Shown here: positions 1-64,000 of the stretch, piece by piece
How the letters are laid out: every line of letters starts with the position of its first letter
Numbering within the stretch: the first letter of the stretch is position 1
Origin: Euglena gracilis
Taxonomy: Eukaryota
Direction of reading: 5' to 3'
Assembly (NCBI GenBank): GCA_039621445.1
Contig: CP154954.1
Span: forward strand, 8,682,634 to 8,746,633
DNA: 64,000 nucleotides
Program-made: the position numbers and the translations under genes
The notes under the pieces: model-generated
Seen by the model: only the letters and a program-made list of their open reading frames with translations
The model's database searches: none
What the model was told of the DNA's origin: nothing

Positions 1-284
1 TGTTAAAAAATCTGTTGACACGTGGACGAAAGAGTATCAAAATGATCACAATTCCTGGCAGAAGCACTGGACATATTCTGCCTCTTTGGATTTTTTTGTC
101 CTTTTCTTTGCCTGCTCCTTTTTCCATTTTTTTTTCACCACTTGATTGCCTTTTTTTCATTTTTCTGGTTAAATTTCAGATAAAAATATCGGTAAAGATT
201 TGCAATGTTTTCTCAGCTTTACTATGTTTGAACGCCTATCCGCAAAGGGATATTCTTTTGGTGACCTGACAAAGGCCTGGCCAA

Positions 285-335
285 GAGGAGAAGTGGTATG
301 AGTTGGTGGACCGGGTGACGTTCAAGTGGACACCT
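285..335 (+). CDS. Exon of unidentified gene X (EEKWYELVDRVTFKWTP)
   Basis: GC3-rich open frame preceded by CTG-N5. Followed by intron gtcCAGGCCGA...TTGGCCTGcgtgcc (336-672), which joins in frame to 673. Confidence 0.6.
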
Positions 336-672
336 GTCCAGGCCGAACACTTTCCATGGTTCCCATGTCGTGTGTTTCTTGGCACTTGTTTGGAGAGGAC
401 TCCCATTTGCTAATGAACCATTTGTATTTGAATCCTGTCCAGAAGTTTCCTATGAGAGGCGTTACGTGAAATTACAGCTTTCTGTGTTGCCCTTGAATAA
501 ATCCTCCAGTTTTTCACATTTTTCCGCCCACGGCCACCAAATTGTTTCCAGTTTCGGCCAAAGCCACCAATGCTTTCCAGCTTCGTTCTCTCCTCCTGCC
601 CACCAATTGCTAAACCTAAGGTTTCTTGTTTTCAAGTTTCGCCCATTCAACGGAGAGGTTGGCCTGCGTGCC

Positions 673-792
673 GAGCTTCAGGCCCAGCGCGAAAAGCTCC
701 TGGCGGAGGAGTTCGAGCGGCGGGAGGACGAGAAGCGCCAGCGCCGGCGCAAGGAGTGGGAGCGCCGCATGCTGGCCGAGATCCGGGCGATG
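673..792 (+). CDS. Exon of gene X, charged coiled-coil (ELQAQREKLLAEEFERREDEKRQRRRKEWERRMLAEIRAM); possibly near the C-terminus
   Basis: Strong GC3 codon bias. Next intron agccCAGGGCCC...GGGCTCCCTGgagagt (793-880) would place TAG (881-883) directly after Met. Confidence 0.65.
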
Positions 793-913
793 AGCCCAGG
801 GCCCGCCCCTCCCCCCCCATCTATCCCTTTGCGGCCAATGTCAGGGCGTCGCTTCAGCTGGAGTGGGCTCCCTGGAGAGTTAGGAGCGGTGACAGCCTTT
901 GGCATGCCTCGAC

Positions 914-1219
914 CAGGCTTGTGCTTAGTCGGGTGCCTACCCCACGGGGGGGGGGTGCTAGGGGCAGGCACCCCATAGCACCCGATCCGACCCCCCTCCC
1001 CAGGGGGGGGGTAGGGTTTTGGGGGGTGCCTGCCCCTAGCAGGCACCCCCCTCCGACCCCGGCGCAGAAGGCGCCGGGGGCCCAGAAAAGGCCATTTTCA
1101 ATGAAAATTTTCTGGGTCCCCCCCGGACCCCTATCCCCCCGGGGGGGGTGTGCCTGCTAGGGGCAGGCACCCTATAGCACCCACCCCCCCCTCCCCCCCG
1201 GTTGGTAAGCACAAGCATG
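914..1219. mobile_element. hAT-like MITE, family A (TIR CAGGCTTGTGCTTA/TAAGCACAAGCATG, 8-bp TSD GCCTCGAC)
   Basis: TSD at 906-913 and 1220-1227; 13/14 TIR match; second copy at 5989. Confidence 0.9.
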
Positions 1220-1347
1220 GCCTCGACCCTCCCTCCTGCATCGATGGGTGTTGGAGGTGAAGGGTGGCCGGATTGTGACAGGTGTTTGCAAAACGACAGA
1301 AATGGGCCAATTGTGGCTCTGTAATATTAATATTAATATAATATTAA

Positions 1348-1407
<60 letters not shown>

Positions 1408-1417
1408 CATATACATA

Positions 1418-1632
1418 TGGCGGGGGTGAACTTGTGGCCCCCCCCCTACACCCCCTTTATTTGAAGGAGTGCGCTTGCGCTAATTGGCTATGTTGCGCTA
1501 ACTGGCTATGTTGCGCAACCTGGCTACGTTGCGCAACGTAGCCAGGTAGCGCAAATTGGCATGTGCGCACCTAACCCTACTCCTTCAAATAAGGGGGGTG
1601 TAGGGGGGGGGCCCACAAGTTCACCCCCGCCA
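1418..1632. mobile_element. Foldback MITE with ~50-bp TIRs (TGGCGGGGGTGAACTTGTGG...) in a (TA)n/(TACA)n tract
   Basis: Long inverted arms, flanking TA, central palindrome CTGGCTACGTTGCGCAACGTAGCCAG at 1520-1545. Confidence 0.8.
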
Positions 1633-4600
1633 TACATATATATATATATATGTATATACATACATACATATATATACATATATATATATAATATTAATAA
1701 TATTAATTTCGGGAACCCATAGGGGGGGGTCAGCCCACGGACGTTTTCCAGCCCGCCCAAAGTTTTCCAGTCCCTGAGCTGGAAGTCCCCCGAAGGATTT
1801 CTAAGCCTGCACGGCACTGCCCCCAAGCTGGCGTCGGCGGTGACGGCCCCTGCCCCCACCAGGCCTCGCAGCCGCTGGCGGGGGCCCCGGACGGGAAGGG
1901 GGAGGCCACTGCTGACGCCTGAACCCCGCTCCCCCGCTGCCCCGACCCGCGGCACTCCGCTCCCGGCGCCCCCCACCGTGACCCCGGGGGCCCGCGCTGC
2001 TGACTCTCACCCCGCCGCACCCCCGCGTTCCAGCACCGCCTCTGTGTGCACAGAGTCTTACAGGCCAGCTCGCAGCTGTGTGCGGCCTGTAAAAGGGGCC
2101 TTTGGCTATCTGCCCAGCGTGGTCTGAGGATTTTTCTTTGGAGTGTATTCTTCATCAAATTCCTCAAAAATCCGGTGTTCATTTTGCCCCCCCCCCCGGG
2201 ATTTCGGGTTTCGAGGTGGGAATGCTGCTAGTGCATCCCCACACCCCGAAAACAGTGGGGGGGCACCAAGGAGTACGTGAGTAGGTCAAGCCCAGCTGGA
2301 TAAAGATTGGCTCTCCTCCCTTGAGTGTCTGCCTGCTAGTTGCAGGTACATTAGAGTAGAAACCCTCTCAGGATCGGTAAGAAGATGAGTGCTATCATAA
2401 TAGGCTTTTCTTGCCAGATGCGATATTTAAATGATCACAAGTCTGTGTTGTGTGGCTTTTATCATAGAATTTGGAGGGAATAATAATAGGGTGATCGTGG
2501 TTGCCCCTCATCACATCTCTGATTCAACCCTCGATATGATTGAGAAGGCCAAGTGGATTCGCAAAGGTGCCTCAAGGAAAGACACCACCGCCCAAAATTT
2601 GCATCCAATTTCCCTTTTGTTTCGGCAACAGTGCAAATTCCACGTCTGCACCTAAATCTTTGAGTTTGGTGGGCCTGTTTCTCAGCAATTTTCCTCCTTT
2701 AAACAAGTCATGAAAAGCATGAAAAAGGGGGGCGATTGGGGACATGCCAAGTTGCTGCTTGTACGCCATGTATGACGCTGAACCACTTTGCTGCCACATC
2801 ATTGGAGATGCAAAAGGCATGGGTGGGGGGCCAACCCTGTGGAAAAAGAACAGAACACAACAAACTACCTGGATCCCGGTTTCTCCTAAACACAAAAACT
2901 GCCCTTGTGGATGTCTTTTCTGTCTGTTAAACCCTGCTTTTTACGTGTGTTCCAATTTCTGCATTTCGTTTTGTCTGGTTTCACATCCTCCATAGGACGG
3001 GACGAGGACACTGTTTGCCGGGCGTCACGGAATCCGACAGGTGCTGTACCGTTCCCCACAGCCCTGCTGTGCCCCCAAAACATATGTTTGTTCTCTGTAC
3101 GCTCGGCATCGGGCTCTCTTTCGGTGCCTGCATCGGACTGCTGGTTGGCCAGGGCTGTCGGAAACCCTGTGGACGGGGGGGGGGCGCCCACCCTGGGGGG
3201 GGTTTTGCCCCCCCCCAAACCCTCCTTCCCGCTTATCCTGCACCGCCGGTTTTCCGCTTTTCTTTCAGCACCAAAGAACTTTTCATTTCGACCTGGTGGG
3301 TGGGCTGTCCACCACCAGTGTTTTTTTCCTCAAGGTTGGTGATCCTGTGGGGGTCCTGCTCCCCTCCATACGGCCACATGGTCACGTAGATTGGTATCCC
3401 CAAAGGATTTCCCTCTTTTCGGCGTGAAGTGTATTTTTTGAATATTTTTTGAATGTCTTTGTATCCAAGAGATTGCCTGATAATCCCCGCCCCCCCCCTC
3501 TCAATTTGGCCCCTCCCCGGGTCGCAAAGAACCTCTGTCCCCACCCAAACTTCCCGACCGGCACAGCCCTGTGGTCGGCGCCCGCCTCGCCGGGAACACT
3601 TACACTGCCCAGGCGCGCGGCACAGCGCCACAGCCCTTCCGCTTCAGTTCCCTGGCAGAAGGTTGGGGTTTGGCCAGGCACAGGTTGCATCTTGAGGAGT
3701 TGCGTTTCTCCCAGGCGACGGCAATGCATCGTTGTTGGTGCTAACACCTGGTTCCAATGTGTTCATACACATGTATGTGTGTAGGTATGTTAATAATTGG
3801 CTTAGTGAATGCAGCCCAGTTTGTTTGTGTTTTTTGTTGTGCGTGTAAACCCCACTTATTACCCCCAGGGTATCCTGTTTGCCGGTCGGCCCCCAGGGGG
3901 TTACAAGTGGGGGAGTTGTAAGTCAAGGCAGTGTGTGGTACCGGAAGAGGTCCACAAACACCCCCTTTCTATTTATTTCTCACCAAGGGGTAACAATACG
4001 TTGGCAGTTTTATGGGTTTTTGCCAAAACCTCATAAGTTAGCATGCCCACCACACCTGTTGTTTTGACACACCATTTGATTTTTGGCACATTTTTGCCTC
4101 TTGCTTCTTTATGGTCCTTCCCTCTGTTGTGGTTGGGCCTAAAGGGGAAGTGCAGGGGGTTAAAAATGGGGGTTTCACTCCATAAATGAAAGGCCCAAGG
4201 CTTTGCAACCTTCTGTGAGGAAATGGAGGACGGCTTAAAACTGTTTGCATTATCAACCCTCCCCACGGGGGTTGCCAAAGGCCCCCTACAGTAACCAAAG
4301 TGGGGAAGGTCTGGCCTCCTGGAAGTATCGAAAAATTCGATAAATCCTGCCCAGACAGCTGGACAGCCGGGGGGGGGGGCATTTTGATGCCCCCATGGTC
4401 ATGTTTTTTTGGGGGTGTTTTAGGGCAGAGAATTTCCCATCCAGGCTTTTTTATTTCTCATTATCCTGAACCACACATCAAAATGCAAAACCTTCCCTAT
4501 CTCTTTCTTTTCCTCGTCCAATTCCAAAGGATGCTTCTCACTGCGTTTGAATGTGGGCCAAATAAACCCCTTGGTCATTCACCAAAGGTCATTCTGCACA

Positions 4601-4742
4601 CCCGGAGCAAAATGTAGTTCGCACAAAGTAGTGTCTGTGCAACTCTGTTTTTTCTGTATATATACATGTTGTGTTTCTTTGTTTTGTGTGAGCTCTTACA
4701 CCCCCCTCCCCACAGACACAAGCACATATGTGCGCGCGAACA

Positions 4743-4779
<37 letters not shown>

Positions 4780-5387
4780 AATCACCTACCCACCCACACA
4801 TGCACGTACACACATGCACGCCCAACAGACACACACACACACACACACACACACGCACGCACAACACACTCCCGCACCCACACCCACAAACGCACCCACC
4901 CACCCACCCACCCACAGACATGTGCATGCATTACGTTCAGGGAATTTCTTTAGCTGGACCCCAATCTTCCCCCAGGGGGGTCCAGCCAGCCAGAACCTTC
5001 TTTCCAGTCTGCTGGTCCTCCCCACCAGGGGTCGAGTGGTAATTATTTTTTTTTTGCAGCCCAGCAAATCCGGGCGAAATTTTTGGGGCAAGGCACTGAC
5101 AGTTGGGAAAAGGGAGGGGGGGTCGAAAATGGCGGAAAACGGCCATTGCTGGAAGTTTTTTTGGGGGCGGGGAGGTCTCATGCTTTCGGGTGAGAAAAAT
5201 CCAACAATTGCTTTGGGGAACCCCTATGGGGGGGGTCCAGCGGCTGGCTGCAAAAAGGTGCTGGCTGGACCACCCCCTTTCGTTGCCTTGCCTTGTATTG
5301 TGTTGTGTTGTGTTGCTTGTGGCTGGGTGAGGGCGCGTGAGGAGTTGTGGGTGGCTGTTTGCGGGTGGGTGGGTGTGGGTGGGTGTC

Positions 5388-5455
<68 letters not shown>

Positions 5456-5644
5456 TGAGTGTGTGTGGGTGGGTGTGGGTGTGCACGCTGCAGGCTTGCA
5501 TTGGTTTTTGTGAGTTTGTGCAGAGGTATGATGGTATGTGTTTGCGTAACTGTTGTGTCGGAGTTGCGTAATTTGTTTGCGCGGCTGACTGTATGAGTTG
5601 GACCAATGACCGCATCCGCTGGGTGTGGCCGGCAGCCTGTCAGC

Positions 5645-5773
5645 GGCGCACGGTTTTCCGGCCTCCGCAGCTCCGAGGCGGCAGGTGGCGTGCTAGGAGC
5701 GCTCCTCGGCGCCGCCATCGGATTCACCCTGGCCATGGTGGCCGTGTGGTGCCCGGGCTGCGATGAAGCTACG
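5645..5773 (+). CDS. Probable exon (GARFSGLRSSEAAGGVLGALLGAAIGFTLAMVAVWCPGCDEAT); gene unassigned, possibly midasin N-terminal region
   Basis: GC3-rich frame preceded by CTGtcagc| (CTG at -8..-6); splice partners not resolved. Confidence 0.4.
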
Positions 5774-5988
5774 CGCCCCCGCCCCAGATACACCACAAGC
5801 ACCCCCCCCCCCTGACACAGGCTGGCAAATTTCATAATCCCCGGTCACACCTACAATTCACAGCACACGAGGAAAATTGAGCCGTGGGAACTCCAAACAA
5901 AAAAGCCAACCAAACGGACATTGTGTGCAGTCCAGCCGAAGCAGGTTCTGGTGAAGCGTTTTTTTGTTGTCAGTTTTGCACTCTAAAC

Positions 5989-6382
5989 CAGATTTGTGCT
6001 TAGTCGGGTACCTACCCCACGGGGCGGGAGGTGCTAGGGGCATCCGACCCCCCCCCCGGGGCACCCCCCTCCGACCCCGGCGCTGAAGGCGCCTGGGGCC
6101 CGGAAAAGGCCATTTTCAATGAAAAAATTTGGGTCCCCCCAGACCCCCGGGGGGGGGGGGGTGCCTGCTAGGGGCAGGCACCCTATGGTGGTGAAGTTTC
6201 TATTAAATATTATCAATAAAAATTGATTATGAAGACTAAAATACTAAATAAGTTCACTTATAATTGATTTATGATTGGGGGGTGAATTAGCCCTCGGTTT
6301 ATTGTTTTAAAGGGTTCATCCTTTGGGAAAGAAGTTTAGAGCATGCTTGTGCTTACCGACCGGGGGGGAGGGGGGGTGGGTG
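5989..6382. mobile_element. Second family-A MITE with its right end inverted
   Basis: Left TSD CTCTAAAC (5981-5988) plus TIR. Right TIR and TSD occur reverse-complemented at 6334-6357 (GTTTAGAG CATGCTTGTGCTTACC). Confidence 0.75.
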
Positions 6383-7713
6383 GGTACCCTTCACCTGGAG
6401 CGGTGAACAATGTTTGGGAGAGCTGAGAAAGATGAGCTCATTTGGTTGAAGACTGGAACCCCCCGGCCGAATTGTTGTACAAGTGCGCAATGAGAGTTCG
6501 TTGAGGCCCCCAAAAAAAAGTTTTGCCCCCTCCCCAAATTTAGACCCCCCCCCGAGGATCGTGAAATCCTGCCAAAATGTATACATTACGCGTCGTATGT
6601 ATGAAGTGCACACAGAAACTGTCTTGGGTTGGCGATTGGTTAAGCATCAAACGATTATGTAGTATCGCTGCAGGAGGCGGCAATGTTCTTATTGCGGGGT
6701 GTGGAGAAAATGCGGGGTGTGGAGAAAAATGTGCGTGTTACATTGTGTCCCTTTCAGCTTTTTTTGTTTTTTTTGTGAAACACATTTTTTTTTGTTTTAG
6801 AATGATGGAATTCTAAAACATTTTTTTAAGTTTTTTTTGATTAATAAATGCATCGGCAGACTTGGGCGTTATAGGCTTATGGCTGTATGTGTATGTATTT
6901 TTGGGCTGTCTACCCCCCCCCGCAAATATATTTTCCTTGACATTCCAGGAGGGCCCCAAAGCCTTCACCACTTGAATTCCTACAAATCTGGGACCCAACC
7001 CCCCCCCCCCCAGGCTTATTGCCCTCCCCAGCTCGCTGCCCCCCCTGGACTTTTGGTGTCAACATGCCCCCCACCCACTCCCCCTTTAAGGTAGTCGGCT
7101 TGGCGGCTCATTGCCCCCCCCCACCTGAGCCGTTGGATCCGTTGGACCCTAAGTTGGTCCCCCGGCCTGTTTGGGCCAACGTGGCTCGGGGGGGGGGGGG
7201 TAGGTGCCCCCCACCTGGAAACTGTCCTCCCGGGGAACTGTTCTGTACCCGCTGACCTGTCCTCATAGGGACCTGTCTCCTACCCTTTTACCCGCTGACC
7301 TGTCTCCTAAGAAAAATTTGAAAATTTTCACTTTTTTTTGTTTCCAGGGCTGAAAGAATTCCGACGTTTTTTCAGGTTTCTGGTTACAAATTTGTGATTA
7401 TCGATGCTTTTCCAGGATTTTTCGTCACTTATTTTTATGAACTTTCTTGTCGCAGTGTCTCATTTACGGGTTGACCAACGGTTACACAAAGCAATGGATT
7501 GCGGGAACTGCCTCACAGGGGACTACCTTCAAAGTTAAAAGTCGATGGAGCAGTTGTTGGAGAAAACACGCCTCCGAACGAAAGCAGGGAAAGTGTCCCC
7601 GACCCTCTGCACACGCTGAATTGCCGTCATAGGCAACTTTTGATTTGATTTGGAACTGCTGGTTTGCTTGGAGACAGTTTCCCGGTGGGGGGGCTGGGAG
7701 GGGCAGGTACCTA

Positions 7714-7874
7714 CCCCCCCCCCCTGGGAAACTGTCGTGCCCGAGAACCTGTCAGGGTCCCGCCCGGGAAACTGTCAGGGTCCCCGGTACCGGCCAACCT
7801 GTCAGTATAGGAAGTTGTCAGGGTACCCGGTACTGGCCAACCTGTCAGGTGACAGTTTCCCGGTGGGGGGGGGG
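7714..7874. mobile_element. TA-flanked MITE, family B (C-run GGGAAACTGTC...GACAGTTTCCC G-run; internal ACCTGTCAGG repeats)
   Basis: TIRs with TA on both sides. Relatives at 47841-47960 and 48161-48532; fragments near 7200, 10910, 44440 and 48870. Confidence 0.75.
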
Positions 7875-10800
7875 TAGTGGGCCAGTCATGAAAGCAGCCT
7901 GCCTGGGACGGACAGTGCCACCGGGTCCACCGCGGCACCCCAGCACCGGGCACCGACGCACGTCCCGTAGTGACGTCGCCCGACTGAACCCGCGAAGTCG
8001 ATTCCATCTGTGTCGATTCTCTGTCCATCTCTGTCGATTCCTTCTGTGCGGTCCGTCTACTCCGTGTACATTGTACACACTGGCACCTGTTACCGAGCTT
8101 CTTGTCGCATCGGCCAAAGGGTGGAAAGGGGTCCAGCAAGCACTCTTGTTTTCCAGCCGCCAGTCTTATCCTAGTCTGCCTTGTGTGATCCAGGTTTTTA
8201 AGGAAGTGCGCACCCCCTGGTGGGGGTGCTATGGGCAGCAGGGGCACATTCGACCCCCCCCCCCGCTTCATAGCACACCCCCCAACGCCGAAGGCACCAG
8301 GACCTGAAAATGGTTATTTTCAGGGACATTTGTCTTGATCGGGCACTGGGCTAAAATCGATCCCCATGGGGGGGGGGTGCCTGCTATGGGCAGACACCCC
8401 ATACAAGGCACTCCCCCAGGGTTGGTTAAAAGAAGCCTGGTGGGATCCCCCCCCCAAGGGTCAATGGTATCGGCCCAAAAAAAAGTTCCGGCCGAAAATA
8501 TGCCGAAAGTGCGCGAAGTGCCAAAGAACTTTGGGGAAAGCGTCCAACAGAATCCAAGTCCTTGGGTGGGGTTGATTTTTGTTTTGGCGGAAGAGTTGCC
8601 GCCGGACTGGATTTGGGCTGCTGGTCCCAGCCCGGCCGGCGACCCCCCCCCTCGACCCAGCCCACGGACGTCCACCTGCATCCTTCCAGCCAGTCAATGC
8701 CCTCCGGCACTCCAACCCCGGCTTGTTTTGGGACAAAGTTTTGTCGGCCAACCCACTCCCCTGAAATCGAGATATTGTGTGCGCACATGCCCCCAGGGCA
8801 CTGTGACTCCAAGGTTTGATTTAGGGCGGCGTCCAGCTCCCACCCCACAGACCGGGGGCAGGGGTGCTCCTCTCCAAAATGAAACCCCCCAACATCAATT
8901 TCCTCCTTGCACCATTAGTGCACGGATCATTCCATCGTGGACAAAGTTTGCCCTCAAGAAAGTGCCAGTACGCTTGTTTTTGGCTGAATTGAGTGGGGAG
9001 GTTTGCTGGCCCTGCTGATTTGGCCATCGACCACTGTTCAGGTGTGTGTTCAGGTGCTCCCCCTTCCCTTGTCCCTGTCGAACCCCCCCCCCCCGCCATG
9101 CCAAACTGGGCTGAAGTCAAGTCAGGTGCACTCACCTGGGGGGGGGGCAAACATATTTTTGGCGACGAGAACGGAAGCTCCAGCTTCATAAGTCCGGACC
9201 GGCACTCCTTCTCCCCTGCACCCCATCCCTCCTTCCCTCCCCAGTGAGGCCTCCCCTTGTCCCCTTAGAGGACGTGGGTCGGAGTGCCCAACTCGGCATC
9301 CACACCAAACACGCCTGCAGAGCATCACCAGGCCATGTCCAACACATGCAGCTGTGATTCCTCGTAACATGATAGCGTTAAAAAAGTCTTCATAAGTTTA
9401 TTTATATTGGGCATCACACGCTACACTACGTGCGGAAACAACATCTAACAGCCGTCTTCCTTGTCTTGGACTGCAGTGTCTTCAACACGCCATTCCTGCA
9501 CCCCTGAAAAGCAGCTTTCTCCCCTCAGCCAAGCAGCCTTTTTTCTTGGACCCAATGAATTTTGGTCAATTTCTCATGAAAACCAAACCCCTCGGCAGGT
9601 GCCTGCTAGGGGCAGCAGTCCCTTGCGCCAGACACACCCCTGGGGAGGTTGTTAAAACAAAGCCTGGTCGCCCAGTTGTGGTGTGCTGTGCCGCGGCAAA
9701 AATTGGATTGTGCGCCGCGTGCGCCGCGGGAAAAAGATTTTTGCTCCGCAGCAAACTTCGCCGCGGTGCATTAAATGAAAGTCTGGTCGCATGGCCTCCG
9801 GGGCGTCCCCCTCCCCCCATTCACCACCCCTTGCGCCAAACCGATTGACACCCATTTTTGAGCAACCCCTGGTACTTTGCAGGAAGCCGGGGAAGCCCTC
9901 AAAACCAAGCAGCCAGGCAATCAGACCACCCGAGTTCAGGACTTTCATGTATTTGTCTGGTTCATGCCAAGCTGCTGGTGAGGTAAACACATTGTGCTCC
10001 AACGTGCACAACCTCCTTCTTCGTTGAAACAAAAGACACTTTTTTGTTGATTGGTTGACCTAAATGTGAGCCTGATCGATTATGGTGATTGATGATCATG
10101 CCCCCCCCCCCCCGCCGCGATGTTTGGCATACCTGGAAACTGTCAGGGTTCCCGGTATGTCAGCCAACGGTTTTCTTTACGGAGGGGGGGGGTCGTCGTT
10201 TGTGTGGTCAGCAGTTGCATGGGAGCCGTGCACCCCCCCCGCTGCCCTCGGCCTGCCCATCCCTAATCTATAGTGGTTGCCCCAGGGTACGATATAAGAG
10301 GAAGGTTCCATTGGGGGCTCCGGGTTCATCTCGGGTTCCCCTCGACCAAAGGAGAGGAGTCCAGAACCACCCAACAAGGAGTTCTGAACGTCCCAGCCCG
10401 ATAGGGCAGGGGGTCCCCACCCACTTAACAAGTGGTTGGGGACGTCCCAGGGTAATTAACTGATTTTTTCTTGTGACGGTACTACACATTACCAAGGCAT
10501 TACCTGGCTTTTTATTCAAGTGAGATGGTGTGCTGCCAAAACGCCTACTGTTTCAACGACAATACTTGAAAATGGCTGTGCCTCGGACGGTGGAGAATTG
10601 CTTTTTTTGGTGTTTTGAAAAAACTCTGCCCCCAAAAATAACGGTCTATTTCTCAGCCCAAATTTCTTCCTTTGCATCAAACGCCAAAAGAAGGTCACTT
10701 TTGGCCGCCCCACCCCACCCTTCCCTGGCCGCGTGGGGGGGGGGCAAAGTTAAAAAAAAACCCCGTTGGGCAACAAAGGACACCGAACTGAAATATTATG

Positions 10801-12773
10801 CGGGTTGATTGTTTTTTTTCCCCCTCCAATTGTATTTCCGATCAGCAAAACAACAACCGACTCATCACCAGCAACCACAATTCATCCGAGGACAACAACA
10901 GGGTCCCCCCCCCCGGGAAACTGTCAGGGTCCCATACCGGCCAACCTGTCAAGGTTCCTGGTGTCGGTAACAGACTCCTGTGGGTTCCATTAGTCACACC
11001 CGGGGTGGGGGGTCAGACCAGTCCCGCCCGGTCTTATGTCAAACCCTGGCCCGACTGCTCCCCTCCGGCCTCCGAAGCAGTCCGTCCGGCTGCGTGTTCG
11101 GGGATGGCTCCGCCCAGGCGGCCCCTGCCCCAAAGGTGGCCTTGCCAGGGGAAGGGCCGGGCATCTGCTTCTTCGTCCCCCCAATTCTCCGCTGCCGGCG
11201 GTGGGGAGGGGGCATGAATGTCCGCCAAATCTTCCGCAATTTTCCCGCAACTGAAACAAAATTCCCTCCAATTCTCCCGCAATTTCCCGCAATTTTCCAC
11301 AATTTTCCCGCAATTGAAACGTTTTTGCGCAATTTGGCGCAGTTCCTCTGAAGGCCTAGATATTGAACCAGGTTTTGAATAGTGCTGAGCTCTTAATGGG
11401 ACTTGCACGTAATAGACGGACGAAAAGACAAGCATTTTCGGCTCAAAACCGTTTTTCCGGAATCCAGGAGGCCAAATAGCATGGTTTCAGGCAATTTTTC
11501 TTCTATTTTCTTGACCTTCTTTGACCATTTTTGAACCAAAATCCATGGGTTTTGGGTCAAAAACGGGGTGCCAGGGGGGGGGTCAAAAAAACCCGCTAAT
11601 TTTGAGCTCGAAAACCGTTTTCCCGGGTCCGGGAGGCCAAAATTGTTTTCAACCTTTTTGACCCCCAAAATGGCCAAAAACGGCAAAGTCAAAACAGGCC
11701 AAAATTGTACAAAATTGCTTAAATTAGCCGAAAAAATGGCCGTAACTCGGGCTGGGCGGGAAGTTGCGGGAAATCAAAATACTGTTGGATAGGGTATTGT
11801 AAGGGCTTCAATTTAGTTCTCCGGACATTTCCTTTTATTTTGCTTCACTTTTGAGATATTTTGGAAACATTGATTTTTTGACCCCGAATACAGCCCTAAT
11901 CGCCCCTGAAATGAGCCAAAGTTGACCAAAAATGGCCATAACTCAGGCTACACGAAGAGTTGGGGGAAAAGTAAAGCATGGTTGCATAGGGCATCCCAAG
12001 GCCATTCCAAGGGCTTCACTTTTTGGTCTCCGGACATTTTCTTTGATTTTTTTTGGAAAAATCGATTTTTTGAGCGAAAAAAAACGGCCCAAAAAAACAC
12101 CCCAAAATGACCGTTTTGGGCCACAGAATCGTGCTGGAACACGGGCCAGGCATGTCGGCGGCCAAAACGACGAACGGGGGGTGATAGAGGGCCTCTGGGG
12201 CTACATTTCGTCAGTGGGCCACTTCCGGAAATAATGTACGTTTTATCGAGATATTTTCGAAAAATTGATTTTTTGACCAATGTTTGGACCCCAGCGAAAT
12301 GGCAGAGTCGGAGGGGGGGGGTGCGGCTAATCTAACCCAGTTGGACCTTTCGCGGGTGAATAGCTTGGGCCAGGCGGGGAGTTGGGGGTCAAACGGAGGT
12401 TATTCGGTCAAACGGTGATTCGGAAACCAGAAATCCAGTCACTCGTGACTGAAAAAAAGAATTCCGGGAACCGGGCCGGGATCATGGTGATAATCTGTGG
12501 TTTTCACGGTCTACCCACGGGTGGTGGGGGGGGGAGGGGTTTCCACAGTGATAGCTTCGCTCTTACCCATAAAGAGATAAAAGCTCAGCTACCCCACACA
12601 TCACACCGAAACCAGACAGCTACACCACGCATCACACCGCAACTCGTGTTTCAGGAAGGGCCCCACCCTCTGGGCCTTGAACGCTGGAGTCAGAAGCCCT
12701 CTGTGTCCGCTCCCCGTCGGCCCCATCCACCATATCACAAGGTCTCCTGGGGAACACCCGCCTGTACGACCAG

Positions 12774-12966
12774 CAGAGATTTTTTCTTGAAAGGTTGGTG
12801 ACCCTTGGGAGGGGGTTTGGGTGCCGTTGGGTACACCAAAAGGGGGTTTGTTTGCAAAAATTTTTTACAGGTTAAACATTTTTAGACCCAACGTGATCCC
12901 AAAAGTTCTTCCCCCCCCCATCTATGGGTGTGGCACCCCTCCTGGTTGCTTAAAAAAAATTCTCTG
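12774..12966. mobile_element. Degenerate CAG...CTG element (MITE or nonconventional intron)
   Basis: Imperfect TIR CAGAGATTTTTT/AAAAAATTCTCTG; 6/8 direct repeat ACGACCAG/ACGAGCGG. Confidence 0.5.
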
Positions 12967-14080
12967 ACGAGCGGCGTTCAGCCAGGAGTCTCCCTTGCTT
13001 TCCTCTTCCCCCCTTGCACTCTTGCACTCTCCACCACCCCTCACGATCGTCATCCAGAACCTCCTTCGTGCTGCACATATACATTTACGGCTGCGTTCTC
13101 CTGCCGCACCTCGTATCTTCTACTGTGTTGCCCTTTCCGCAATTCTCACGATGCTAATGGTTGAACCTTCAAACAATGATCCAGAAATTAATATTATTTC
13201 CTTGCCCTCGATGACATTCATTTATTTCGGTTTATCATTTCAACGGGTTTCGGTTTTCTCATGCCTAAAAAGCTTGCAACCAAGTTTCTTTGTGTACAGG
13301 AATATGTTCTGTGGTGTTTGTGTGTGTGTGTGTGTGTGTTACTGTGTCTGTGCATGCTGGGGGGATTTGTGAACTGCATATTGTTAAGTCTTTTGTGCAA
13401 AATGTACACAAAAGACTTTTTTTAAAAAATATATCAAAAATTTCGGTTTTTGAATTTTTTGCATTTTCTACATATTTTGGCTGGCCACCTGATTTGATCC
13501 ACGCGTTTGAATTTGTGTTGCATTATGCTGGATGCATCACATTGGAAGCTCTCCGGGGGCAAGAGGTACGCATCGACGCACTCCTCCCGTCTTCCCTGCA
13601 CCCAAAGCAATCCCAACCATCTATTTGTGCTGGCACACCATTTCAGGTGACGAAGGCATAAGGTTTGTTTTGTCAGTGAAGCACTCAAATAGCCATCAAA
13701 CAACTGGCAACCCAGCCACAGATAAAAGTGGTGCCAAATCTTTTGACTGAAACACAAGTGCATGCAATTATACAACGCTCCCGCTATGTATTTTTACACC
13801 GTGTTCCATTTGGTATGGGTGTAAAATTTGAAGGTTTTGTTAACAAAAAAAAAAAAAAAGAAAAAAAAAAAACTGGCATGCATACACAAATACACAAGTG
13901 CGTGTGCGCGCACATATTTTAACACAGATAACTCGAATTGTCTTCAAAGGTTTAGGGAGTTGGCATCTGCCCACCAGTCTTTAGGAACATTTCCTTGGGG
14001 GGGACCCGGTGATTTTATGTCCAAAAAGTTTCTCCCCATAATAGTTGGGAAATTTTAGAACACCCTCGGCCACACACCAC

Positions 14081-17000
14081 CAGGCACCTACGGCCGACCA
14101 GGGCCGACCAGGACCAACCAGGGCCGACCAGGGGCGACTATGATTTTCAGGACCCCCGTAGGTGGGGGTTCCGACCAAGGCCGACCAGGGCCGACCAGGG
14201 CCGACCAGGGCCGACCAGGGCCGATTTGCGTGTGGTTGGCCGACCGAAGGGGAATGGATGAAGGAATTCGGCAGCCTTCCCTCTGGACCAAGCACCTCTG
14301 ATGAGGTTGGGCAATGCTGGGCGATGCAGGGCGATGCTGTATTTTTGGACAGAGGTGAGGTTCCGATGCTGGGCGATGCAGGGCGTTGCTGGGCGATGCT
14401 GGCATTTTTTTTGTATATTTTGAAGAACTAAACCCATTTTTGGATAATTTTCGCACAAATCTCCAGTTTCACACCCATTTTGGCCATTATGGATCAGTTT
14501 TTGCTAATTTGGGGGCTATTCGTCACTGATTTGGCAAATATTGGCTAATTTGGGTCAATAGGAGCATATTTTATGGCATTTTGGCCATTTTGGCCCCTTT
14601 TGGTAATTTTGGGTCATTTTTCACAATCTTTTGTGGATTTTGTTGGCGTTTTTGGGTAATTTTTGGTTATTTCAAGCCATTTTAGGTTATTTTGGTTACT
14701 TTTGGGGAGCCAATGATGAATACAGATACTGGACAGATACCGGACAAGATGCAGATGCGGAACAAGATGCAGAGATGCTGGACAAGATGCAGGTGCTGGA
14801 CAAGATGCAGAGATGCTGGACAAGATGTAGATGCTGGACAAGATGCAGATGCTGGACAAGATGCAGATGCTGGACAAGATGCAGAGATGCTAGACAAGAT
14901 GTAGATGCTGGACAAGATGCAGATGCTGGACAAGATGCAGAGATGCTGGACAAGATGTAGATGCTGGACAAGATGCAGATGCTGGACAAGATGCAGATGC
15001 TGGACAAGATGCAGATGCTGAACAAGATGTAAATGCTGAACAAGATGCAGATGCTGGACAAGATGCAGATCTGGACAAGATGTAGATGCTGGACAAGATG
15101 CAGATGCTGGACAAGATGCAGATGTGTTGCATGCTGGACAGATGCTGGACCGCAAGATGAGATGCTGGATGAGATGATGCAGATGCCAGATGCAGTGCTG
15201 CTGGACAAGATGCCTGAGATGCTGGACAAGACAGATGCTGACTATGTGCTGCAGATGCAGATGTCTGGACTATGCAGATGTGACAAGATGATGGCCCAAG
15301 ATGCAAGATGCTGGACAAGATGGAGATGCTAGATGCGACAAGATGTGTGCCTGGACAAGATGCAGATGAGATGCTGGTTTGCTGATGCAGATGCAGATGC
15401 GGGCAGATGCGGGCTGGCTTAGATGCAGATGCTGGCAGATGGATGGTTGAGATGCAGATGCTGGACAAGATGCAGATGCTGGACAAGATGCTGGGATGCA
15501 GATGCTGGACAGATGTAGATGCTGGACTTGCTGGACAAGATGCAGATGCTGGACAAGATCAGACAAGATGTGCAGATGCTGGACAAGATGCAGATGCTGG
15601 ACAAGATGCAGATGCTGGACAAGATGCAGATGCTGATGCAAGATGCTGGAGAAAGATGCAGATGCCAGATGCTGGACAAGATGTAGATGTTGGACAAGAT
15701 GCTGGACAAGATGCAGATGCTGGACAAGATGCAGAGATGCTGGACAAGATGTAGATGCTGCAGTACAGATGCAGATGCAAGATGAGATGGACAAGATGCA
15801 GAGATGCTGGACCAAGATGCAGATGCTGGACCAGATGCAGATGCAGATGCAGATGCTGCATGCTGGACAAGATGCAGATGCTGGAGATCAGATGCTGATG
15901 CAGATGCTAGATGCAGATGGACAAGATGCAGATGCAGATGCTGGACAAGATGCTGGACAAGATGCAGACAAAAGAGAAGCTGGACAAGATGCAGATGCTG
16001 GACAGATGCATGCTGGACAAGATGCAAGATGCTGGACACAAGATGCAGAGACAAGATGCAGACAAGATGCAGATGCTGGACAAGATGCAGATGCTGGACA
16101 AGATGCAGACAAGATGCGATGCAAGATGCAGACAAGATGCAAGATGCTACAAGAGATGCTGGACAAGATGAAAGATGCATTATGCAGATGCAAAGATGCA
16201 GAGAGATGCTGGACAAGATGCAGACAAAAGATGCTGGACAAGATGCGATGCTGATGCACAGACAAGATGCGATGCAAGATGCAGAAAGATGCTGGACAAG
16301 ATGCAAAAAGACAAAATGCAGATGCTGGACAGACATGGACAAGATGGAGATGCTGGATAAGATGCAGACAAGATGCAGATGCTGGACAAGATGCAGATGC
16401 TGGACAAGATGCAGAGAAGCTGGACAAGATGCAGATGCTGGACAAGATGCAGAGATGCTGGACAAGATGCAGAGATGCTGGACAAGATGCAGATGATGGA
16501 CAAGATGCAGATGCTGGACAAGATGCAGATGCTGGACAAGATGCAGATGCTGGACAAGATGCAGATGCTGGACAAGATGCAGATGCTGGACAAGATGCAG
16601 ATGCTGGACAAGATGCAGATGCTGGACAAGATGCAGATGCTGGACAAGATGCAGATGCTGGACAAGATGCAGATGCTGGACAAGATGCAGATGCTGGACA
16701 AGATGCAGATGCTGGACAAGATGCAGATGCTGGACAAGATGCAGATGCTGGACAAGATGCAGATGCTGGACAAGATGCAGATGCTGGACAAGATGCAGAT
16801 GCTGGACAAGATGCAGATGCTGGACAAGATGCAGATGCTGGACAAGATGCAGATGCTGGACAAGATGCAGATGCTGGACAAGATGCAGATGCTGGACAAG
16901 ATGCAGATGCTGGACAAGATGCAGATGCTGGACAAGATGCAGATGCTGGACAAGATGCAGAGATGCTGGACAAGATGCAGATGCTGGACAAGATGCAGAG

Positions 17001-20000
17001 ATGCTGGACAAGATGCAGATGCTGGACAAGATGCAGAGATGCTGGACAAGATGCAGATGCTGGACAAGATGCAGATGCTGGACAAGATGCAGATGCTGGA
17101 CAAGATGCAGATGCTGGACAAGATGCAGAGATGCTGGACAAGATGCAGATGCTGGACAAGATGCAGATGCTGGACAAGATGCAGAGATGCTGGACAAGAT
17201 GCAGATGCTGGACAAGATGCAGATGCTGGACAAGATGCAGATGCTGGACAAGATGCAGATGCTGGACAAGATGCAGATGCTGGACAAGATGCAGATGCTG
17301 GACAAGATGCAGATGCTGGACAAGATGCAGATGCTGGACAAGATGCAGATGCTGGACAAGATGCAGATGCTGGACAAGATGCAGATGCTGGACAAGATGC
17401 AGAGATGCTGGACAAGATGCAGATGCTGGACAAGATGCAGATGCTGGACAAGATGCAGATGCTGGACAAGATGCAGAGATGCTGGACAAGATGCAGAGAT
17501 GCTGGACAAGATGCAGATGCTGGACAAGATGCAGATGCTGGACAAGATGCAGATGCTGGACAAGATGCAGATGCTGGACAAGATGCAGATGCTGGACAAG
17601 ATGCAGATGCTGGACAAGATGCAGATGCTGGACAAGATGCAGAGATGCTGGACAAGATGCAGATGCTGGACAAGATGCAGATGCTGGACAAGATGCAGAT
17701 GCTGGACAAGATGCAGAGATGCTGGACAAGATGCAGGTGCTGGACAAGATGCAGATGCTGGACAAGATGCAGATGCTGGACAAGATGCAGATGCTGGACA
17801 AGATGCAGATGCTGGACAAGATGCAGATGCTGGACAAGATGCAGATGCTGGACAAGATGCAGATGCTGGACAAGATGCAGATGCTGGACAAGATGCAGAT
17901 GCTGGACAAGATGCAGATGCTGGACAAGATGCAGATGCTGGACAAGATGCAGATGCTGGACAAGATGCAGATGCTGGACAAGATGCAGATGCTGGACAAG
18001 ATGCAGATGCTGGACAAGATGCAGAGATGCTGGACAAGATGCAGATGCTGGACAAGATGCAGATGCTGGACAAGATGCAGATGCTGGACAAGATGCAGAT
18101 GCTGGACAAGATGCAGAGATGCTGGACAAGATGCAGAGATGCTGGACAAGATGCAGATGCTGGACAAGATGCAGATGCTGGACAAGATGCAGATGCTGGA
18201 CAAGATGCAGATGCTGGACAAGATGCAGATGCTGGACAAGATGCAGATGCTGGACAAGATGCAGATGCTGGACAAGATGCAGATGCTGGACAAGATGCAG
18301 ATGCTGGACAAGATGCAGATGCTGGACAAGATGCAGATGCTGGACAAGATGCAGATGCTGGACAAGATGCAGATGCTGGACAAGATGCAGATGCTGGACA
18401 AGATGTAGATGCTGGACAAGATGCAGATGCTGGACAAGATGTAGATGCTGGACAAGATGCAGAGATGCTGGACAAGATGCAGATGCTGGACAAGATGCAG
18501 ACAAGATGCAGGTGCTGGACAAGATGCAGATGCTGGACAAGATGCAGAGATGCTGGACAAGATGCAGATGCTGGACAAGATGCAGAGATGCTGGACAAGA
18601 TGCAGATGCTGGACAAGATGCAGATGCTGGACAAGATGCAGATGCTGGACAAGATGCAGATGCTGGACAAGATGCAGATGCTGGACAAGATGCAGATGCT
18701 GGACAAGATGCAGATGCTGGACAAGATGCAGATGCTGGACAAGATGCAGATGCTGGACAAGATGCAGATGCTGGACAAGATGCAGATGCTGGACAAGATG
18801 CAGATGCTGGACAAGATGCAGATGCTGGACAAGATGCAGAGATGCTGGACAAGATGCAGATGCTGGACAAGATGCAGATGCTGGACAAGATGCAGATGCT
18901 GGACAAGATGCAGATGCTGGACAAGATGCAGAGATGCTGGACAAGATGCAGATGCTGGACAAGATGCAGATGCTGGACAAGATGCAGATGCTGGACAAGA
19001 TGCAGATGCTGGACAAGATGCAGATGCTGGACAAGATGCAGATGCTGGACAAGATGCAGATGCTGGACAAGATGCAGATGCTGGACAAGATGCAGATGCT
19101 GGACAAGATGCAGATGCTGGACAAGATGCAGATGCTGGACAAGATGCAGATGCTGGACAAGATGCAGATGCTGGACAAGATGCAGATGCTGGACAAGATG
19201 CAGATGCTGGACAAGATGCAGAGATGCTGGACAAGATGCAGAGATGCTGGACAAGATGCAGATGCTGGACAAGATGCAGATGCTGGACAAGATGCAGATG
19301 CTGGACAAGATGCAGATGCTGGACAAGATGCAGACAAGATGCAGATGCTGGACAAGATGCAGATGCTGGACAAGATGCAGATGCTGGACAAGATGCAGAT
19401 GCTGGACAAGATGCAGATGCTGGACAAGATGCAGATGCTGGACAAGATGCAGATGCTGGACAAGATGCAGATGCTGGACAAGATGCAGATGCTGGACAAG
19501 ATGCAGATGCTGGACAAGATGCAGAGATGCTGGACAAGATGCAGATGCTGGACAAGATGCAGATGCTGGACAAGATGCAGATGCTGGACAAGATGCAGAT
19601 GCTGGACAAGATGCAGATGCTGGACAAGATGCAGGTGCTGGACAAGATGCAGATGCTGGACAAGATGCAGATGCTGGACAAGATGCAGATGCTGGACAAG
19701 ATGCAGATGCTGGACAAGATGCAGATGCTGGACAAGATGCAGATGCTGGACAAGATGCAGATGCTGGACAAGATGCAGATGCTGGACAAGATGCAGATGC
19801 TGGACAAGATGCAGATGCTGGACAAGATGCAGATGCTGGACAAGATGCAGATGCTGGACAGATGCTGGACAAGATGCAGGTGCTGGACAAGATGCAGATG
19901 CTGGACAAGATGCAGATGATGGACAAGATGCAGATGCTGGACAAGATGCAGATGCTGGACAAGATGCAGATGCTGGACAAGATGCAGATGCTGGACAAGA

Positions 20001-23000
20001 TGCAGATGCTGGACAAGATGCAGATGCTGGACAAGATGCAGATGCTGGACAAGATGCAGATGCTGGACAAGATGCAGATGCTGGACAAGATGCAGACAAG
20101 ATGCAGATGCTGGACAAGATGCAGATGATGGACAAGATGCAGGTGCTGGACAAGATGAAGATGCTGGACAAGATGTAGATGCTGGACAAGATGCAGATGC
20201 TGGACAAGATGTAGATGCTGGACAAGATGTAGATGCTGGACAAGATGCTGGACAAGATGCAGATGCTGGGCAAGATGCAGATGCTGGACAAGATGCAGGT
20301 GCTGGACAAGATGCAGATGCTGGACAAGATGCAGATGCTGGAGAGATGCTGTACAAGATGGACATGCTGGACAAGATGTAGATGCTGGACAAGATGCAGA
20401 TGCTGGACAAGATGCAGATGCTGGACAAGATGCAGGTGCTGGACAAGATGCAGATGCTGGACAAGATGCAGATGCTGGACAAGATGCAGATGCTGGACAA
20501 GATGCAGATGCTGGACAAGATGCAGATGCTGGACAAGATGCAGGTGCTGGACAAGATGCAGATGCTGGACAAGATGCAGATGCTGGACAAGATGCAGATG
20601 CTGGACAAGATGCAGACAAGATGCAGAGATGCTGGACAAGATGCAGGTGCTGGACAAGATGCAGATGCTGGACAAGATGCAGATGCTGGACAAGATGCAG
20701 ATGCTGGACAAGATGCAGAGATGCTGGACAAGATGCAGAGATGCTGGACAAGATGTAGATGCTGGACAAGATGCAGATGCTGGACAAGATGCAGATGCTG
20801 GACAAGATGCAGATGCTGGACAAGATGCAGAGATGCTGGACAAGATGCAGATGCTGGACAAGATGCAGATGCTGGACAAGATGCAGATGCTGGACAAGAT
20901 GCAGAGATGCTGGACAAGATGCAGATGCTGGACAAGATGCAGATGCTGGACAAGATGCAGATGCTGGACAAGATGCAGATGCTGGACAAGATGCAGAGAT
21001 GCTGGACAAGATGCAGAGATGCTGGACAAGATGCAGGTGCTGGACAAGATGCAGATGCTGGACAAGATGCAGATGCTGGACAAGATGCAGATGCTGGACA
21101 AGATGCAGATGCTGGACAAGATGCAGATGCTGGACAAGATGCAGACAAGATGCAGATGCTGGACAAGATGCAGATGCTGGACAAGATGCAGATGCTGGAC
21201 AAGATGCAGATGCTGGACAAGATGCAGATGCTGGACAAGATGCAGATGCTGGACAAGATGCAGAGATGCTGGACAAGATGCAGATGCTGGACAAGATGCA
21301 GATGCTGGACAAGATGCAGATGCTGGACAAGATGCAGATGCTGGACAAGATGCAGATGCTGGACAAGATGTAGATGCTGGACAAGATGCAGATGCTGGAC
21401 AAGATGCAGATGCTGGACAAGATGCAGACAAGATGCAGATGCTGGACAAGATGCAGATGCTGGACAAGATGCAGATGCTGGACAAGATGCAGATGCTGGA
21501 CAAGATGCAGATGCTGGACAAGATGCAGATGCTGGACAAGATGCAGAGATGCTGGACAAGATGCAGATGCTGGACAAGATGCAGATGCTGGACAAGATGA
21601 AGATGCTGGACAAGATGCAGATGCTGGACAAGATGCAGATGCTGGACAAGATGTAGATGCTGGACAAGATGCAGATGCTGGACAAGATGCAGATGCTGGA
21701 CAAGATGCAGACAAGATGCAGGTGCTGGACAAGATGCAGATGCTGGACAAGATGCAGATGATGGACAAGATGCAGATGCTGGACAAGATGCAGATGATGG
21801 ACAAGATGCATATGCTGGACAAGATGCAGATGCTGGACAAGATGCAGATGCTGGACAAGATGCAGATGCTGGACAAGATGCAGATGCTGGACAAGATGCA
21901 GAGATGCTGGACAAGATGCAGAGATGCTGGACAAGATGCAGATGCTGGACAAGATGCAGATGCTGGACAAGATGCAGATGCTGGACAAGATGCAGATGAT
22001 GGACAAGATGCTGGACAAGATGAAGATGCTGGACAAGATGTAGATGCTGGACAAGATGCAGATGCTGGACAAGATGTAGATGCTGGACAAGATGTAGATG
22101 CTGGACAAGATGCTGGACAAGATGCAGATGCTGGACAAGATGCAGATGCTGGACAAGATGCAGATGCTGGACAAGATGCAGATGCTGGACAAGATGCAGA
22201 TGCTGGACAAGATGCAGATGCTGGACAAGATGCAGATGCTGGACAAGATGCAGAGATGCTGGACAAGATGCAGATGCTGGACAAGATGCAGATGCTGGAC
22301 AAGATGCAGATGCTGGACAAGATGCAGATGCTGGACAAGATGCAGATGCTGGACAAGATGCAGACAAGATGCAGAGATGCTGGACAAGATGCAGATGCTG
22401 GACAAGATGCAGATGCTGGACAAGATGCAGATGCTGGACAAGATGCAGATGCTGGACAAGATGCAGATGCTGGACAAGATGCAGATGCTGGACAAGATGC
22501 AGATGCTGGACAAGATGCAGAGATGCTGGACAAGATGCAGATGCTGGACAAGATGCAGATGCTGGACAAGATGCAGATGCTGGACAAGATGTAGATGCTG
22601 GACAAGATGCTGGACAAGATGCAGATGCTGGGCAAGATGCAGATGCTGGACAAGATGCAGATGCTGGACAAGATGCAGATGCTGGACAAGATGCAGATGC
22701 TGGACAAGATGCAGATGCTGGACAAGATGCAGATGCTGGACAAGATGCAGATGCTGGACAAGATGCAGATGCTGGACAAGATGCAGATGCTGGACAAGAT
22801 GCAGATGCTGGACAAGATGCAGATGCTGGACAAGATGCAGATGCTGGACAAGATGCAGATGCTGGACAAGATGCAGATGCTGGACAAGATGCAGATGCTG
22901 GACAAGATGCAGACAAGATGCAGATGCTGGACAAGATGCAGATGCTGGACAAGATGCAGATGCTGGACAAGATGCAGATGCTGGACAAGATGCAGATGCT

Positions 23001-26000
23001 GGACAAGATGCAGATGCTGGACAAGATGCAGATGCTGGACAAGATGCAGATGCTGGACAAGATGCAGATGCTGGACAAGATGCAGATGCTGGACAAGATG
23101 CAGATGCTGGACAAGATGCAGATGCTGGACAAGATGCAGATGCTGGACAAGATGCAGGTGCTGGACAAGATGCAGATGCTGGACAAGATGCAGATGCTGG
23201 ACAAGATGCAGATGCTGGACAAGATGCAGATGCTGGACAAGATGCAGATGCTGGACAAGATGCAGATGCTGGACAAGATGCAGATGCTGGACAAGATGCA
23301 GATGCTGGACAAGATGCAGAGATGCTGGACAAGATGCAGATGCTGGACAAGATGCAGATGCTGGACAAGATGCAGATGCTGGACAAGATGCAGATGCTGG
23401 ACAAGATGCAGATGCTGGACAAGATGTAGATGCTGGACAAGATGAAGATGCTGGACAAGATGCAGATGCTGGACAAGATGCAGACAAGATGCAATGCTGG
23501 GCAAGATGCAGATGCTGGACAAGATGCAGGTGCTGGACAAGATGCAGATGCTGGACAAGATGCAGATGCTGGACAAGATGCAGATGCTGGACAAGATGCA
23601 GATGCTGGACAAGATGCAGATGCTGGACAAGATGCAGATGCTGGACAAGATGCAGATGCTGGACAAGATGCAGATGCTGGACAAGATGCAGAGATGCTGG
23701 ACAAGATGCAGATGCTGGACAAGATGCAGATGCTGGACAAGATGCAGATGCTGGACAAGATGCAGATGCTGGACAAGATGCAGATGCTGGACAAGATGCA
23801 GATGCTGGACAAGATGCAGGTGCTGGACAAGATGCAGATGCTGGACAAGATGCAGATGCTGGACAAGATGCAGATGCTGGACAAGATGCAGATGCTGGAC
23901 AAGACGCAGATATGCTGGACAAGATGCAGGTGATGGACAAGATGCAGATGCTGCACAAGATGCTGATGCTGGACAATGATGCAGATGGTGGACAAGATGC
24001 AGATGCTGGACAAGATGTAGATGCTGGACAAGATGTAGATGCTGGACAAGATGCAGATGCTGGACAAGATGCAGATGCTGGACAAGATGCAGGTGCTGGA
24101 CAAGATGCAGATGCTGGACAAGATGCAGATGCTGGACAAGATGCAGATGCTGGACAAGATGCAGATGCTGGACAAGATGCAGATGCTGGACAAGATGCAG
24201 ATGCTGGACAAGATGCAGATGCTGGACAAGATGCAGATGCTGGACAAGATGCAGATGCTGGACAAGATGCAGAGATGCTGGACAAGATGCAGGTGCTGGA
24301 CAAGATGAAGATGCTGGACAAGATGTAGATGCTGGACAAGATGCAGATGCTGGACAAGATGCAGATGCTGGACAAGATGCAGATGCTGGACAAGATGCAG
24401 ATGCTGGACAAGATGCAGATGCTGGACAAGATGCAGATGCTGGACAAGATGCAGATGCTGGACAAGATGCAGATGCTGGACAAGATGCAGATGCTGGACA
24501 AGATGCAGGTGCTGGACAAGATGCAGATGCTGGACAAGATGCAGATGCTGGACAAGATGCAGATGCTGGACAAGATGCAGATGCTGGACAAGATGCAGAT
24601 GCTGGACAAGATGCAGATGCTGGACAAGATGCAGATGCTGGACAAGATGCAGATGCTGGACAAGATGCAGATGCTGGACAAGATGCAGATGCTGGACAAG
24701 ATGCAGATGCTGGACAAGATGCAGATGCTGGACAAGATGCAGATGATGGACAAGATGCAGATGCTGGACAAGATGCAGATGCTGGACAAGATGCAGATGC
24801 TGGACAAGATGTAGATGCTGGACAAGATGTAGATGCTGGACAAGATGCAGATGCTGGACAAGATGCAGACAAGATGCAGGTGCTGGACAAGATGCAGATG
24901 CTGGACAAGATGCAGATGCTGGACAAGATGCAGATGCTGGACAAGATGCAGATGCTGGACAAGATGCAGAGATGCTGGACAAGATGCAGATGCTGGACAA
25001 GATGCAGATGCTGGACAAGATGCAGATGCTGGACAAGATGCAGATGCTGGACAAGATGCAGATGCTGGACAAGATGCAGATGCTGGACAAGATGCAGAGA
25101 TGCTGGACAAGATGCAGGTGCTGGACAAGATGCAGATGCTGGACAAGATGCAGATGCTGGACAAGATGCAGATGCTGGACAAGATGCAGATGCTGGACAA
25201 GATGCAGATGCTGGACAAGATGCAGACAAGATGCAGATGCTGGACAAGATGCAGATGCTGGACAAGATGCAGATGCTGGACAAGATGCAGGTGCTGGACA
25301 AGATGCAGATGCTGGACAAGATGCAGATGCTGGACAAGATGCAGAGATGCTGGACAAGAAGCAGGTGCTGGACAAGATGCAGATGCTGGACAAGATGCAG
25401 ATGCTGGACAAGATGTAGATGCTGGACAAGATGCAGATGCTGGACAAGATGTAGATGCTGGACAAGATGTAGGTGCTGGACAAGATGCAGATGCTGGACA
25501 AGATGCAGACAAGATGCAGATGCTGGGCAAGATGCAGATGCTGGACAAGATGCAGATGCTGGACAAGATGCAGATGCTGGACAAGATGCAGATGCTGGAC
25601 AAGATGCAGATGCTGGACAAGATGCAGAGATGCTGGACAAGATGCAGATGCTGGACAAGATGCAGATGCTGGACAAGATGCAGATGCTGGACAAGATGTA
25701 GATGCTGGACAAGATGCAGATGCTGGACAAGATGTAGATGCTGGACAAGATGTAGATGCTGGACAAGATGCAGAGATGCTGGACAAGATGCAGATGCTGG
25801 ACAAGATGCAGATGCTGGACAAGATGCAGATGCTGGACAAGATGCAGATGCTGGACAAGATGCAGATGCTGGACAAGACGCAGATGCTGGACAAGATGCA
25901 GATGCTGGACAAGATGCAGATGCTGGACAAGATGCAGATGCTGGACAAGATGCAGAGATGCTGGACAAGATGCAGATGCTGGACAAGATGCAGATGCTGG

Positions 26001-27576
26001 ACAAGATGCAGATGCTGGACAAGATGCAGATGCTGGACAAGATGCAGATGCTGGACAAGATGCAGATGCTGGACAAGATGCAGATGCTGGACAAGATGCA
26101 GATGCTGGACAAGATGCAGATGCTGGACAAGATGCAGATGCTGGACAAGATGCAGATGCTGGACAAGATGCAGATGCTGGACAAGATGCAGATGCTGGAC
26201 AAGATGCAGATGCTGGACAAGATGCAGATGCTGGACAAGATGCAGATGCTGGACAAGATGCAGATGCTGGACAAGATGCAGATGCTGGACAAGATGCAGA
26301 TGCTGGACAAGATGCAGAGATGCTGGACAAGATGCAGATGCTGGACAAGATGCAGATGCTGGACAAGATGCAGATGCTGGACAAGATGCAGATGCTGGAC
26401 AAGATGCAGATGCTGGACAAGATGCAGAGATGCTGGACAAGATGCAGATGCTGGACAAGATGCAGATGCTGGACAAGATGCAGGTGCTGGACAAGATGCA
26501 GATGCTGGACAAGATGCAGATGCTGGACAAGATGCAGATGCTGGACAAGATGCAGATGCTGGACAAGATGCAGATGCTGGACAAGATGCAGATGCTGGAC
26601 AAGATGCAGGTGCTGGACAAGATGCAGATGGTGGACAAGATGCAGATGCTGGACGAGATGCAGAGATGCTGGACAAGATGCAGATGCTGGACAAGATGCA
26701 GATGCTGGACAAGATGAAGATGCTGGACAAGATGTAGATGCTGGACAAGATGCAGATGCTGGACAAGATGTAGATGCTGGACAAGATGTAGATGCTGGAC
26801 AAGATGCAGATGCTGGACAAGATGCAGACAAGATGCAGATGCTCGGCAAGATGCAGATGCTGGACAAGATGCAGATGATGGACAAGATGCAGATGCTGGG
26901 CAAGATGCAGATGCTGGACAAGATGCAGATGCTGGACAAGATGCAGATGCTGGACAAGATGTAGATGCTGGACAAGATGCAGATGCTGCACAAGATGCAG
27001 ATGCTGGACAAGATGTAGATGCTGGACAAGATGCAGATGCTGGACAAGATGCAGATGCTGGACAAGATGTAGATGCTGGACAAGATGCAGATGCTGGACA
27101 AGATGCAGATGCTAGACAAGATGTAGATGCTGGACAAGATGTAGATGCTGGACAAGATGCAGATGCTGGACAAGATGCAGATGCTGGACAAGATGCAGAT
27201 GCTGGACAAGATGCAGATGCTGGACAAGATGCAGATGCTGGACAAGATGCAGATGCTGGGCAAGATGCAGATACTGGACAAGATGCAGACATGCTGGACA
27301 AGATGTAGATGCCGGGCAAGATGCAGATGCTGGACACATTTGCATTTTTGTTTTGTGCTCTGATGGCTCAGCTTATGGGGCATTTCCTTTTGATCTTGTC
27401 AAGACAATTCAGAAAATCATTTATCCCTTCACATTTTTTCTGTTACGGATACCCCCACCTATGGCCGACAATTTGCCGACCAGGGCCAACCAGGGCCGAC
27501 CAGGGCCGACCAGGGCTGACCAGGGCCGACCAGGGCCGACCAGTGCACCAAAATGGGAAGTGACCATAGGTGCCTG
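14081..27576. mobile_element. 13.5-kb non-autonomous hAT-like DNA transposon carrying a satellite
   Basis: TIR CAGGCACCTACGG/CCATAGGTGCCTG; perfect 8-bp TSD CACACCAC (14073-14080, 27577-27584); subterminal (GGCCGACCAG)n arrays at both ends. Confidence 0.9.
14723..27336. repeat. 18-bp tandem satellite (GATGCTGGACAAGATGCA)n, roughly 700 copies
   Basis: Directly visible. Includes 20-bp (+GA) and 11-bp variants; scrambled at about 15120-16370. Confidence 0.98.
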
Positions 27577-29106
27577 CACACCACACCCTTGGGAATCGGA
27601 CCGAGAATCACAGACACTCCTCACTTTTTCAAAGAACTTCAAATGTACATAAGCACAACAGAACACAGTGCAATATATGTCCACATTTCTGAGAAAAGAT
27701 TTCCACTGTTGATCTGAACTCCAAGAAATATTCCTGGTATAGTAGTGGTTACCACTCTCAAGAAATATACCTGGTATAGTATTCAGTCATTCGAAGTCAT
27801 TCGGGTACATATTTTATTCAGGCAAGTTTTTGAAGTCAAACAGCCGGTTTTTGACGTGTTTGCATGATGATTTGCATCTTTCCTGGATTGCCTTCACAGG
27901 TGTGTGGCATATTATTTCGGCAATGGAAGTCCCAGGCTGTGGGGATATTATTTAGGGTCGTTTTCCTCTTTTTTATTTACCCAAGTAACATAAAACACTA
28001 TCACATTCACAAAAACCTCAAAATAAAAAAATCGCACCAAAAAATCACTATTGTGAACTGGTGGGGTGCATTGATTTGGCGACCACCCTTCCCTCAACTC
28101 AGAAAGTGCCAACCGGTGCTTCAGAAAGCACAGGAAAAGGGGGAGAAATTCATTTTTTTTAGTTGTTTTCATTCTACAACAGTTTTGGCAATAGTTTGGA
28201 TATTTTTGTCAACAAAAATTGAAGTGGTACCAGCAAGAATTTATCTGAGAATCGGTGAAATTTGAACAAAGCAAACTGCTAATATTTGGTCGTGATTGTG
28301 TGACCCATGGGGGTTGTTTAATATAACCGGACCTTGGAATTGTTGTGAAGTTATCCTTGAGGGGGGGGGGGGCATGTGCTCTATCTCGGTCTGTCAGTAT
28401 GTTGTTTAGGGCCGGGGTTATGGGTTAGAGATCAGCCCAAATTTGGTCACGGTTCAGGCTGGAATTCAGTCTGGCGACGTATCCCCAACCCCATTGCCTA
28501 ACGCAACTTTAACCGAGAACCCTTTGCTTAAGAGAACATAATAAAAACGAAGAAACTCTCTGCAGGTGGGCGAGACAGGGCGTTGCTCAAGGAAATTTGA
28601 TCACCAAGCCCTGGTGGGGGGCCGGCCAGCCAGCAGCTTTCTTCCAGCCCCGGACCCTTCCGACATCAACGTCCTTTAGCCGTCCTTTGGGCGGCTGGAA
28701 GGTAACGGATTTTTCGTTTTCAGACCTACAAAAAATGGGCCAAAGAGGGCAACAATGGGTCAAAAATGGACGAAAATGGGTCAGAAAACAGCGTCCAGGA
28801 CATTTTTCAAACGGTGGGGGGGAAGATGATTTCAGGATTTCTGGATTTCAGGATTTCAGGATTTCAGGATTTCAGCACTGTCAGAAGCATAGTCGGTCGC
28901 TTCAAAAAACTCAGCCACAGCAGCAAATGATTTTTATCAAAGAGGTTCCGCTTCTTTCGCCAGCTTAGCCCCCCCCCCCCTGGGGTCCAACTCGAAGGCT
29001 TTAGAGTTATTTCTTTTCGTTGCATTGGCCTTTTGTTTTCCCCACAGTTTTGGTGTGGCCAGCCCACTGCCCACACCCCCAAAGGCGTCCCGCCCCCCAT
29101 CGCCAC

Positions 29107-29157
29107 ATGGCGGACCTGGTGTTCACCCCCACTGTGGTCCGCAACCTCCGGGCCCTC
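29107..29157 (+). CDS. MDN1: Midasin exon 1 in window (MADLVFTPTVVRNLRAL); may extend 5' to the AG acceptor at 29047
   Basis: Pre-D1 motif; joins exon 2 across the CCCTCGAG direct repeat. Confidence 0.75.
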
Positions 29158-30648
29158 GAGCATACGTCTCTTTAAGGTTTTGCAGCCCCCCCCCCCTGGG
29201 GGAACCCAATTTTGGCCCACCCAGCCTCAACAGCACCCCCCCAGGGGGGTGCTGCTAGCTCTGCTAGCCAGCCCTCTGGGGGTCCAGCCGAAAATTTTTA
29301 GGCAAAACGCCGAAATTTTTAGAAAGAAAGTGTTCAAAAATGGCCAAAAATTGGGGTTTCGGGGGTGTTTTGGGCGTTTTGGGGGGTGTTAGACACTCAT
29401 TTTTTTTCTTCAAAATTGTGTTTTGCAGGTCATTCTTTGGGCAATTGTCTGATTTCCGTCAAACCCGGCCCATCTCAGGTCCAGCTAGGGTCCAACCCCC
29501 CGCCCCCCCTGGGGCTGGCCAACCCAAATTTCCAGCCACCCCAAATTTCTAGCCCTAGCCCCCCCAGGGTCCTTGAAGAGGTGTATGCCCTCGAGGCCGC
29601 AGTAGACTGCAGCCCCGCCATCCTCGTCGAGGGCATCACCGGAACCGGCAAGACCGCGCTCATCGCCCGACCGGCCCCCCGGCATTAGATCCCCGCAGGT
29701 CGGTCGAAACGGGCGGGGTGCCGAGGCCCCCTCCCCCAGAAGTCGGTCTTCGGCCTTAACTTGCGATCTTGCCCCCCTCCCATTTGTCAGGGTTTTTGGC
29801 CTCGCATGGCCTGCCGGACTTCTCAACATGCAAATTTGACCCCTAAGGTTCCCCCCTGTCCTCACCTTCAAAAAATCTCGGCCTGGGCCAAGCGCCTGGG
29901 GGGGGGGGATACATCCCCCTCGTCCTTGACATGGGTTGCCTATGACACACACACCGTGTAAACTGCACTTTCGCTGTAATTTGGTGGGGGAATGTAGCAA
30001 CGTGGTGCCTTGGGCCAACCAATAACATTCAGTCAAGTGCCTGGGCTGGAAATCAGCAGTAGCTCCGACACGGACCCATGGCTTAGGGATGACCTGACTG
30101 GTGCCAAACACCTTCCTGGTGAGATCCAGCTCAGTTGGGCTGTGGCAGCCGCCACGCCAAAAACCAAACACTTGAAAAGGTTGAGAAGGGTTGCCAAAGG
30201 CCTCTGTCTGAGTCTCTGTCCCTCCTGGAATGTTGGCCTCTTGCCCATATCCATACATACATACATACATACATACATACATACATACATACATACATAC
30301 ATACATACATACATACATACATACATACATACATACATACATACATACATACATACATACATACATACATACATACATACATACATACATACATACATAC
30401 ATACATACATACATACCACTCCCCCCCCTTATTTGAGCACACCCACAGGCCAAAGGACCCCCCAAATGCTCAAATAAGGGGGGGGGTCAAATAAGGGGGG
30501 GTCAAAAATTCCTTTAGAAAGAGGGCAAAAAAATTTTTTGTACCTACCTACCTACCTACCTACCTACCTACCTATCTACCTACCTACCTACCTACGTACC
30601 TACTTACCTACCTACCTACCTACCTACCTACCTACCTACCTACCTACA

Positions 30649-30680
<32 letters not shown>

Positions 30681-33600
30681 CATACATACATACATACATA
30701 CATACATACATACATACATACATACATACATACATACATACATACATACATACATACATACATACATACATACATACATACATACATACATACATACCAC
30801 TCCCCCCCCCCTTATTTAAGCACACCCACAGGCCAAAGGACCCCCCAAATGCTCAAATAAGGGGGGGGGGTCAAATAAGGGGGGGGTCAAAAATTCCTTT
30901 AGAAAGAGGGCAAAAAAAAATTTCGGCGCCTTCGGCGCCTAAAATTTTTTCTTCCCCGGACCCAAATGCTCAATTAAAGGGGGGGGTCAAATAAGGGGGG
31001 ATGAGTGGTACATACACATATACATACATACATACATACATACATACATACATACATACATACATACATACATACATACATACATACATACATACATACA
31101 TACATACATGCATACATGCATACATACATACATACATACATACATACATACATACATACATACATACATACATACATACATACATACATACATACATACA
31201 TACATACATACATACATACATACATACATACATACATACATACATGCATGCATGCATACATACATACCTACACACATACATACGTACATACATACATACA
31301 TACATACATACATACATACATACATACATACATACATACATACATACATACATACATACATACATACATACATACATACATACATACATACATACATACA
31401 TACATACATACATACATACATACATACATACATACATACATACATACATACCACTCCCCCCCCTTATTTGAGCACACCCACATGCCAAAGGACCCCCCAA
31501 ATGCTCAAATAAGGGGGGGGTCAAATAAGGGGGGTTTCAAAAATTCCTTTAGAAAGAGGGCAAAAAATTTTTTCGTACCTACCTACCTACCTACCTACCT
31601 ACCTACCTACCTATCTACCTACCTACCTACCTACCTACCTACCTACCTACCTACCTACCTACCTACCTACCTACCTACCTACCTACATACATACATACAT
31701 ACATACATACATACATACATACATACATACATACATACATACATACATACATACATACATACATACATACATACATACATACATACATACCACTCCCCCC
31801 CCTTATTTGAGCACACCCACAGGCCAAAGGACCCCCCAAATGCTCAAATAAGGGGGGGGTCAAATAAGGGGGGGTTCAAAAATTCCTTTAGAAAGAGGGC
31901 AAAAAAATTTTCGTACCTACCTACCTACCTACCTACCTACCTACCTACCTATCTACCTACCTACCTACCTACCTACCTACCTACCTACCTACCTACCTAC
32001 CTACCTACCTACCTACCTACCTACCTACCTACCTACATACATACATACATACATACATACATACATACATACATACATACATACATACATACATACATAC
32101 ATACATACATACATACATACATACATACATACATACATACATACATACCACTCCCCCCCCTTATTTGAGCACACCCACAGGCCAAAGGACCCCCCAAATG
32201 CTCAAATAAGGGGGGGGGGGGGTCAAATAAGGGGGGGTCAAAAATTCCTTTAGAAAGAGGGCAAAAAAAATTTCGGCGCCTTCGGCGCCTAAAATTTTTT
32301 CTTCCCCGGACCCAAATGCTCAATTAAAGGGGGGGGTCAAATAAGGGGGGATGAGTGGTACATACACATATACATACATACATACATACATACATACATA
32401 CATACATACATACATACATACATACATACATACATACATACATGCGTACATACATACATACATACATACATACATACATACATACATACATACATACATA
32501 CATACATACATACATACATACATACATACATACATACATACATACAGACATACATACATACATACATACATACATACATACATACAACATACATACATAC
32601 ATACATACATACATACATACATACATACATACATACATACATACATACATACATACATACATACATACATACATACATACATACATACATACCACTCCCC
32701 CCCCTTATTTGAGCACACCCACATGCCAAAGGACCCCCCAAATGCTCAAATAAGGGGGGGGTCAAATAAGGGGGGGTTCAAAAATTCCTTTAGAAAGAGG
32801 GCAAAAAAATTTTTCGTACCTACCTACCTACCTACCTACCTACCTACCTACCTACCTACCTACCTACCTACCTACCTACCTACCTACCTACCTACCTACC
32901 TACCTACCTACCTACATACATACCTACATACATACATACATACATACATACATACATACATACATACATACATACATACATACATACATACATACATACA
33001 TACATACATACATACATACATACATACCACTCCCCCCCCTTATTTGAGCACACCCACAGGCCAAAGGACCCCCCAAATGCTCAAATAAGGGGGGGGGTCA
33101 AATAAGGGGGGGTTCAAAAATTCCTTTAGAAAGAGGGCAAAAAAATTTCGTACCTACCTACCTACCTACCTACCTACCTACCTACCTACCTATCTACCTA
33201 CCTACCTACCTACCTACCTACCTACCTACCTACCTACCTACCTACCTACCTACCTACCTACCTACCTACATACATACATACATACATACATACATACATA
33301 CATACATACATACATACATACATACATACATACATACATACATACATACATACATACATACATACATACATACATACATACATACCACTCCCCCCCCTTA
33401 TTTGAGCACACCCACAGGCCAAAGGACCCCCCAAATGCTCAAATAAGGGGGGGGGTCAAATAAGGGGGGGTCAAAAATTCCTTTAGAAAGAGGGCAAAAA
33501 AAAATTTCGGCGCCTTCGGTGCCTAAAATTTTTTCTTCCCCGGACCCAAATGCTCAATTAAAGGGGGGGGTCAAATAAGGGGGGATGAGTGGTACATACA

Positions 33601-35043
33601 CATATACATACATACATACATACATACATACATACATACATACATACATACATACATACATACATACATACATACATACATACATACATACATACATACA
33701 TGCGTACATACATACATACATACATACATACATACATACATACATACATACATACATACATACATACATACATACATACATACATACATACATACATACA
33801 TACATACATACATACATACATACATACATACATACATACATGCATGCATGCATACATACATACCTACACACATACATACGTACATACATACATACATACA
33901 TACATACATACATACATACATACATACATACATACATACATACATACATACATACATACATACATACATACATACATACATACATACATACATACATACA
34001 TACATACATACACACATACATACCACTCCTCCCCCTTATTTGAGCACACCCACATGCCAAAGGACCCCCCAAATGCTCAAATAAGGGGGGGGTCAAATAA
34101 GGGGGGGTTCAAAAATTCCTTTAGAAAGAGGGCAAAAAAATTTTTCGTACCTACCTACCTACCTACCTACCTACCTACCTACCTATCTACCTACCTACCT
34201 ACCTACCTACCTACCTACCTACCTACCTACCTACCTACCTACCTACCTACCTACATACATACATACATACATACATACATACATACATACATACATACAT
34301 ACATACATACATACATACATACATACATACATACATACATACATACATACATACATACATACATACATACATACATACCACTCCCCCCCCTTATTTGAGC
34401 ACACCCACAGGCCAAAGGACCCCCCAAATGCTCAAATAAGGGGGGGGTCAAATAAGGGGGGGGGTCAAAAATTCCTTTAGAAAGAGGGCAAAAAAAATTT
34501 CGTACCTACCTACCTACCTACCTACCTACCTATCTACCTACCTACCTACCTACGTACCTACCTACCTACCTACCTACCTACCTACCTACCTACCTACCTA
34601 CATACATACATACATACATACATACATACATACATACATACATACATACATACATACATACATACATACATACATACATACATACATACATACATACATA
34701 CATACATACATACATACATACATACATACATACATACATACATACATACCACTCCCCCCCCTTATTTGAGCACACCCACAGGCCAAAGGACCCGGGGGGG
34801 GTCAAATAAGGGGGGGGTCAAAAATTCCTTTAGAAAGAGGGCAAAAAAAAATTTCGGCGCCTTCGGCGCCTAAAATTTTTTCTTCCCCGGACCCAAATGC
34901 TCAATTAAAGGGGGGGGTCAAATAAGGGGGGATGAGTGGTACATACATACATACATACATACATACATACATACATACATACATACATACATACATACAT
35001 ACATACATACATACATACATACATACATGCATACATACATACA

Positions 35044-35077
<34 letters not shown>

Positions 35078-35335
35078 CATACATACATACATACATACAT
35101 ACATACATACATACATACATACATACATACATACATACATACATACATACATACATACATACATACATACATACATACATACATACATACATACATACAT
35201 ACATGCATGCATGCATACATACATACCTACACACATACATACGTACATACATACATACATACATACATACATACATACATACATACATACATACATACAT
35301 ACATACATACATACATACATACATACATACATACA

Positions 35336-35369
<34 letters not shown>

Positions 35370-35451
35370 CATACATACATACGTACATACATACATACAT
35401 ACATACATACATACATACATACATACATACATACATACATACATACATACA

Positions 35452-35485
<34 letters not shown>

Positions 35486-38400
35486 CGTACGTACGTACGT
35501 ACGTACGTACATACATACATACATACATACATATATACATGCTTACATACATACATACATACATACAGAGATACATACATGCATACATGCATGCATACAT
35601 ACATACATACCGTGCTTTGTTTTTCTGAGCTAATTTTCAATAAATGTTGGTGCGGGGAGGCTGGGGAAAGGTGCCCCCCTGGCCATGGACCGCCCCCACC
35701 TCGCGCGACTGCGTGATCAGGACCTGGTCACTGTCAACATCGATGACAGCTTCGATGCCAAAGACCTGCTGGGCAACTACATTTGCGGTGATCCCAGTGG
35801 CCCTCACCCCCCATGTTTGTGGTAGATCTTCGTTGGTCGATGCACAAACATATAGAGAGAGATATGTTGGTGATGATGATGATTTACACCAATCTAGAAA
35901 AGAGAATGTGTCTTCATGTGTGGCATGAATGTGATGCTTGCAAATTTAAACTTTATTTCCACCTTGTCCGCAGCGGCACATGTTCAACGCGTCTGCATAC
36001 CTGCATTCATGTTTTTGGGTGGGTGTGTGGGTGGGGTGCATGTGTGTACAAATCCACTTGTGTGGAGTGTGCTCGCCATCTTCCATTTGTCATTCCCGGC
36101 CCCTGATGGGACACCCCGAGAGACGCTGGGCGGGCCGACACCCCCGGCACGTATGTGCTGCAGGCAGGGCCCCTCGCGACGGCGGTCCGCGCCGGGCGGT
36201 GGATCGTCATCGAGGACATCGACCTCGCCAGCTTCGACCTCCTCTCCGTCCTCATCTCCCTCATCGACACCGGCGCCCAGGGCCAGCCCATGCGGGCCAG
36301 TCCCCATAGCCCTGCCCCCCCCATCCAGATGCCTGCAAATAAAAAACGAAAGCAAATTCAAAAAAAATTCGCTTTCACACTCAATTTTTTTTGTTTTGGG
36401 TGTTCCCCCATTGTCTCGGTGGCCAGACACCTAGTCACCACACCTGGTGACGCATCACAATTTTGTTGGGGTGTTTTTTTGCTGCCGTTTGCAACTTTCA
36501 CCCGTTTCACCCCCGTGACAGTCACTCCTGAACGCCGCAGGCGAGGGGCGAGGGGTCTGCCCTGCGAGCAACCTCACCGTGCAGGACCGCGAGATCCCGG
36601 TCCGGCCAGGCTTCCGCCTCTTCGCCACGCAGGCGCTCGGCAGCAGCACCACCGCCACCATGAACCGCACCAAGGTCCCTACCCCATCCCTTGCCATCTC
36701 CCCAAGCTTCCTTTTCCGGCACAGGCGAGCGACAACATGCAACGTTATATATGATGCAGGGCGTTCCGTCTTCTCTTTTGGGCACCATTGTTAGTTGCTG
36801 GCTGTGTTTATTTTCTTATCTTTTCTTTGTCAAGGTCACGAACTCACACCGAAACCCTGCTCAATTTCGAACCTTGAGAGTTTGTCCACTGTTTTCCAGC
36901 CTTTTTTAACTTTTATTAAATTGAAAGTTGAAAGATGGAACTTTTGTTTGGAACTTCCATCTTTCTTCTGGATTTCACTGTTGGAATTGATTGTACAGTT
37001 TGGCGGCCCAAAACGGGGCGCTGGCGGGTCGAAAAACGCTCATTTTCGGCTCAAAAACAGTTTTTCCGGGTCCGGGAGACCGAAAAAACATCGTTTTGGG
37101 CAAAAAAAAATTTCGATTTTTTCGACTTTTTTGACCCGGTTTTGAGCGTTGATGGTTTTGATGGTGTGATGGTTTCGATTGTGCATTTTAATTGTCTTTA
37201 GCCAACGATCATTGTGCTGCTTTGTTCAGGTCCTTTCCTCTTTTAACAAATGGGGCCACAGTCGGGCTCTGGCATGGAGCCTTGTGCCGCAAAGTGATGT
37301 TGGCTTCACTGTGACGGATATTTATGTATTATTTTTTTAATTTTCGGTCTGCAGCCGTTTCAATGCATCCCCATCGCAGGTGATGGTTTGTCACCAATAT
37401 ACCGCTCTCAGTTTAGCTCAAGTGACACGCTGGGGTTGTATATGGTTATATATATACATATATATACATATATATACATATATACAAAGATATATATATA
37501 TATATATACATTTGATCATACATGTGGTTTATACATATGGTTATATATTTTATTTATTATTTATTTATATATTTTATTTATTATTTATTTATCATCATAT
37601 ATATGTATATACATAAACAGACACACACACACACACATATACATACATACACACACAAACACACACACACACACACACTTACATATTATACATATCATTG
37701 GAAACTTAAAAAAATTACAGGGAAGTGGGATATGGATCGAGCGCTTCGGGTAGTCAATGACCAAGACCTCCGGCTCCCCGAGGTCACGACCGGCGGCCAG
37801 GACCCGGAGTCGTCGTCATCTACAGCCTGTCGCTGGCGGAGATGGCGGCGGTGGTGGCGGTGCAAAACCCGGCCATCCCCCGCCGCTTCGTGTCCCACTT
37901 CCTCAACTCCCTCGCCCCGCCGCCCACGGTGCCGCGGGTGGCCGGCCACGTTTGGGGGGCCTGCGGGTGCTCGCCCATGCTTTTCTCGGTCGAGGATATA
38001 TATTCACCGTGCCACCCCCCGGAGGGTGTGATGCAAAACGGGGGTGCGGGGTGCAGGAGGGGGTCTCCCCCCACCTGGACCAGGAGGGGCGTTCCGGATT
38101 ACCTGCCTCGAGCCGAAAATTGGTCGTGCGGTGTCCCCAGTCCCCCCTCCCTGGTCCGACCCCCCATTTACCCTATATCAAGCCCTGCCCGGGATTGGAG
38201 ACCTGGGTGGGGGAGTTGGTGGTCCCTGTGGGGTGCTGAGAGGTCTTACAAAAAAAAGTTGCATGAAGTTGCCGGAAGAGTTGATAGAATTGATCCCCCC
38301 CCTGTCGATGGGTGGGTTCTGCCGACCCCCCCCCCCCAACGACAGCCAGAAACAGCCTTTCAGTGTCGGAAGCCCCCCCCATAGAGCTCTTGGCCTGGCT

Positions 38401-41400
38401 GCTGTTGGCCGATGTTGTCTGATCCTGTGGGCTGCGGCCCCCAACGAGCTGGCCGCCACGCAGCTTCGGTTCCGGCTGGCGCTGCGGGACGTGCTGAAGT
38501 GGGGGCGGCGCGTCGCACGCGCGATGCCCCGCATGCACTTCAACGAGACGGGCTCAGGCTTCTTTTTTTGTTTTTAACACAGAAGAACCCTGCCCTCCGG
38601 GGGGAGAGGTGGTGGCGGGTCCATGGTCGGAGGTCTGGGAATAGGTTTCGGGCAGAATTTTTTTGAGAATGTTCTTGTACCGTCTGAGTTTTGGGAGTCT
38701 TGTGCTGGGCCAAGTGTGGCTCCCCCACCTCCGGGGGGGTCTTAAACCAAAGCCTGGATGGGCTACATCCCCAACACGACGCGGGTCGCCCTCTTCGAGG
38801 AGACGGTGGACTCGTTCTGCTCGTGTCTTCCCCCACAGGAGTACCACGCCCTGGCGGCTGGATTTGCCGGCAAGCTGGAGGTGTTTGCTCGTTTGTTCAT
38901 TTGTTTGTTTGTTTCTCCCATTTTGCATACACACGGGTTTCTCTCTGTGGTGTGACGGCTGGGTGACCCCACAGAATAATTCCGTGCGAAAATGGTTGTC
39001 GTGGTTGCCTGCAGTCTGCATAATGTTATTTGTAATTTTGTGTTTGGTTTTTACTTCCATATGGATGTATTTGGTTTGCGTATATTTTATGTAGTTGCAA
39101 TCCAATTCTCATACCAAGATAATTTATCTTGTTTTAGTTTCTTAACCACCCATGCCTGTGCGCTTTAGCGCAACGTTTCTGACAATTTTGAGATCTGTTA
39201 AAGGTTACAGTGCGGACAAAAATTACGGGAAAAAATGACAGGGAAAAAAATACAGGAAAAGATTTTGGGACAATTTTTATTTTGGAAAAATTTTGTTTTG
39301 GGAAGATTTCTGTTTTATTCAGTATCAAAAAGCAATGGTGGCCAGTTGTGTGAAGTGATCCGGGACAGAATAAATTGTTTCCTCCCAGATTTTTTCCAAT
39401 GGAATCTTTGGCACTGCCACGTGCAATCCTCGATGAAGTCGAAGCATCTCAAGGACATCCACAAACTTGAGATGACAACTACACCAAGGTTGTTATGGAT
39501 TGGGCCCGGCAGTTTAGCATTTTATCCCATTCATTAGTTCTTTTCTTCGTCATCCACAACCATTCCCGAAAGATGTGCAGCAATGTGAGCATTTCTAGCC
39601 TGTGCTCAACCTGCCAATAACCGCTCTGTTGTCGGTAAGTTTGGAAAGTCTCACAAAAAAGCCTGACAGAAGTAATGCAGGCGACATTGCAGCCGGAAAC
39701 CCTCCATCCCTGTGAGTGTGGCGAGCACACCGCTCGAAAATGTGTGATCTGCAACTACCATGTGTGTGATGGCTGTTTCCCTGACCATTCATCTGTAGTT
39801 TGCCCTTCGTAGACCATGGACAGTGTCCATGTCCTTCGATGACGCTTCGCTTTGCCTTGGCTCAAAGGAAACATTACGGTGTAAAAATTTTTTAGGGCTT
39901 TCCCAAAATTTTCGTTCCCCGTAATTTTTGTCCGGGCTTTAATGGCAATGAAATCGAAATTTTTTGCATCTAATTATCCCTGATTGCCCTCTGTGAATAA
40001 ACAAGCAATCGCTTTTAGGGCAGAAGTGATGTTTAATTATTTAAACCCTCCCCCTGTTGAAGCAACCTTTTCTTTACATTTGGGTTTCACCCATTTCCCC
40101 AAGTGGTTGCTCAGACTTGGGTTTGGTTGGAAACGTTGAAGGCAGCTGAATTCGGACCAAACCGTTGGTAAAAAAAATAAGTTTCGTGTTCCAATGAAAG
40201 GGGGGGGGGTGTATTTTGTATTTAGTATTTTGCATATTTCAAAAAGTATGCCTTTCCATACCAGTCTCAAACGGTGATCATTGAAGACCAGGCATTCAAA
40301 ATTGTTCACCACACTGGCATTGCTTGCCAGTGTCAGTTCGTTTTAGTCTTTCACTGGCTGATTTGTGAGGTGACAGGTTCACGGAGGGTCAGGGGATGTG
40401 GGCTGGATATGAGGGGAGACAGGGAGCAAAGAAGACAAGCACCAAGCATACCACGTCTGAGCCGACCTGAATGCATGGACTCAAACATGTTTTAACGTGC
40501 ACTACCGATCCCAAAATCCTGCAACATCCCGATCCCACAGATCCCGGATGCCGCAGCACGAGAGTTTTTTCCGATCCTTTCCGACTTTTAGGGATGCAAA
40601 ACTGAGAGGCAGTCACGACGTGACGCGTGACCATGGCCCAGGTCTTTTGAAACAGCCGCAATGCAGCCCCCAAACATGATGGCCACACGCATCATGCGTG
40701 ATTTCCGCCACGACACCGGCCCCCAAAAAGCCCCAAAACGAAAGTCACACGCGTCACGTGTGACTTCCGCCGCAACACCCGCTCCCCCCAGGTCTCCTCC
40801 GACGCCCTGGTCTACTTCCTCACGCTGCGGAAGCCGCAGTTCCGCCTCACCGACGGCCAGGTCGAGGTGGGCCGCGCGGTGCTGCCCCGCCTCGCCGCCA
40901 GCCGCCCGGCGGGGACCCTCTTCGCCCCGACGCGGACGTGCCTGACCCTGATGGAGTCCATCATGGTGGCCGTCGGCGGCGGCGAGGCGCTGCTGCTGCG
41001 CAGGGCCCCCGCCGACGTCGGGCAAGCAAGTCGGATGCTCTTTCTTCCTCGACCGCTGGGGGGAGTGTTACTGTGACAGCCGTCCAACGGGGGGGTGTGC
41101 GTTTTTTGTCGATTGCGACAATTCTTGCCGAATCGAATTTTGGTTTTGCATTTTTTTGAATGTTGATTTCCTTCAAATTTTGGTGCCGCAGCCCTCGTTT
41201 GTCATTGGTGGCAGATGCTTCCACATACAGGGAAACCCACACAGACCAGGCAATATTTTTGAAGGCAAAAATGATCAAAACTAAGCTTTTTAAGGCGTTT
41301 TTGAGGTTTTTTTTTAAAGGTTTTTTAGGCATTTTCAAATTCTTAAGAAGTTATGCCTCACACAGACCAGTGCTGTGTTCTTGGTACAGCCTGTCCGCAT

Positions 41401-44400
41401 TTGAACGGCGTATTTTCTGAGATAAACACGTGCCAACGTCTGGGACGTGTGTCCACTTCACACAGGTCGCTGTATTTAAATAAAATTTGATTTGTACTCG
41501 GATTCATTTTTTTTTCACACGCTGCACCCGTGCTGGTCTCACTGGTGGCCCTGGGGCCGACCGGAGAGACAGGCATTGGCAAGACGTTCGTCATCCAGAG
41601 CGTGGCCACAATGGTGGGGGCGACCATGAACGTGCTCAACCTGAACCAGCAGTCCGGCTCCTCGGACTTCATGGGCGGCTTCCGGCCGCTCGACATCCAG
41701 CTGTTGGCCCGGCCGTGGGGGCGTGCCGGTGGGGGCTGTCGAATTACACACACATAGATGGGGATATAACACATGGTCTGTTTATCGTTTAATGAGAATC
41801 ACACAAAGACACCCAGAAGACCATTTTGTCCATATTTTGGAGTTTTAAGTTGTTTTTTTTGCCAGAAAAAAAAGTGCATTACAAGTGGGAAAAATCAACG
41901 TGCTCGAAGTTGATGGGGTTGTCTTTCTGAATGTCTCAGAAATGTCTGGAGGCTGCCAAACAGAATACACAAATGAAGGAAGCAGTGCCAATTATCCGGA
42001 AGAATACCAATTATATGGGTTTCAGCAGGAATGCATCCTTCCCACACAGCAATATTGTTTGCCTCTTCTATCATCTTTAAAGAGCTTGTGTTGATGTGGT
42101 GGATTGTTGGGCCGCGGTGAGAATTTGCCCACAAAAGAGCGAAAAAAAAGATGGTCGAAGAAAAGATTTTGGCAATGTTTCTGGTAGGTTCCCAGGTAAA
42201 ATTCTTAATCATTCAATCTGTTGCTGGCGGGCAATCTGAACAGTAATTCCTCTTAAATCCAGCAAGGATATTCCTGGTTGCTCTGAAAAGACCTTCAGTT
42301 GTCCAATCTTCAACACGTGCGAACAGCAAATTCTCGACAGCTTTGGGCTGGTCATTTTGGTGCTTCGATGCATGGATGCTCCCCCCACCTTGAGCTTGGT
42401 GCAGGGAAGGGAACTGCATGGTGTTGCAGGTATTGCATGGTGTTACACACACACGTTTTCAAAAAAGGGGGGGCAGTTATTCCCCGCCCAAGCCGAGAAT
42501 GGCAAGTCTTTGGGATCCCTGGTCTGTCAGGGGACAATAACTTCGTGGGGTAATTAGGTGGGTTTGATTTGATTTGATTTGATTTGATTTATTTTGAAAT
42601 TTAGTAATTTTGGTTTTGTCAGTTGGCGCCCCTCCCTCTGATCGACGCCGCCACGCGGCTGGCCACTCCTCCACCGCTGGCGGCAGCTCTTCGAGCAAGT
42701 GTTCAGCCTCGCCAAGAACGAGGCGGTGCTGACCTCCGCGGAGACGTTTTGCAGCGACCGCCGGTGGGCCTTGTTGGTGGAGCTCTCCCCACGCGGCTGC
42801 CTGCCTTGTCTGCCTAACTGAGCTCTGGCTATGCATTTGATTGGGCGTTGGCTCCCACGCACATTTGTGAATGTTTGTGCGCACAAACATCGTGCGTGTG
42901 TGTTTTTGATCACGTGTACAATTTCTTTTTGCATCTCGTCGAAGTATTGATTCTTTTCGGGTTTAGGTTCTGATCCAGCAAAGTATTGTTCTCATGTGGA
43001 TCGTTATCGTTGCATTGTGCAACCTTGGCGGAGATAATAAATATTTGCTGTTTTTTTTCCAGTTGAGGTCGATATTTTTTTTTGCTCTTCTGGCTCTGCT
43101 TTTCTTTAAAACTCTGTTGCTTTGCTTGAAAGCATTGCCAATACAGTACATTTTATCCGTTGATGTATTTTTTATGAGCATTACAGCTATTTTTATGTTT
43201 CACATTAATTTATTTTATTGCTTTTGAAGCCACGCAGCTGGGTGGCCGGGGCAGAGCAGCGCTGCCACCGCGCTGAAGAAGCTCCAAAAGCCGCCGCCGG
43301 ACGGTGAGGAGCCGGAGGGGAAGGTGCCGAAGCGGCTGAAGAAGAAGAAGAAGGTGAAGGGCAGCGAGGGAAAGGTGGCGGAGTGGTTGGCCTTCCAGGA
43401 GGTGGCTTGCCTTCCTCCTTCCTGGTTCTGAGTTTCATTAGTCCAACCTACCGACCTATTTGTGCGACATTCATGCAAACACAAGTTGCGAGCCCATAAC
43501 CATAGTCTCGGATGTACACATATGCACAAATGAACACATCCAACCACACACCCACACACCCACACACCCACACCCACAGCACACCCGCACACACAACACG
43601 CGCACGCGCGCACACACTACACACACTTACAACACACGCATATGCACACATACACACAATTCATCACCACCAGACACACACACACACACACACAAACACC
43701 CACACCCACACCCACACCCACCCACACACACAGACACACAAACACACACACACACACACACACAAACACCCACACCCACACACGCACAAACCCTTCCCCC
43801 CCACAGGCGGTGGCGGAGTTCGACCGCAAGCAGCAGGCGGCGGCGAGCAGCTTCATCTTCCAGTTCTTCGAGGGGCTGCTGGTCCAGGCCTGGCGGCAGG
43901 GCTCGTGGCTGCTGCTGGACGAGATCAACCTCGCGGGCAGCAGCACTCTGGAGCGCCTCAGCGCCGCACTGGAGCCCAGCACCGGGTGGCCCTGTGTGTG
44001 TGTGTGTGTGTGTGCATGTGTATGTATGTGTATGTGTGTATGTGTGTATGTATGTGAATTTTTTTTGTATGTGTGTGTATGTATGTATGTTTGTATGTAT
44101 GTATGTGTGTGTGCGTGTGTATGTATGTATGTGTGTGTGAGCGTGTGTATGTATGTATGTATGTTGTGTGTATGTGTGTATATGTATTTATGTGTGTGTA
44201 TGTGTTGTGTGTGTATGTGTGTATGTGTGTGTGGTGTGTATGTGTGTATTTGTGTGTGCCGGTTTTCGGAGGCTAGAATGTGGCCTGGGGATTGGCTTGA
44301 CCCTGATGACTTGTGACCCCCAACCCCCATGGCTGCTGTACCTTGTCAAACATCAGCTCCGCAGAGTTTTCATGTTCATTCCGTTCAACGCTGTGCATTA

Positions 44401-45792
44401 TTGGCTCCATACCAACCCCACACCCAGGAAATTGTTCTCCCCGGGAAACTGTCCTGTAAACTGTACCCCCTTACCCGTCTTCATACGACCTGTCTTCTCT
44501 TCTTCTACCCGTTCATCTGTGTCCTAATTTTTTGAAATTTTTCAATTTTTTTTGTTTCCAAAAAAGGCAATCACCAAGGTTAAAAAATTTGTGAAAAATG
44601 CCTTCCCAGATTTTTTCGGTAGAAAAGGTAGGTATCTGACGCTTTTCTAGGTTTTTTCGGTGGGTATTTTTTTAGGTGTAGAAAAATCATTTTAGAAAAT
44701 GCCTTTTTTGTCCACTAGCCCAGACCTGCCCGGGAAACTGTCCTCTGTCACTGTTGCCGCTGACCTGTCCTTATAGGGCCTCTGTACCTGCTGACTGGTC
44801 TGGAGAAAGTTTCCAAGGGGGAGGGTAGTTTGTTTTCTCGTGGCTCTGTGAACTCTATCACTCTTTTGATTATTTTTTTCATGTTCAATGTTCACACCAG
44901 TTTTCACCCGTACACCAGTTCTCACCCATCCACCTGGCCCTGTTGTCAATGCAGCGTGGCACGCTGTACCTTTCGGAGCGGGGGGACACGGAGCCCATTC
45001 CCATGCATCCCAGAGGGGCTCGGCTTTCCATCGTTTAGGAATGCCCTTTCCAAACCAACCTATTTTCTCACACCAACCTACACGAAAGTTTGACTAGGTT
45101 GAAAATTTGAATCGGCTGTGGGTGACGTCTTCTACCCCCCCCCCAGGAAATATGTATATTTTCCCACCAAGACAAGACACGTGTTCTTCCAACCACAGGA
45201 AGGATGTGGTGAGTTCATCCCCGTCATGTGGTGGGTGGGCTGAGTGAGCGCCCTTTCGATATTTTGCGAAGAAGAAGGAGCAACAAAGAAGAAGCCCGAA
45301 AAATTTTGGATCCAAATTAGACACCCAAAAGTGGTCTCCTCAACCCCCCCCCACCCCCAGGCAGGCGTGAGTCGGTGCCAGGTCTTAAAAATAAAAGAAA
45401 AACAAATAAAAAAGTCAAAATAAACAAACAAACAAACAAATAAATAAAAATAAATAAAAATAAATAAATGAAATGAAATGGGAGTTGGTGACGCCGCGCC
45501 CCGGGCCAACTTCCGGCTGTTCGCATGCATGAACCCGCCCACCGACGTCGGCAAGAAGGACCTGCCCCCCGCGCTGCGGTCGCGGTTCACGGAGGTGTAC
45601 GTGCCGGACCAGCTGGACCGCACGGACGTTGCCATCGTGGTCCAGCACTACCTCGCGAACCTCACTGCCAGCCCGCCCGTCGACGACGTCGTCGAGTTCT
45701 ACATCCAGTGTGTCAAGGTGTGTACCGGGTCATGTCTGTGTGCGTGTGTGTGGTGTGCATGTGTTTGTGTGTGTGTGTGTGTGTGTGTGCAT

Positions 45793-45831
<39 letters not shown>

Positions 45832-46509
45832 CGCGCACGTGTGTGTGCGCGCGCACCTTGCAGGGATATATCTCCTTTTTTCTGCTGGCCAAGGTGACAG
45901 TGTGCAGTTTGTGGTGTAACAAGCTGGCGATTTTAGGCATTGCGTGCTTCTGCAGAATGTAGCCAGGGCATCACATTTACCTCTCAACGCCTCTCCGGGA
46001 ACCCGTCTCCTCTGCCAATCTTGTCGTCATGGCTGCCAACCATTTGCTCCCCGGCTTCCAGGCCAGCGCAACGCAGCTCACCGATGGCAACCCGTCCAAC
46101 CCCAAACCCCACTACACCCTGCGAACCCTCAGCGCCTCCCAGGCTGGTGTGGCATTGCCGCACTGGTTTCTGAAGCATTGATTTGCTTGGGGTTTGGACC
46201 GTGGCCAGAGTCGCCACTGCTGGGGATAGAAGGCACGTGGCATCATATATTAATATTTTGTTTACAGTTTACTCACTTGTCATTTCTGGCTTTCCATCAT
46301 CTCACCTCAACTGTCTGGGGTTGAGTTGGAGGAGCTTGCCCAAAATTGGATTGCAGATTAGTGCCCAAATAAGTGTCACCCCTGAGGGTCCAAAGCTTCG
46401 GTCTGATAATGTGCACACCCTGTGCACTTAAATGGGGGGTCATGGTCCCCAGTCAGGTCCCTCCACACACACACACACACACACAACACAGCACACAACA
46501 CACAACACA

Positions 46510-46540
<31 letters not shown>

Positions 46541-49500
46541 TATACACACACAACACACACACCAGCCTGCCGCCGCCCTGAATTTTACCCGGCTGGCCAT
46601 CGGGGTGTACGGCTTCCACGCCGCGCTGCAGGAGGGCATCCGCATGGCGTTTGGCACTCAGATCGCCCGCAAGTACCACCCGGTGTTGGAGGGGCTGACC
46701 GGGACTGGCCCGACTGTGATGCCGAGGCCAAAGTCATACACCGGAAGCAACGCGCTGGGATTAAATTTGTAAACAAAGCAAAGGAAAGGGGGATAAAAAA
46801 TGGCCAAGAAACAGAATGTGTCAAAGTTGGGTGGTCTGAATCAGAGGCTGGATAGTTTTTTGATCAAAAATCCCAAAAGGATGATGGATTTCGGGTTTTT
46901 TTTTAGAATGCCATTATATTTTTTTGGGGGATTGCAACAGGAAGGTAATAGGATAGGAAGATAATCCGAGAGGTTTTGGGAAGTATGCCAGACAAGCACC
47001 GCCCAGACGAGGGAGGTCAGCCTGTTGTGGAAATGGAAAGTGTTCTTTCCGCTCTGTGGCGGGGGAAGCGCCACAGTGACGGGTCCCGCGGGAGATCCGG
47101 AAGCACATTGTCAAGAACCCTCAGGCTCCTCCAGACTGCTCCCTGGCGCAGCCCTTCTGCCTGTCTTTCTTCCAATTTCACAGTGGGTTATTATGTTATT
47201 GCTACGCAACTATTTTGATTTTTAATTTCTTTGGGTGTGAATCTGGGATCAAAAAAACATTTCCCATAAATGGCCGACTATTTTATTAATTCTTCATGCA
47301 TTGTTTTCAAGCAATCGTAAAATATTTCTTGACTGATGAGTAAATGGATCGATGATGAGTGCCACGCGTCTGCTATGTTTTCCCCGATTGTTGTGCATTT
47401 TTGTCCTCCGTGCTCGGGGCTCTCTATTCATGTCTCCAAATATGGCAAAAAATCGATGCTTCCAAAATATCTCGGAAATGAAGAAAAATCAAAGAAAATG
47501 TCTGGAGACCTAAATAGAAACCCTTGGAACGCCCTATGTAACGTATTTTGATTTCCCCGTAACTCCCCGCCGAGCCCGAGATATGACCGCTCAAAACGGT
47601 ACGGGGCGGTGTGCTCACCCCCCCCCCCGGGACAGGCTGAGCGCAGCCCATCGCGGTGCCCAAGGCCCCCGGCCCCAACTTCATCGCATTCGAGCATATC
47701 TGGCTGGAGAAGGGGCCCCTCGAGGCGACCGTCAACACGAAGTACATCCTGACCCCCTCCGTGAAGGTCCGCGCGGCGCAGCATCGGCTGCATGTTTGGG
47801 AACAACTTTTTGGAGAATGCAGTTCTGGAGCACGTACCTACCCCCCCCCCCGGGAAATTGTTCTCCCCAGGGAACTGTCACCGAAGCCCAGTACTCGCTG
47901 ACCTGTCCTCATATGTTTCTGTGCTCGCTGACCTGACAGGTGACCGTTTCCTGGGGGGGGTAATGGTTGTCCTTTGGGCCCATGGAGGCCACATAACCGA
48001 AGCAAAATATAGATCCTGCCACAATGGCATGACTGTGTTGACTGAAGGTTGGTTTTAGGAAAATATCTAACATTTTTTATCCAGCATTAACTCAAAAATG
48101 AGTGATATTTGGTGTGATTGATACCGTTATGTGACGTAATAAGGGTTCAAGTCCTTTCTACCCCCCCCCCCGGGAAACTGTCATGCCCAAGAACCTGTCA
48201 GGGTTCCGCCCGGGAAGCTGAGGGTCCCTGGTACTGGTCAGTTCATCAGAAAAGGTAGTTGTCCGGGTCCCAGATACCGACCAATTTGTCAGGGTTTAAA
48301 ATTTTGCATTATTCGTTCACATTCGTGTGATCTACCTCCAAGGTTGTGAGTCTTGATCAAATTTGTGGCTATGTGTCCCATATCTTGTCATATGGCATGC
48401 CAAGTTCCCGAATTTTTGAGGGCCCGCCCGGGAACTGTCAAGGGCCATGCCCAAGAACCTGTCAGCGTCCCGCCTGGGAAACTGTCGGGTCCCTGGGACT
48501 GGCCAACCTGTCAGGTGACAGTTTCCCGGGGGTAGGTAATATTTTTTACCAATTTCGATTTTTGGTCATTTTAATTTTATAATAATATAATTAATTAATA
48601 TTAATATAACAATATAATTAATCACAATTCAGACCGTGGGTAGTCCGGTGCAAGCCTCCGGCCACTTCGCCCCCCGGATGCAGCGCCGGGGGCACCTCAC
48701 CAACCTGGCGCGGATCGTGATGGCGAAGCGGCCCGTGCTGCTGCAGGGGCCCACGTCCTCCGGCAAGACCAGCATGGTGGAGTACCTCGCCCAGCGCACG
48801 GGGCATCGCTTCGTCCGCATCAACAACCACCACAACACCGCCCGCCCCGGCCCTCAGCATCTGGGCCAGACCTGCCCCCCCCCCCCTGTCATTTTAGGAC
48901 CGTTCCAGTTCCAGATGACCGGCCACCTTGGAGTGCCGGCCTGGCAGTTGTCACCCAGGTTTGGACTCGCTGATTTGTCGGGTAACAATTCCTCGGGGGG
49001 GGGGGCGTTACCAACCTTGGCTGGCCGGTGCCAAAAGCACCTCCGTGATGTTCTTCTTCTCCTGGCCCATATTGATTGCCGTCCATACGCCGTCAAGCTC
49101 GCTCCGGCGCTAATTGGGTGTGCCGGGCCGAGATTCTGGCGTGAGTGCCGGAGGTGCAGCCTGACCTGCAGGAGTATTTCGGGACGTACATCAGTGACAA
49201 GCGGGGCAAGCTGTACTTCCAAGAGGGTATCCTGGTGGAGGCTTGCCGCAACGGGTACTGAACAGGCCGGGGCATCGGCGACGGCCTGATTCAGAGTGTG
49301 AGCTCCACACATCTTTATCCACGTTTCGTCATTTAATATACATATTATACATCCATATTATTAATTAGTACTATTAAAACAATATGCATGTGTGTATTAA
49401 TTTAATGTATTATGTATTAAACCTCTTCCACTGGCTGTTTTTTCGAATTGGGTTCCCAAGTATCGCACCTGGCGTCAACAAATGGGGCAAAGGCACAAAG

Positions 49501-52500
49501 GCACAGTGGCTTGAGAAGCATTTTATGGCGCAGAGGGGGGGGGAGTGTATGCTTGCCTGGGTTGTGGGACCCCAGGACACAATGTGACCAGCCGTCGCGG
49601 AGTTGGTCGAACTCAGCCTCTTGAAAGGTTTTCGCTGCTGCATTCGTACAGGGGGGAATGCATTTCGCATTTTTTTTCGCATTTTTTTTGTGTTTTTGCT
49701 CATTTTTGCGCTTTTTGCGTATTCTTTGCACATATTTTGGGCTTTTTTTTTCGCGGCCGGGTTAGCACATCCCCCCCTGACTTATGCAAAACGGCTTGGG
49801 AACCAGGATGACTTTTTTGGCGCAGAGGGGGGGGGAGTGTATTGTGGAAACCAGGACACAGTTTGACCAGACGTCGCAGGGTTGGTCGAATTCAGCCTGT
49901 TGAAAGGTTTTCGCTGCTGCATTCGCAGGGGGGGGGGGGATGCATTTTGTATTTTGCTTTTTTTTTGCATTTTTGTGCTTGTTTGCATTTTTTTTTGCAC
50001 ATGTTTTGCGCATTTTTTTTCTGGGGCCGGGCGACATTAGCAGACGGCTCGCAGTGGACATCCCCAACCCCGAGCCCCGCCTGCCCTCGGGTGGTGCTTG
50101 ACGAGCTCAACTTGGCCCCCTCAGAGATCCTCGAGGCGTTGAACCGGCTGTTGGACGACAACCGTGAACTGGTCATCCCCGAGACGCAGGCGGTGATCAA
50201 ACCACGCCCCCCGGTGCCCCTTTGATAGTGATGGTGCCCCGTGTAATGTCGTGCTGTATTCCAATGTAACAACTGAAGTGGGGTGTATTGGCCTGGATGG
50301 GGAAATCTTAGTTTGCAATTTCCGGTTTGTAATGTGGGTTGGTGATTTGGAGATGGGTCGGTGCGGCAGCCACTTTTTAGCCCCCCCCCCTTGCAGTTGG
50401 TGGACGTCACAGTGGTTGGCATTTCAGTAATATTATTTCATTCAAATGCTATTAAATTATTATTATTGTTATTTTCAAACTTTATTTATTTCAAATGTCC
50501 CGCCTGTTCAAAACACAACGTGTCGGTGGCATATCACATGCCCTGTGTTTTAACCCCAGAGCATTGCCTTGGGAAGGCGTGAGAGAGGAGCGGCATTGGC
50601 CACTTGGGGCGCCGGGGCCCACACCCCCACTTCCACCTCTTTGCGACACAGAACCCGCCGATGCTCTATGGCGGCCGCAAGGTGCTGTCCCGCGCGTTCC
50701 GCAACCGCTTCGTGGAGCTGCAGGTGGACGACATCCCCCACGAGGAGCTGCACGCCATCCTGGAGGAGCGCTACCGCCTCCCCGCCCGGCCATGCCCACC
50801 CTGTTTCTCGGCCAAAAAGCAAGTGTGACAGCATGAGAAAGCTGTTTCGGATTAGTGAACAAGCAAACCAAAAGTCTTGGTTTCAAATGAAATTTGCAAT
50901 GGATCATTTATATGGAAAAAACGAATGTGCATAGGTGTATGTGTGGGTGTGCACAGATATACACCATTTGCACATTCCAAAAACATGATCTTTGAATGCT
51001 CTTGTGGTGTATGAACGGAAACAAGTGGCATCATAATGGCGGCCCACGTCCGACTCTCCTGCCGCGAAAATTTTCCCATTTTCCTATTCCCGTTTCCTGA
51101 CAAGAAAAAAGCAGAAGTTGCGGAGAGAAGGTGGGGAGGCCGTGGCCAAGAGCTGGGTCAGCAAGATGATCCGGGTGATGGTGCACCTCCAGGTGCTGCG
51201 GCAGAACAGCCAGCTGTTCGCCGGCAAGCATGGCTTCATCACCCCGCGCGACCTGTTCAAGTGGGCCAGCCGCGGCCTCGGTTTCGCCCACCGGTTTGCT
51301 CCCAAAAAAGCAAGTAAGTCATTTCATCCCGAAATCAGCCTCCTGATTGAAGAAGACATTATTGAAACACACCGCCATCCATCTGTATATGAATTATCCG
51401 TGGGTATGCATCCACATCTGCAATAATCACGAAGGGTGCACTTTCGTGAAGGGTGGGGGCAGAATCAGGCAATGCCAAATGAATCAAATACTTGATGGAA
51501 ATGGGCATGCCAGAGGTTTCACAGCAGACCGACATGCCCCACAGCAAACACATATTATCATATTCATATTAATATTGGTATATATACGTATGTGCATGTG
51601 CATATGTGTGTGTTTGTGTGTATATGTATATATGTATGGCAGCTGCCTGCTACTCCCCCCCCCCCAGGGGGGAGCATGCTAAAACCCGGGTCCGACTTTG
51701 GGGGAAAGTCGGGGTTATTGTTTGGGATAGGGTTAAGGTTACGACCGGTATCCCGTCGGGCCCCCCTTTTCAAGAGTTTAGGGAGAAGTCAGGCCGCATT
51801 CGGGCAACGTTTAGGCAAAACGGGTTCCCAAAAATCTTCCCAAAGGGGAATCTACCTTTCGGCCTAGTTGCCCCCCCCCCAAATATAAAAACCCCCCGGT
51901 TTTATATTTGGGCGGAAATTTCAAGACCCCGAGGGGGGTTTTATATTGGGGGGGGTTATATTCGGTCGGAAAAATCAACTTCCTGGCAGGATCCAGTAGT
52001 CACTTTTTCGGTCCAAAATCACAAATACGCCCACCCTTGGGGTCCAAAAATTTCAGTTTTCAGGCAAAGGAGCAATTTTCACATGTTCTTGGTAAAAAGT
52101 GCACCCAAATCTGCCAAAAATCACAATTTCGGGAGAGATTTTGTCGAAAAATTTTCCTTCCGGTGCTTTGCGCCGGAGGGGGGGGGGTTATATTCGGGCG
52201 GGATTTCAAGGTCCTCAGGGAGGGTTTTATATTTGGAGGGGGGGGTTTGTATTTGGGGGGGGTTATATTTGGGGGGGGGTTACCCATTTTCATTATGCCA
52301 ATCCTAACCCTATTCTTAAAATTGCGCACGCATTCTCCCTGGATCGGCCAACGGTTTGCCTGAAAACGTCGTGTTTCCCGGGCGAAACGGACCGAAAAAA
52401 ATACGAGAAGTCGGACGTGGGTGTCACCCCCCCCCCCTGATTACTACTCGCTGTCCCGGGGGCAAGCAGTAGGTAGCTGCCATATGCATATGTATTTTTG

Positions 52501-55500
52501 TGTGTACATGCATGTATGTATATACACAGCATACACGCTATATGTATGTGTGAGTGTTTGCACATTGTATATGTTTTATGCACATGGACATGTCTTTTTT
52601 GTATGGTTTCGTGTAAATACTCCAGATCGCAAGGAGCAAGCGGGTGCCCCCATCGAGGACCTCGCCCACCACGGCTTCATGCTGCTCGGCGAGCGGTGCC
52701 GGCGGCCGGAGGAGCGGGCGGTGGTGCGCCAGACGCTGGAGAAGGAGTGCGGCGTCGTGATCGACGAGGCGCGGCTGTACGACTGCTTCGCCAACCCGAC
52801 GCTGAAGCCGCTGCTGGACCGCATGGCGGCCGTGAAGGACACACAGGGCGGCCCCCGGGCGATGGGGGGCCCAGCCCGCGCGTCGGGACAAACGTCCTGC
52901 CGTTTCTCTGAGGCCGTCCGCTTGAAGCGCCAACCGGCTGGCTGTCAGGTGGGAGAGTGAAGTTGAAAGGCCTCCATGGGGGACAGATGGCGTAGAGTAG
53001 AGTACCCCACAGTGCTCCACAGTACTTCACAGTATTCCACAACACCCCCCACCCCCCCACAGACACATACCCCCCACAGACCCCACACTTAAGTGCGGGG
53101 GCTCCGTTTTATATCATATGTGCCCCGGGAGGCTGACATCTCCGATTATCCCGGCTGATTTGGGGGGTATTCTCCACCCACGGCGGCAACAGCATGCTCT
53201 CCACCTGGGAACTCAATTCCGGCTTGGCCACTCCTGTGGTGACTTGGGGTTGAGCGTGCCGCTCTGCCGGCCGACAGCTCACTGAACGCCCTGGTGTGGA
53301 CCCACAGCCTGAAGCGGCTCTTCTCCCTCGTCGGGTGGTGCATGCACTTCGACGAGCCGTTCGTGCTGGTCGGGGACACGGGCGGCGGCAAGACCACCAT
53401 CTGCCAGCTGTACGCCGCCCTGACCGGACAGCAGCTGTCCATCCAGGCTTCTTTTTAAGTCACCTGACCCCCCCCCCCCCCCCCCCGGGGGGGGGGGTGG
53501 GTCCGGGCCGGACTCCCCGGGGGGGGGGGTCCCGCGCCGGAGGCGCCGGGTATACCTTTTTGCCGCGAAGCGCCGAAATTTTTTGAAAATTGCCTTTAGC
53601 GGGCCCGATTTTGGGGGGGTCCCCGCCCCCCCCCCCCTGGGGGGTTCCCGCGCCACCCTGGTTGGGTGGGGGGGGCCCCCCCCTCCCCCCCGGGGGTCTT
53701 AAAAAGAAGCCTGTGTCCATCGTCAACTGCCACCAGCACAGCGAGAGCTCCAGGGACGGCGGTGTGGAGCCCCCAAACTTGGTGATGCGAGCCCCCCCCC
53801 CCCAAACTCTGGCCCAGTCTACTGCATGGATCAGATAGTCCGGATATTAAATATTTTTCAAAAGAGTAATTAAAAGGGAAAAAAAAGAAATAAAATCAAA
53901 ATATATGAACGTTTAATAAAATTGTAAATCATAAATTGTAAATAAACATAAACAAATTTAAGTATATAAATAATTCAAATAATTATAAATTCTGAAAAAA
54001 ATATAAACCTGAGTGTAATATAAATCAAAGATGTTTTTGATCTCTACCAATGGGAAACGGTCCATCAGGCATGCGTCCATTTGTCAGGACTGGCTGGCCA
54101 CCCGGCCAACGTCAGGGCCGGGCCACACCGCCGTGGGGCCGACTTCCTCGGGAGCCTACGGCCCGCCTCAGCAGAACTGGCGGCCCAGGGCAAACTGTTC
54201 GCATGGGCGGACGGCCCGCTGGTGACCGCCGTCCGGGGCGTGCCTTCTTCGGCTGCCAAATTTTGCCCATCAAGAGAGATGTATTTGAAATCGCGCTTTT
54301 TGCATAAAATATTTTGCCCTGGAAAAATTTTTTGTAGTTGGTCGCCAGGCCTGGGGTCTTTGATATTTTCACCCTGTTAAAAGGCAGCTTTGCAGAGGAG
54401 TGAATTTTTTCCGAGTTTGTTATTGTCATTTCAGCTTCCATCGTGGCCGACAGTCAAGAGGAATCAATTCTGGAAGGAGGTTTGGTGGACGAGGGTGAAG
54501 TACCCCCTGAAGAAGAAGAAGAAGAAGAAGAAGAAGAAGAAGAAGAAGAAGAGGAAGACTCACCTCAAAAGAAGAGGAAGTTCCATTATGGAGCGAAGTC
54601 AACTCCAAGCTCCCGTACATATTCCGGCTCCAAAAAACGTGTGGAAAAACGTGGGTGGAGCCAGAATATGCTGCCGTTGCAAGCAATTCCCATTTGGTAC
54701 ATTTGAAGTCCGGGGTGAGTCAATGTGGTGTGTGGCTTGCCTGAAGCTTGCTTAGACTGAACGTGCAGGTGCCATCCATGTCGATTTTCAACGCTTCAGT
54801 GTTTGCCATTGTCTTCCAGGAGGTCGTCTTTGTGAATCATTGACAGGTACACCGGCATTGTCACATGTTTTCGGATTTTGGGCAGCAAAACTCTGTTATA
54901 TTCCTGCATTTTCTCAGGGGTTTTATGCAAGTTGCATTTTTTTGCATTTTTTTTGCATTTTTTTTGCATTTTTTTTGCTTTTTTTTTGACTTGCATAATT
55001 TGAAGGGCCAAGTTGCATATCCTCCCCCTAGACCATGACACCGCAATGGCGAGACGTCGCCCTGGGGCCATGAAGCAGGGGTACCACTTCATGCTCGACG
55101 AGGTCAACCTCGCGGAGGACTCTGTCCTGGAGCGGCTGAACTCCGTCTTCGAGAGCGGCCGCACCTTGACCCTCCCTACCCAGCCCCAGCCGGAAGCGAA
55201 AGCCATCTCGATCACTCTTCTCCGTTCAAGAGAGGAGGTGTGGTGGCCCCCTTCATCGATGTCTCTTTCATCCAAATATATACCGACGTATCTGGGCACA
55301 AACAAACAAGCTTTATCCAAATGGCATCAAATCAAGGCTGGCGTCCACGTCCGTGAGGGCCGAAAACCTACGCCGGGACAAAACAGATTTGCAGTCAGAA
55401 TTCCTCCTCTCCTGCCCTCCCCACCCCCGTGAACCTGCCCTACCTGGTAACCTGCAGGGCCGTACACCAAACTGTCAGAGTCCCTCCCTGTCCTGGGCCA

Positions 55501-56624
55501 ACCTTTCATCACGCGAAGTTTTTTTTTCACGTGAATTTTCTTCACGCGAATTTTTTCTCATGCAATATTTTTTTCACCCAAAATTTTTTTTTCACGCGAA
55601 GATTTTTTTTTTTAGGTCCCCGGTATTGACCAGAAGAAGAGGCAGCACAACCGGGACTTGGGCTGCCCCCGAGAAGGGCAGCCGCAAGGTGCAGGAGCTG
55701 ACGGCGCACCCCGCGTTCCGTGTGATGGCCACCATGAACCCCGGCGGCGACTTCGGCAAGAAGGAGCTGTCCCCCGCGCTGCGGAACCGGCTGACGGAGA
55801 TCTACGTCCCATCCTCGCTGTGGCCTCTTTGCAGCACTCGGGTCCGAGAGAAGAGGACCCCACATAACTCGAAATGTTCGGGTAATGATTGGTGGAAATC
55901 ACCAGCTCACCAATGCAACGTGAAAGGTGCGCAGGGGGGGGATTGATGTCCGCAATTTTTTCCGCAATTCCCACAATTTTCCGCAGTTTTCCGCAATTTT
56001 TTCCCTTTCCAAAATTTTCCCATGAGCCTGAGATGGAAGAAGGCAAAATGAGTTTCAGCCATTCCTTGAACCTTTCACAAGCGAACCCAGGTGCTTTTTT
56101 TCATTGTTTTTTTGCAAGTTTGCCAAATTTTAAAATTTTTGACAAAATTTGGCAATTTCTGGGCCTTTTAGGGTTTCTGCCTGATTTTTGCTGGAAATAA
56201 TTTCGACTGAGAAAAATTTCGCATCCTGGACCAGATTTTACCGGATACCAAAGTTTTTGGTCTATTTTTGGATTTTTGACCCAAGAAATTCCGTATTTCC
56301 AATGCTTTTGGACCTTTTTGTTGCAAAAAAAAAAATGTGCGCAATGGCTCAAAATTTACACCTATATTGCAAAATGACCGAATTTGTAACCTTTTTCTAG
56401 TCCCCTCCAGTGGAAATGTGTACATTCCCGTTATCAATTTTTCCACAATTTTTCCGCAATTTTCCGCAATTTTCCACAATTTCGCAGGCCTCCAAGATCA
56501 ATTTCTCCCCTGGGTGCGTCCAGGATTTTCCCCCCAGTTTGTCCGAGAACAGTTTACAGCTGCACATGTTCCCATTCACGCGCCGGGCCCACCCCCCCCA
56601 CACCCCCCCCCCCACACACACACC

Positions 56625-56717
<93 letters not shown>

Positions 56718-59700
56718 CACAACACAAACACACACACACACACACACACACACAGGGGAGGGGCTCATGGAAAGGGGTCATTCCCTGATGGGCAGCCCGG
56801 AGGACCTGCGGGTCATCTTGGAGACGAAGCTTGGGGCCCGCCCAGAGTTCCTCCCGGTGCTGCTGGATTTCATTGCATTCTTCATGCAGTCGGAGTCGAA
56901 GGGCAAACGGGCAGCCGGGGTCGGATTGTGTCTGGGTGTTGCAGGGTGGGACAAGTCCATTCCAAGTCATGTTCCAGAAACATGGGAATGGGTGTCCAGC
57001 CATCCAGCACGTTTTTTTCCCACGACCAGCCTTTTGCAGCAGGACCCGCGGGACCCCCCGGGGTCTTTGAGAAACACCTTTGGTGACTTCGCAGTATGCC
57101 CGAGCTGGGTTCGTCAGCAGATACGAAATGGTATTCCAATTCAGTTGGGTGATCCGTCCTGTGCAGTTTGTGCGGGTTCCTTTCAAGTTCGTGTGGTTCG
57201 CCTGCATCCCCACCCACGCACGCACGGGCTTGCACGCACGCACGGCGCACGGCACGGCGCACGGCACGGCGTACGGCACGGCATACGGCACGGCGTACGG
57301 CACGGCATATGGCACGGTGTGTGGCACGGCGCACGGCGCGCGCACCCACGCACGGGCGCGCGCCTGCACGCCTGCCCCCGGCACCCCGGCTGGGGGTGCC
57401 CCCTCAGTGTCCGGGACGTGGTGGGCTGGATCGAGTTCATCGACCGCGGCGCCGCGGTGGGCCTCTCCCCGGCGCAGGCGGTGGTCCAGGGCTGCGACAC
57501 CGTTATCCTGGGCGGCGTGGGCATCGGCACTGGCATGGCCAGGGAGGAGTGAGTCCTGGCCGACCCCCACCCCGGGGGTCGTCATGCCGAGAACCTGGCC
57601 GGATGCCGCCCATGAGGTGGTCAGGGTCTTCTGGCGTTGCCCAACCCGTTTTCCGTGAAATCATTTGGGAACATGCCAGGGTCCTTGGTGCCGGACAACC
57701 TGTGGAATTCTGCAAGCATCATTTCCATCATTTCCAGATCACAAGAGTGTGAAAGGTTGATTTTGCAGGTTTTTGCGTCGGCTGGGAGTCAAAAACGTCA
57801 ACGTTTCCTGCTGACCCGGAACCCCCTCCCGCCCACTTGAAACTGCCTCCTGCATCTGCACTCACTGGCTGGTCCTCATTGGGTTTTGCCCCCCCTCTCT
57901 CTGTGCTGACTGGAGGCAGTTTTCCGGGAGGAGGTACAAACCAGAGGACAAATTTATTTTGTTTATTAAATATTAATTATTTATATATTTGTTTTTTTTA
58001 ATAATCATATTCTAATTTACGTTAATTATATTTTCATTATTTATTTTTCTATTATTATTTTCTGCTTCATTAAAATATAATATATTATATACTTATTATT
58101 TATTAATATACATTTTTATTTATGAAAAATATTAATTTGTTTTAACAAGATTTATTGTGGTTTGAAGTCCACCCACCTCCCCAACAGCCCAACCCCACCG
58201 TCTCATTCCGCCCTGCACATGGCCCCGGAGGCAGCGGCGGCTCTCCGCCAGGACTGCCTGGGGCATCTGTGCCGGCTGCTGGCGGGCGCCGGCCACCCCA
58301 CCCGGGCCTTGTTTCTGTGCGACCCTCCGACCACCCCAGCACACATAAACATACAAATGCACAAATAAAAATGCTAATGCACACATAAACATACAAATGC
58401 ACACATAAAAATACAAATGCACACATAAAAATACAAATTCACACATAAAAACATACAAATGCACACATAAACATACAAATGCGCACATAAACATACAAAT
58501 GCACACCTAAAAATGCAAATGCACACCTAAAAATAAAATTGCACACATAAACATACTGCAAATAATAATCCCCATATAACCCTCCTTGATTTGGGGTGTC
58601 TAAATAATTTGCCGAGGGTTATTATTTTTATTTCTGAGGTGCTCGAGGGGGGTAATATGGACAGTCAGGCGATTGCAGGGGGCCAGACACCCTCCCACAC
58701 CCACACCCAACACCCACACAAACACAAACACAAACACCCACACCCACCCACAACCACCACCTATTTGTCATCCTGTGTCCAAACGTCTCCTTGGGGTGGT
58801 GCCATAATCAGAGGCCCGTTGCCATCACGGAGGCGGAGGCGCAGCGGTACTTCTGGGAGGTCAGCACCTCCCCCGCCCCAACGTTGCCCGAGGAGCTGCG
58901 GCGGCACTACTCCTTCGAGTGCGAGACGAGTGGGGCGGGGTGGCTGGCTTCACTGGCGGTGGAGCCCCCCTGTTCTCAAATGAGTGAAACAGAAGAAATC
59001 TGGAAGTATTTTCGCTCCTCACTTTTGGTTTGCACGGCTTCAAATGTTGTGTGTGTGTGTGTGTGTATTATCAGATTAATCATGTTGGTATTTAAGTCAT
59101 CAAATATTGTATTAAAAATGCATATTATAATTCATATAATTTCAATTTTTTGTATTTATACATGTTTTAAAAATATCTAAAACAAGTACAAGATTGAAAT
59201 TGTTAAATTAATGGCGACGTTCAAGAGGGGGCGACCATGACCGCCACGCTTCCCCACCGCCCAACGAAGCTCAACCTCTCCAAGATCGTCCGCGCGCTGG
59301 CGCTGCCCAAGCCCTTGCTGCTGGAGGGCAGCCCTGGTGTGGGCAAGACCACGCTGGTGGAGGCGCTCGGCCCGGCCCGCCCCAGCCCACCAGCCAGCCG
59401 AGTGGGTCACAAAAAACTAAACCCTAATTGTAATTAATAATAATAATAGTAATAATAATAGGGTTTTAAATAAATAAAATAGGGTTTAGTTTTTAATTTA
59501 ATAATAGTAGTTTTTAATAATAGTAATTATTATTATTATTTGAGCTAAGTTTAATAGCTAATCTAATAGAGCTGCGGGTCCAAATAGTGCTGCACCCCCC
59601 AAACATAGCTATGCGAAGTGTGTGGTAGCTGGTGCAGTCTACTGCAGGCATCTTTTGTAACCCGCAGAGAGGGGAAAGGGGGGCGAATTTCCACCCGAAC

Positions 59701-60722
59701 AACCCACCGAAGTCGTCTGAAGGTGAACCAGACGACCGGAGTGCACCTCGCTGGCCTCAGAGTAGGACTTGAGCAGGCAAAAGGGCGCCTGCGGCGACAG
59801 GCCGGACCGAGTCCAATAGGACGTCAAGGTCCAAATAGTGCTGCACCCCCCGCTGCCGGAGGCGGCCGTCCAACAGTGCTGCAGTGCAATACTATTTGGG
59901 AGGGGGGTTTAGCTGTTGGTAACGGAGGGGGCTGGGCAGCAATCTCTTTGGGTTCTCTGAGAATCCTGCGGAGGACAATATGACGACGTTGAGCAAGAAA
60001 CATCCAAAGGTTTGGATGACGATCTTAACACTGACCCTCACCCTTAAAACACGCTCACCAATTACCGCGGCTGGCTGCGGCGGCACCTCCCACGGTTCCC
60101 CAGCCGCCCAAGTAGGGTGAATGCACATGGGGGGGGGGGGCTCGAACGATGCGTTGAAGACGCCGTGCGAGGGTCCACCGGTGTCCTGTTGGGACCAATT
60201 CATCGCGCAAATCCGTGCACATATTTTCCATCGCAAATCAGACTCCATGCAAAGTCATTGGTGGTTTTACAGTCTGGCCATGATCAGTCACGGCCTCCCA
60301 TGGCGCCACCATCCAGTATGGCATTCATCCTGTGTGACCCCTACCCCCTCGCCAATTTAGCAACCTTTGGGGCCAAACCAACTGACACCCAAATTAGAGT
60401 CTCCCGTGTGATGCGTTGGGAAAATGCAAAGGACATCTGAAACTCTGCACCATTTCGGCACCATTTAAGCAAGTTCGCAATTTTACGAGAAGGTGGATGG
60501 GCTGAACCCCAAATCAGAGCAACGGATTCCTTCAATTTGGGCAGTGGTGTTCATTTTTGAGGATGCACTGCACACCGTATGGTACCTTGTGGAGGCTCTC
60601 CCCCGCTGCATTGTGGGCTGAGCCTCTGGATGTGTCGATTATTTTTGATCAATGATCATATGCGGTATATGCATGTGCCTGCGTAAAATGTTTGCATGGA
60701 TGGGTATATATATATATATATG

Positions 60723-60755
<33 letters not shown>

Positions 60756-63457
60756 ACGTATATACGTATGTGCATATATGCATATGTATACGTATATATG
60801 TATGTGCATATATGCATATGTATACGTATGTACAAATATATGTGTAGACTCGCAACACACATGCACGCACAGACACCCCGGCGTCTCACCGTGTGCATTT
60901 GCCGTTCATATGCCGTATGCTGCGTGCAGGTGCAGGGTTGTGTCGGGTCGGCTGGGCGGGCCGGCGGGGGGCGCGGCGTACGGGAAGGCCGTGGTGCGCA
61001 TCAACCTCAGCGAGCAGACGGACATGGTGGACCTCGTCGGGGCGTTCCTGCCGGACCACTCCGACCCGGACGGGCCGCCGCGCTTCGCGTGGTCCGAGGG
61101 GCTGCTGCTGCAGGCGCTGGAGCGCGGGCAGTGGGTCATCCTGGACGAGCTGAACCTCGCGTCCCGCCTGGGATGCCCCAAAGTACTGCCCCCCGAATGC
61201 TCTTGCATGTGTGCATGCATGCATACCTCATTCGTTCGGTGCGGCCAGGAAAGCGTCATGCATGCAAAGCCGCTGTGCATGTGCAAGTAGGTTGGCGGAA
61301 CGCCAGGCGCAAACCGTTGAGAACCAGCCAGGTATCATTCGGTGCAACCCAGTGCGGATGAATCCAAACAAGTCTTCTTGGTGTTTATCCACCAACTCCC
61401 AATGCAATAATTCTGGGTCTGGCATCGGGGTAGGAATCTCCCCTCTGGCCCGGTAGGAGGCACCCCATCCCCCAATCCGTGCTGGAGGGCCTCAACTCCA
61501 TCCTGGACCACCGGCAGGAGCTCTTCGTGCCGGAGACCGGCCGCCACGTGCGGCCCGCGCCGGGCTTCCGCATCTTCGGCTGCCAGAACCCGCTGTCCCA
61601 GGGGGGCGGCCGGAAGGGGCTGCCCCGGTCGTTCCTGAACCGCTTCGCCCGCGTGTACGTGGAGCCGTTCACCGACGCCGCACAGCGCCTGCGGGCTCCC
61701 CGGCGTGCTTTCTGGGGGGAGTGCAGTCAAGCCTGCAGGTCAACGGTTGTGCGCTTTTGTGCGGTGAAGTGGTTGTGCTCTTTTGAACACCAACACGCTG
61801 AATTAAAAATTCTTCTTTTTTAAATATGGGCACTATTTTAAGCTAATCGCACCTTGCCCGTGTATCCCGATGTTTGTATTTGCCTTTTTTGGGTGTACAG
61901 AATCAGCTCTGTTTGTTGCTTAGCCTTTTTCATTACACGTGTCACCTCCAACATTGGTGCTCTTTCCGTGGGCCCGTGCATGGCCACGCCCCGGCCGCTG
62001 GGGCCGACCTGTATTCTGTGGTCACCACTGTACACCCGGCCCTGCCGCGCCCGGTCGCGCAGCGCATGGTAACGTTCAACGCGCTCCTTCACCAGCGCGT
62101 CATGGTGGAACGGCGGTTCGGGGCGAAAGGCGCCCCGTTCGAGTTCAACCTCCGCGACCTGTTCCGCTGGTGCGACCTGCTGCAGCGGCAGCAGGCGGGC
62201 CGGGGGCGGCCCCTCGCCCAGGCCCCGCGGGTTGGTCACCTTTTTTGTATTGCAACAGTGCACAAACGCGCATGTGCTCAAACACAGCTGCACACACACA
62301 CGCGCGCGCACGCAGCCACACACAGCCACACATGCACACACACAGCCTCACACACACAAACAACACACAAACAGCCACACACAGGCGCGCGCGACACACA
62401 CACGTGCGCGCGCCAGCACGCAAATATGCGCGCGCACACACATACGCACGTTGTTTCCCAAGCATTTGTGGACATCGTAGTGCCCTGCGCGGCCTGCCCT
62501 CAACCCAGCGGAGTTTGCGGACGTGCTGCACCTGCAGCGCATGCGGGACGAGGCAGACCGGGTGGAGGTGCAGCAGTGCTATGCGGAGGTGTTCCGGTGC
62601 CCCCTGCCGGTGGATTCCCCGCCAGCCGACTGCTGCCGGGAGGAGTCTATCCCCTTTTTCCAAAAACAGGGCCCGGTGATGGGTGGCATTCCTACACCAA
62701 AAAATGGGGGTCAGCCAGAGTTCAATTTCAGGAGGGTGCACGGGGATGAGAGGGGGTGCCCCCCCCCCTTGCCGGATCGGAGGGGTCTGGACCACCCCCC
62801 TGCCTTTGCATCAAACCCTGGGCCAACTCCTTTTGAGGACAGATTTGGCAGTTGCCGTCACCACCACGCTGCAAAAGCCCCCACAAAGCAACCCGTGGTA
62901 TGCATGGGTATATTGGCAGTGTTTTGTCTTTCAGGCAATTCAGACCTCTATTGTTGCAGAGAATTAGCATTTTCGTGGTGTGTCGGAGGATTGTGATTGT
63001 TTCAACGGCGTTGACCCAGGACATTGCCTGGCTTTTTTCCCATTCGAGCGCTGTTGTGTCGACACACTGTGTCATTGAAAGCCTCGTAACAACAGCCCCG
63101 CAGCTGTCGTTTGCTTTGGGCAAAGGTGGCGGGTGTGGCAGGGCAATGATCACAAATCCACTGCTTCTGATTTCCATATCTGCTCTTTGGGGGTGAGCAG
63201 TATTTCAGTCAAATAATGAAGTTCAAGGAGCCCTGGGTTCTTATGGGACGAAACCCAAGCATTTCTTTGTGTCAGCGCTGTGGGCTGCCCCCGGCCTTTG
63301 CTGTTCGCCACCGGCCCCGGTACGTTGCGCATCAACGGCTTCGACGTCCCCGCCGGCGCAACGGCTTCGAGCGTTGGGGACGCGGAGAAGCGCCCATTGC
63401 TGGTATTGCCGGGGCAGATGCGTAGCCTGGCGGCGCTGCTGCGCTGCGTTGTCCATG
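29107..63457 (+). CDS. MDN1: Midasin (Rea1/MDN1) AAA-ATPase gene, partial: 41 exons, D1-D5 and approach to D6; continues beyond the window and may start upstream
   Basis: Five tandem AAA modules with Walker A GITGTGKT, GETGIGKT, GPTSSGKT, GDTGGGKT, GSPGVGKT; Walker B IEDID and LDE(I/L/V)NLA; motifs FRLFACMNP, FATQNP, ATMNPGGDFGKKELSPALRNR, GGGRKGLPRSFLNRF. Exon phases are consistent at every junction. Confidence 0.95.
29161..29587. mobile_element. Transposon-derived nonconventional intron (intron 29158-29592)
   Basis: 17-nt TIR CATACGTCTCTTTAAGG/CCTTGAAGAGGTGTATG; perfect TSD CCCTCGAG at 29153-29160 and 29588-29595. Confidence 0.85.
29593..29668 (+). CDS. MDN1: Midasin exon 2, D1 Walker A
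   Basis: EAAVDCSPAILVEGITGTGKTALIA. Confidence 0.88.
30251..35610. repeat. Higher-order array of a ~210-bp MITE alternating with (TACA)n/(TACC)n, inside midasin intron 2
   Basis: 4 full and 7 truncated copies; TIR TACCACTC..CCCCCCTTATTTGA / TCAAATAAGGGGGG..GAGTGGTA; period about 1.25-1.35 kb. Confidence 0.9.
35698..35789 (+). CDS. MDN1: Midasin exon 3
   Basis: HLARLRDQDLVTVNIDDSFDAKDLLGNYICG. Confidence 0.85.
36137..36274 (+). CDS. MDN1: Midasin exon 4, D1 Walker B
   Basis: DTPGTYVLQAGPLATAVRAGRWIVIEDIDLASFDLLSVLISLIDTG. Confidence 0.9.
36570..36674 (+). CDS. MDN1: Midasin exon 5
   Basis: NLTVQDREIPVRPGFRLFATQALG...; GT donor at 36675. Confidence 0.88.
37721..37747 (+). CDS. MDN1: Midasin microexon 6
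   Basis: After TTACAG acceptor; GSGIWIERF. 3' boundary inferred from an in-frame stop. Confidence 0.55.
37806..37922 (+). CDS. MDN1: Midasin exon 7
   Basis: GVVVIYSLSLAEMAAVVAVQNPAIPRRFVSHFLNSLAPP; boundaries approximate. Confidence 0.7.
38434..38551 (+). CDS. MDN1: Midasin exon 8
   Basis: ...RLALRDVLKWGRRV (sensor-2-like RD..KW motif). Confidence 0.82.
38555..38756. mobile_element. Transposon-derived intron, family C (intron 38552-38761)
   Basis: TIR CAGGCTT/AAGCCTG; 7/8 TSD GACGGGCT/GATGGGCT; ends resemble those of 53444-53713. Confidence 0.75.
38762..38880 (+). CDS. MDN1: Midasin exon 9
   Basis: YIPNTTRVALFEETVDSFCSCLP...KLE; GT donor at 38881. Confidence 0.82.
39208..39939. mobile_element. 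Degenerate Tc1/mariner-like element
   Basis: TA|CAGTGCGGACAAAAATTACGGG ... CCCGTAATTTTTGTCCGGGCTT|TA. Confidence 0.65.
40792..40997 (+). CDS. MDN1: Midasin exon 10
   Basis: VSSDALVYFLTLRKPQF...VEVGRAVLPR...FAPTRTCLTLMESIMVAV..GEALLL; AG acceptor. Confidence 0.88.
41559..41710 (+). CDS. MDN1: Midasin exon 11, D2 Walker A
   Basis: TGETGIGKTFVIQ...VLNLNQQSGSSDFMGGFRP. Confidence 0.92.
42661..42786 (+). CDS. MDN1: Midasin exon 12
   Basis: PLLHRWRQLFEQVFSLAKNEAVL...RRWALLVEL. Confidence 0.85.
43250..43401 (+). CDS. MDN1: Midasin exon 13 (D2 insert, basic NLS-like stretch)
   Basis: QSSAATALKKLQ...PKRLKKKKK...EWLAFQE; GT donor at 43402. Confidence 0.8.
43807..43979 (+). CDS. MDN1: Midasin exon 14, D2 Walker B
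   Basis: FIFQFFEGLLVQAWRQGSWLLLDEINLA. Confidence 0.92.
44942..45011 (+). CDS. MDN1: Midasin exon 15
   Basis: GTLYLSERGDTEPIPMHP. Confidence 0.82.
45508..45717 (+). CDS. MDN1: Midasin exon 16
   Basis: NFRLFACMNPPTDVGKKDLPPALRSRFTEVYV; GT donor at 45718. Confidence 0.93.
46062..46136 (+). CDS. MDN1: Midasin exon 17
   Basis: QLTDGNPSNPKPHYTLRTLSA. Confidence 0.87.
46575..46696 (+). CDS. MDN1: Midasin exon 18
   Basis: ALNFTRLAIGVYGFHAALQEGIRMAFGTQI. Confidence 0.87.
47094..47128 (+). CDS. MDN1: Midasin microexon 19
   Basis: IRKHIVKNPQA; both flanking introns have paired ends and phases match. Confidence 0.72.
47645..47770 (+). CDS. MDN1: Midasin exon 20
   Basis: FIAFEHIWLEKGP...KYILTPSVKV. 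Confidence 0.88.
48161..48532. mobile_element. Family-B TA-flanked MITE within an intron
   Basis: Same termini and internal repeats as 7714-7874. Confidence 0.7.
48694..48839 (+). CDS. MDN1: Midasin exon 21, D3 Walker A
   Basis: PVLLQGPTSSGKTSMVEYLAQRTGHRFVRINNH. Confidence 0.94.
49163..49259 (+). CDS. MDN1: Midasin exon 22
   Basis: DLQEYFGTYISDKRGKLYFQEGILVEACRNGY. Confidence 0.92.
49521..50035. repeat. Diverged ~290-bp intronic tandem duplication
   Basis: GGCGCAGAGGGGGGG...TTGAAAGGTTTTCGCTGCTGCATTCG occurs at about 49527 and about 49819. Confidence 0.75.
50089..50205 (+). CDS. MDN1: Midasin exon 23, D3 Walker B
   Basis: VVLDELNLAPSEILEALNRLLDDNRELVIPETQ. Confidence 0.94.
50623..50783 (+). 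CDS. MDN1: Midasin exon 24
   Basis: FHLFATQNPPMLYGGRKVLSRAFRNRFVEL. Confidence 0.94.
51148..51285 (+). CDS. MDN1: Midasin exon 25
   Basis: FAGKHGFITPRDLFKWASR. Confidence 0.92.
51637..52482. mobile_element. TA-flanked MITE (TIR TGGCAGCTGCCTGCTACT/AGCAGTAGGTAGCTGCCA) with a nested inverted-repeat element at about 51871-52280
   Basis: Outer TIRs lie in TA/TG microsatellite. Inner arms are CCCCCCAAATATAAAACCCC and GGGGTTATATTTGGGGGG. Confidence 0.7.
52652..52840 (+). CDS. MDN1: Midasin exon 26
   Basis: EDLAHHGFMLLGERCRRPEERAVVRQTLEK. Confidence 0.92.
53273..53440 (+). CDS. MDN1: Midasin exon 27, D4 Walker A
   Basis: LVWTHSLKRLF...EPFVLVGDTGGGKTTICQ. Confidence 0.93.
53444..53713. mobile_element. 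Pristine hAT-like MITE acting as a nonconventional intron (intron 53441-53718), family C
   Basis: Perfect 16-bp TIR CAGGCTTCTTTTTAAG/CTTAAAAAGAAGCCTG; perfect TSD TGTCCATC at 53436-53443 and 53714-53721. Confidence 0.92.
53719..53751 (+). CDS. MDN1: Midasin microexon 28
   Basis: IVNCHQHSESS (D4 NCH motif). Confidence 0.87.
54141..54230 (+). CDS. MDN1: Midasin exon 29
   Basis: DFLGSLRP...KLFAWADGPLVTA. Confidence 0.9.
55070..55177 (+). CDS. MDN1: Midasin exon 30, D4 Walker B
   Basis: MKQGYHFMLDEVNLAEDSVLERLNSVFESGRTLTLP. Confidence 0.93.
55671..55816 (+). CDS. MDN1: Midasin exon 31
   Basis: AHPAFRVMATMNPGGDFGKKELSPALRNRLTEIYVP. Confidence 0.94.
56787..56908 (+). CDS. MDN1: Midasin exon 32
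   Basis: EDLRVILETKL...VLLDFIAFF. Confidence 0.85.
57398..57536 (+). CDS. MDN1: Midasin exon 33
   Basis: LSVRDVVGWIEFI...VILGGVGIGTG. Confidence 0.9.
58221..58299 (+). CDS. MDN1: Midasin exon 34
   Basis: APEAAAALRQDCLGHLCRLL. Confidence 0.8.
58340..58555. repeat. ~20-bp intronic minisatellite (GCACACATAAACATACAAAT)n
   Basis: About 10 tandem copies visible. Confidence 0.85.
58824..58927 (+). CDS. MDN1: Midasin exon 35
   Basis: ITEAEAQRYFWEV...HYSFECE. Confidence 0.78.
59263..59368 (+). CDS. MDN1: Midasin exon 36, D5 Walker A
   Basis: NLSKIVRALALPKPLLLEGSPGVGKTTLVEAL. Confidence 0.94.
60970..61165 (+). CDS. MDN1: Midasin exon 37, D5 Walker B
   Basis: VVRINLSEQTDMVDLVG...GQWVILDELNLAS. Confidence 0.94.
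61474..61679 (+). CDS. MDN1: Midasin exon 38
   Basis: SVLEGLNSILDHR...CQNPLSQGGGRKGLPRSFLNRF. Confidence 0.94.
62006..62215 (+). CDS. MDN1: Midasin exon 39
   Basis: FGAKGAPFEFNLRDLFRWCDLL. Confidence 0.93.
62502..62619 (+). CDS. MDN1: Midasin exon 40
   Basis: EFADVLHLQRMRDEADRVEVQQCYAEVF. Confidence 0.88.
63293..63457 (+). CDS. MDN1: Midasin exon 41 (leading into D6); 3' end approximate
   Basis: PLLVLPGQMRSLAALLRCVVH. Confidence 0.75.
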
Positions 63458-63589
63458 CCTCCTTGGCAGAAAAGATGAGATATTAAATGAATTAAATGAA
63501 TTTTTGCTGAAATAATAAATAAACTCAAATATAAATATAGAAGAGCATAAAAATCAATTTTAAAAATATATACTTGAATAACTTGAATA

Positions 63590-64000
63590 CCCCCCCCGGG
63601 CAATTGACGCCCCCGGGCAATTGACGCCCCCGGGCAATTGACGCCCCCGGGTAATTGTCACCCCTGGCTGTGCCGGCCAATTTGTCACCCCGGGAAAGTG
63701 TCACCCCCGTCCGTGCTGCCCAATTTGTCACCCCCCCCCAACAGAAGATGTTTGTGAACTTTCTTTTTGCCGACATGACTCGATTGATCCTCTCTTTCGC
63801 AACAACTGTGCTGAAAAATGTCACATACCAAATGCTCTGCACAATATCACAACCATAGCTGCATTTTTGCGTGTTCACTGGTTTCAGATGGTGTTTTTGG
63901 TCATTTGGATTTAATGTGGGCTACATGGGTGGGCAATTGACGCCCCCGGGCAATTGACGCCACCCGGCAATTGTCACCCCCCTCTGTGCCGGCCAAATTG
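63590..64000. repeat. Left end of a probable TA-flanked element with 17-bp repeats (GGGCAATTGACGCCCCC)n
   Basis: TA followed by a C-run, then tandem 17-mers at 63598-63660 and again from 63931. Confidence 0.6.

Follow-up and report, generated by a model that had tools for sequence, protein, structure and literature searches.

Midasin introns of Euglena gracilis with the anatomy of small inverted-repeat transposons and 8-bp target site duplications

At least three introns in a midasin gene of Euglena gracilis show the complete structure of a small non-autonomous transposon with terminal inverted repeats (TIRs) and an 8-bp target site duplication (TSD). The explanation favored here, to which we assign a probability of about 0.7, is that three or more introns of this gene are structurally intact miniature TIR transposons residing in coding sequence, and that the splicing rule of euglenid nonconventional introns, with its spacers of 3 and 5 nt, would remove each element together with one copy of the TSD. 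Anatomy, excess over chance, pairing register and coding continuity appear to provide direct support, at the level of the sequence, for the hypothesis that such introns originate from MITEs; from them we infer the splicing of the three elements, their recent movement and a shared origin of most older introns. This interpretation is a reasonable refinement of an earlier hypothesis.

The midasin gene and its introns

The stretch of DNA that was analysed, in the following called the window, comprises 64,000 nucleotides of the E. gracilis genome. Pfam searches with plus-strand open reading frames (ORFs) identified AAA_lid_7 (E = 8e-15) and, more weakly, MDN1_4th and AAA_5, and tblastn with 149 midasin representatives yielded exon matches from 29569 to 62621 in 30 colinear blocks, which correspond to about residues 200–2000 of typical midasins. 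Because of these colinear blocks, the window is regarded as containing the 5' third of a many-intron midasin gene. The 149 long midasins were obtained in a representative search with one exon-bearing ORF as query and have local identities of 38–50%. No close full-length relative was retrieved in this representative protein search, in which one further match was an unspliced ORF of 114 aa (P0001), and a protein search with 61847-62749 gave no match. The following features frame the analysis:

29101..63444, plus strand: midasin gene (MDN1), 5' third with N-terminal region and AAA ring, many introns (Pfam and tblastn)
29664..35697 (borders approximate), plus strand: intron of about 6 kb with (CATA/TACA)n arrays in higher-order repeats
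45718..46061, plus strand: candidate conventional GT-AG intron (GTGTGT...CTTCCAG) without a terminal stem

Coordinate 63444 is the stop of the gene model only, and the midasin gene continues beyond the window. After intron removal, conserved midasin sequence is open over about 2000 codons, and the gene is a euglenid-type midasin broken by many putative nonconventional introns, i.e., introns that have non-GT-AG borders and ends predicted to form a hairpin. Automatic gene models contained 135, 37, and 52–54 introns and recovered just 10 of 17 trusted introns; these models are unreliable and were left out of all counts, except for five long-stem introns that were chosen blind to their flanks. Rfam returned no matches and ARAGORN no tRNAs. 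Upstream of the midasin gene, an 18-bp satellite extends over 12.6 kb (14734-27336).

Three introns with transposon anatomy

The complete structure of a MITE-like insertion was found at three sites within the gene:

53441..53718, plus strand: MITE-like intron, element 53444-53713 (270 bp), TIR and TSD with 8/8 identity
29158..29592, plus strand: MITE-like intron, element 29161-29587 (427 bp), TIR and direct repeat with 8/8 identity
38552..38761, plus strand: MITE-like intron, element 38555-38756 (202 bp), TIR and flanks with 7/8 identity

The element at 53444-53713 starts with CAGGCTTCTTTTTAAG and has a perfect 16-bp TIR (53444-53459 and 53698-53713), which is flanked by identical copies (8/8) of the TSD TGTCCATC at 53436-53443 and 53714-53721. 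Since the bases beyond this repeat differ on both sides, its length is exactly 8 bp, and a scan based on homology only placed the junction in a set of nine equivalent positions, which again corresponds to an 8-bp repeat. In the predicted RNA fold of 53436-53721 the two ends pair and both 8-mers are unpaired (z = -4.0). The TIR of the element at 29161-29587 is imperfect (CATACGTCTCTT.../...AAGAGGTGTATG), and its first bases are CATAC, so that the CAT start falls outside the published CDG motif; the 8-bp direct repeat CCCTCGAG is located at 29153-29160 and 29588-29595, and removal of 29158-29592 gives back ...VRNLRALE|AAVDCSPAILVEGITGTGKT. The third element (38555-38756) possesses a perfect TIR of 7 bp (CAGGCTT/AAGCCTG) between the flanks GACGGGCT (38547-38554) and GATGGGCT (38757-38764), which agree in 7 of 8 positions. 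A first-pass annotation of this DNA had listed the three as the youngest introns, each with an exact 8-bp repeat around a TIR; the positions proved right and the repeat is exact in two cases, that of the 38552 intron being 7/8. An internal motif on the same strand is shared by all three elements in an alignment, and no near-identical copies of them were detected by BLAST within the 64-kb window, where the only matches were to self and to poly-C/G.

The consequences of excision were assessed by joining the flanks without the element and one 8-mer and comparing the product with the 149 midasins, an HSP being counted as spanning if it extended 6 aa or more to both sides of the junction. Spanning HSPs numbered 62 (45 of them ungapped) at the 29158 junction, 350 (166 ungapped) at the 53441 junction, a count that includes matches to paralogous AAA modules, and 11 (one ungapped) at the 38552 junction, which lies in a poorly conserved region. 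The comparison shows that deletion of the element together with one copy of the TSD brings back conserved midasin protein sequence at all three introns. Within ±12 nt, a frame-keeping GT..AG pair exists at none of the three, and only GC..AG options are available, at shifted positions.

The protein search with 53243-53455 retrieved a single match, the 226-aa protein P0151 from another assembly, which is 72–81% identical to exons of the window; a second search among near relatives with the same query retrieved none, and a spliced form across 53441 was absent from both protein searches with this upstream exon. P0151 is colinear with exons 51190-51300, 52652-52852, and 53282-53440, lacks the two intervening sequences, and ceases to be midasin exactly at the start of the 53441 intron (residue aligned with 53438-53440). 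P0151 begins in non-midasin sequence inside an exon of the window and therefore has the appearance of a genomic ORF that is read without interruption. If it is one, the relative would be without two of the introns of this gene, which would fit the known turnover of introns, and its diverged genome would carry an interruption very close to the insertion site of the perfect-TSD element. The 53441 site may in this relative be a hot spot, a place of replacement, or an old intron. The loss of colinearity with P0151 at this point speaks against the description of the 53441 intron as one of the youngest.

Chance expectation and elements outside the gene

The window was scanned, with a low-complexity filter, for exact 8-mer repeats that adjoin a TIR with at least 10/12 matches. 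Three of the 10 hits were clean (914, 29161, and 53444), and seven lay in microsatellite or poly-C/G context; block shuffles (n = 200) gave a mean of 0.11 hits per window and never more than 1. The excess of 8-bp direct repeats over shuffled controls on which the first-pass annotation depended thus exists within the window (three clean hits versus 0.11 expected). When repeats with 7/8 identity and TIRs with 9/12 matches were also accepted, 19 hits were obtained versus 5.15 in 60 shuffles (maximum 10), which included 38555 and added 3150-3571. Inverted repeats that pair perfectly over 10 bp or more number 210, five of them with a flank identity of at least 6/8; two of the five define introns (46140, 6/8; 53444, 8/8), and the other three have low-complexity flanks.

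Through these scans, two elements outside the midasin gene joined the three in-gene ones:

914..1219, no strand assigned: MITE-like element outside the midasin gene, TIR and exact 8-bp repeat
3150..3571, no strand assigned: MITE-like element outside the midasin gene, TIR and flanks with 7/8 identity

The TIR of the element at 914-1219 (CAGGCTTGTGCT/AGCACAAGCATG) matches in 11 of 12 positions, and the repeat GCCTCGAC is exact (906-913 and 1220-1227). A partial relative of this element is present at about 5988-6390, with 87–91% identity over the matching parts. The element at 3150-3571 has a TIR of 9 bp (CAGGGCTGT/ACAGCCCTG) and flanks that agree in 7 of 8 positions (TGGTTGGC, TGGTCGGC). All five elements are 202–427 bp long and without coding capacity; their perfect terminal runs measure 16, 9, 7, and 5 bp, next to the 11/12 match of the element at 914. 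The termini read CAGGC in three, CAGGG in one, and CATAC in one, with CAGG(C/G)T in four of the five, and the elements have in common TTAAG-like sub-terminal words, poly-C/poly-G palindromes, and a core resembling GCCGAAATTTT. None of them is a close copy of another. Base 6 of the duplicated 8-mer is a purine in all five, including both elements outside the gene. A scan with both TIR ends gave one metagenome locus as its only match, which was rejected because it lacks a TSD, has an unrelated interior, and continues its palindrome beyond the motif.

Pairing register and splice motifs

Wherever homologues were contiguous, intron junctions were set by alignment score alone, which was the case for 21 introns. 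The register of end pairing was expressed as D, the intron length minus the arm-to-arm distance, and 25 values of D from -4 to 20 were compared by the length of the terminal stem that they allowed. With D = 8 this stem was the longest in 10 of the 21 homology-anchored introns, about one being expected by chance, and in four more this register ranked second or third. A set of 23 introns was formed from these 21 and the two other MITE introns, with the longest D = 8 stem taken blind to the flanks, and at least five consecutive Watson–Crick pairs were found at D = 8 in 15 of them. The +4/-6 register with spacers of 3 nt and 5 nt, previously proposed from inspection of the letters, is confirmed by both counts.

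Among the 15 strong introns, CAG…CTG occurs in seven and CDG…CHG in nine. The predicted exon start, which is base 6 of the right 8-mer, is a purine in 14, and Y|R at bases 5|6 was observed in 12 of 15 on each flanking side. A frame-keeping GT..AG pair within ±12 nt is absent in 17 of the 23 homology-anchored introns; one of the 23, at 45718-46061, looks conventional, and a few others may be of either kind. The figure of 36 out of 40 midasin introns without GT-AG, given in the first-pass annotation, is plausible. The result for D = 8 reproduces the published splicing rule and is as such not new; the arithmetic 3 + 5 = 8 fits the spacers that were defined experimentally for nonconventional introns (PMC12501133).

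Older introns and remnants of the repeat

Five further nonconventional introns bear on the question of whether traces of a TSD persist:

46137..46574, plus strand: older nonconventional intron, 12-bp perfect TIR and 6/8 flanks
50206..50622, plus strand: nonconventional intron, arms (50209-50617) with 6 Watson–Crick pairs, 12 with G-U
57537..58220, plus strand: nonconventional intron, CAGGG/CCCTG arms at 57540 and 58215, borders outside contiguous homology
59369..60969, plus strand: nonconventional intron of 1.6 kb, 11-bp perfect stem (59372-60964), flanks 5/8
62216..62501, plus strand: nonconventional intron, arms at 62219-62496

The TIR of the 46137 intron reads CAGGCTGGTGTG/CACACCAGCCTG (46140-46569), the arms of the 62216 intron are CAGGCCCCGCGG/CTGCGCGGCCTG, and the stem of the 1.6-kb intron is CCGGCCCGCCC. 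For the 62216 intron, the homology-only estimate exceeds the length of the intron by 12 nt, and the blind stem rule therefore missed it. Four pairs of 8-mers with 6/8 identity had been cited as remnants of TSDs, and all four are present at the intron ends: GCGCCTCC and CCGCCGCC (46140/46569), ACCACGCC and CCCACACC (50209/50617), CCCTCGCC and CCCTCAAC (62219/62496), and GGCATGGC and CACATGGC (57540/58215). The probability that a cross-pair reaches at least 6/8 is 0.033, which over the approximately 35 older introns counted in the first-pass annotation amounts to about one by chance.

In the 15 strong introns flank identity averages 4.60/8, compared to 2.93 for permuted partners, and none of 20000 permutations (0/20000), in which the right 8-mers were swapped among introns while keeping the shared Y|R composition, reached the observed value. 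Only shift 0 stands out among 17 register shifts of this set (4.60 vs. 1.8–3.4). Without the three best introns (at least 7/8) the averages are 3.83 vs. 3.17 of 8 (p = 0.03, n = 12), and here shift -6 scores 3.75, near the 3.83 of shift 0. Adding the five stem-chosen introns, whose identities are 4, 1, 3, 2, and 5, results in 3.59 vs. 2.97 of 8 (p = 0.018, n = 17). Flank identity is correlated to the number of TIR matches in the first 16 nt (rho = 0.58, p = 0.007, n = 20) and not to the length of the consecutive stem (rho = 0.13). The four 6/8 pairs cited for TSD remnants in older introns are thus real, and the general excess is marginal; a rise of 8-mer identity with TIR perfection holds among the introns of the window for the 16-nt matches but not for stem length. 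In our view, repeat identity follows a real but faint age gradient.

Affiliation of the elements and alternative explanations

The elements had initially been called hAT-like, and the full version of this reading states that they are hAT MITEs, that nearly all nonconventional introns descend from such MITEs, and that the older ones keep TSD remnants. It draws on the 8-bp TSDs, on the CAG start of four of the five elements, on the four 6/8 pairs at older introns with a cross-pair probability of 0.033, and on the finding that introns with more complete TIRs have more similar flanks. The length of the TSD is the sole hAT feature found, however, and it is not specific, as 8-bp TSDs are also made by P, Zisupton, and others. 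Elements of the hAT superfamily have the terminal motif YARNG, which fits one of the five termini, and the target consensus nTnnnnAn, which fits the five TSDs poorly (T at base 2 in 0/5, A at base 7 in 2/5). Pfam assigned no family, and so no transposase of hAT or any other type, to the 10 longest ORFs of positions 1–14.7 kb of the window. Considering also that the remnants are marginal and that the register peak is not clear without the three best introns, we regard the full hAT reading as doubtful, and the label "hAT-like" is not retained. The same applies to "domesticated", nothing in the sequence pointing to a function of the elements beyond being tolerated.

The elements may instead derive, as non-autonomous forms, from a different superfamily with 8-bp TSDs, for example Merlin, with everything else as in the favored explanation. 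Two Merlin families have been described in E. gracilis; their DDE motif is conserved, their TIRs are nearly perfect, and their TSDs measure 8 bp (PMC8101967). This origin appears rather unlikely in view of the termini: Merlin is defined by a TSD of 8–9 bp and by TIRs with a conserved terminal 5'-GG-3' (PMC8101967), and the elements in the window fit in TSD length and begin with CA, a comparison made with the general description of Merlin. Furthermore, the Merlin elements of this organism are autonomous and encode the DDE transposase (PMC8101967), whereas those found here are non-coding and only 200–430 bp long.

That the 8-nt repeats are footprints of double-strand-break repair with captured filler DNA, and not made by a transposase, is improbable for the elements analysed here. 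Such repair was proposed for the 8-nt repeat of a strain-specific gapC intron (PMC4770533), and the interiors of the in-gene elements, not being near-identical copies, would agree with it; the repeat length is nevertheless the same (8) in all five elements, the repeats adjoin inverted termini with CAGG(C/G)T in four of them, two of the elements lie outside the midasin gene, and the one at 914-1219 has its related copy at about 5988-6390. Equally improbable is the notion that the MITE insertions are unspliced in a disrupted or decaying allele or paralogue of midasin and that the register fits by coincidence, since, with splicing predicted from sequence only and with in-frame stops met on reading through each insertion (the frame-1 ORF ends at 53455, and the 29158 insertion behaves alike), it would have to reconcile the roughly 2000 open codons, the N3-CAG…CTG-N5|R code present in two of the three in-gene elements, which is experimentally sufficient (PMC12501133), and the purine at the predicted exon start of all three.

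Model of insertion and removal

According to the favored explanation, a non-autonomous TIR element would enter an exon and duplicate 8 bp of it, an event to which the observed anatomy points. In the pre-mRNA the TIRs would form a terminal helix, as in the predicted fold, and the nonconventional machinery would, following the published rule, cut 3 nt ahead of this helix and 5 nt behind it. Both cuts would fall on the same step, bases 5|6, of the two copies of the 8-mer, and ligation would leave one copy and an intact ORF. A cut 3 nt before the 5' arm combined with one 5 nt after the 3' arm removes the element plus exactly one TSD, so that the frame would be restored exactly, and for this reason such elements could act as introns from the moment of insertion, given a purine at the sixth base. 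The Y|R step shared by both junctions would then follow from the fact that both are copies of one target; it is also expected if Y|R is a requirement of the enzyme, so that other insertions are lost.

Relation to published work and known systems

The general idea of a MITE origin of euglenid nonconventional introns is not new. Insertion of MITE-like elements was proposed as a source of these introns, with direct repeats that blur the junctions, in 2013 (PMC3935182), and the 8-nt direct repeat of the gapC intron found in only one strain of E. agilis was ascribed to double-strand-break repair (PMC4770533, Milanowski et al. 2016). A review of 2024 uses the term TIRs for the arms and TSD-like for the junction repeats, and describes introns that leave as circles (PMC11282704); neither "8 bp" nor "hAT" appears in its text. 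Nomura et al. (2025; PMC12501133) reported direct repeats at 84.4% of introns, named MITEs as a possible source, and defined by knock-in the code N3-CDG…CH'G-N5-6|R, synthetic 50-bp introns obeying this code being spliced; the CDG…CH'G signature was present in 61.2% of nonconventional introns (PMC12501133). The MITE idea was repeated for diplonemids (PMC12621601). The introns described here resemble those of the earlier studies in their non-GT-AG borders, the +4/-6 pairing of the arms, and, in 7 of the 15 strong introns, CAG…CTG (PMC12501133; Milanowski 2014, 2016), as well as in the purine at the predicted exon start and the "slidable" junctions caused by direct repeats (PMC12501133). They differ in that the repeats were characterized there as "short" or "TSD-like", whereas here complete transposon anatomy occurs in three introns and includes a perfect 8-bp duplication. 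An equation of the 3 + 5 spacers with the length of a TSD, the assignment to a superfamily, or intact elements in coding exons were not found in the literature covered, a provisional result as subscription journals and supplements lay outside the search.

Transposons that behave as introns are known from other systems. Huff et al. in 2016 are said to have described introner elements, which are DNA transposons from which spliceosomal introns arise. Introners are similar to the elements described here in that an element with TIR and TSD lies in an exon, is precisely removed from the mRNA, which is a prediction in the present case, and obtains part of the junction from the target duplication (PMC11282704). 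They are, however, spliceosomal and use GT-AG or co-opted sites, whereas the midasin introns are non-GT-AG and their removal is thought to be spliceosome-independent. As the GT..AG pair by which introners are recognized is found at none of the three elements, these would be introner-like in their working and not members of this group. Giroux et al. in 1994 reportedly described how the maize hAT element Ds serves as a de novo intron. Here, too, an element with an 8-bp TSD in a coding exon is removed from the transcript, which for the Euglena elements is predicted. The removal of Ds uses cryptic spliceosomal sites and is not known to be exact, in contrast to the implied excision in midasin, for which the hairpin would define exact ends. 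Archaeal and tRNA introns with a bulge-helix-bulge are spliced by an endonuclease and a ligase, and Milanowski in 2014 is said to cite a review on the RNA-splicing endonuclease. In these introns a helix sets the cleavage at fixed distances, as it does for euglenid introns, for which circular intron products have been described (PMC11282704).

Implications

How euglenid nonconventional introns originated and how they are removed has been a question since the 1990s. To our knowledge, no transposon was known in euglenids when the MITE hypothesis was made in 2013. Intact elements with a perfect TSD in conserved codons, together with the match between TSD length and the 3 + 5 spacers, would be the missing intermediate. 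The TSD anatomy and this match would explain why an insertion is not necessarily lethal, why a Y|R step is common to both junctions, and what makes most of the junctions "slidable". A far-reaching extension, which we put forward quite tentatively, is that most euglenid nonconventional introns, which make up approximately 70% of the introns in a Euglena genome, stem from one class of transposons with 8-bp TSDs, and that the machinery measures 3 + 5 nt precisely because one TSD has to be removed and the same Y|R step is cut in both copies. If this is true, every insertion with a purine at base 6 of its target would be an intron from the start, whatever its orientation, and Euglena would possess an RNA-level system of defence or tolerance that co-evolved with, or was derived from, the geometry of a transposon. 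With the intact elements and the match to the spacers, the question of intron origin also becomes one of simple genome-wide tests on the published Euglena assemblies.

Repeated sequences in and around the midasin gene

The midasin intron interiors and the upstream region have dispersed repeats of 74-90% identity in common within the window:

7711-7849, 10899-10951, 48158-48293 and 48420-48532: dispersed repeat set
11743-11880 and 47446-47583: dispersed repeat pair, inverted
11560-11642 and 37010-37085: dispersed repeat pair
49521-49761 and 49813-50031: dispersed repeat pair

Because these repeats are common to introns and upstream sequence, the intron interiors hold repeated families, which include a small palindromic CCCGGGAAACTGTCA type. 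One of the pairs is in tandem, with both copies inside a single intron. Two MITE-like elements, small TIR elements flanked by 8-bp direct repeats, lie outside the gene; both have a purine at repeat base 6:

914-1219: MITE-like element, flanking repeats 8/8
3150-3571: MITE-like element, flanking repeats 7/8

No Pfam family was found in the ORFs surrounding these two elements.

The sole metagenome match to both TIR ends (L001:9098-9367) was rejected as a related element, since the locus is unrelated and the TIR-end 13-mers belong to a longer palindrome (…GGGGTCAGGCTTC…GAAGCCTGACCCC…), which recurs once more just downstream.

Three further repetitive features were recorded:

1343-1707: palindrome of 374 bp, large and imperfect (self-complementarity 83%)
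14734-27336: tandem array of the 18-bp unit CAGATGCTGGACAAGATG (12.6 kb, about 700 copies, 90% matches)
30252-35610: (CATA/TACA)n microsatellites within a midasin intron of about 6 kb

The palindrome has a perfect 22-bp inverted repeat as its core (1416-1634), and (AT)n and TAATAT repeats border it. The satellite array, directly upstream of the midasin gene, shows strong GC and AT skew, and its unit equals six codons, with frames open throughout. The microsatellite tracts form higher-order repeats of roughly 0.3-0.6 kb each, between which lie 19-bp inverted repeats of the TGCTCAAATAAGGGGGGG type.

Relatives of the midasin locus

An ORF-encoded database protein of 114 amino acids (P0001) is 97% identical to the unspliced window ORF 61434-61820, and all three differences fall in the intron-encoded part; judged by this match, public data include a second genome or haplotype very close to this one. 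When compared with 51190-53440, a 226-aa protein from a related assembly (P0151) reads through two intron positions of the window's midasin gene, and its start falls within sequence that is exonic there. This comparison suggests that intron presence or absence differs between relatives.

What the first reader, a model, noticed from the sequence alone, without database searches (positions are those of the whole stretch)
29161..29587. TIR decay is biased to G-U wobbles on the sense strand, suggesting selection on the RNA stem
All 3 DNA mismatches in the 17-bp TIR are G-U pairs in the + strand RNA, giving 17/17 pairing. The same holds for GTGGCCTCTTT/AAAGGGGTCAT (intron 55817-56786; 3 wobbles, 11/11). 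Neutral decay would give A-C mismatches equally often. This indicates the terminal stem is the functional splicing signal.
Basis: partly seen in the sequence, partly recalled or inferred. Interest (0 to 1): 0.7.

Follow-up and report, generated by a model that had tools for sequence, protein, structure and literature searches.

The report
Euglena-type intron with wobble-paired ends
The flagged stretch is one of Euglena's known non-GT-AG introns, born from a small transposon and cut out through pairing of its two ends; the all-wobble mismatch pattern is real in two introns, but this window does not show it to be a general rule.

Summary
The sequence facts hold. 29161-29177 and 29571-29587 are a 17-nt inverted repeat with 3 DNA mismatches, all G·U on the + strand. 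The repeat is flanked by a perfect 8-9 nt direct repeat. The 11-bp stem of intron 55817-56786 also has 3 G·U.

Both lie in a midasin gene with about 27 introns, nearly all of the published euglenid "nonconventional" type: 3 nt, stem ... stem, 5-6 nt, then a purine-starting exon. Removing 435 nt (element plus 8) joins the exons in frame and aligns without gaps to homologs. No RNA reads could be laid.

The general claim is not established here. In 25 introns whose stems I chose by Watson-Crick pairs only, in-helix mismatches are 12 G·U, 2 A·C and 14 other. Without the two flagged introns they are 7, 2 and 13 (p=0.18). A fixed 12-position count gives 10:7 without the flagged introns. Sense versus antisense stem energy splits 12:13. 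True mismatches are common at stem positions 6-7, where two of the focal wobbles sit.

That the terminal stem is the splicing signal is already in print: knock-in genetics in 2025 and compensatory changes in 2016. The MITE origin of these introns was proposed in 2014. Earlier notes of this scan saw the 3+5=8 geometry elsewhere in this genome.

Verdict: ordinary for this organism. The wobble asymmetry is a reasonable genome-wide test that is still undone.

The parts
29107..29157 (+). Upstream midasin exon piece, ending ...VVRNLRAL
   Evidence: Spliced to 29593, the peptide aligns without gaps across the junction to the first AAA domain of homologs (P0003 residues 3-40, 50% identity; P0117 residues 294-331, 55%).
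29153..29160 (+). 5' copy of the 8-bp direct repeat CCCTCGAG, read as a target-site duplication. The repeat is 9 nt if G 29152 is counted.
   Evidence: 8 of 8 identical in the 5+3 register
29158..29592 (+). Nonconventional intron, 435 nt, in the published register: GAG, stem ... stem, CCCTC, then an exon starting with G. It can slide over 10 positions without changing the mRNA.
   Evidence: Frame and homology; geometry and slide range. No RNA evidence was obtained.
29161..29177 (+). 5' arm of the terminal inverted repeat and RNA stem
   Evidence: the stem is present in the minimum-energy fold
29571..29587 (+). 3' arm of the terminal inverted repeat and RNA stem. It carries the partners of the three G·U pairs.
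29588..29595 (+). 3' copy of the 8-bp direct repeat CCCTCGAG
29593..29667 (+). Downstream exon with the Walker A motif (GITGTGKT) of the first AAA domain
55817..56786 (+). Second flagged intron (970 nt): GCT, stem 55820-55830 ... stem 56771-56781, TCCCT, then an exon starting with G
   Evidence: The homolog profile prefers 973 nt, so the borders are inferred.
53441..53718 (+). Related young element acting as an intron. It has a perfect 16-bp inverted repeat CAGGCTTCTTTTTAAG (53444-53459 and 53698-53713) and a perfect 8-bp duplication TGTCCATC (53436-53443 and 53714-53721).
   Evidence: Its arm is 12 of 16 identical to the focal 5' arm. Splicing it out gives ...QQLSIVNCHQHSESSDFLGSLRP.

Best explanation
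The interval is a nonconventional intron of a euglenid nuclear midasin gene. It derives from a small inverted-repeat transposon that inserted into an exon with an 8-bp target duplication.

In the pre-mRNA the two ends pair. The intron is cut 3 nt before the stem on the 5' side and 5 nt after it on the 3' side, so the element plus one copy of the duplication is removed (427+8 = 435 nt) and the reading frame is restored. This is the published Euglena noncanonical splicing geometry. The machinery that does the cutting is unknown.

The three mismatches of the repeat happen to be G·U in the sense RNA, which keeps the stem unbroken. In this window that pattern cannot be told apart from chance plus hand-picking. 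Other stems of the same gene carry mostly non-pairing mismatches, especially at stem positions 6-7.

Shown here: the sequence anatomy, frame restoration, homology across the junction, and the same geometry in 25 introns. Inferred: actual excision (no RNA could be laid) and the transposon origin.
For: - The gene is midasin: 1294 of 1301 candidates had E<=0.001, and the named hits among the 120 listed are mostly called midasin. Exons were mapped by tblastn and by a profile of 45 homologs.
- The junction peptide aligns without gaps to homologs only if 435 nt are removed.
- The direct repeat and the inverted repeat are real.
- The geometry of N3, stem ... stem, N5-6, purine holds widely. 12 of 29 junctions reach 8 or more Watson-Crick pairs in the first 10 stem positions, against 8 of 174 shifted controls. 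Exon starts are purines in 23 of 25 introns, and CAG-CTG cores occur in 10 of 25.
- Only one convincing GT-AG intron was found, at 45718-46061.
- The stem is in the minimum-energy fold of the sense RNA.
- Published code and genetics: PMC12501133. CA at +4,+5 and TG at -7,-6 are the most conserved stem nucleotides (PMC3935182, passages), and the focal intron meets this.
- Window-wide tests of wobble bias are weak: 7 G·U to 2 A·C (p=0.18), 10:7 (p=0.63), energy 10 of 23, and per-junction maxima 9 against 10 with 10 ties.
Against: - No RNA evidence.
- The core motif is CAT/ATG, not the CDG/CH'G that the 2025 code requires.
- No second copy of the element lies in the window. The transposon family therefore rests on one related element with 12 of 16 arm identity.
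- Against 'chance': counting all 25 introns gives 12 G·U to 2 A·C (p=0.013). This differs from the inverted repeats in the gene region kept as controls, 7:11 (Fisher p=0.012). G·U is also 7 of 22 non-Watson-Crick positions in the independent set, against 15% expected from composition (p=0.04).
- The second intron's stem exists only in the sense RNA (-15.6 against -3.2 kcal/mol).
Confidence: 0.8

Rival explanations
1. After insertion, substitutions that turn a pair into A·C are purged because they break the RNA stem needed for excision. Those that give G·U are tolerated, so aged inverted repeats show G·U far more often than A·C on the sense strand.
For: - The direction is right in every tally: 12:2 for all introns, 7:2 for the independent set, and 15:7 in the first 12 positions.
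- The control inverted repeats of the same transcribed region give 7:11.
- G·U is enriched among non-Watson-Crick positions (p=0.04 in the independent set).
- The stem of 55817-56786 pairs only in the sense RNA.
- A G·U in the core motif (CGG-CTG) is functional and occurs in 10,512 E. agilis introns (PMC12501133 Results and Dataset S8).
- Compensatory changes were reported in homologous introns (PMC4770533, passage).
Against: - The result is not significant without the two hand-picked introns (p=0.18 and 0.63).
- There is no sense-strand energy advantage overall (12 of 25 introns; Wilcoxon p=0.51).
- Allowing G·U raises the best pairing no more often than allowing A·C (9 against 10 junctions, 10 ties).
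- 14 of 28 in-helix mismatches do not pair at all, so stems tolerate real mismatches.
- The sample is one gene.
Confidence: 0.4
2. The G·U excess comes from strand-asymmetric mutation in a transcribed gene, for example excess C-to-T or A-to-G on the non-template strand, and not from selection on the stem.
For: All three focal mismatches can be written as sense-strand transitions. Comparison with the related element points to two A-to-G changes in the 3' arm. AT skew is mildly negative over most of the gene, between about -0.17 and +0.08 outside the repeat array.
Against: The control inverted repeats of the same gene region show no G·U excess (7 G·U, 11 A·C). GC skew is near zero over the gene.
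Confidence: 0.05
3. The element is not spliced. It would be a recent transposon insertion that disrupts this gene copy, or the exon upstream of it is not part of the mRNA.
For: No RNA evidence was obtained. The core motif is not CDG/CH'G. The midasin N-terminal region of about 290 residues seen in full-length homologs was not found upstream.
Against: The peptide upstream of the element continues the homolog alignment without a gap. The geometry and the purine rule are met. The rest of the gene is intact across more than 25 exons.
Confidence: 0.04

Closest known systems
Euglenid nonconventional introns with the genetically defined code 5'-N3CDG ... CH'GN5-6|R (Nomura et al. 2025, PMC12501133; Milanowski et al. 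2014 and 2016)
   Same: No GT-AG borders. A direct repeat makes the borders slidable. The stem starts at +4 and ends at -6, with CA at +4,+5 and TG at -7,-6. The 3' spacer is 5 nt and the next exon starts with a purine. Extended pairing follows the core. The intron lies in a gene where nearly all introns are of this type.
   Different: The third core pair is U-A (CAT/ATG) instead of G-C. The stem is unusually long (17 bp). The spacers also pair, because the duplicated target holds the palindrome CTCGAG.
MITE-like transposons with 8-bp target duplications, proposed as the source of these introns
   Same: Terminal inverted repeat, perfect 8-bp duplication, no coding capacity, 427 nt. A related element with a perfect repeat and duplication lies in the same gene.
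   Different: No further copies were seen in the 64 kb, so mobility and family size are untested here. No transposase was identified.
Introner elements of Micromonas, dinoflagellates and fungi
   Same: Transposon insertions that become introns and carry the splice information with them. The target duplication contributes to exact excision.
   Different: Those are removed by the spliceosome at GT-AG or related sites. Here excision follows a stem-defined rule and the machinery is unknown.

Membership tests
Euglenid nonconventional intron (Nomura 2025 code) | Borders are not GT/GC-AG in any register that gives the same mRNA | tested here: met
   The 10 slide registers (first intron base 29152-29161) give no GT/GC...AG pair. 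The only GC-AG candidate, 29152-29580, removes 429 nt and changes the protein.
Euglenid nonconventional intron (Nomura 2025 code) | 3-nt 5' spacer, 5-6 nt 3' spacer, and a purine at the start of the next exon | tested here: met
   GAG before the stem, CCCTC after it, and the exon starts with G.
Euglenid nonconventional intron (Nomura 2025 code) | Core trinucleotides CDG ... CH'G | tested here: not met
   The core is CAT ... ATG. 38.8% of E. agilis nonconventional introns also lack the motif (PMC12501133). The older CA/TG rule (PMC3935182) is met.
Euglenid nonconventional intron (Nomura 2025 code) | Base pairing beyond the core that brings the ends together | tested here: met
   17 of 17 pairs in the sense RNA, present in both the minimum-energy and the centroid fold.
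Euglenid nonconventional intron (Nomura 2025 code) | Actual removal from the transcript (a circular product was reported) | not testable with these tools
Support is only frame and homology.
MITE with 8-bp target duplication | Terminal inverted repeats flanked by a direct duplication of fixed length | tested here: met
   17-nt repeat with 14 of 17 Watson-Crick pairs; 8 of 8 duplication.
MITE with 8-bp target duplication | Many dispersed copies of one family | tested here: inconclusive
   No second copy in the window. One related element lies at 53441-53718 (arm 12 of 16 identical, shared internal 13-mer). No genome is held for this window.

The most novel reading that the evidence does not exclude
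Genome-wide, the stems of transposon-born nonconventional introns carry far more G·U than A·C on the sense strand, while unspliced copies of the same transposon families are symmetric. The asymmetry varies along the stem: strong at positions 1-5 and 8-12, absent at the relaxed positions 6-7. That would be a direct evolutionary read-out of transposon ends being taken over as a splicing signal, and a map of which stem positions the unknown excision machinery reads.
Probability: 0.4. Interest if true: 0.45.

Novelty: already known. Interest (0 to 1): 0.25.

Why it matters
If the asymmetry held genome-wide, it would give sequence-only evidence that RNA pairing, and not the DNA repeat, is what selection keeps in these introns. 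It would also give a cheap way to tell spliced from unspliced transposon copies. The underlying biology is already in print: the terminal stem as the splicing signal, tolerance of a G·U in the core, compensatory changes, and a MITE origin. This window therefore adds two neat examples and a testable refinement, not a new mechanism.

Tried and rejected
- RNA evidence. The look-up of sequencing runs listed no holder on record as RNA: 6 rows were guessed RNA with shares of 0.15-0.18, and 4 were raw RNA runs of the same species label. Nothing was laid and I did not resend.
- Whole genome. None is held, so no genome-wide count and no family census were possible.
- Other copies of the focal element in the window: none.
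- Other genes in the window that could add introns. 0 of the 150 ORFs sent to Pfam, from 1-14.6 kb and 62.6-64 kb, matched.
- Rfam: no family anywhere in the window.
- Brute-force stem search without homology was too noisy. The first profile scoring run timed out and was repeated with narrower ranges.
- A per-junction comparison of best pairing under WC+GU and under WC+AC showed no difference. It is dominated by chance maxima.
- Junctions dropped before the tallies, because no intron model stood out: 29667-35691, 36340-40786 (exons missing in between), 43986-44937 and 57540-59243. The GT-AG intron 45718-46061 was also left out. The best candidate for the first of these (29668-35669) would have added 1 G·U, 1 A·C and 1 other.
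- PMC12501133 Dataset S8 does not list the A·C variant (CAG-CCG) separately, so it cannot settle the asymmetry. The SI appendix PDF could not be read.

Full report
**What is at the coordinates**

The window's + strand carries a eukaryotic midasin (MDN1/Rea1) gene from about 29.1 kb to beyond 62.6 kb.
- A 68-residue exon translation found 1294 proteins at E<=0.001 among 1301 candidates. The named hits among the 120 listed are mostly called midasin.
- tblastn with ten of these proteins, and a profile built from 45, map about 30 small exons.
- Earlier notes of this scan call the genome Euglena gracilis. I did not test that name. The intron type fits a euglenid.

**The observation**

- 29161-29177 (CATACGTCTCTTTAAGG) and 29571-29587 (CCTTGAAGAGGTGTATG) are inverted repeats with 14 of 17 Watson-Crick pairs. 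The three mismatches, at stem positions 6, 7 and 13, are all G·U in the + strand RNA.
- The arm pattern with up to 3 mismatches occurs only at these two places. Chance expects 0.06 matches, and 0 of 100 shuffles gave two.
- A perfect direct repeat flanks the element: 9 nt GCCCTCGAG, or 8 nt if the G shared with the arm is left out.
- The second stem (55820-55830 with 56771-56781) is 8 Watson-Crick plus 3 G·U. An unbroken run of 11 or more WC/G·U pairs in this register arose in 3 of 232 shifted controls. That stem is therefore unlikely to be chance, and it exists only in the sense RNA.

**It is an intron**

- Removing 435 nt (the 427-nt element plus 8) joins ...VVRNLRAL|EAAVDCSPAILVEGITGTGKT in frame.
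- The joined peptide aligns without gaps across the junction to the first AAA domain of homologs: P0003 residues 3-40 at 50% identity and E 6e-7, and P0117 residues 294-331 at 55%.
- No RNA could be laid.

**It is the known euglenid nonconventional type**

The published code is 5'-N3CDG ... CH'GN5-6|R (PMC12501133; abstract and the whole Results read).
- In that register the focal intron reads GAG, stem ... stem, CCCTC, then an exon starting with G. This is 3+5 = 8 nt, the length of the duplication.
- The second intron reads GCT, stem ... stem, TCCCT, then G.
- The same geometry recurs through the gene. 12 of 29 junctions reach 8 or more Watson-Crick pairs in the first ten stem positions, against 8 of 174 shifted controls. 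None of the 174 controls reaches 9.
- In 25 curated introns the next exon starts with a purine in 23, and the core is CAG-CTG in 10.
- Only 45718-46061 is a convincing GT-AG intron.
- The focal core is CAT/ATG. It fails the CDG/CH'G rule but meets the older CA/TG rule (PMC3935182, passages).

**Transposon origin**

- The perfect 8-bp duplication and the long repeat fit a MITE-like insertion. This idea is in print (PMC3935182 and PMC11282704, passages). Earlier notes of this scan made the same point on other DNA of this genome (e1-7363118 and e1-7360881).
- New here: intron 53441-53718 has a perfect 16-bp repeat (CAGGCTTCTTTTTAAG) and a perfect 8-bp duplication (TGTCCATC). Its removal yields the conserved ...IVNCHQHSESSDFLG....
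- Its arm is 12 of 16 identical to the focal 5' arm and 10 of 16 to the focal 3' arm. Both elements hold CGCCGAAATTTTT inside.
- If that arm stands for the family, two of the three focal mismatches (positions 7 and 13) are A-to-G changes in the 3' arm. This is an inference.
- No second copy of the focal element is in the window.

**Is the G·U bias more than chance?**

I fixed the intron models by frame, homolog profile and Watson-Crick pairs only. That criterion is the same on both strands.

| Test | All 25 introns | Without the two flagged (23) |
|---|---|---|
| (a) In-helix tally: Watson-Crick / G·U / A·C / other | 251 / 12 / 2 / 14; G·U against A·C p=0.013 | 227 / 7 / 2 / 13; p=0.18 |
| (b) First 12 stem positions, G·U:A·C (hand count from the strings) | 15:7 | 10:7; p=0.63 |
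| (c) Hairpin energy of the arms, sense more stable than antisense | 12 of 25; Wilcoxon p=0.51 | 10 of 23; p=1.0 |

- For (a), the share expected from arm composition is 0.54.
- For (c), the two flagged introns (-6.8 and -12.4 kcal/mol) and one other (-7.1) are the outliers.
- (d) Best pairing per junction under WC+GU against WC+AC: G·U wins at 9 junctions, A·C at 10, with 10 ties, out of 29.
- (e) Controls. Of the 30 inverted repeats kept in the gene region, the three that are intron terminal stems carry no mismatches. The set shows 7 G·U, 11 A·C and 19 other. The 19 kept before 29.1 kb show 6, 3 and 13. This argues against a transcription-linked mutational bias. It differs from the full terminal set (Fisher p=0.012) but not from the independent set (p=0.10).

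**A point against reading the focal wobbles as selected**

- Non-Watson-Crick positions inside helices cluster at stem positions 6 (5 cases) and 7 (8 cases), out of 30.
- At these two positions there are 6 G·U, 7 non-pairing mismatches and no A·C.
- Seven introns therefore appear to do without a pair there, and two of the three focal wobbles sit exactly there.

**What is already known**

- The necessity of terminal pairing was shown by knock-in genetics. A synthetic intron with the pairing removed fails, and CGG-CTG introns are spliced.
- CGG-CTG accounts for 10,512 E. agilis introns (Dataset S8).
- Compensatory changes in homologous introns were reported in 2016 (PMC4770533, passage).
- I found no statement on G·U against A·C asymmetry in these papers. 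The terms 'wobble' and 'G-U' were searched in PMC11170887, PMC3935182 and PMC4770533, and 'wobble' alone in PMC11282704.
- The SI appendix of PMC12501133 could not be read and may bear on this.

**Verdict**

The anatomy is confirmed and the mechanism is the known one. The claimed bias is plausible but unproven, and the finding is ordinary for this organism.

Noticed in passing
window 53436-53721: A 278-nt nonconventional intron (53441-53718) with a perfect 16-bp inverted repeat and a perfect 8-bp duplication TGTCCATC. It looks like a very young transposon-born intron. Its arms and an internal 13-mer resemble those of the focal element.
   Followed up: partly
window, stems of 25 introns (29158-62501): Non-pairing positions inside the terminal helices cluster at stem positions 6 and 7 (13 of 30), as if a small internal loop is tolerated or preferred there.
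   Followed up: partly
window 14734-27336: A 12.6-kb satellite of an 18-bp unit (CAGATGCTGGACAAGATG, about 703 copies, 90% matches) with strong GC and AT skew. It lies just upstream of the first recognisable midasin exon.
   Followed up: no
window 29668-35690: A roughly 6-kb intron filled with a (TACA)n-type array (31009-35610). The array is interspersed with many copies of a 19-nt unit, CCCCCCCCTTATTTGAGCA, and its reverse complement.
   Followed up: no
window 7207-10145 and 47841-49005: A repeated inverted-repeat end of the form C-run+GGGAAACTGTCA occurs in both orientations upstream of the gene and inside introns. It is probably another MITE family, with copies that are not at intron borders.
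   Followed up: no
window 29150-29600: The duplicated target holds the palindrome CTCGAG. In the fold, the stem therefore runs on through the 3-nt and 5-nt spacers into the exons.
   Followed up: partly
window 1-29106: In full-length homologs the motif encoded at 29107 lies near residue 290, but no exons for that N-terminal part were found upstream (no tblastn hits; 0 of the 150 ORFs sent to Pfam matched, most of them from 1-14.6 kb). The in-frame ATG at 29107 may or may not be the start codon.
   Followed up: partly
window 48852-49144: The best stem-defined intron here (CAG...CTG, in frame) would leave a 9-residue insertion in the conserved RINNH..DLQEY motif. The homolog profile prefers a removal of 317-323 nt that has no stem. 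This is unresolved without RNA.
   Followed up: partly

What the first reader, a model, noticed from the sequence alone, without database searches (positions are those of the whole stretch)
38547..38764. One element family seeded two introns of different age in the same gene
This intron starts CAGGCTTCTTTTT and ends GGGGGTCTTAAACCAAAGCCTG. These ends match the pristine 53444-53713 element (…GGGGGTCTTAAAAAGAAGCCTG), but the TIR is decayed and the TSD is 7/8. Similar right ends occur near 8425-8439 and 9652-9666. This suggests an introner family active over time.
Basis: partly seen in the sequence, partly recalled or inferred. Interest (0 to 1): 0.72.

Follow-up and report, generated by a model that had tools for sequence, protein, structure and literature searches.

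The report
Transposon-derived unconventional introns in midasin gene
Two short mobile-DNA insertions with matching ends interrupt one large gene of a Euglena-type alga and have exactly the end signals that this group uses to cut out its unusual introns, a concrete example of an already proposed way in which such introns are born.

Summary
Element A (38555-38756, flanks GACGGGCT/GATGGGCT) and element B (53444-53713, perfect 16-bp inverted ends, perfect 8-bp duplication TGTCCATC) both sit in coding exons of one midasin gene on the + strand.

Both fit the published Euglena nonconventional-intron code, N3-CAG...CTG-N5|purine. The two spacers, 3 + 5, add up to the 8-bp target duplication. Splicing by that code therefore removes the element plus one duplicate copy and restores the reading frame.

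- **B:** the exact-excision product fits 147 of 147 long midasin homologues better than an inner GC-AG alternative.
- **A:** support is weaker: 84 better, 37 equal, 26 worse.
- **Same family:** A and B share about 13 nt at the left end and 28 of 35 nt at the right end. Their cores show colinear similarity (0 of 500 shuffles reach the score), but overall identity is only 63%.
- **Other copies:** the same ends occur at 8191-8439 and 9651-9666, where no coding signal was found.

No genome was available for a family census.

The idea that these introns come from MITEs, with TSD-like repeats, is already published. This scan also noted the same phenomenon earlier on other DNA of this genome (e1-7358313, e1-7360881). 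I rate this a new member of a known kind, of moderate interest.

The parts
35634..62746 (+). Midasin (MDN1/Rea1-type AAA+ ATPase) gene. It has many exons and continues beyond the window on at least one side.
   Evidence: tblastn with P0002 and P0001 gives colinear exon hits from 36137 to 61670. A search with the exon at 45484-45723 found 1535 proteins at E<=0.001, and the top hits are 4000-6000 aa long. PF17867 Midasin AAA lid scores 55.4 bits against a cut-off of 22.7 at 61847-62746. AAA_5 fragments appear in six exons.
38552..38761 (+). Inferred nonconventional intron A, 210 nt. It consists of a 3-nt spacer GCT, element A, and a 5-nt spacer GATGG. The next exon starts with G.
   Evidence: It fits N3-CAG...CTG-N5|R (code from PMC12501133). 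An in-frame stop follows at 38575-38577, because the upstream open frame ends at 38574. The junction ..NETG|YIPN.. is spanned by single alignments to midasins P0010, P0022, P0014 and P0003.
38555..38756 (.). Element A, a 202-bp decayed MITE-like element.
   Evidence: The left end is CAGGCTTCTTTTT. The right end matches B's right end at 28/35 positions. Only 7 contiguous inverted-repeat bases remain, and 9/12 ungapped. DNA contig depth is 56-70, the same as single-copy flanks.
38547..38554 (.). Left copy of A's target-site duplication, GACGGGCT.
   Evidence: It matches 38757-38764 at 7/8 positions.
38757..38764 (.). Right copy of A's target-site duplication, GATGGGCT.
53441..53718 (+). Inferred nonconventional intron B, 278 nt. 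It consists of a spacer ATC, element B, and a spacer TGTCC. The next exon starts with A.
   Evidence: One search finds this as the only frame-preserving solution with 14/14 paired ends and an 8/8 repeat. The product ..QQLSI|VNCHQH.. is colinear with homologues without an indel, and scores higher than the inner GC-AG form in 147 of 147 midasins. None of the nine equivalent registers gives GT-AG, GC-AG or AT-AC (read).
53444..53713 (.). Element B, a 270-bp MITE-like element with a perfect 16-bp TIR, CAGGCTTCTTTTTAAG.
   Evidence: The ends form the closing helix in both the MFE and the centroid fold, with z = -3.8 and 0 of 200 shuffles folding as well.
53436..53443 (.). Left copy of B's target-site duplication, TGTCCATC.
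   Evidence: It is identical (8/8) to 53714-53721.
53714..53721 (.). Right copy of B's target-site duplication, TGTCCATC.
8191..8439 (.). Element C, 249 bp. It has the same right end (GGTTAAAAGAAGCCTG), a left end with a deletion (CAGGTTTTTAAGG), and flanks GTGTGATC/GTGGGATC (7/8). No coding signal was found around it.
   Evidence: None of the 13 open frames scanned in 1-10 kb has a Pfam match. Its interior resembles D, not A or B.
9637..9666 (.). Orphan right end, GGTTGTTAAAACAAAGCCTG. No left partner was found.
914..1219 (.). Element D, 306 bp, a related subfamily. Its TIR is CAGGCTTGTGCTTA (13/14), its right end reads ..AAGCATG, and it has a perfect 8-bp duplication, GCCTCGAC.
   Evidence: Its interior is similar to C (score 50 against 14.1 +/- 2.3 in shuffles). 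That test used a D stretch that began 9 bases inside the true left end.
5990..6186 (.). Truncated relative of D. The left end is CAGATTTGTGCTTAGTCGGGT and the right end is missing.

Best explanation
A and B are non-autonomous DNA transposons (MITE-like). They have 8-bp target-site duplications and termini that read CAG...CTG. Both inserted into coding exons of the midasin gene of a Euglena-type organism.

Euglena's nonconventional splicing cuts 3 nt before a 5' CAG and 5 nt after the paired 3' CTG. Because 3 + 5 = 8, the RNA loses the element plus exactly one copy of the duplication. The pre-insertion reading frame is restored, so each insertion was tolerated from the start as an intron.

A and B carry the same terminal sequences and a weakly conserved colinear core, so they belong to one end-defined family. 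B is little changed, with perfect ends and duplication. A is decayed: it has an indel and substitutions in its inverted repeat, a 7/8 duplication, and single-copy depth. They therefore probably inserted at different times.

**Shown:** the anatomy, the gene, the frame restoration, the homologue colinearity, and the shared ends.

**Inferred:** removal from RNA by the nonconventional pathway, transposition as the origin, and the relative ages.
For: - **Anatomy of the ends and duplications:**
- **Same gene:**
- **The code:** N3-CAG/CTG-N5-6|R was defined genetically in PMC12501133 (abstract and sections 5, 8, 11, 12 read). A has GCT-CAG...CTG-GATGG|G and B has ATC-CAG...CTG-TGTCC|A.
- **B, homologue fit:** the exact-excision product beats the inner GC-AG alternative in 147 of 147 long midasins, by a mean of 13.6 score units. 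In the 25 best tblastn rows, 18 alignments end exactly at 53443.
- **A, homologue fit:** 84 higher, 37 equal and 26 lower out of 147. The six best-aligning homologues all favour exact excision.
- **Retention is costly:** in-frame stops lie 20 nt into A and 12 nt into B.
- **Fold:** B's ends form a 16-bp closing helix.
- **Family, ends:** the left 13 nt are identical and the right end is 28/35 identical.
- **Family, interior:** the local score is 22 against 12.0 +/- 1.9, with 0 of 500 shuffles reaching it. For the core without 40 nt at each end, z = 8.0. The reverse-complement comparison scores lower, at 17 and 9. A or B against C or D are not significant.
- **Copies where no coding signal was found:** C, the orphan end at 9666, and D with a perfect 8-bp duplication.
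- **Expression:** the gene is expressed and spliced. One RNA-like contig joins 43402 to 43808.
Against: - No RNA read or contig covers the A junction. Only 12 and 9 reads of two RNA runs were laid on the 5.8-kb stretch, most of them on a repeat.
- A's ends do not pair in its predicted MFE fold (z = 0.13). Only a 7-bp CAGGCTT/AAGCCTG helix is possible.
- Overall A-B identity is 128/202, or 63.4%, in a gap-optimised global alignment. BLAST reports only the right end as significant (E = 0.002), and the interior at E = 0.64.
- Motifs such as CCCCCTGGGGG and GCCGAAATTTTT recur in other repeats of the window, for example at 29223-29365 (nhmmer E = 1e-4). Part of the core similarity may therefore be a genome-wide repeat flavour.
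- Dinucleotide shuffles do not preserve homopolymer runs, which can inflate z-scores.
- B's perfect TIR could be kept by selection for end pairing rather than by youth.
- No family member was recovered outside the window.
Confidence: 0.72

Rival explanations
1. A and B are independent nonconventional introns of unrelated origin. Their similar ends reflect convergent constraint from the splicing code (CAG/CTG plus end pairing) and low-complexity T/A runs, not a shared mobile family.
For: The code itself demands CAG/CTG and paired ends (PMC12501133). Another candidate nonconventional intron in this gene (49260-50088) also begins CAGGC and ends GCCTG. A-B interiors are only weakly similar.
Against: - The shared stretch goes far beyond the 3-nt requirement: 13 nt on the left and 28/35 on the right.
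- The 49260 intron shares only CAGGC.
- The same extended ends occur on C and on the 9666 orphan, where no coding signal was found and where splicing constraint should not act.
- Flanking 8-bp repeats of 8/8 and 7/8 are not required by the code.
- Core similarity is colinear and strand-specific, with 0 of 500 shuffles reaching it.
Confidence: 0.13
2. The elements are removed by the conventional spliceosome. It would use the inner GC...AG sites (CAG|GCTTCT ... AAG|CCTG) and leave 15 extra nucleotides (5 codons) in the mRNA.
For: Both inner-site versions keep the frame. GC-AG introns exist in Euglena (PMC12501133, section 5). For A, 26 of 147 homologues score the longer form higher.
Against: - For B, 0 of 147 homologues favour the 5-residue insertion, which would fall in the conserved ..L-x-I-(I/V)-N-C-H-Q-H.. 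stretch.
- GCTTCT is a poor donor (inference).
- A has the same ends as B, so the same pathway is the simpler reading.
Confidence: 0.07
3. The insertions are not spliced at all. This midasin copy is a pseudogene, or an allele broken by transposon insertions.
For: No RNA read covers A. Both elements carry in-frame stops.
Against: - Exons stay open and colinear with homologues over about 26 kb.
- An RNA-like contig shows this gene spliced at 43402->43808, and stranded RNA reads fall on exon bins.
- Both insertions meet every sequence requirement of the code, including the purine.
- A has decayed while its flanking exons kept their frame.
Confidence: 0.05

Closest known systems
Euglenid nonconventional introns (Nomura et al. 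2025, PMC12501133; Milanowski et al. 2014, PMC3935182, and 2016, PMC4770533)
   Same: - The borders are non-canonical.
- CAG sits at +4..+6 and CTG at -8..-6.
- The spacers are 3 nt and 5 nt, and the next exon starts with a purine.
- The ends can pair.
- Direct repeats lie at the junctions ('slidable' introns, 84% in E. agilis).
- A MITE origin is already hypothesised.
   Different: Here the transposon anatomy is still intact (a perfect 16-bp TIR and a perfect 8-bp duplication) and is shared with copies where no coding signal was found. The 8-bp duplication equals the sum of the two spacers. I did not find that link stated in the passages I read or in my searches. The supplements of these papers were not opened.
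Introners of algae, dinoflagellates and fungi: transposon families that create spliceosomal introns (review PMC11282704, passages read; Huff et al. 2016, cited there and in PMC11170887)
   Same: A repeated non-autonomous DNA element with TIR and TSD lands in exons and is removed from RNA. Part of the target duplication ends up inside the intron.
   Different: Introners are cut by the spliceosome at GT/GY-AG sites, which the element or the duplication supplies. These elements have no canonical dinucleotides in any register. They depend on the separate Euglena pathway, whose machinery is unknown and which releases circular introns according to PMC11282704.
hAT-superfamily non-autonomous elements, such as the maize Ds insertion that behaves as an intron (Giroux et al. 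1994, cited in PMC3935182; hAT features recalled, not from a call)
   Same: An 8-bp target-site duplication, and short TIRs that begin CAG and end CTG.
   Different: No transposase was found in the window, and the genome could not be searched. The recalled hAT target consensus (nTnnnnAn) is not matched in full by any of the five duplications read here. Superfamily assignment is therefore open.

Membership tests
Euglenid nonconventional intron (code 5'-N3CDG...CH'GN5-6|R) | No GT/GC-AG or AT-AC borders in any register that gives the required mRNA | tested here: met
   For B, the nine equivalent registers begin TG, GT, TC, CC, CA, AT, TC, CC, CA and end TG, GT, TG, GT, TC, CC, CA, AT, TC. For A, the six equivalent registers begin GG, GG, GC, CT, TC, CA and end AT, TG, GG, GG, GC, CT. 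These are read.
Euglenid nonconventional intron (code 5'-N3CDG...CH'GN5-6|R) | CAG three nucleotides into the intron, complementary CTG followed by 5-6 nt, and a purine as the first exon base | tested here: met
   A reads GCT-CAG...CTG-GATGG|G. B reads ATC-CAG...CTG-TGTCC|A.
Euglenid nonconventional intron (code 5'-N3CDG...CH'GN5-6|R) | Intron ends base-pair and bring the splice sites together | tested here: inconclusive
   B has a 16-bp closing helix in the MFE and centroid folds, z = -3.8. In A the ends are not paired in the MFE (z = 0.13), and only a 7-bp helix is possible.
Euglenid nonconventional intron (code 5'-N3CDG...CH'GN5-6|R) | Actually absent from mature mRNA, and released as a circle | tested here: inconclusive
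   Two raw RNA runs and one RNA-like contig set were laid on 37700-43500. No read lay on the bins around A. Support is indirect: homologue colinearity of 147/147 for B and 84/37/26 for A.
MITE (non-autonomous class II transposon) | Terminal inverted repeats | tested here: met
   B 16/16, D 13/14, A 9/12 ungapped.
MITE (non-autonomous class II transposon) | Target-site duplication of fixed length | tested here: met
   All are 8 bp: B 8/8, D 8/8, A 7/8, C 7/8, and 3150-3571 7/8.
MITE (non-autonomous class II transposon) | Many copies in the genome | not testable with these tools
   No genome is held. In the window there are A, B, C and one orphan right end (9651-9666) with these ends, out of the 7 matches to the 16-mer. 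The remaining match, 39650-39665, lies in a different high-copy repeat. The metagenome scan found 0. DNA depth over A equals the single-copy level.
hAT superfamily | 8-bp TSD and termini of the CAG...CTG type (recalled definition) | tested here: met
   The definition comes from memory, not from a call.
hAT superfamily | Autonomous partner encoding a hAT transposase with the same ends | not testable with these tools
   No transposase domain appeared in the 33 open frames scanned across. The genome is not available.
Introner (spliceosomal, transposon-generated intron family) | Removed by the spliceosome at canonical or near-canonical sites | tested here: not met
   No canonical dinucleotides occur in any exact-excision register. 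The inner GC-AG alternative is rejected for B by 147/147 homologues.

The most novel reading that the evidence does not exclude
The Euglena nonconventional splicing code could be the RNA-level mirror image of one transposon superfamily's anatomy. The ends CAG...CTG plus an 8-bp duplication match the 3 + 5 nt spacers. Any new insertion, in either orientation, would then be born as a precisely removable intron.

On this reading, the bulk of Euglena's nonconventional introns (about 72% of all introns in E. agilis) descend from this superfamily. Pristine copies such as B would mean that intron gain is still going on. The unknown excision machinery may have co-evolved with, or been derived from, the transposon.
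Probability: 0.4. Interest if true: 0.8.

Novelty: new member of a known kind. Interest (0 to 1): 0.5.

Why it matters
Where new introns come from is a long-standing question. Euglena is extreme, because most of its introns use a non-spliceosomal code whose origin is called 'unclear' in the 2025 paper that defined it.

A gene with one pristine and one decayed insertion of the same end-family shows the proposed path from transposon to intron in three stages. The third stage is the copies where no coding signal was found.

The arithmetic of 3 + 5 = 8 explains why such insertions are harmless on arrival. It also explains why most Euglena introns have 'slidable' direct repeats.

This gives a directly testable model. 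One could census the family, find its transposase, and knock a fresh copy into a reporter exon.

Tried and rejected
- **RNA evidence.** No RNA holder was listed for the stretch searched. I laid two raw RNA runs of the same species label, one RNA-like contig set and one DNA contig set on 37700-43500.
- **Metagenome scan with B's 22-nt right end.** 0 matches.
- **Midasin exon against metagenome contigs.** This returned only two distant loci at 49% identity, which are no use for an orthologous-site comparison.
- **Protein search with an open frame through B, as a proxy for other copies.** No hit at E <= 0.01 among 414 candidates.
- **Earlier notes by sequence.** No look-alike was found.
- **First guess of a dinoflagellate or algal introner.** I dropped this once the Euglena code was seen to fit.
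- **nhmmer profile of A plus B on the window.** Beyond A and B themselves, it gave one interior-only match at 29223-29365 (E = 1e-4). Other hits had E >= 0.005, including B's own reverse strand. The result was too weak to define more members.
- **P0001, a 226-aa predicted protein of a relative (77% identity).** It stops being colinear within a few codons of the B site. Without its DNA I cannot tell whether the relative has an intron there, so I draw no conclusion on B's age from it.
Full report
**1. The observation**

- Element A spans 38555-38756 (202 bp). It begins CAGGCTTCTTTTT and ends GGGGGTCTTAAACCAAAGCCTG. It is flanked by GACGGGCT and GATGGGCT, a 7/8 match.
- Element B spans 53444-53713 (270 bp). 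It has a perfect 16-bp terminal inverted repeat, CAGGCTTCTTTTTAAG, and a perfect 8-bp flanking repeat, TGTCCATC.
- The 16-mer with up to 3 mismatches occurs 7 times in the window against 0.44 expected, and 0 of 100 shuffles reach 7. The hits are both ends of A, both ends of B, and right-end-like hits at 8424-8439, 9651-9666 and 39650-39665.
- A stricter census asked for CAG...CTG pairs with at least 7/8 flanking repeat and at least 9/12 inverted ends. It returned 3 elements (A, B and 3150-3571) against a mean of 0.5 in 30 Markov simulations.

**2. The gene**

Open frames on the + strand from 35.6 to 62.7 kb encode successive pieces of a midasin (MDN1/Rea1) AAA+ ATPase.

- tblastn with a 1233-aa midasin fragment (P0002) and a 226-aa relative (P0001) gives colinear hits from 36137 to 61670.
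- An 80-aa exon finds 1535 proteins at E <= 0.001, and the best are 4000-6000 aa long.
- PF17867 'Midasin AAA lid' passes its cut-off at 61847-62746.

A lies between the first and second AAA modules. B lies just after the P-loop of the fourth module and just before the conserved ..NCHQH.. stretch. The claim of 'same gene' holds.

**3. What kind of intron**

Notes from this scan on the same genome (e1-7360881, e1-7358313) pointed me to Euglena and to Nomura et al. 2025 (PMC12501133). I read its abstract and sections 5, 8, 11 and 12.

That paper defines the nonconventional-intron code genetically as 5'-N3-CDG ... CH'G-N5-6 | R. The 5' spacer must be exactly 3 nt. The 3' spacer is best at 5 nt. 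The first exon base must be a purine.

Both elements fit.

- A reads exon..ACGG | GCT CAG...CTG GATGG | GCTAC...
- B reads exon..TGTCC | ATC CAG...CTG TGTCC | ATCGTC....

The point that ties the transposon anatomy to the splicing rule is arithmetic. The element begins CAG and ends CTG. The two spacers (3 + 5) add up to the 8-bp duplication. The code therefore removes the element plus exactly one copy of the duplication and restores the pre-insertion sequence. Because CAG...CTG is its own reverse complement, this should work in either orientation (inference).

None of the equivalent cutting registers gives GT-AG, GC-AG or AT-AC for either element (read).

**4. Are they really removed?**

Direct RNA evidence failed. 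I laid two raw RNA-seq runs of the same species label, one RNA-like contig set and one DNA contig set on 37700-43500. Only 12 and 9 RNA reads were laid, and none near A.

The gene is nevertheless expressed. Stranded reads fall on exon bins. One RNA-like contig joins 43402 to 43808. On inspection that joint is a conventional GT-AG intron, 43402-43806.

Indirect evidence is strong for B and moderate for A.

- I built the exact-excision product and an alternative that uses inner GC...AG sites, which would leave 5 extra codons. I aligned both to 147 midasins longer than 1500 aa.
- For B, the exact product scored higher in 147 of 147, by a mean of 13.6.
- For A, it scored higher in 84, equal in 37 and lower in 26. 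The six best-aligning homologues all preferred it and spanned the junction in one alignment.
- In the 25 best tblastn rows, 18 alignments stop exactly at 53443.
- Retention would truncate the protein. In-frame stops lie at 38575 and 53456.
- B's ends form the closing 16-bp helix of its predicted fold (z = -3.8).
- A's ends do not pair in its MFE (z = 0.13). Only CAGGCTT/AAGCCTG can pair.

**5. One family?**

*The ends.* The left 13 nt are identical. The last 35 nt are 28/35 identical. The same right end occurs on element C (8191-8439, flanks GTGTGATC/GTGGGATC) and on an orphan end at 9666. C and the orphan lie in 1-10 kb, where 13 of 13 open frames scanned have no Pfam match. No coding signal was found there, although that does not prove the region is intergenic.

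Another candidate nonconventional intron of the same gene (49260-50088) shares only CAGGC. The extended ends are therefore not simply what the code demands.

*The interiors.* The local alignment score of A against B without 20 nt at each end is 22, against 12.0 +/- 1.9 in dinucleotide shuffles (0 of 500 reach it). Without 40 nt at each end, z = 8.0. The reverse strand scores 17 and 9. A or B against C or D are not significant.

*Against a tight family.*
- BLAST finds only the right end significant (E = 0.002; interior E = 0.64).
- Global identity is 128/202, or 63.4%.
- G/C homopolymer and GCCGAAATTTT-like motifs recur in other repeats of the window.

I conclude that A and B belong to one end-defined family, probably mobilised by one transposase, but are very diverged or from different subfamilies.

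C shares its interior with D instead. D (914-1219) has a perfect duplication, GCCTCGAC, and a TIR of CAGGCTTGTGCTTA. This pattern suggests a superfamily with mix-and-match interiors.

**6. Ages**

B has a 16/16 TIR and an 8/8 duplication. The duplication includes the 3 + 5 nucleotides that lie inside the intron, where the published code constrains only length.

A has an 8-nt insertion and substitutions in its inverted repeat, and a 7/8 duplication. DNA-contig depth over A is 56-70, the same as the single-copy flanks, so no near-identical copies exist in that run.

This supports 'older A, younger B', but without calibration. Selection for end pairing could also preserve a TIR.

A relative's predicted protein (P0001) loses colinearity within a few codons of the B site. 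Without its DNA this cannot be interpreted.

**7. Comparison with what is known**

- The MITE-origin hypothesis for euglenid nonconventional introns dates from Milanowski et al. 2014 (PMC3935182, passages read).
- It is repeated, with 'TSD-like sequences', in a 2024 review (PMC11282704, passages read).
- It appears again in the discussion of Nomura et al. 2025. That paper also reports direct repeats at 84% of introns.

I searched for four things: a paper naming a repeat family, an 8-bp duplication, the 3 + 5 = 8 link, or a transposon superfamily. I found none (searches; word search). The supplements of these papers were not opened and may bear on this.

The combination of an 8-bp duplication and CAG...CTG ends recalls hAT elements. 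That is my recollection, not a tool result. No transposase is present in the window.

These are not 'introners' in the strict, spliceosomal sense.

**8. Verdict**

This is a real and well-preserved example of a known kind. The same phenomenon was already noted by this scan elsewhere in the same genome. The missing pieces are RNA junctions and a genome-wide census.

Noticed in passing
window 14600-27400: About 12.8 kb of a short-period tandem array with strong G-over-C and A-over-T strand bias. It is open for about 4000 codons on the minus strand and translates to repeats such as MLDKMQ / CWTRCR / DADAGQ.
   Followed up: no
window 30000-35610: About 5.6 kb of TACA-type microsatellite, (TACA)n with 152 copies at 35000-35610. 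It is interrupted by a repeated unit of about 1.3 kb and lies directly upstream of the first recognisable midasin exon.
   Followed up: no
window 39250-40030: A high-copy repeat lies inside the intron downstream of A. DNA contig depth reaches 7155 against about 65 for the flanks. Most of the few RNA reads laid fall here. It ends with a family-like CTCACAAAAAAGCCTG at 39650-39665.
   Followed up: partly
window 3150-3571: A further 422-bp element has CAG...CTG ends (CAGGGCTGTCGG / CAGGGCTGTGCC, 9/12) and 7/8 flanking repeats, TGGTTGGC/TGGTCGGC. Its end sequence differs, but its duplication has the same 8-bp length.
   Followed up: partly
window 914-1219 and 5990-6186: Element D has a perfect 8-bp duplication, but its right end reads ..CATG instead of ..CCTG, which would break the CAG/CTG pairing. 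A truncated relative lies at 5990-6186. Both contain the palindrome GGTGCCTGCTAGGGGCAGGCACC.
   Followed up: partly
window 43402-43806: This is a conventional GT-AG intron with a C-rich tract, verified by one RNA-like contig. The gene therefore mixes conventional and nonconventional introns, as reported for Euglena.
   Followed up: yes
window 38563: The DNA contigs show a one-base length variant in the T-run of A's left end (depth 70.5 of 118.3). This suggests allelic or strain variation inside the intron.
   Followed up: no
window 51190-53440 versus protein P0001: A relative's 226-aa predicted protein runs without a break across three exons. In this window those exons are separated by gaps of about 1.35 kb and 0.43 kb, so the relative may lack those two introns.
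   Followed up: no

What the first reader, a model, noticed from the sequence alone, without database searches (positions are those of the whole stretch)
53436..53721. Very recent intron gain: a pristine MITE inside the D4 AAA motif
A 270-bp element with a perfect 16-bp TIR and perfect TSD TGTCCATC interrupts QQLS|IVNCH. Removing 53441-53718 (C|A...C|A, CAG at +4, CTG at -8) restores the conserved motif. Flanking exons show no frameshifts or stops, so the gene looks functional.
Basis: partly seen in the sequence, partly recalled or inferred. Interest (0 to 1): 0.88.

Follow-up and report, generated by a model that had tools for sequence, protein, structure and literature searches.

The report
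Fresh transposon-made intron in Euglena-type midasin
A small mobile DNA element has very recently landed inside a conserved part of an essential gene of a Euglena-like alga, in a form that the cell's unusual second splicing system should cut out exactly, and another sample of the same organism still has the empty site.

Summary
A 270-bp element (53444-53713) has a perfect 16-bp terminal inverted repeat and a perfect 8-bp target-site duplication (TGTCCATC). It splits the fourth AAA module of midasin between QQLS and IVNCH.

- **Host:** a euglenid, not a GT-AG organism. A spliced mRNA contig (X16) shows that 3 of 4 neighbouring introns fit the published Euglena nonconventional code N3-CDG...CHG-N5/6|purine (PMC12501133).
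- **Fit to the code:** of the nine possible exact-excision registers, only 53441-53718 fits, as ATC-CAG...CTG-TGTCC|A. The 3-nt and 5-nt spacers add up to the 8-bp duplication, so the code removes the element plus one duplication copy.
- **Recency:** a genomic contig of DNA run X13 spans the site with a single TGTCCATC and keeps the next intron, so the insertion is polymorphic.
- **Family:** the element is multi-copy. Two older copies with 7/8 duplications lie in the window, and 29 X13 contigs leave its right end into unlike flanks.
- **Gap:** the mRNA contig has the exact junction, but it could come from an empty allele. Splicing of the filled allele is predicted, not shown.

This is a new member of a known kind. 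It is the clearest case I found in my searches for the long-hypothesised MITE origin of euglenid nonconventional introns.

The parts
53436..53443 (+). Upstream copy of the 8-bp target-site duplication TGTCCATC. Its first 5 nt end the upstream exon. Its last 3 nt (ATC) form the 5' spacer of the predicted intron.
   Evidence: (D12, 100%).
53444..53713 (+). The MITE: 270 bp with no coding capacity. The interior holds long C-runs and G-runs and an AT-richer core.
   Evidence: Word depth in X13 was 99,121 and 20,164 in the two bins that cover it, against about 30-50 in single-copy bins. 29 X13 contigs run off its right end at 53713 into unlike flanks.
53444..53459 (+). Left terminal inverted repeat. 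Its first three bases, CAG, fall at +4..+6 of the predicted intron.
   Evidence: I10; 16/16; it pairs with the right TIR in both the MFE and centroid folds.
53698..53713 (+). Right terminal inverted repeat. Its last three bases, CTG, fall at -8..-6 of the predicted intron.
53714..53721 (+). Downstream copy of the duplication. Its first 5 nt (TGTCC) form the 3' spacer. ATC starts the downstream exon with a purine.
53441..53718 (+). Predicted nonconventional intron (278 nt): N3-CAG...CTG-N5|A.
   Evidence: It is the only fitting register of nine. The joint 53435>53714 'skips 278, both 8' appears in mRNA contig X16 and in DNA contig X13.
53272..53440 (+). Upstream midasin exon holding the D4 Walker A region, ...GDTGGGKTT...QQLS.
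   Evidence: X16 record 8 piece 53272-53435 with 0 other letters. Translation. Weak AAA_5/AAA_7 hits. tblastn to P0008 residues 1414-1467.
53719..53751 (+). Short downstream exon IVNCHQHSESS. Its 3' end is only approximate (53749-53751).
   Evidence: Translation and orthologue alignment. The 'side 36' of the X16 joint. The following intron's borders were not resolved.
38555..38756 (+). Older copy of the same MITE family (202 bp), with duplication GACGGGCT/GATGGGCT at 38547-38554 and 38757-38764. It also lies inside midasin coding sequence. The predicted intron is 38552-38761 (GCT-CAG...CTG-GATGG|G).
   Evidence: alignment to copy 1; TIR 11/16, duplication 7/8. Exact excision gives ...NETGYIPN..., which aligns ungapped across the junction to P0052.
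8191..8439 (+). Third, degraded family copy (249 bp) with duplication GTGTGATC/GTGGGATC (7/8). The flanks do not look coding.

Best explanation
The window comes from a euglenid (Euglena-type) nuclear genome. A non-autonomous DNA transposon of a multi-copy family (270 bp, 16-bp TIR beginning CAG, 8-bp target-site duplication) inserted very recently into the exon that encodes the strand after the Walker A helix of midasin AAA module D4. The insertion is still polymorphic: another sample of the same organism label has the empty site.

The element is tolerated because it arrives already formatted as a euglenid nonconventional intron. Its TIR termini supply the essential CAG and CTG, and the TIR supplies the adjoining base-paired stem. 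The nonconventional machinery cuts 3 nt upstream of CAG and 5 nt downstream of CTG. Since 3+5 equals the 8-bp duplication, the cut removes the element plus exactly one duplication copy (53441-53718) and restores ...QQLS|IVNCH...

Shown: the element, its TIR and duplication, family membership, the empty allele, an mRNA with the exact junction, and the fit to the code.

Inferred: that transcripts of the filled allele are spliced this way; which transposase moved the element; and that the host is a euglenid, which rests on intron type alone.
For: - **Anatomy and statistics:**
- **Host intron type:** mRNA contig X16 (record 8, 5354 nt, 0 other letters in the listed pieces) joins exons across borders that are not GT/GC-AG. 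After the permitted sliding, 3 of 4 fully defined neighbouring introns fit N3-C[AG]G...C[CT]G-N5/6|purine.
- **The code is experimental.** CAG/CTG point mutations abolish splicing. The 5' spacer is strictly 3 nt and the 3' spacer 5 (+1) nt. A purine at the exon start is preferred. Synthetic 50-bp introns built with these features plus a 12-bp complementary stem are spliced (PMC12501133, passages read).
- **Fit of the target:** it meets all of these features in exactly 1 of 9 registers. The fold pairs the two TIRs and leaves the spacers free (-184.2 kcal/mol, z -3.8).
- **Empty allele:** X13 record 6 (769 nt, depth 28.2) covers 53282-53435 and then 53714-54325, including the next intron, so it is genomic DNA without the element.
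- **Family:** copies at 38555-38756 and 8191-8439 have 7/8 duplications of 8 bp. 29 X13 contigs leave 53713 into unlike flanks.
- **Restored protein:** exact excision restores a motif that is ungapped in 14 of 14 orthologues.
- **Precedent:** a strain-specific nonconventional intron with 8-nt direct repeats in E. agilis gapC (PMC4770533, passages read).
Against: - No read or contig was shown to come from a filled allele and to be spliced. The X16 junction is identical to the empty DNA allele, so it may simply be transcribed from an empty site.
- The two raw RNA runs covered midasin exons at under 2x. They showed only low-complexity poly-C reads on the element.
- I could not tell which of the other DNA runs are filled, or whether the assembled strain also carries an empty allele.
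- One of four neighbouring introns (51285-52650) fits the code in no register, and I found no fitting register for the next intron downstream, whose borders I did not resolve. The code is therefore not universal here.
- The relative's ORF P0001 breaks at the same codon. This fits a target hot spot or an older intron position less comfortably than a one-off recent hit.
- The host is identified only from intron type. No named euglenid sequence was matched.
Confidence: 0.72

Rival explanations
1. The insertion is real and recent but is not removed, or only poorly. It would be a null or hypomorphic midasin allele, sheltered by empty alleles in a polyploid, heterozygous or mixed culture. The exact-junction mRNA would then come from those empty alleles.
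For: An empty DNA allele exists (X13). The X16 mRNA junction is indistinguishable from it. Read-through hits a stop after 5 codons. No transcript could be tied to the filled allele. The long C/G homopolymer hairpins might hinder processing.
Against: The element meets every feature shown experimentally to be sufficient for nonconventional splicing (PMC12501133). An older copy of the same family sits inside coding sequence of the same essential gene in the same register, which argues that the family is routinely spliced.
Confidence: 0.15
2. The intron position is old and X13 has lost the intron precisely. The pristine look would come from selection on the TIR stem and on the coding halves of the duplication.
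For: The relative P0001 runs through three window exons without introns and then stops matching right after ...SEVS, the codon that corresponds to QQLS|. This suggests an intron at or within one codon of this site in another species.
Against: - TIR 16/16 and duplication 8/8, including the 3+5 intronic bases that are free to drift. The older copies show 11/16 and 7/8.
- P0001's tail is not the read-through of this element, which would be IQASF-stop.
- X13 keeps the adjacent downstream intron, so a cDNA-mediated loss is unlikely.
Confidence: 0.07
3. The element is removed by the conventional spliceosome at GC...AG sites inside the TIRs (53447-53709). That would leave 15 nt and add five residues (QPVSI).
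For: The symmetric TIR offers CAG|GC and AAG|CC in either orientation, and 3+4+8 nt keeps the frame (my reading; translation). This was my first hypothesis, when I took the host for a dinoflagellate.
Against: The only mRNA junction seen is the exact 278-nt skip, and no 263-nt skip is listed among the joints shown, whose table leaves out 243 less-supported ones. The five extra residues would fall in a segment that is ungapped in 14 of 14 orthologues. The sites lack the C-rich polypyrimidine tract described for Euglena conventional introns (PMC11170887 abstract).
Confidence: 0.03
4. Assembly artefact: a repeat copy was mis-joined into the midasin locus.
For: The element is high-copy and full of homopolymers. 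I could not inspect reads that span its junctions.
Against: A perfect 8-bp duplication of the exact empty-site sequence is the signature of transposition and not of mis-assembly.
Confidence: 0.03

Closest known systems
Euglenid nonconventional introns (code 5'-N3-CDG...CH'G-N5-6|R; PMC12501133; earlier descriptions PMC3935182, PMC4770533)
   Same: Non-GT/AG borders. CAG at +4..+6 pairing with CTG at -8..-6. A 3-nt and a 5-nt spacer. Purine at the exon start. A terminal stem. A 'slidable' junction caused by direct repeats. Pyrimidine|purine at both borders.
   Different: Here the intron is an intact, identifiable member of a multi-copy TIR/TSD family. It is present in one sample and absent in another. 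The direct repeat is a full 8-bp duplication that equals the sum of the two spacers. In the passages I read, the published introns are of 'unclear' origin.
Strain-specific gapC intron 4 of Euglena agilis ACOI 323 (PMC4770533)
   Same: A nonconventional intron present in one strain and absent in others of the species, with eight-nucleotide direct repeats at the junctions.
   Different: That intron was not shown to belong to a repeat family, and it was discussed as a possible product of double-strand-break repair. Here the TIR, the 8-bp duplication and the further copies point to transposition.
Introners / introner-like elements of Micromonas, Aureococcus, Symbiodinium and Polarella (bioRxiv 10.1101/2020.10.14.339549; PMC9860276 seen in listing only)
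   Same: MITE-like elements that create introns on insertion. Part of the duplication is used so that excision restores the reading frame. Some Polarella classes also make 8-nt duplications.
   Different: Those elements build GY-AG sites for the spliceosome, with one site in the element and one in the duplication. None of the nine registers here gives GY..AG. Removal must go through the euglenid nonconventional route.
Amoebophrya introner elements and non-canonical introns (PMC7789003)
   Same: Non-canonical borders, inverted repeats that bring the intron ends together, and direct repeats that overlap the junctions.
   Different: Direct repeats there are 3-5 nt, there is no family-specific TIR, and the lineage is different (a dinoflagellate). 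Here the duplication is 8 bp with a defined CAG/CTG code.
8-bp-duplication DNA transposons: hAT, and the Merlin families reported in E. gracilis (PMC8101967)
   Same: 8-bp target-site duplication and short TIRs. Merlin transposases with an intact DDE motif are reported in a Euglena genome.
   Different: No transposase lies in the window. The TIR starts with CA, not the conserved GG of Merlin. It matches only 4 of 5 positions of the hAT terminal consensus, which I recall from memory. The superfamily is open.

Membership tests
Euglenid nonconventional intron | Borders are not GT/GC-AG | tested here: met
   All 9 exact-excision registers were listed and none is GY..AG.
Euglenid nonconventional intron | CDG at +4..+6 complementary to CH'G at -8..-6, with a 3-nt 5' spacer and a 5-6-nt 3' spacer | tested here: met
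   Register 53441-53718 reads ATC-CAG...CTG-TGTCC. It is the only fitting register of 9. The code is taken from PMC12501133.
Euglenid nonconventional intron | Purine as the first base of the downstream exon | tested here: met
   A at 53719.
Euglenid nonconventional intron | Base-paired stem next to CAG/CTG that brings the intron ends together | tested here: met
   16/16 complementary. Paired in both the MFE and centroid structures.
Euglenid nonconventional intron | Actually removed from the transcript of the allele that carries it | tested here: inconclusive
   An mRNA contig with the exact junction exists (X16), but so does an empty DNA allele (X13). Raw RNA runs gave under 2x on the exons.
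Euglenid nonconventional intron | Host is a euglenid (or other euglenozoan) with this splicing system | tested here: inconclusive
   3 of 4 neighbouring mRNA-defined introns fit the code. No named euglenid sequence was matched, and no whole genome is held.
MITE (non-autonomous TIR DNA transposon) | Terminal inverted repeats and a flanking target-site duplication of fixed length | tested here: met
   TIR 16/16 and duplication 8/8. Two more copies have 8-bp duplications at 7/8.
MITE (non-autonomous TIR DNA transposon) | Multi-copy, short, non-coding | tested here: met
   3 copies in 64 kb. 29 X13 contigs diverge at 53713, and word depth is hundreds-fold to thousands-fold above single copy, though homopolymer words inflate that figure. 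The element is 270 bp, and read in the host gene's frame it hits a stop after 5 codons.
MITE (non-autonomous TIR DNA transposon) | Insertion polymorphism with an intact empty site | tested here: met
   X13 record 6 spans the site with a single TGTCCATC.
MITE (non-autonomous TIR DNA transposon) | Cognate autonomous element with matching TIRs | not testable with these tools
   No genome is held. There were no Pfam hits in 55 ORFs of window 1-30.5 kb. ORFs from 35.9 kb onward were not scanned.
hAT superfamily | 8-bp duplication plus terminal consensus YARNG (recalled, not from a call) | tested here: inconclusive
   The 8-bp duplication is met. The terminus CAGGC matches 4 of 5 positions.
Merlin superfamily | 8-9-bp duplication and conserved terminal 5'-GG (PMC8101967) | tested here: not met
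   The duplication length fits, but the terminus is CA.
Spliceosomal introner (Micromonas / Aureococcus / dinoflagellate type) | Insertion creates a GY...AG intron from the element plus its duplication | tested here: not met
   No register gives GY..AG. The only in-frame GC-AG pair leaves 15 nt.
Midasin (MDN1/Rea1) as host gene | Midasin AAA-lid and dynein-type AAA modules in the order D1-D6 | tested here: met
   P0001 hits PF17867 at 34.6 bits against a cut-off of 22.7 and PDB midasin chains at E 1e-35. One exon found 1088 representatives, mostly about 5000 aa long. Collinear tblastn hits span 36.1-62.6 kb.

The most novel reading that the evidence does not exclude
The euglenid nonconventional splicing code may be the RNA-level 'undo' of one kind of transposon insertion. 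The obligatory CAG/CTG would be the TIR termini. The terminal stem would be the TIR. The fixed 3-nt and 5-nt spacers would exist because together they equal the 8-bp target-site duplication. Any insertion of such an element, in any exon and either orientation, would then be erased exactly from the mRNA.

On this reading, most nonconventional introns (over 70% of introns in E. agilis) are decayed copies of 8-bp-duplication MITEs like this one, and the family is still active.

This locus would supply natural filled and empty alleles of an essential gene with which to test that, and to look for the unknown excision machinery.
Probability: 0.45. Interest if true: 0.85.

Novelty: new member of a known kind. 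Interest (0 to 1): 0.68.

Why it matters
Where euglenid nonconventional introns come from, and how they are removed, are long-standing open questions. The 2025 code paper still calls their origin unclear. The MITE idea has stood as a hypothesis since 2013 (PMC3935182, PMC11282704, PMC12501133; passages read).

This locus shows an intact, multi-copy TIR/TSD element that fits the experimental code base for base. It sits in a conserved motif of an essential gene, and a conspecific sample has the empty site. That turns the hypothesis into a direct experiment: genotype strains, then RT-PCR across the site.

It also offers a simple structural reason for the odd 3/5 spacer rule: 3+5 equals the 8-bp duplication. 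I did not find that link stated in the main-text passages I searched (searches; passages). Supplements and the 2021 J Mol Biol paper were not available to me.

Tried and rejected
- **Dinoflagellate introner reading.** This was my first idea. I dropped it when the X16 mRNA contig showed non-GY-AG borders that fit the Euglena code.
- **GC-AG splicing inside the TIRs, leaving 15 nt.** Kept only as a minor rival.
- **RNA evidence.** No RNA holder was listed on record for the stretch. Raw RNA runs X21 and X22 gave 0-1.8x on midasin exons. On the element they gave only poly-C/G reads with 'goes back' joints and poly-C loose ends, so they are uninformative.
- **Relative's DNA or downstream exon.**
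  - Two word-index searches returned only P0001.
  - The metagenome scan with P0001 found no relative.
  - The scan with the window exon found 11 loci at 47-87% identity over short stretches, none euglenid-like, and I did not use them.
- **Viral vector.** The TIR-gap-TIR pattern gave 0 hits in viral contigs.
- **Rfam.** 0 families in the window.
- **Transposase.** 0 Pfam hits in 55 of the 163 ORFs of at least 110 aa. I gave only those from 1-30.5 kb.
- **Loose TIR/TSD scan.** It gave 10 CAG...CTG candidates against 3-7 in six offset controls, and 5 CGG...CCG candidates against 3-6. The enrichment is not convincing, so I make no general claim from the window.
- **Duplication relics at older introns.** The 3+5 register matched 4/8, 3/8 and 3/8 at three older introns, against about 2/8 by chance. 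The sample is too small to count.
- **Mistyped pattern.** The pattern was one N short and could not match even the element, so its zero means nothing.
Full report
**What is there.** At 53444-53713 lies a 270-bp element. Its first 16 bases (CAGGCTTCTTTTTAAG) are the exact reverse complement of its last 16. It is flanked by TGTCCATC at 53436-53443 and again at 53714-53721.
- The TIR word with up to 3 mismatches occurs 7 times in the window against 0.44 expected, and 0 of 100 shuffles reached 7.
- A strict whole-window scan for CAG...CTG elements with an 8-bp duplication returns only this element. Five offset controls gave 1, 0, 0, 0 and 0.
- The interior is made of long C-runs and G-runs around an AT-richer core.
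- Element plus one duplication is 278 nt, so it breaks the frame. Read-through gives ...QQLSIQASF and a stop.

**The host gene.** The surrounding exons belong to midasin.
- One exon finds 1088 representatives at E up to 0.001, most of them about 5000 aa long.
- tblastn of the best of eight representatives, P0008, is collinear from 36.1 to 62.6 kb.
- The related fragment P0001 carries the Midasin AAA-lid domain above Pfam's cut-off.
- P0001 also matches PDB midasin chains at E 1e-35, aligning to yeast residues 1207-1342, the fourth P-loop module.
- The insertion lies just after the D4 Walker A helix. Exact removal restores ...TGQQLSIVNCHQH..., which is ungapped in 14 of 14 orthologues aligned, the 14 best of 40 long representatives given to blastp.

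**What kind of organism and intron.** I first read this as a dinoflagellate introner. The read-laying run changed that.
- Run X16 holds a 5354-nt spliced contig (record 8, depth 34.9, no differences in the listed pieces). It joins exons 47644-47769, 48693-48839, 50619-50781, 51146-51284, 52651-52839, 53272-53435 | 53714... and 55671-55817.
- The borders are not GT/GC-AG.
- After the sliding that short direct repeats allow, 3 of the 4 fully defined neighbouring introns fit 5'-N3-C[AG]G...C[CT]G-N5/6|purine. One, 51285-52650, does not.
- This is the nonconventional splicing code worked out by knock-in mutagenesis in Euglena. CAG and CTG are essential. The 5' spacer is strictly 3 nt and the 3' spacer 5 (+1) nt. 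A purine at the exon start is preferred. Synthetic introns with these features and a 12-bp stem are spliced (PMC12501133; passages read).
- The host is therefore a euglenid-type organism. That rests on intron type only, since no named sequence was matched and no genome is held.

**Fit of the element to the code.** Because of the 8-bp duplication there are nine equivalent excision registers.
- None gives GY..AG, and exactly one (53441-53718) fits the code: ATC-CAG...CTG-TGTCC|A.
- CAG and CTG are the outermost bases of the TIR. The TIR provides a 16-bp stem, which is paired in the MFE and centroid folds (-184.2 kcal/mol, z -3.8, 0 of 200 shuffles as stable).
- The two spacers are the last 3 and the first 5 bases of the duplication.
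- So 3+5 = 8. A transposon with CAG...CTG termini and an 8-bp duplication is removed together with exactly one duplication copy, whatever the target sequence and in either orientation.

**Recency.** DNA run X13 holds a 769-nt contig (record 6, depth 28.2; neighbouring single-copy contigs 28.8-40).
- It covers 53282-53435 and continues at 53714 to 54325. The joint is 'skips 278, both 8'.
- It includes the AT-rich intron downstream, so it is genomic DNA with the empty site and a single TGTCCATC.
- In the seven X13 contigs listed (eight aligned pieces), X13 differs from the window at 13 of about 3760 positions, so it is a slightly different strain or haplotype under the same organism label.
- The perfect TIR and duplication agree with a recent event. 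Older family copies show 11/16 with 7/8 and 8/16 with 7/8.

**Family.**
- A second copy lies at 38555-38756 (202 bp). It aligns along its length to copy 1 and has the duplication GACGGGCT/GATGGGCT. It is also inside midasin coding sequence, and its only fitting register is GCT-CAG...CTG-GATGG|G. Exact excision gives ...NETGYIPN..., ungapped against P0052 across the junction.
- A third, degraded copy lies at 8191-8439 with a 7/8 duplication in non-coding-looking sequence.
- In X13, 29 contigs run off the right end at 53713 into unlike sequence. Word depth over the element is 99,121 and 20,164 against about 30-50 for single copy. Homopolymer words inflate these numbers, so I read them only as 'many copies'.

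**What is not shown.**
- The X16 junction is what splicing of the filled allele would give, but it is also what an empty allele would give.
- The raw RNA runs X21 and X22 covered midasin exons at 0-1.8x. On the element they showed only low-complexity reads.
- I could not see which other DNA runs are filled.
- Splicing of the filled allele therefore rests on three things: the exact fit to an experimentally sufficient code, the older in-exon copy of the same family, and the essential nature of midasin. The last point comes from established knowledge and was not tested here.

**A loose end.** P0001, an ORF from a relative (75-77% identity), runs without interruption through the homologues of three window exons, so the relative lacks two of the window's introns. 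It then stops matching right after ...SEVS, which corresponds to ...QQLS|. Its tail is not the read-through of this element.
- The relative may have its own intron within a codon of this site, through a hot spot, a parallel gain or an older position.
- I could not fetch its DNA.

**Comparison with what is known.**
- The MITE origin of euglenid nonconventional introns was proposed in 2013 and is repeated as likely or plausible in 2024-2025 (PMC3935182, PMC11282704, PMC12621601, PMC12501133; passages read).
- A strain-specific nonconventional intron with eight-nucleotide direct repeats was reported in E. agilis gapC in 2016. It was not tied to a repeat family, and double-strand-break repair was considered as its source (PMC4770533).
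- Merlin transposons with 8-bp duplications occur in E. gracilis (PMC8101967), but their termini begin with GG and not CA.
- Spliceosomal introners differ because they build GY-AG sites (bioRxiv 10.1101/2020.10.14.339549).
- This is therefore a new member of a known kind. It adds the family identity, the polymorphism in an essential gene, and the 3+5=8 arithmetic. I did not find that arithmetic in the texts searched, and supplements were closed.

**Verdict.** Confidence is about 0.9 that this is a recent polymorphic MITE insertion, and about 0.72 for the whole explanation, including its removal as a nonconventional intron.

Noticed in passing
P0001 against window 51146-53443: A relative's 226-aa ORF covers three window exons without the two introns that separate them here. 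It then loses similarity at exactly the codon where the MITE sits. This may be an independent or older intron near the same site in another species.
   Followed up: partly
window 14700-27500 and 30100-35900: Two large satellite arrays. One is an 18-nt unit (CAAGATGCAGATGCTGGA-like) with strong G and A skew. The other is an ATAC/ACCT-rich array with a periodicity of roughly 350 nt. Weak midasin hits at 29572-29676 (E 0.015-0.03) and 35652-35801 suggest that the second array lies inside a midasin intron.
   Followed up: partly
window 47269-47602, 47937-48604, 51611-52278, 54283-55284, 56287-56600: Intron segments with X13 word depth of 38,000-143,000 against about 30-50 for single copy. These are other very high-copy short repeats nested in midasin introns, many with G-runs or C-runs.
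   Followed up: no
window 51285-52650, and the intron starting near 53750: Two introns of the same gene do not fit the published N3-CDG...CHG-N5/6 code in any register I tried. The first is 1.4 kb and full of high-copy repeats.
   Followed up: partly
window 46140-46569, 12774-12966, 3150-3571: Further CAG...CTG pairs with good terminal complementarity (12/12, 11/12, 9/12) and 6-7/8 matches in an 8-bp flank. They may be older transposon-derived introns of other families. The class as a whole was not clearly enriched over offset controls.
   Followed up: partly
window 53468-53640 in runs X21 and X22: Raw RNA reads pile up (about 19x) on the C/G runs of the element, with poly-C loose ends and 'goes back' joints. 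They look like low-complexity or multi-copy reads and not like transcripts of this locus.
   Followed up: no
window 43545-43788, 43993-44258, 56613-56754 and others: Long CA/TG microsatellites lie inside midasin introns. This matches the tandem repeats described for Euglena introns in PMC11170887.
   Followed up: no
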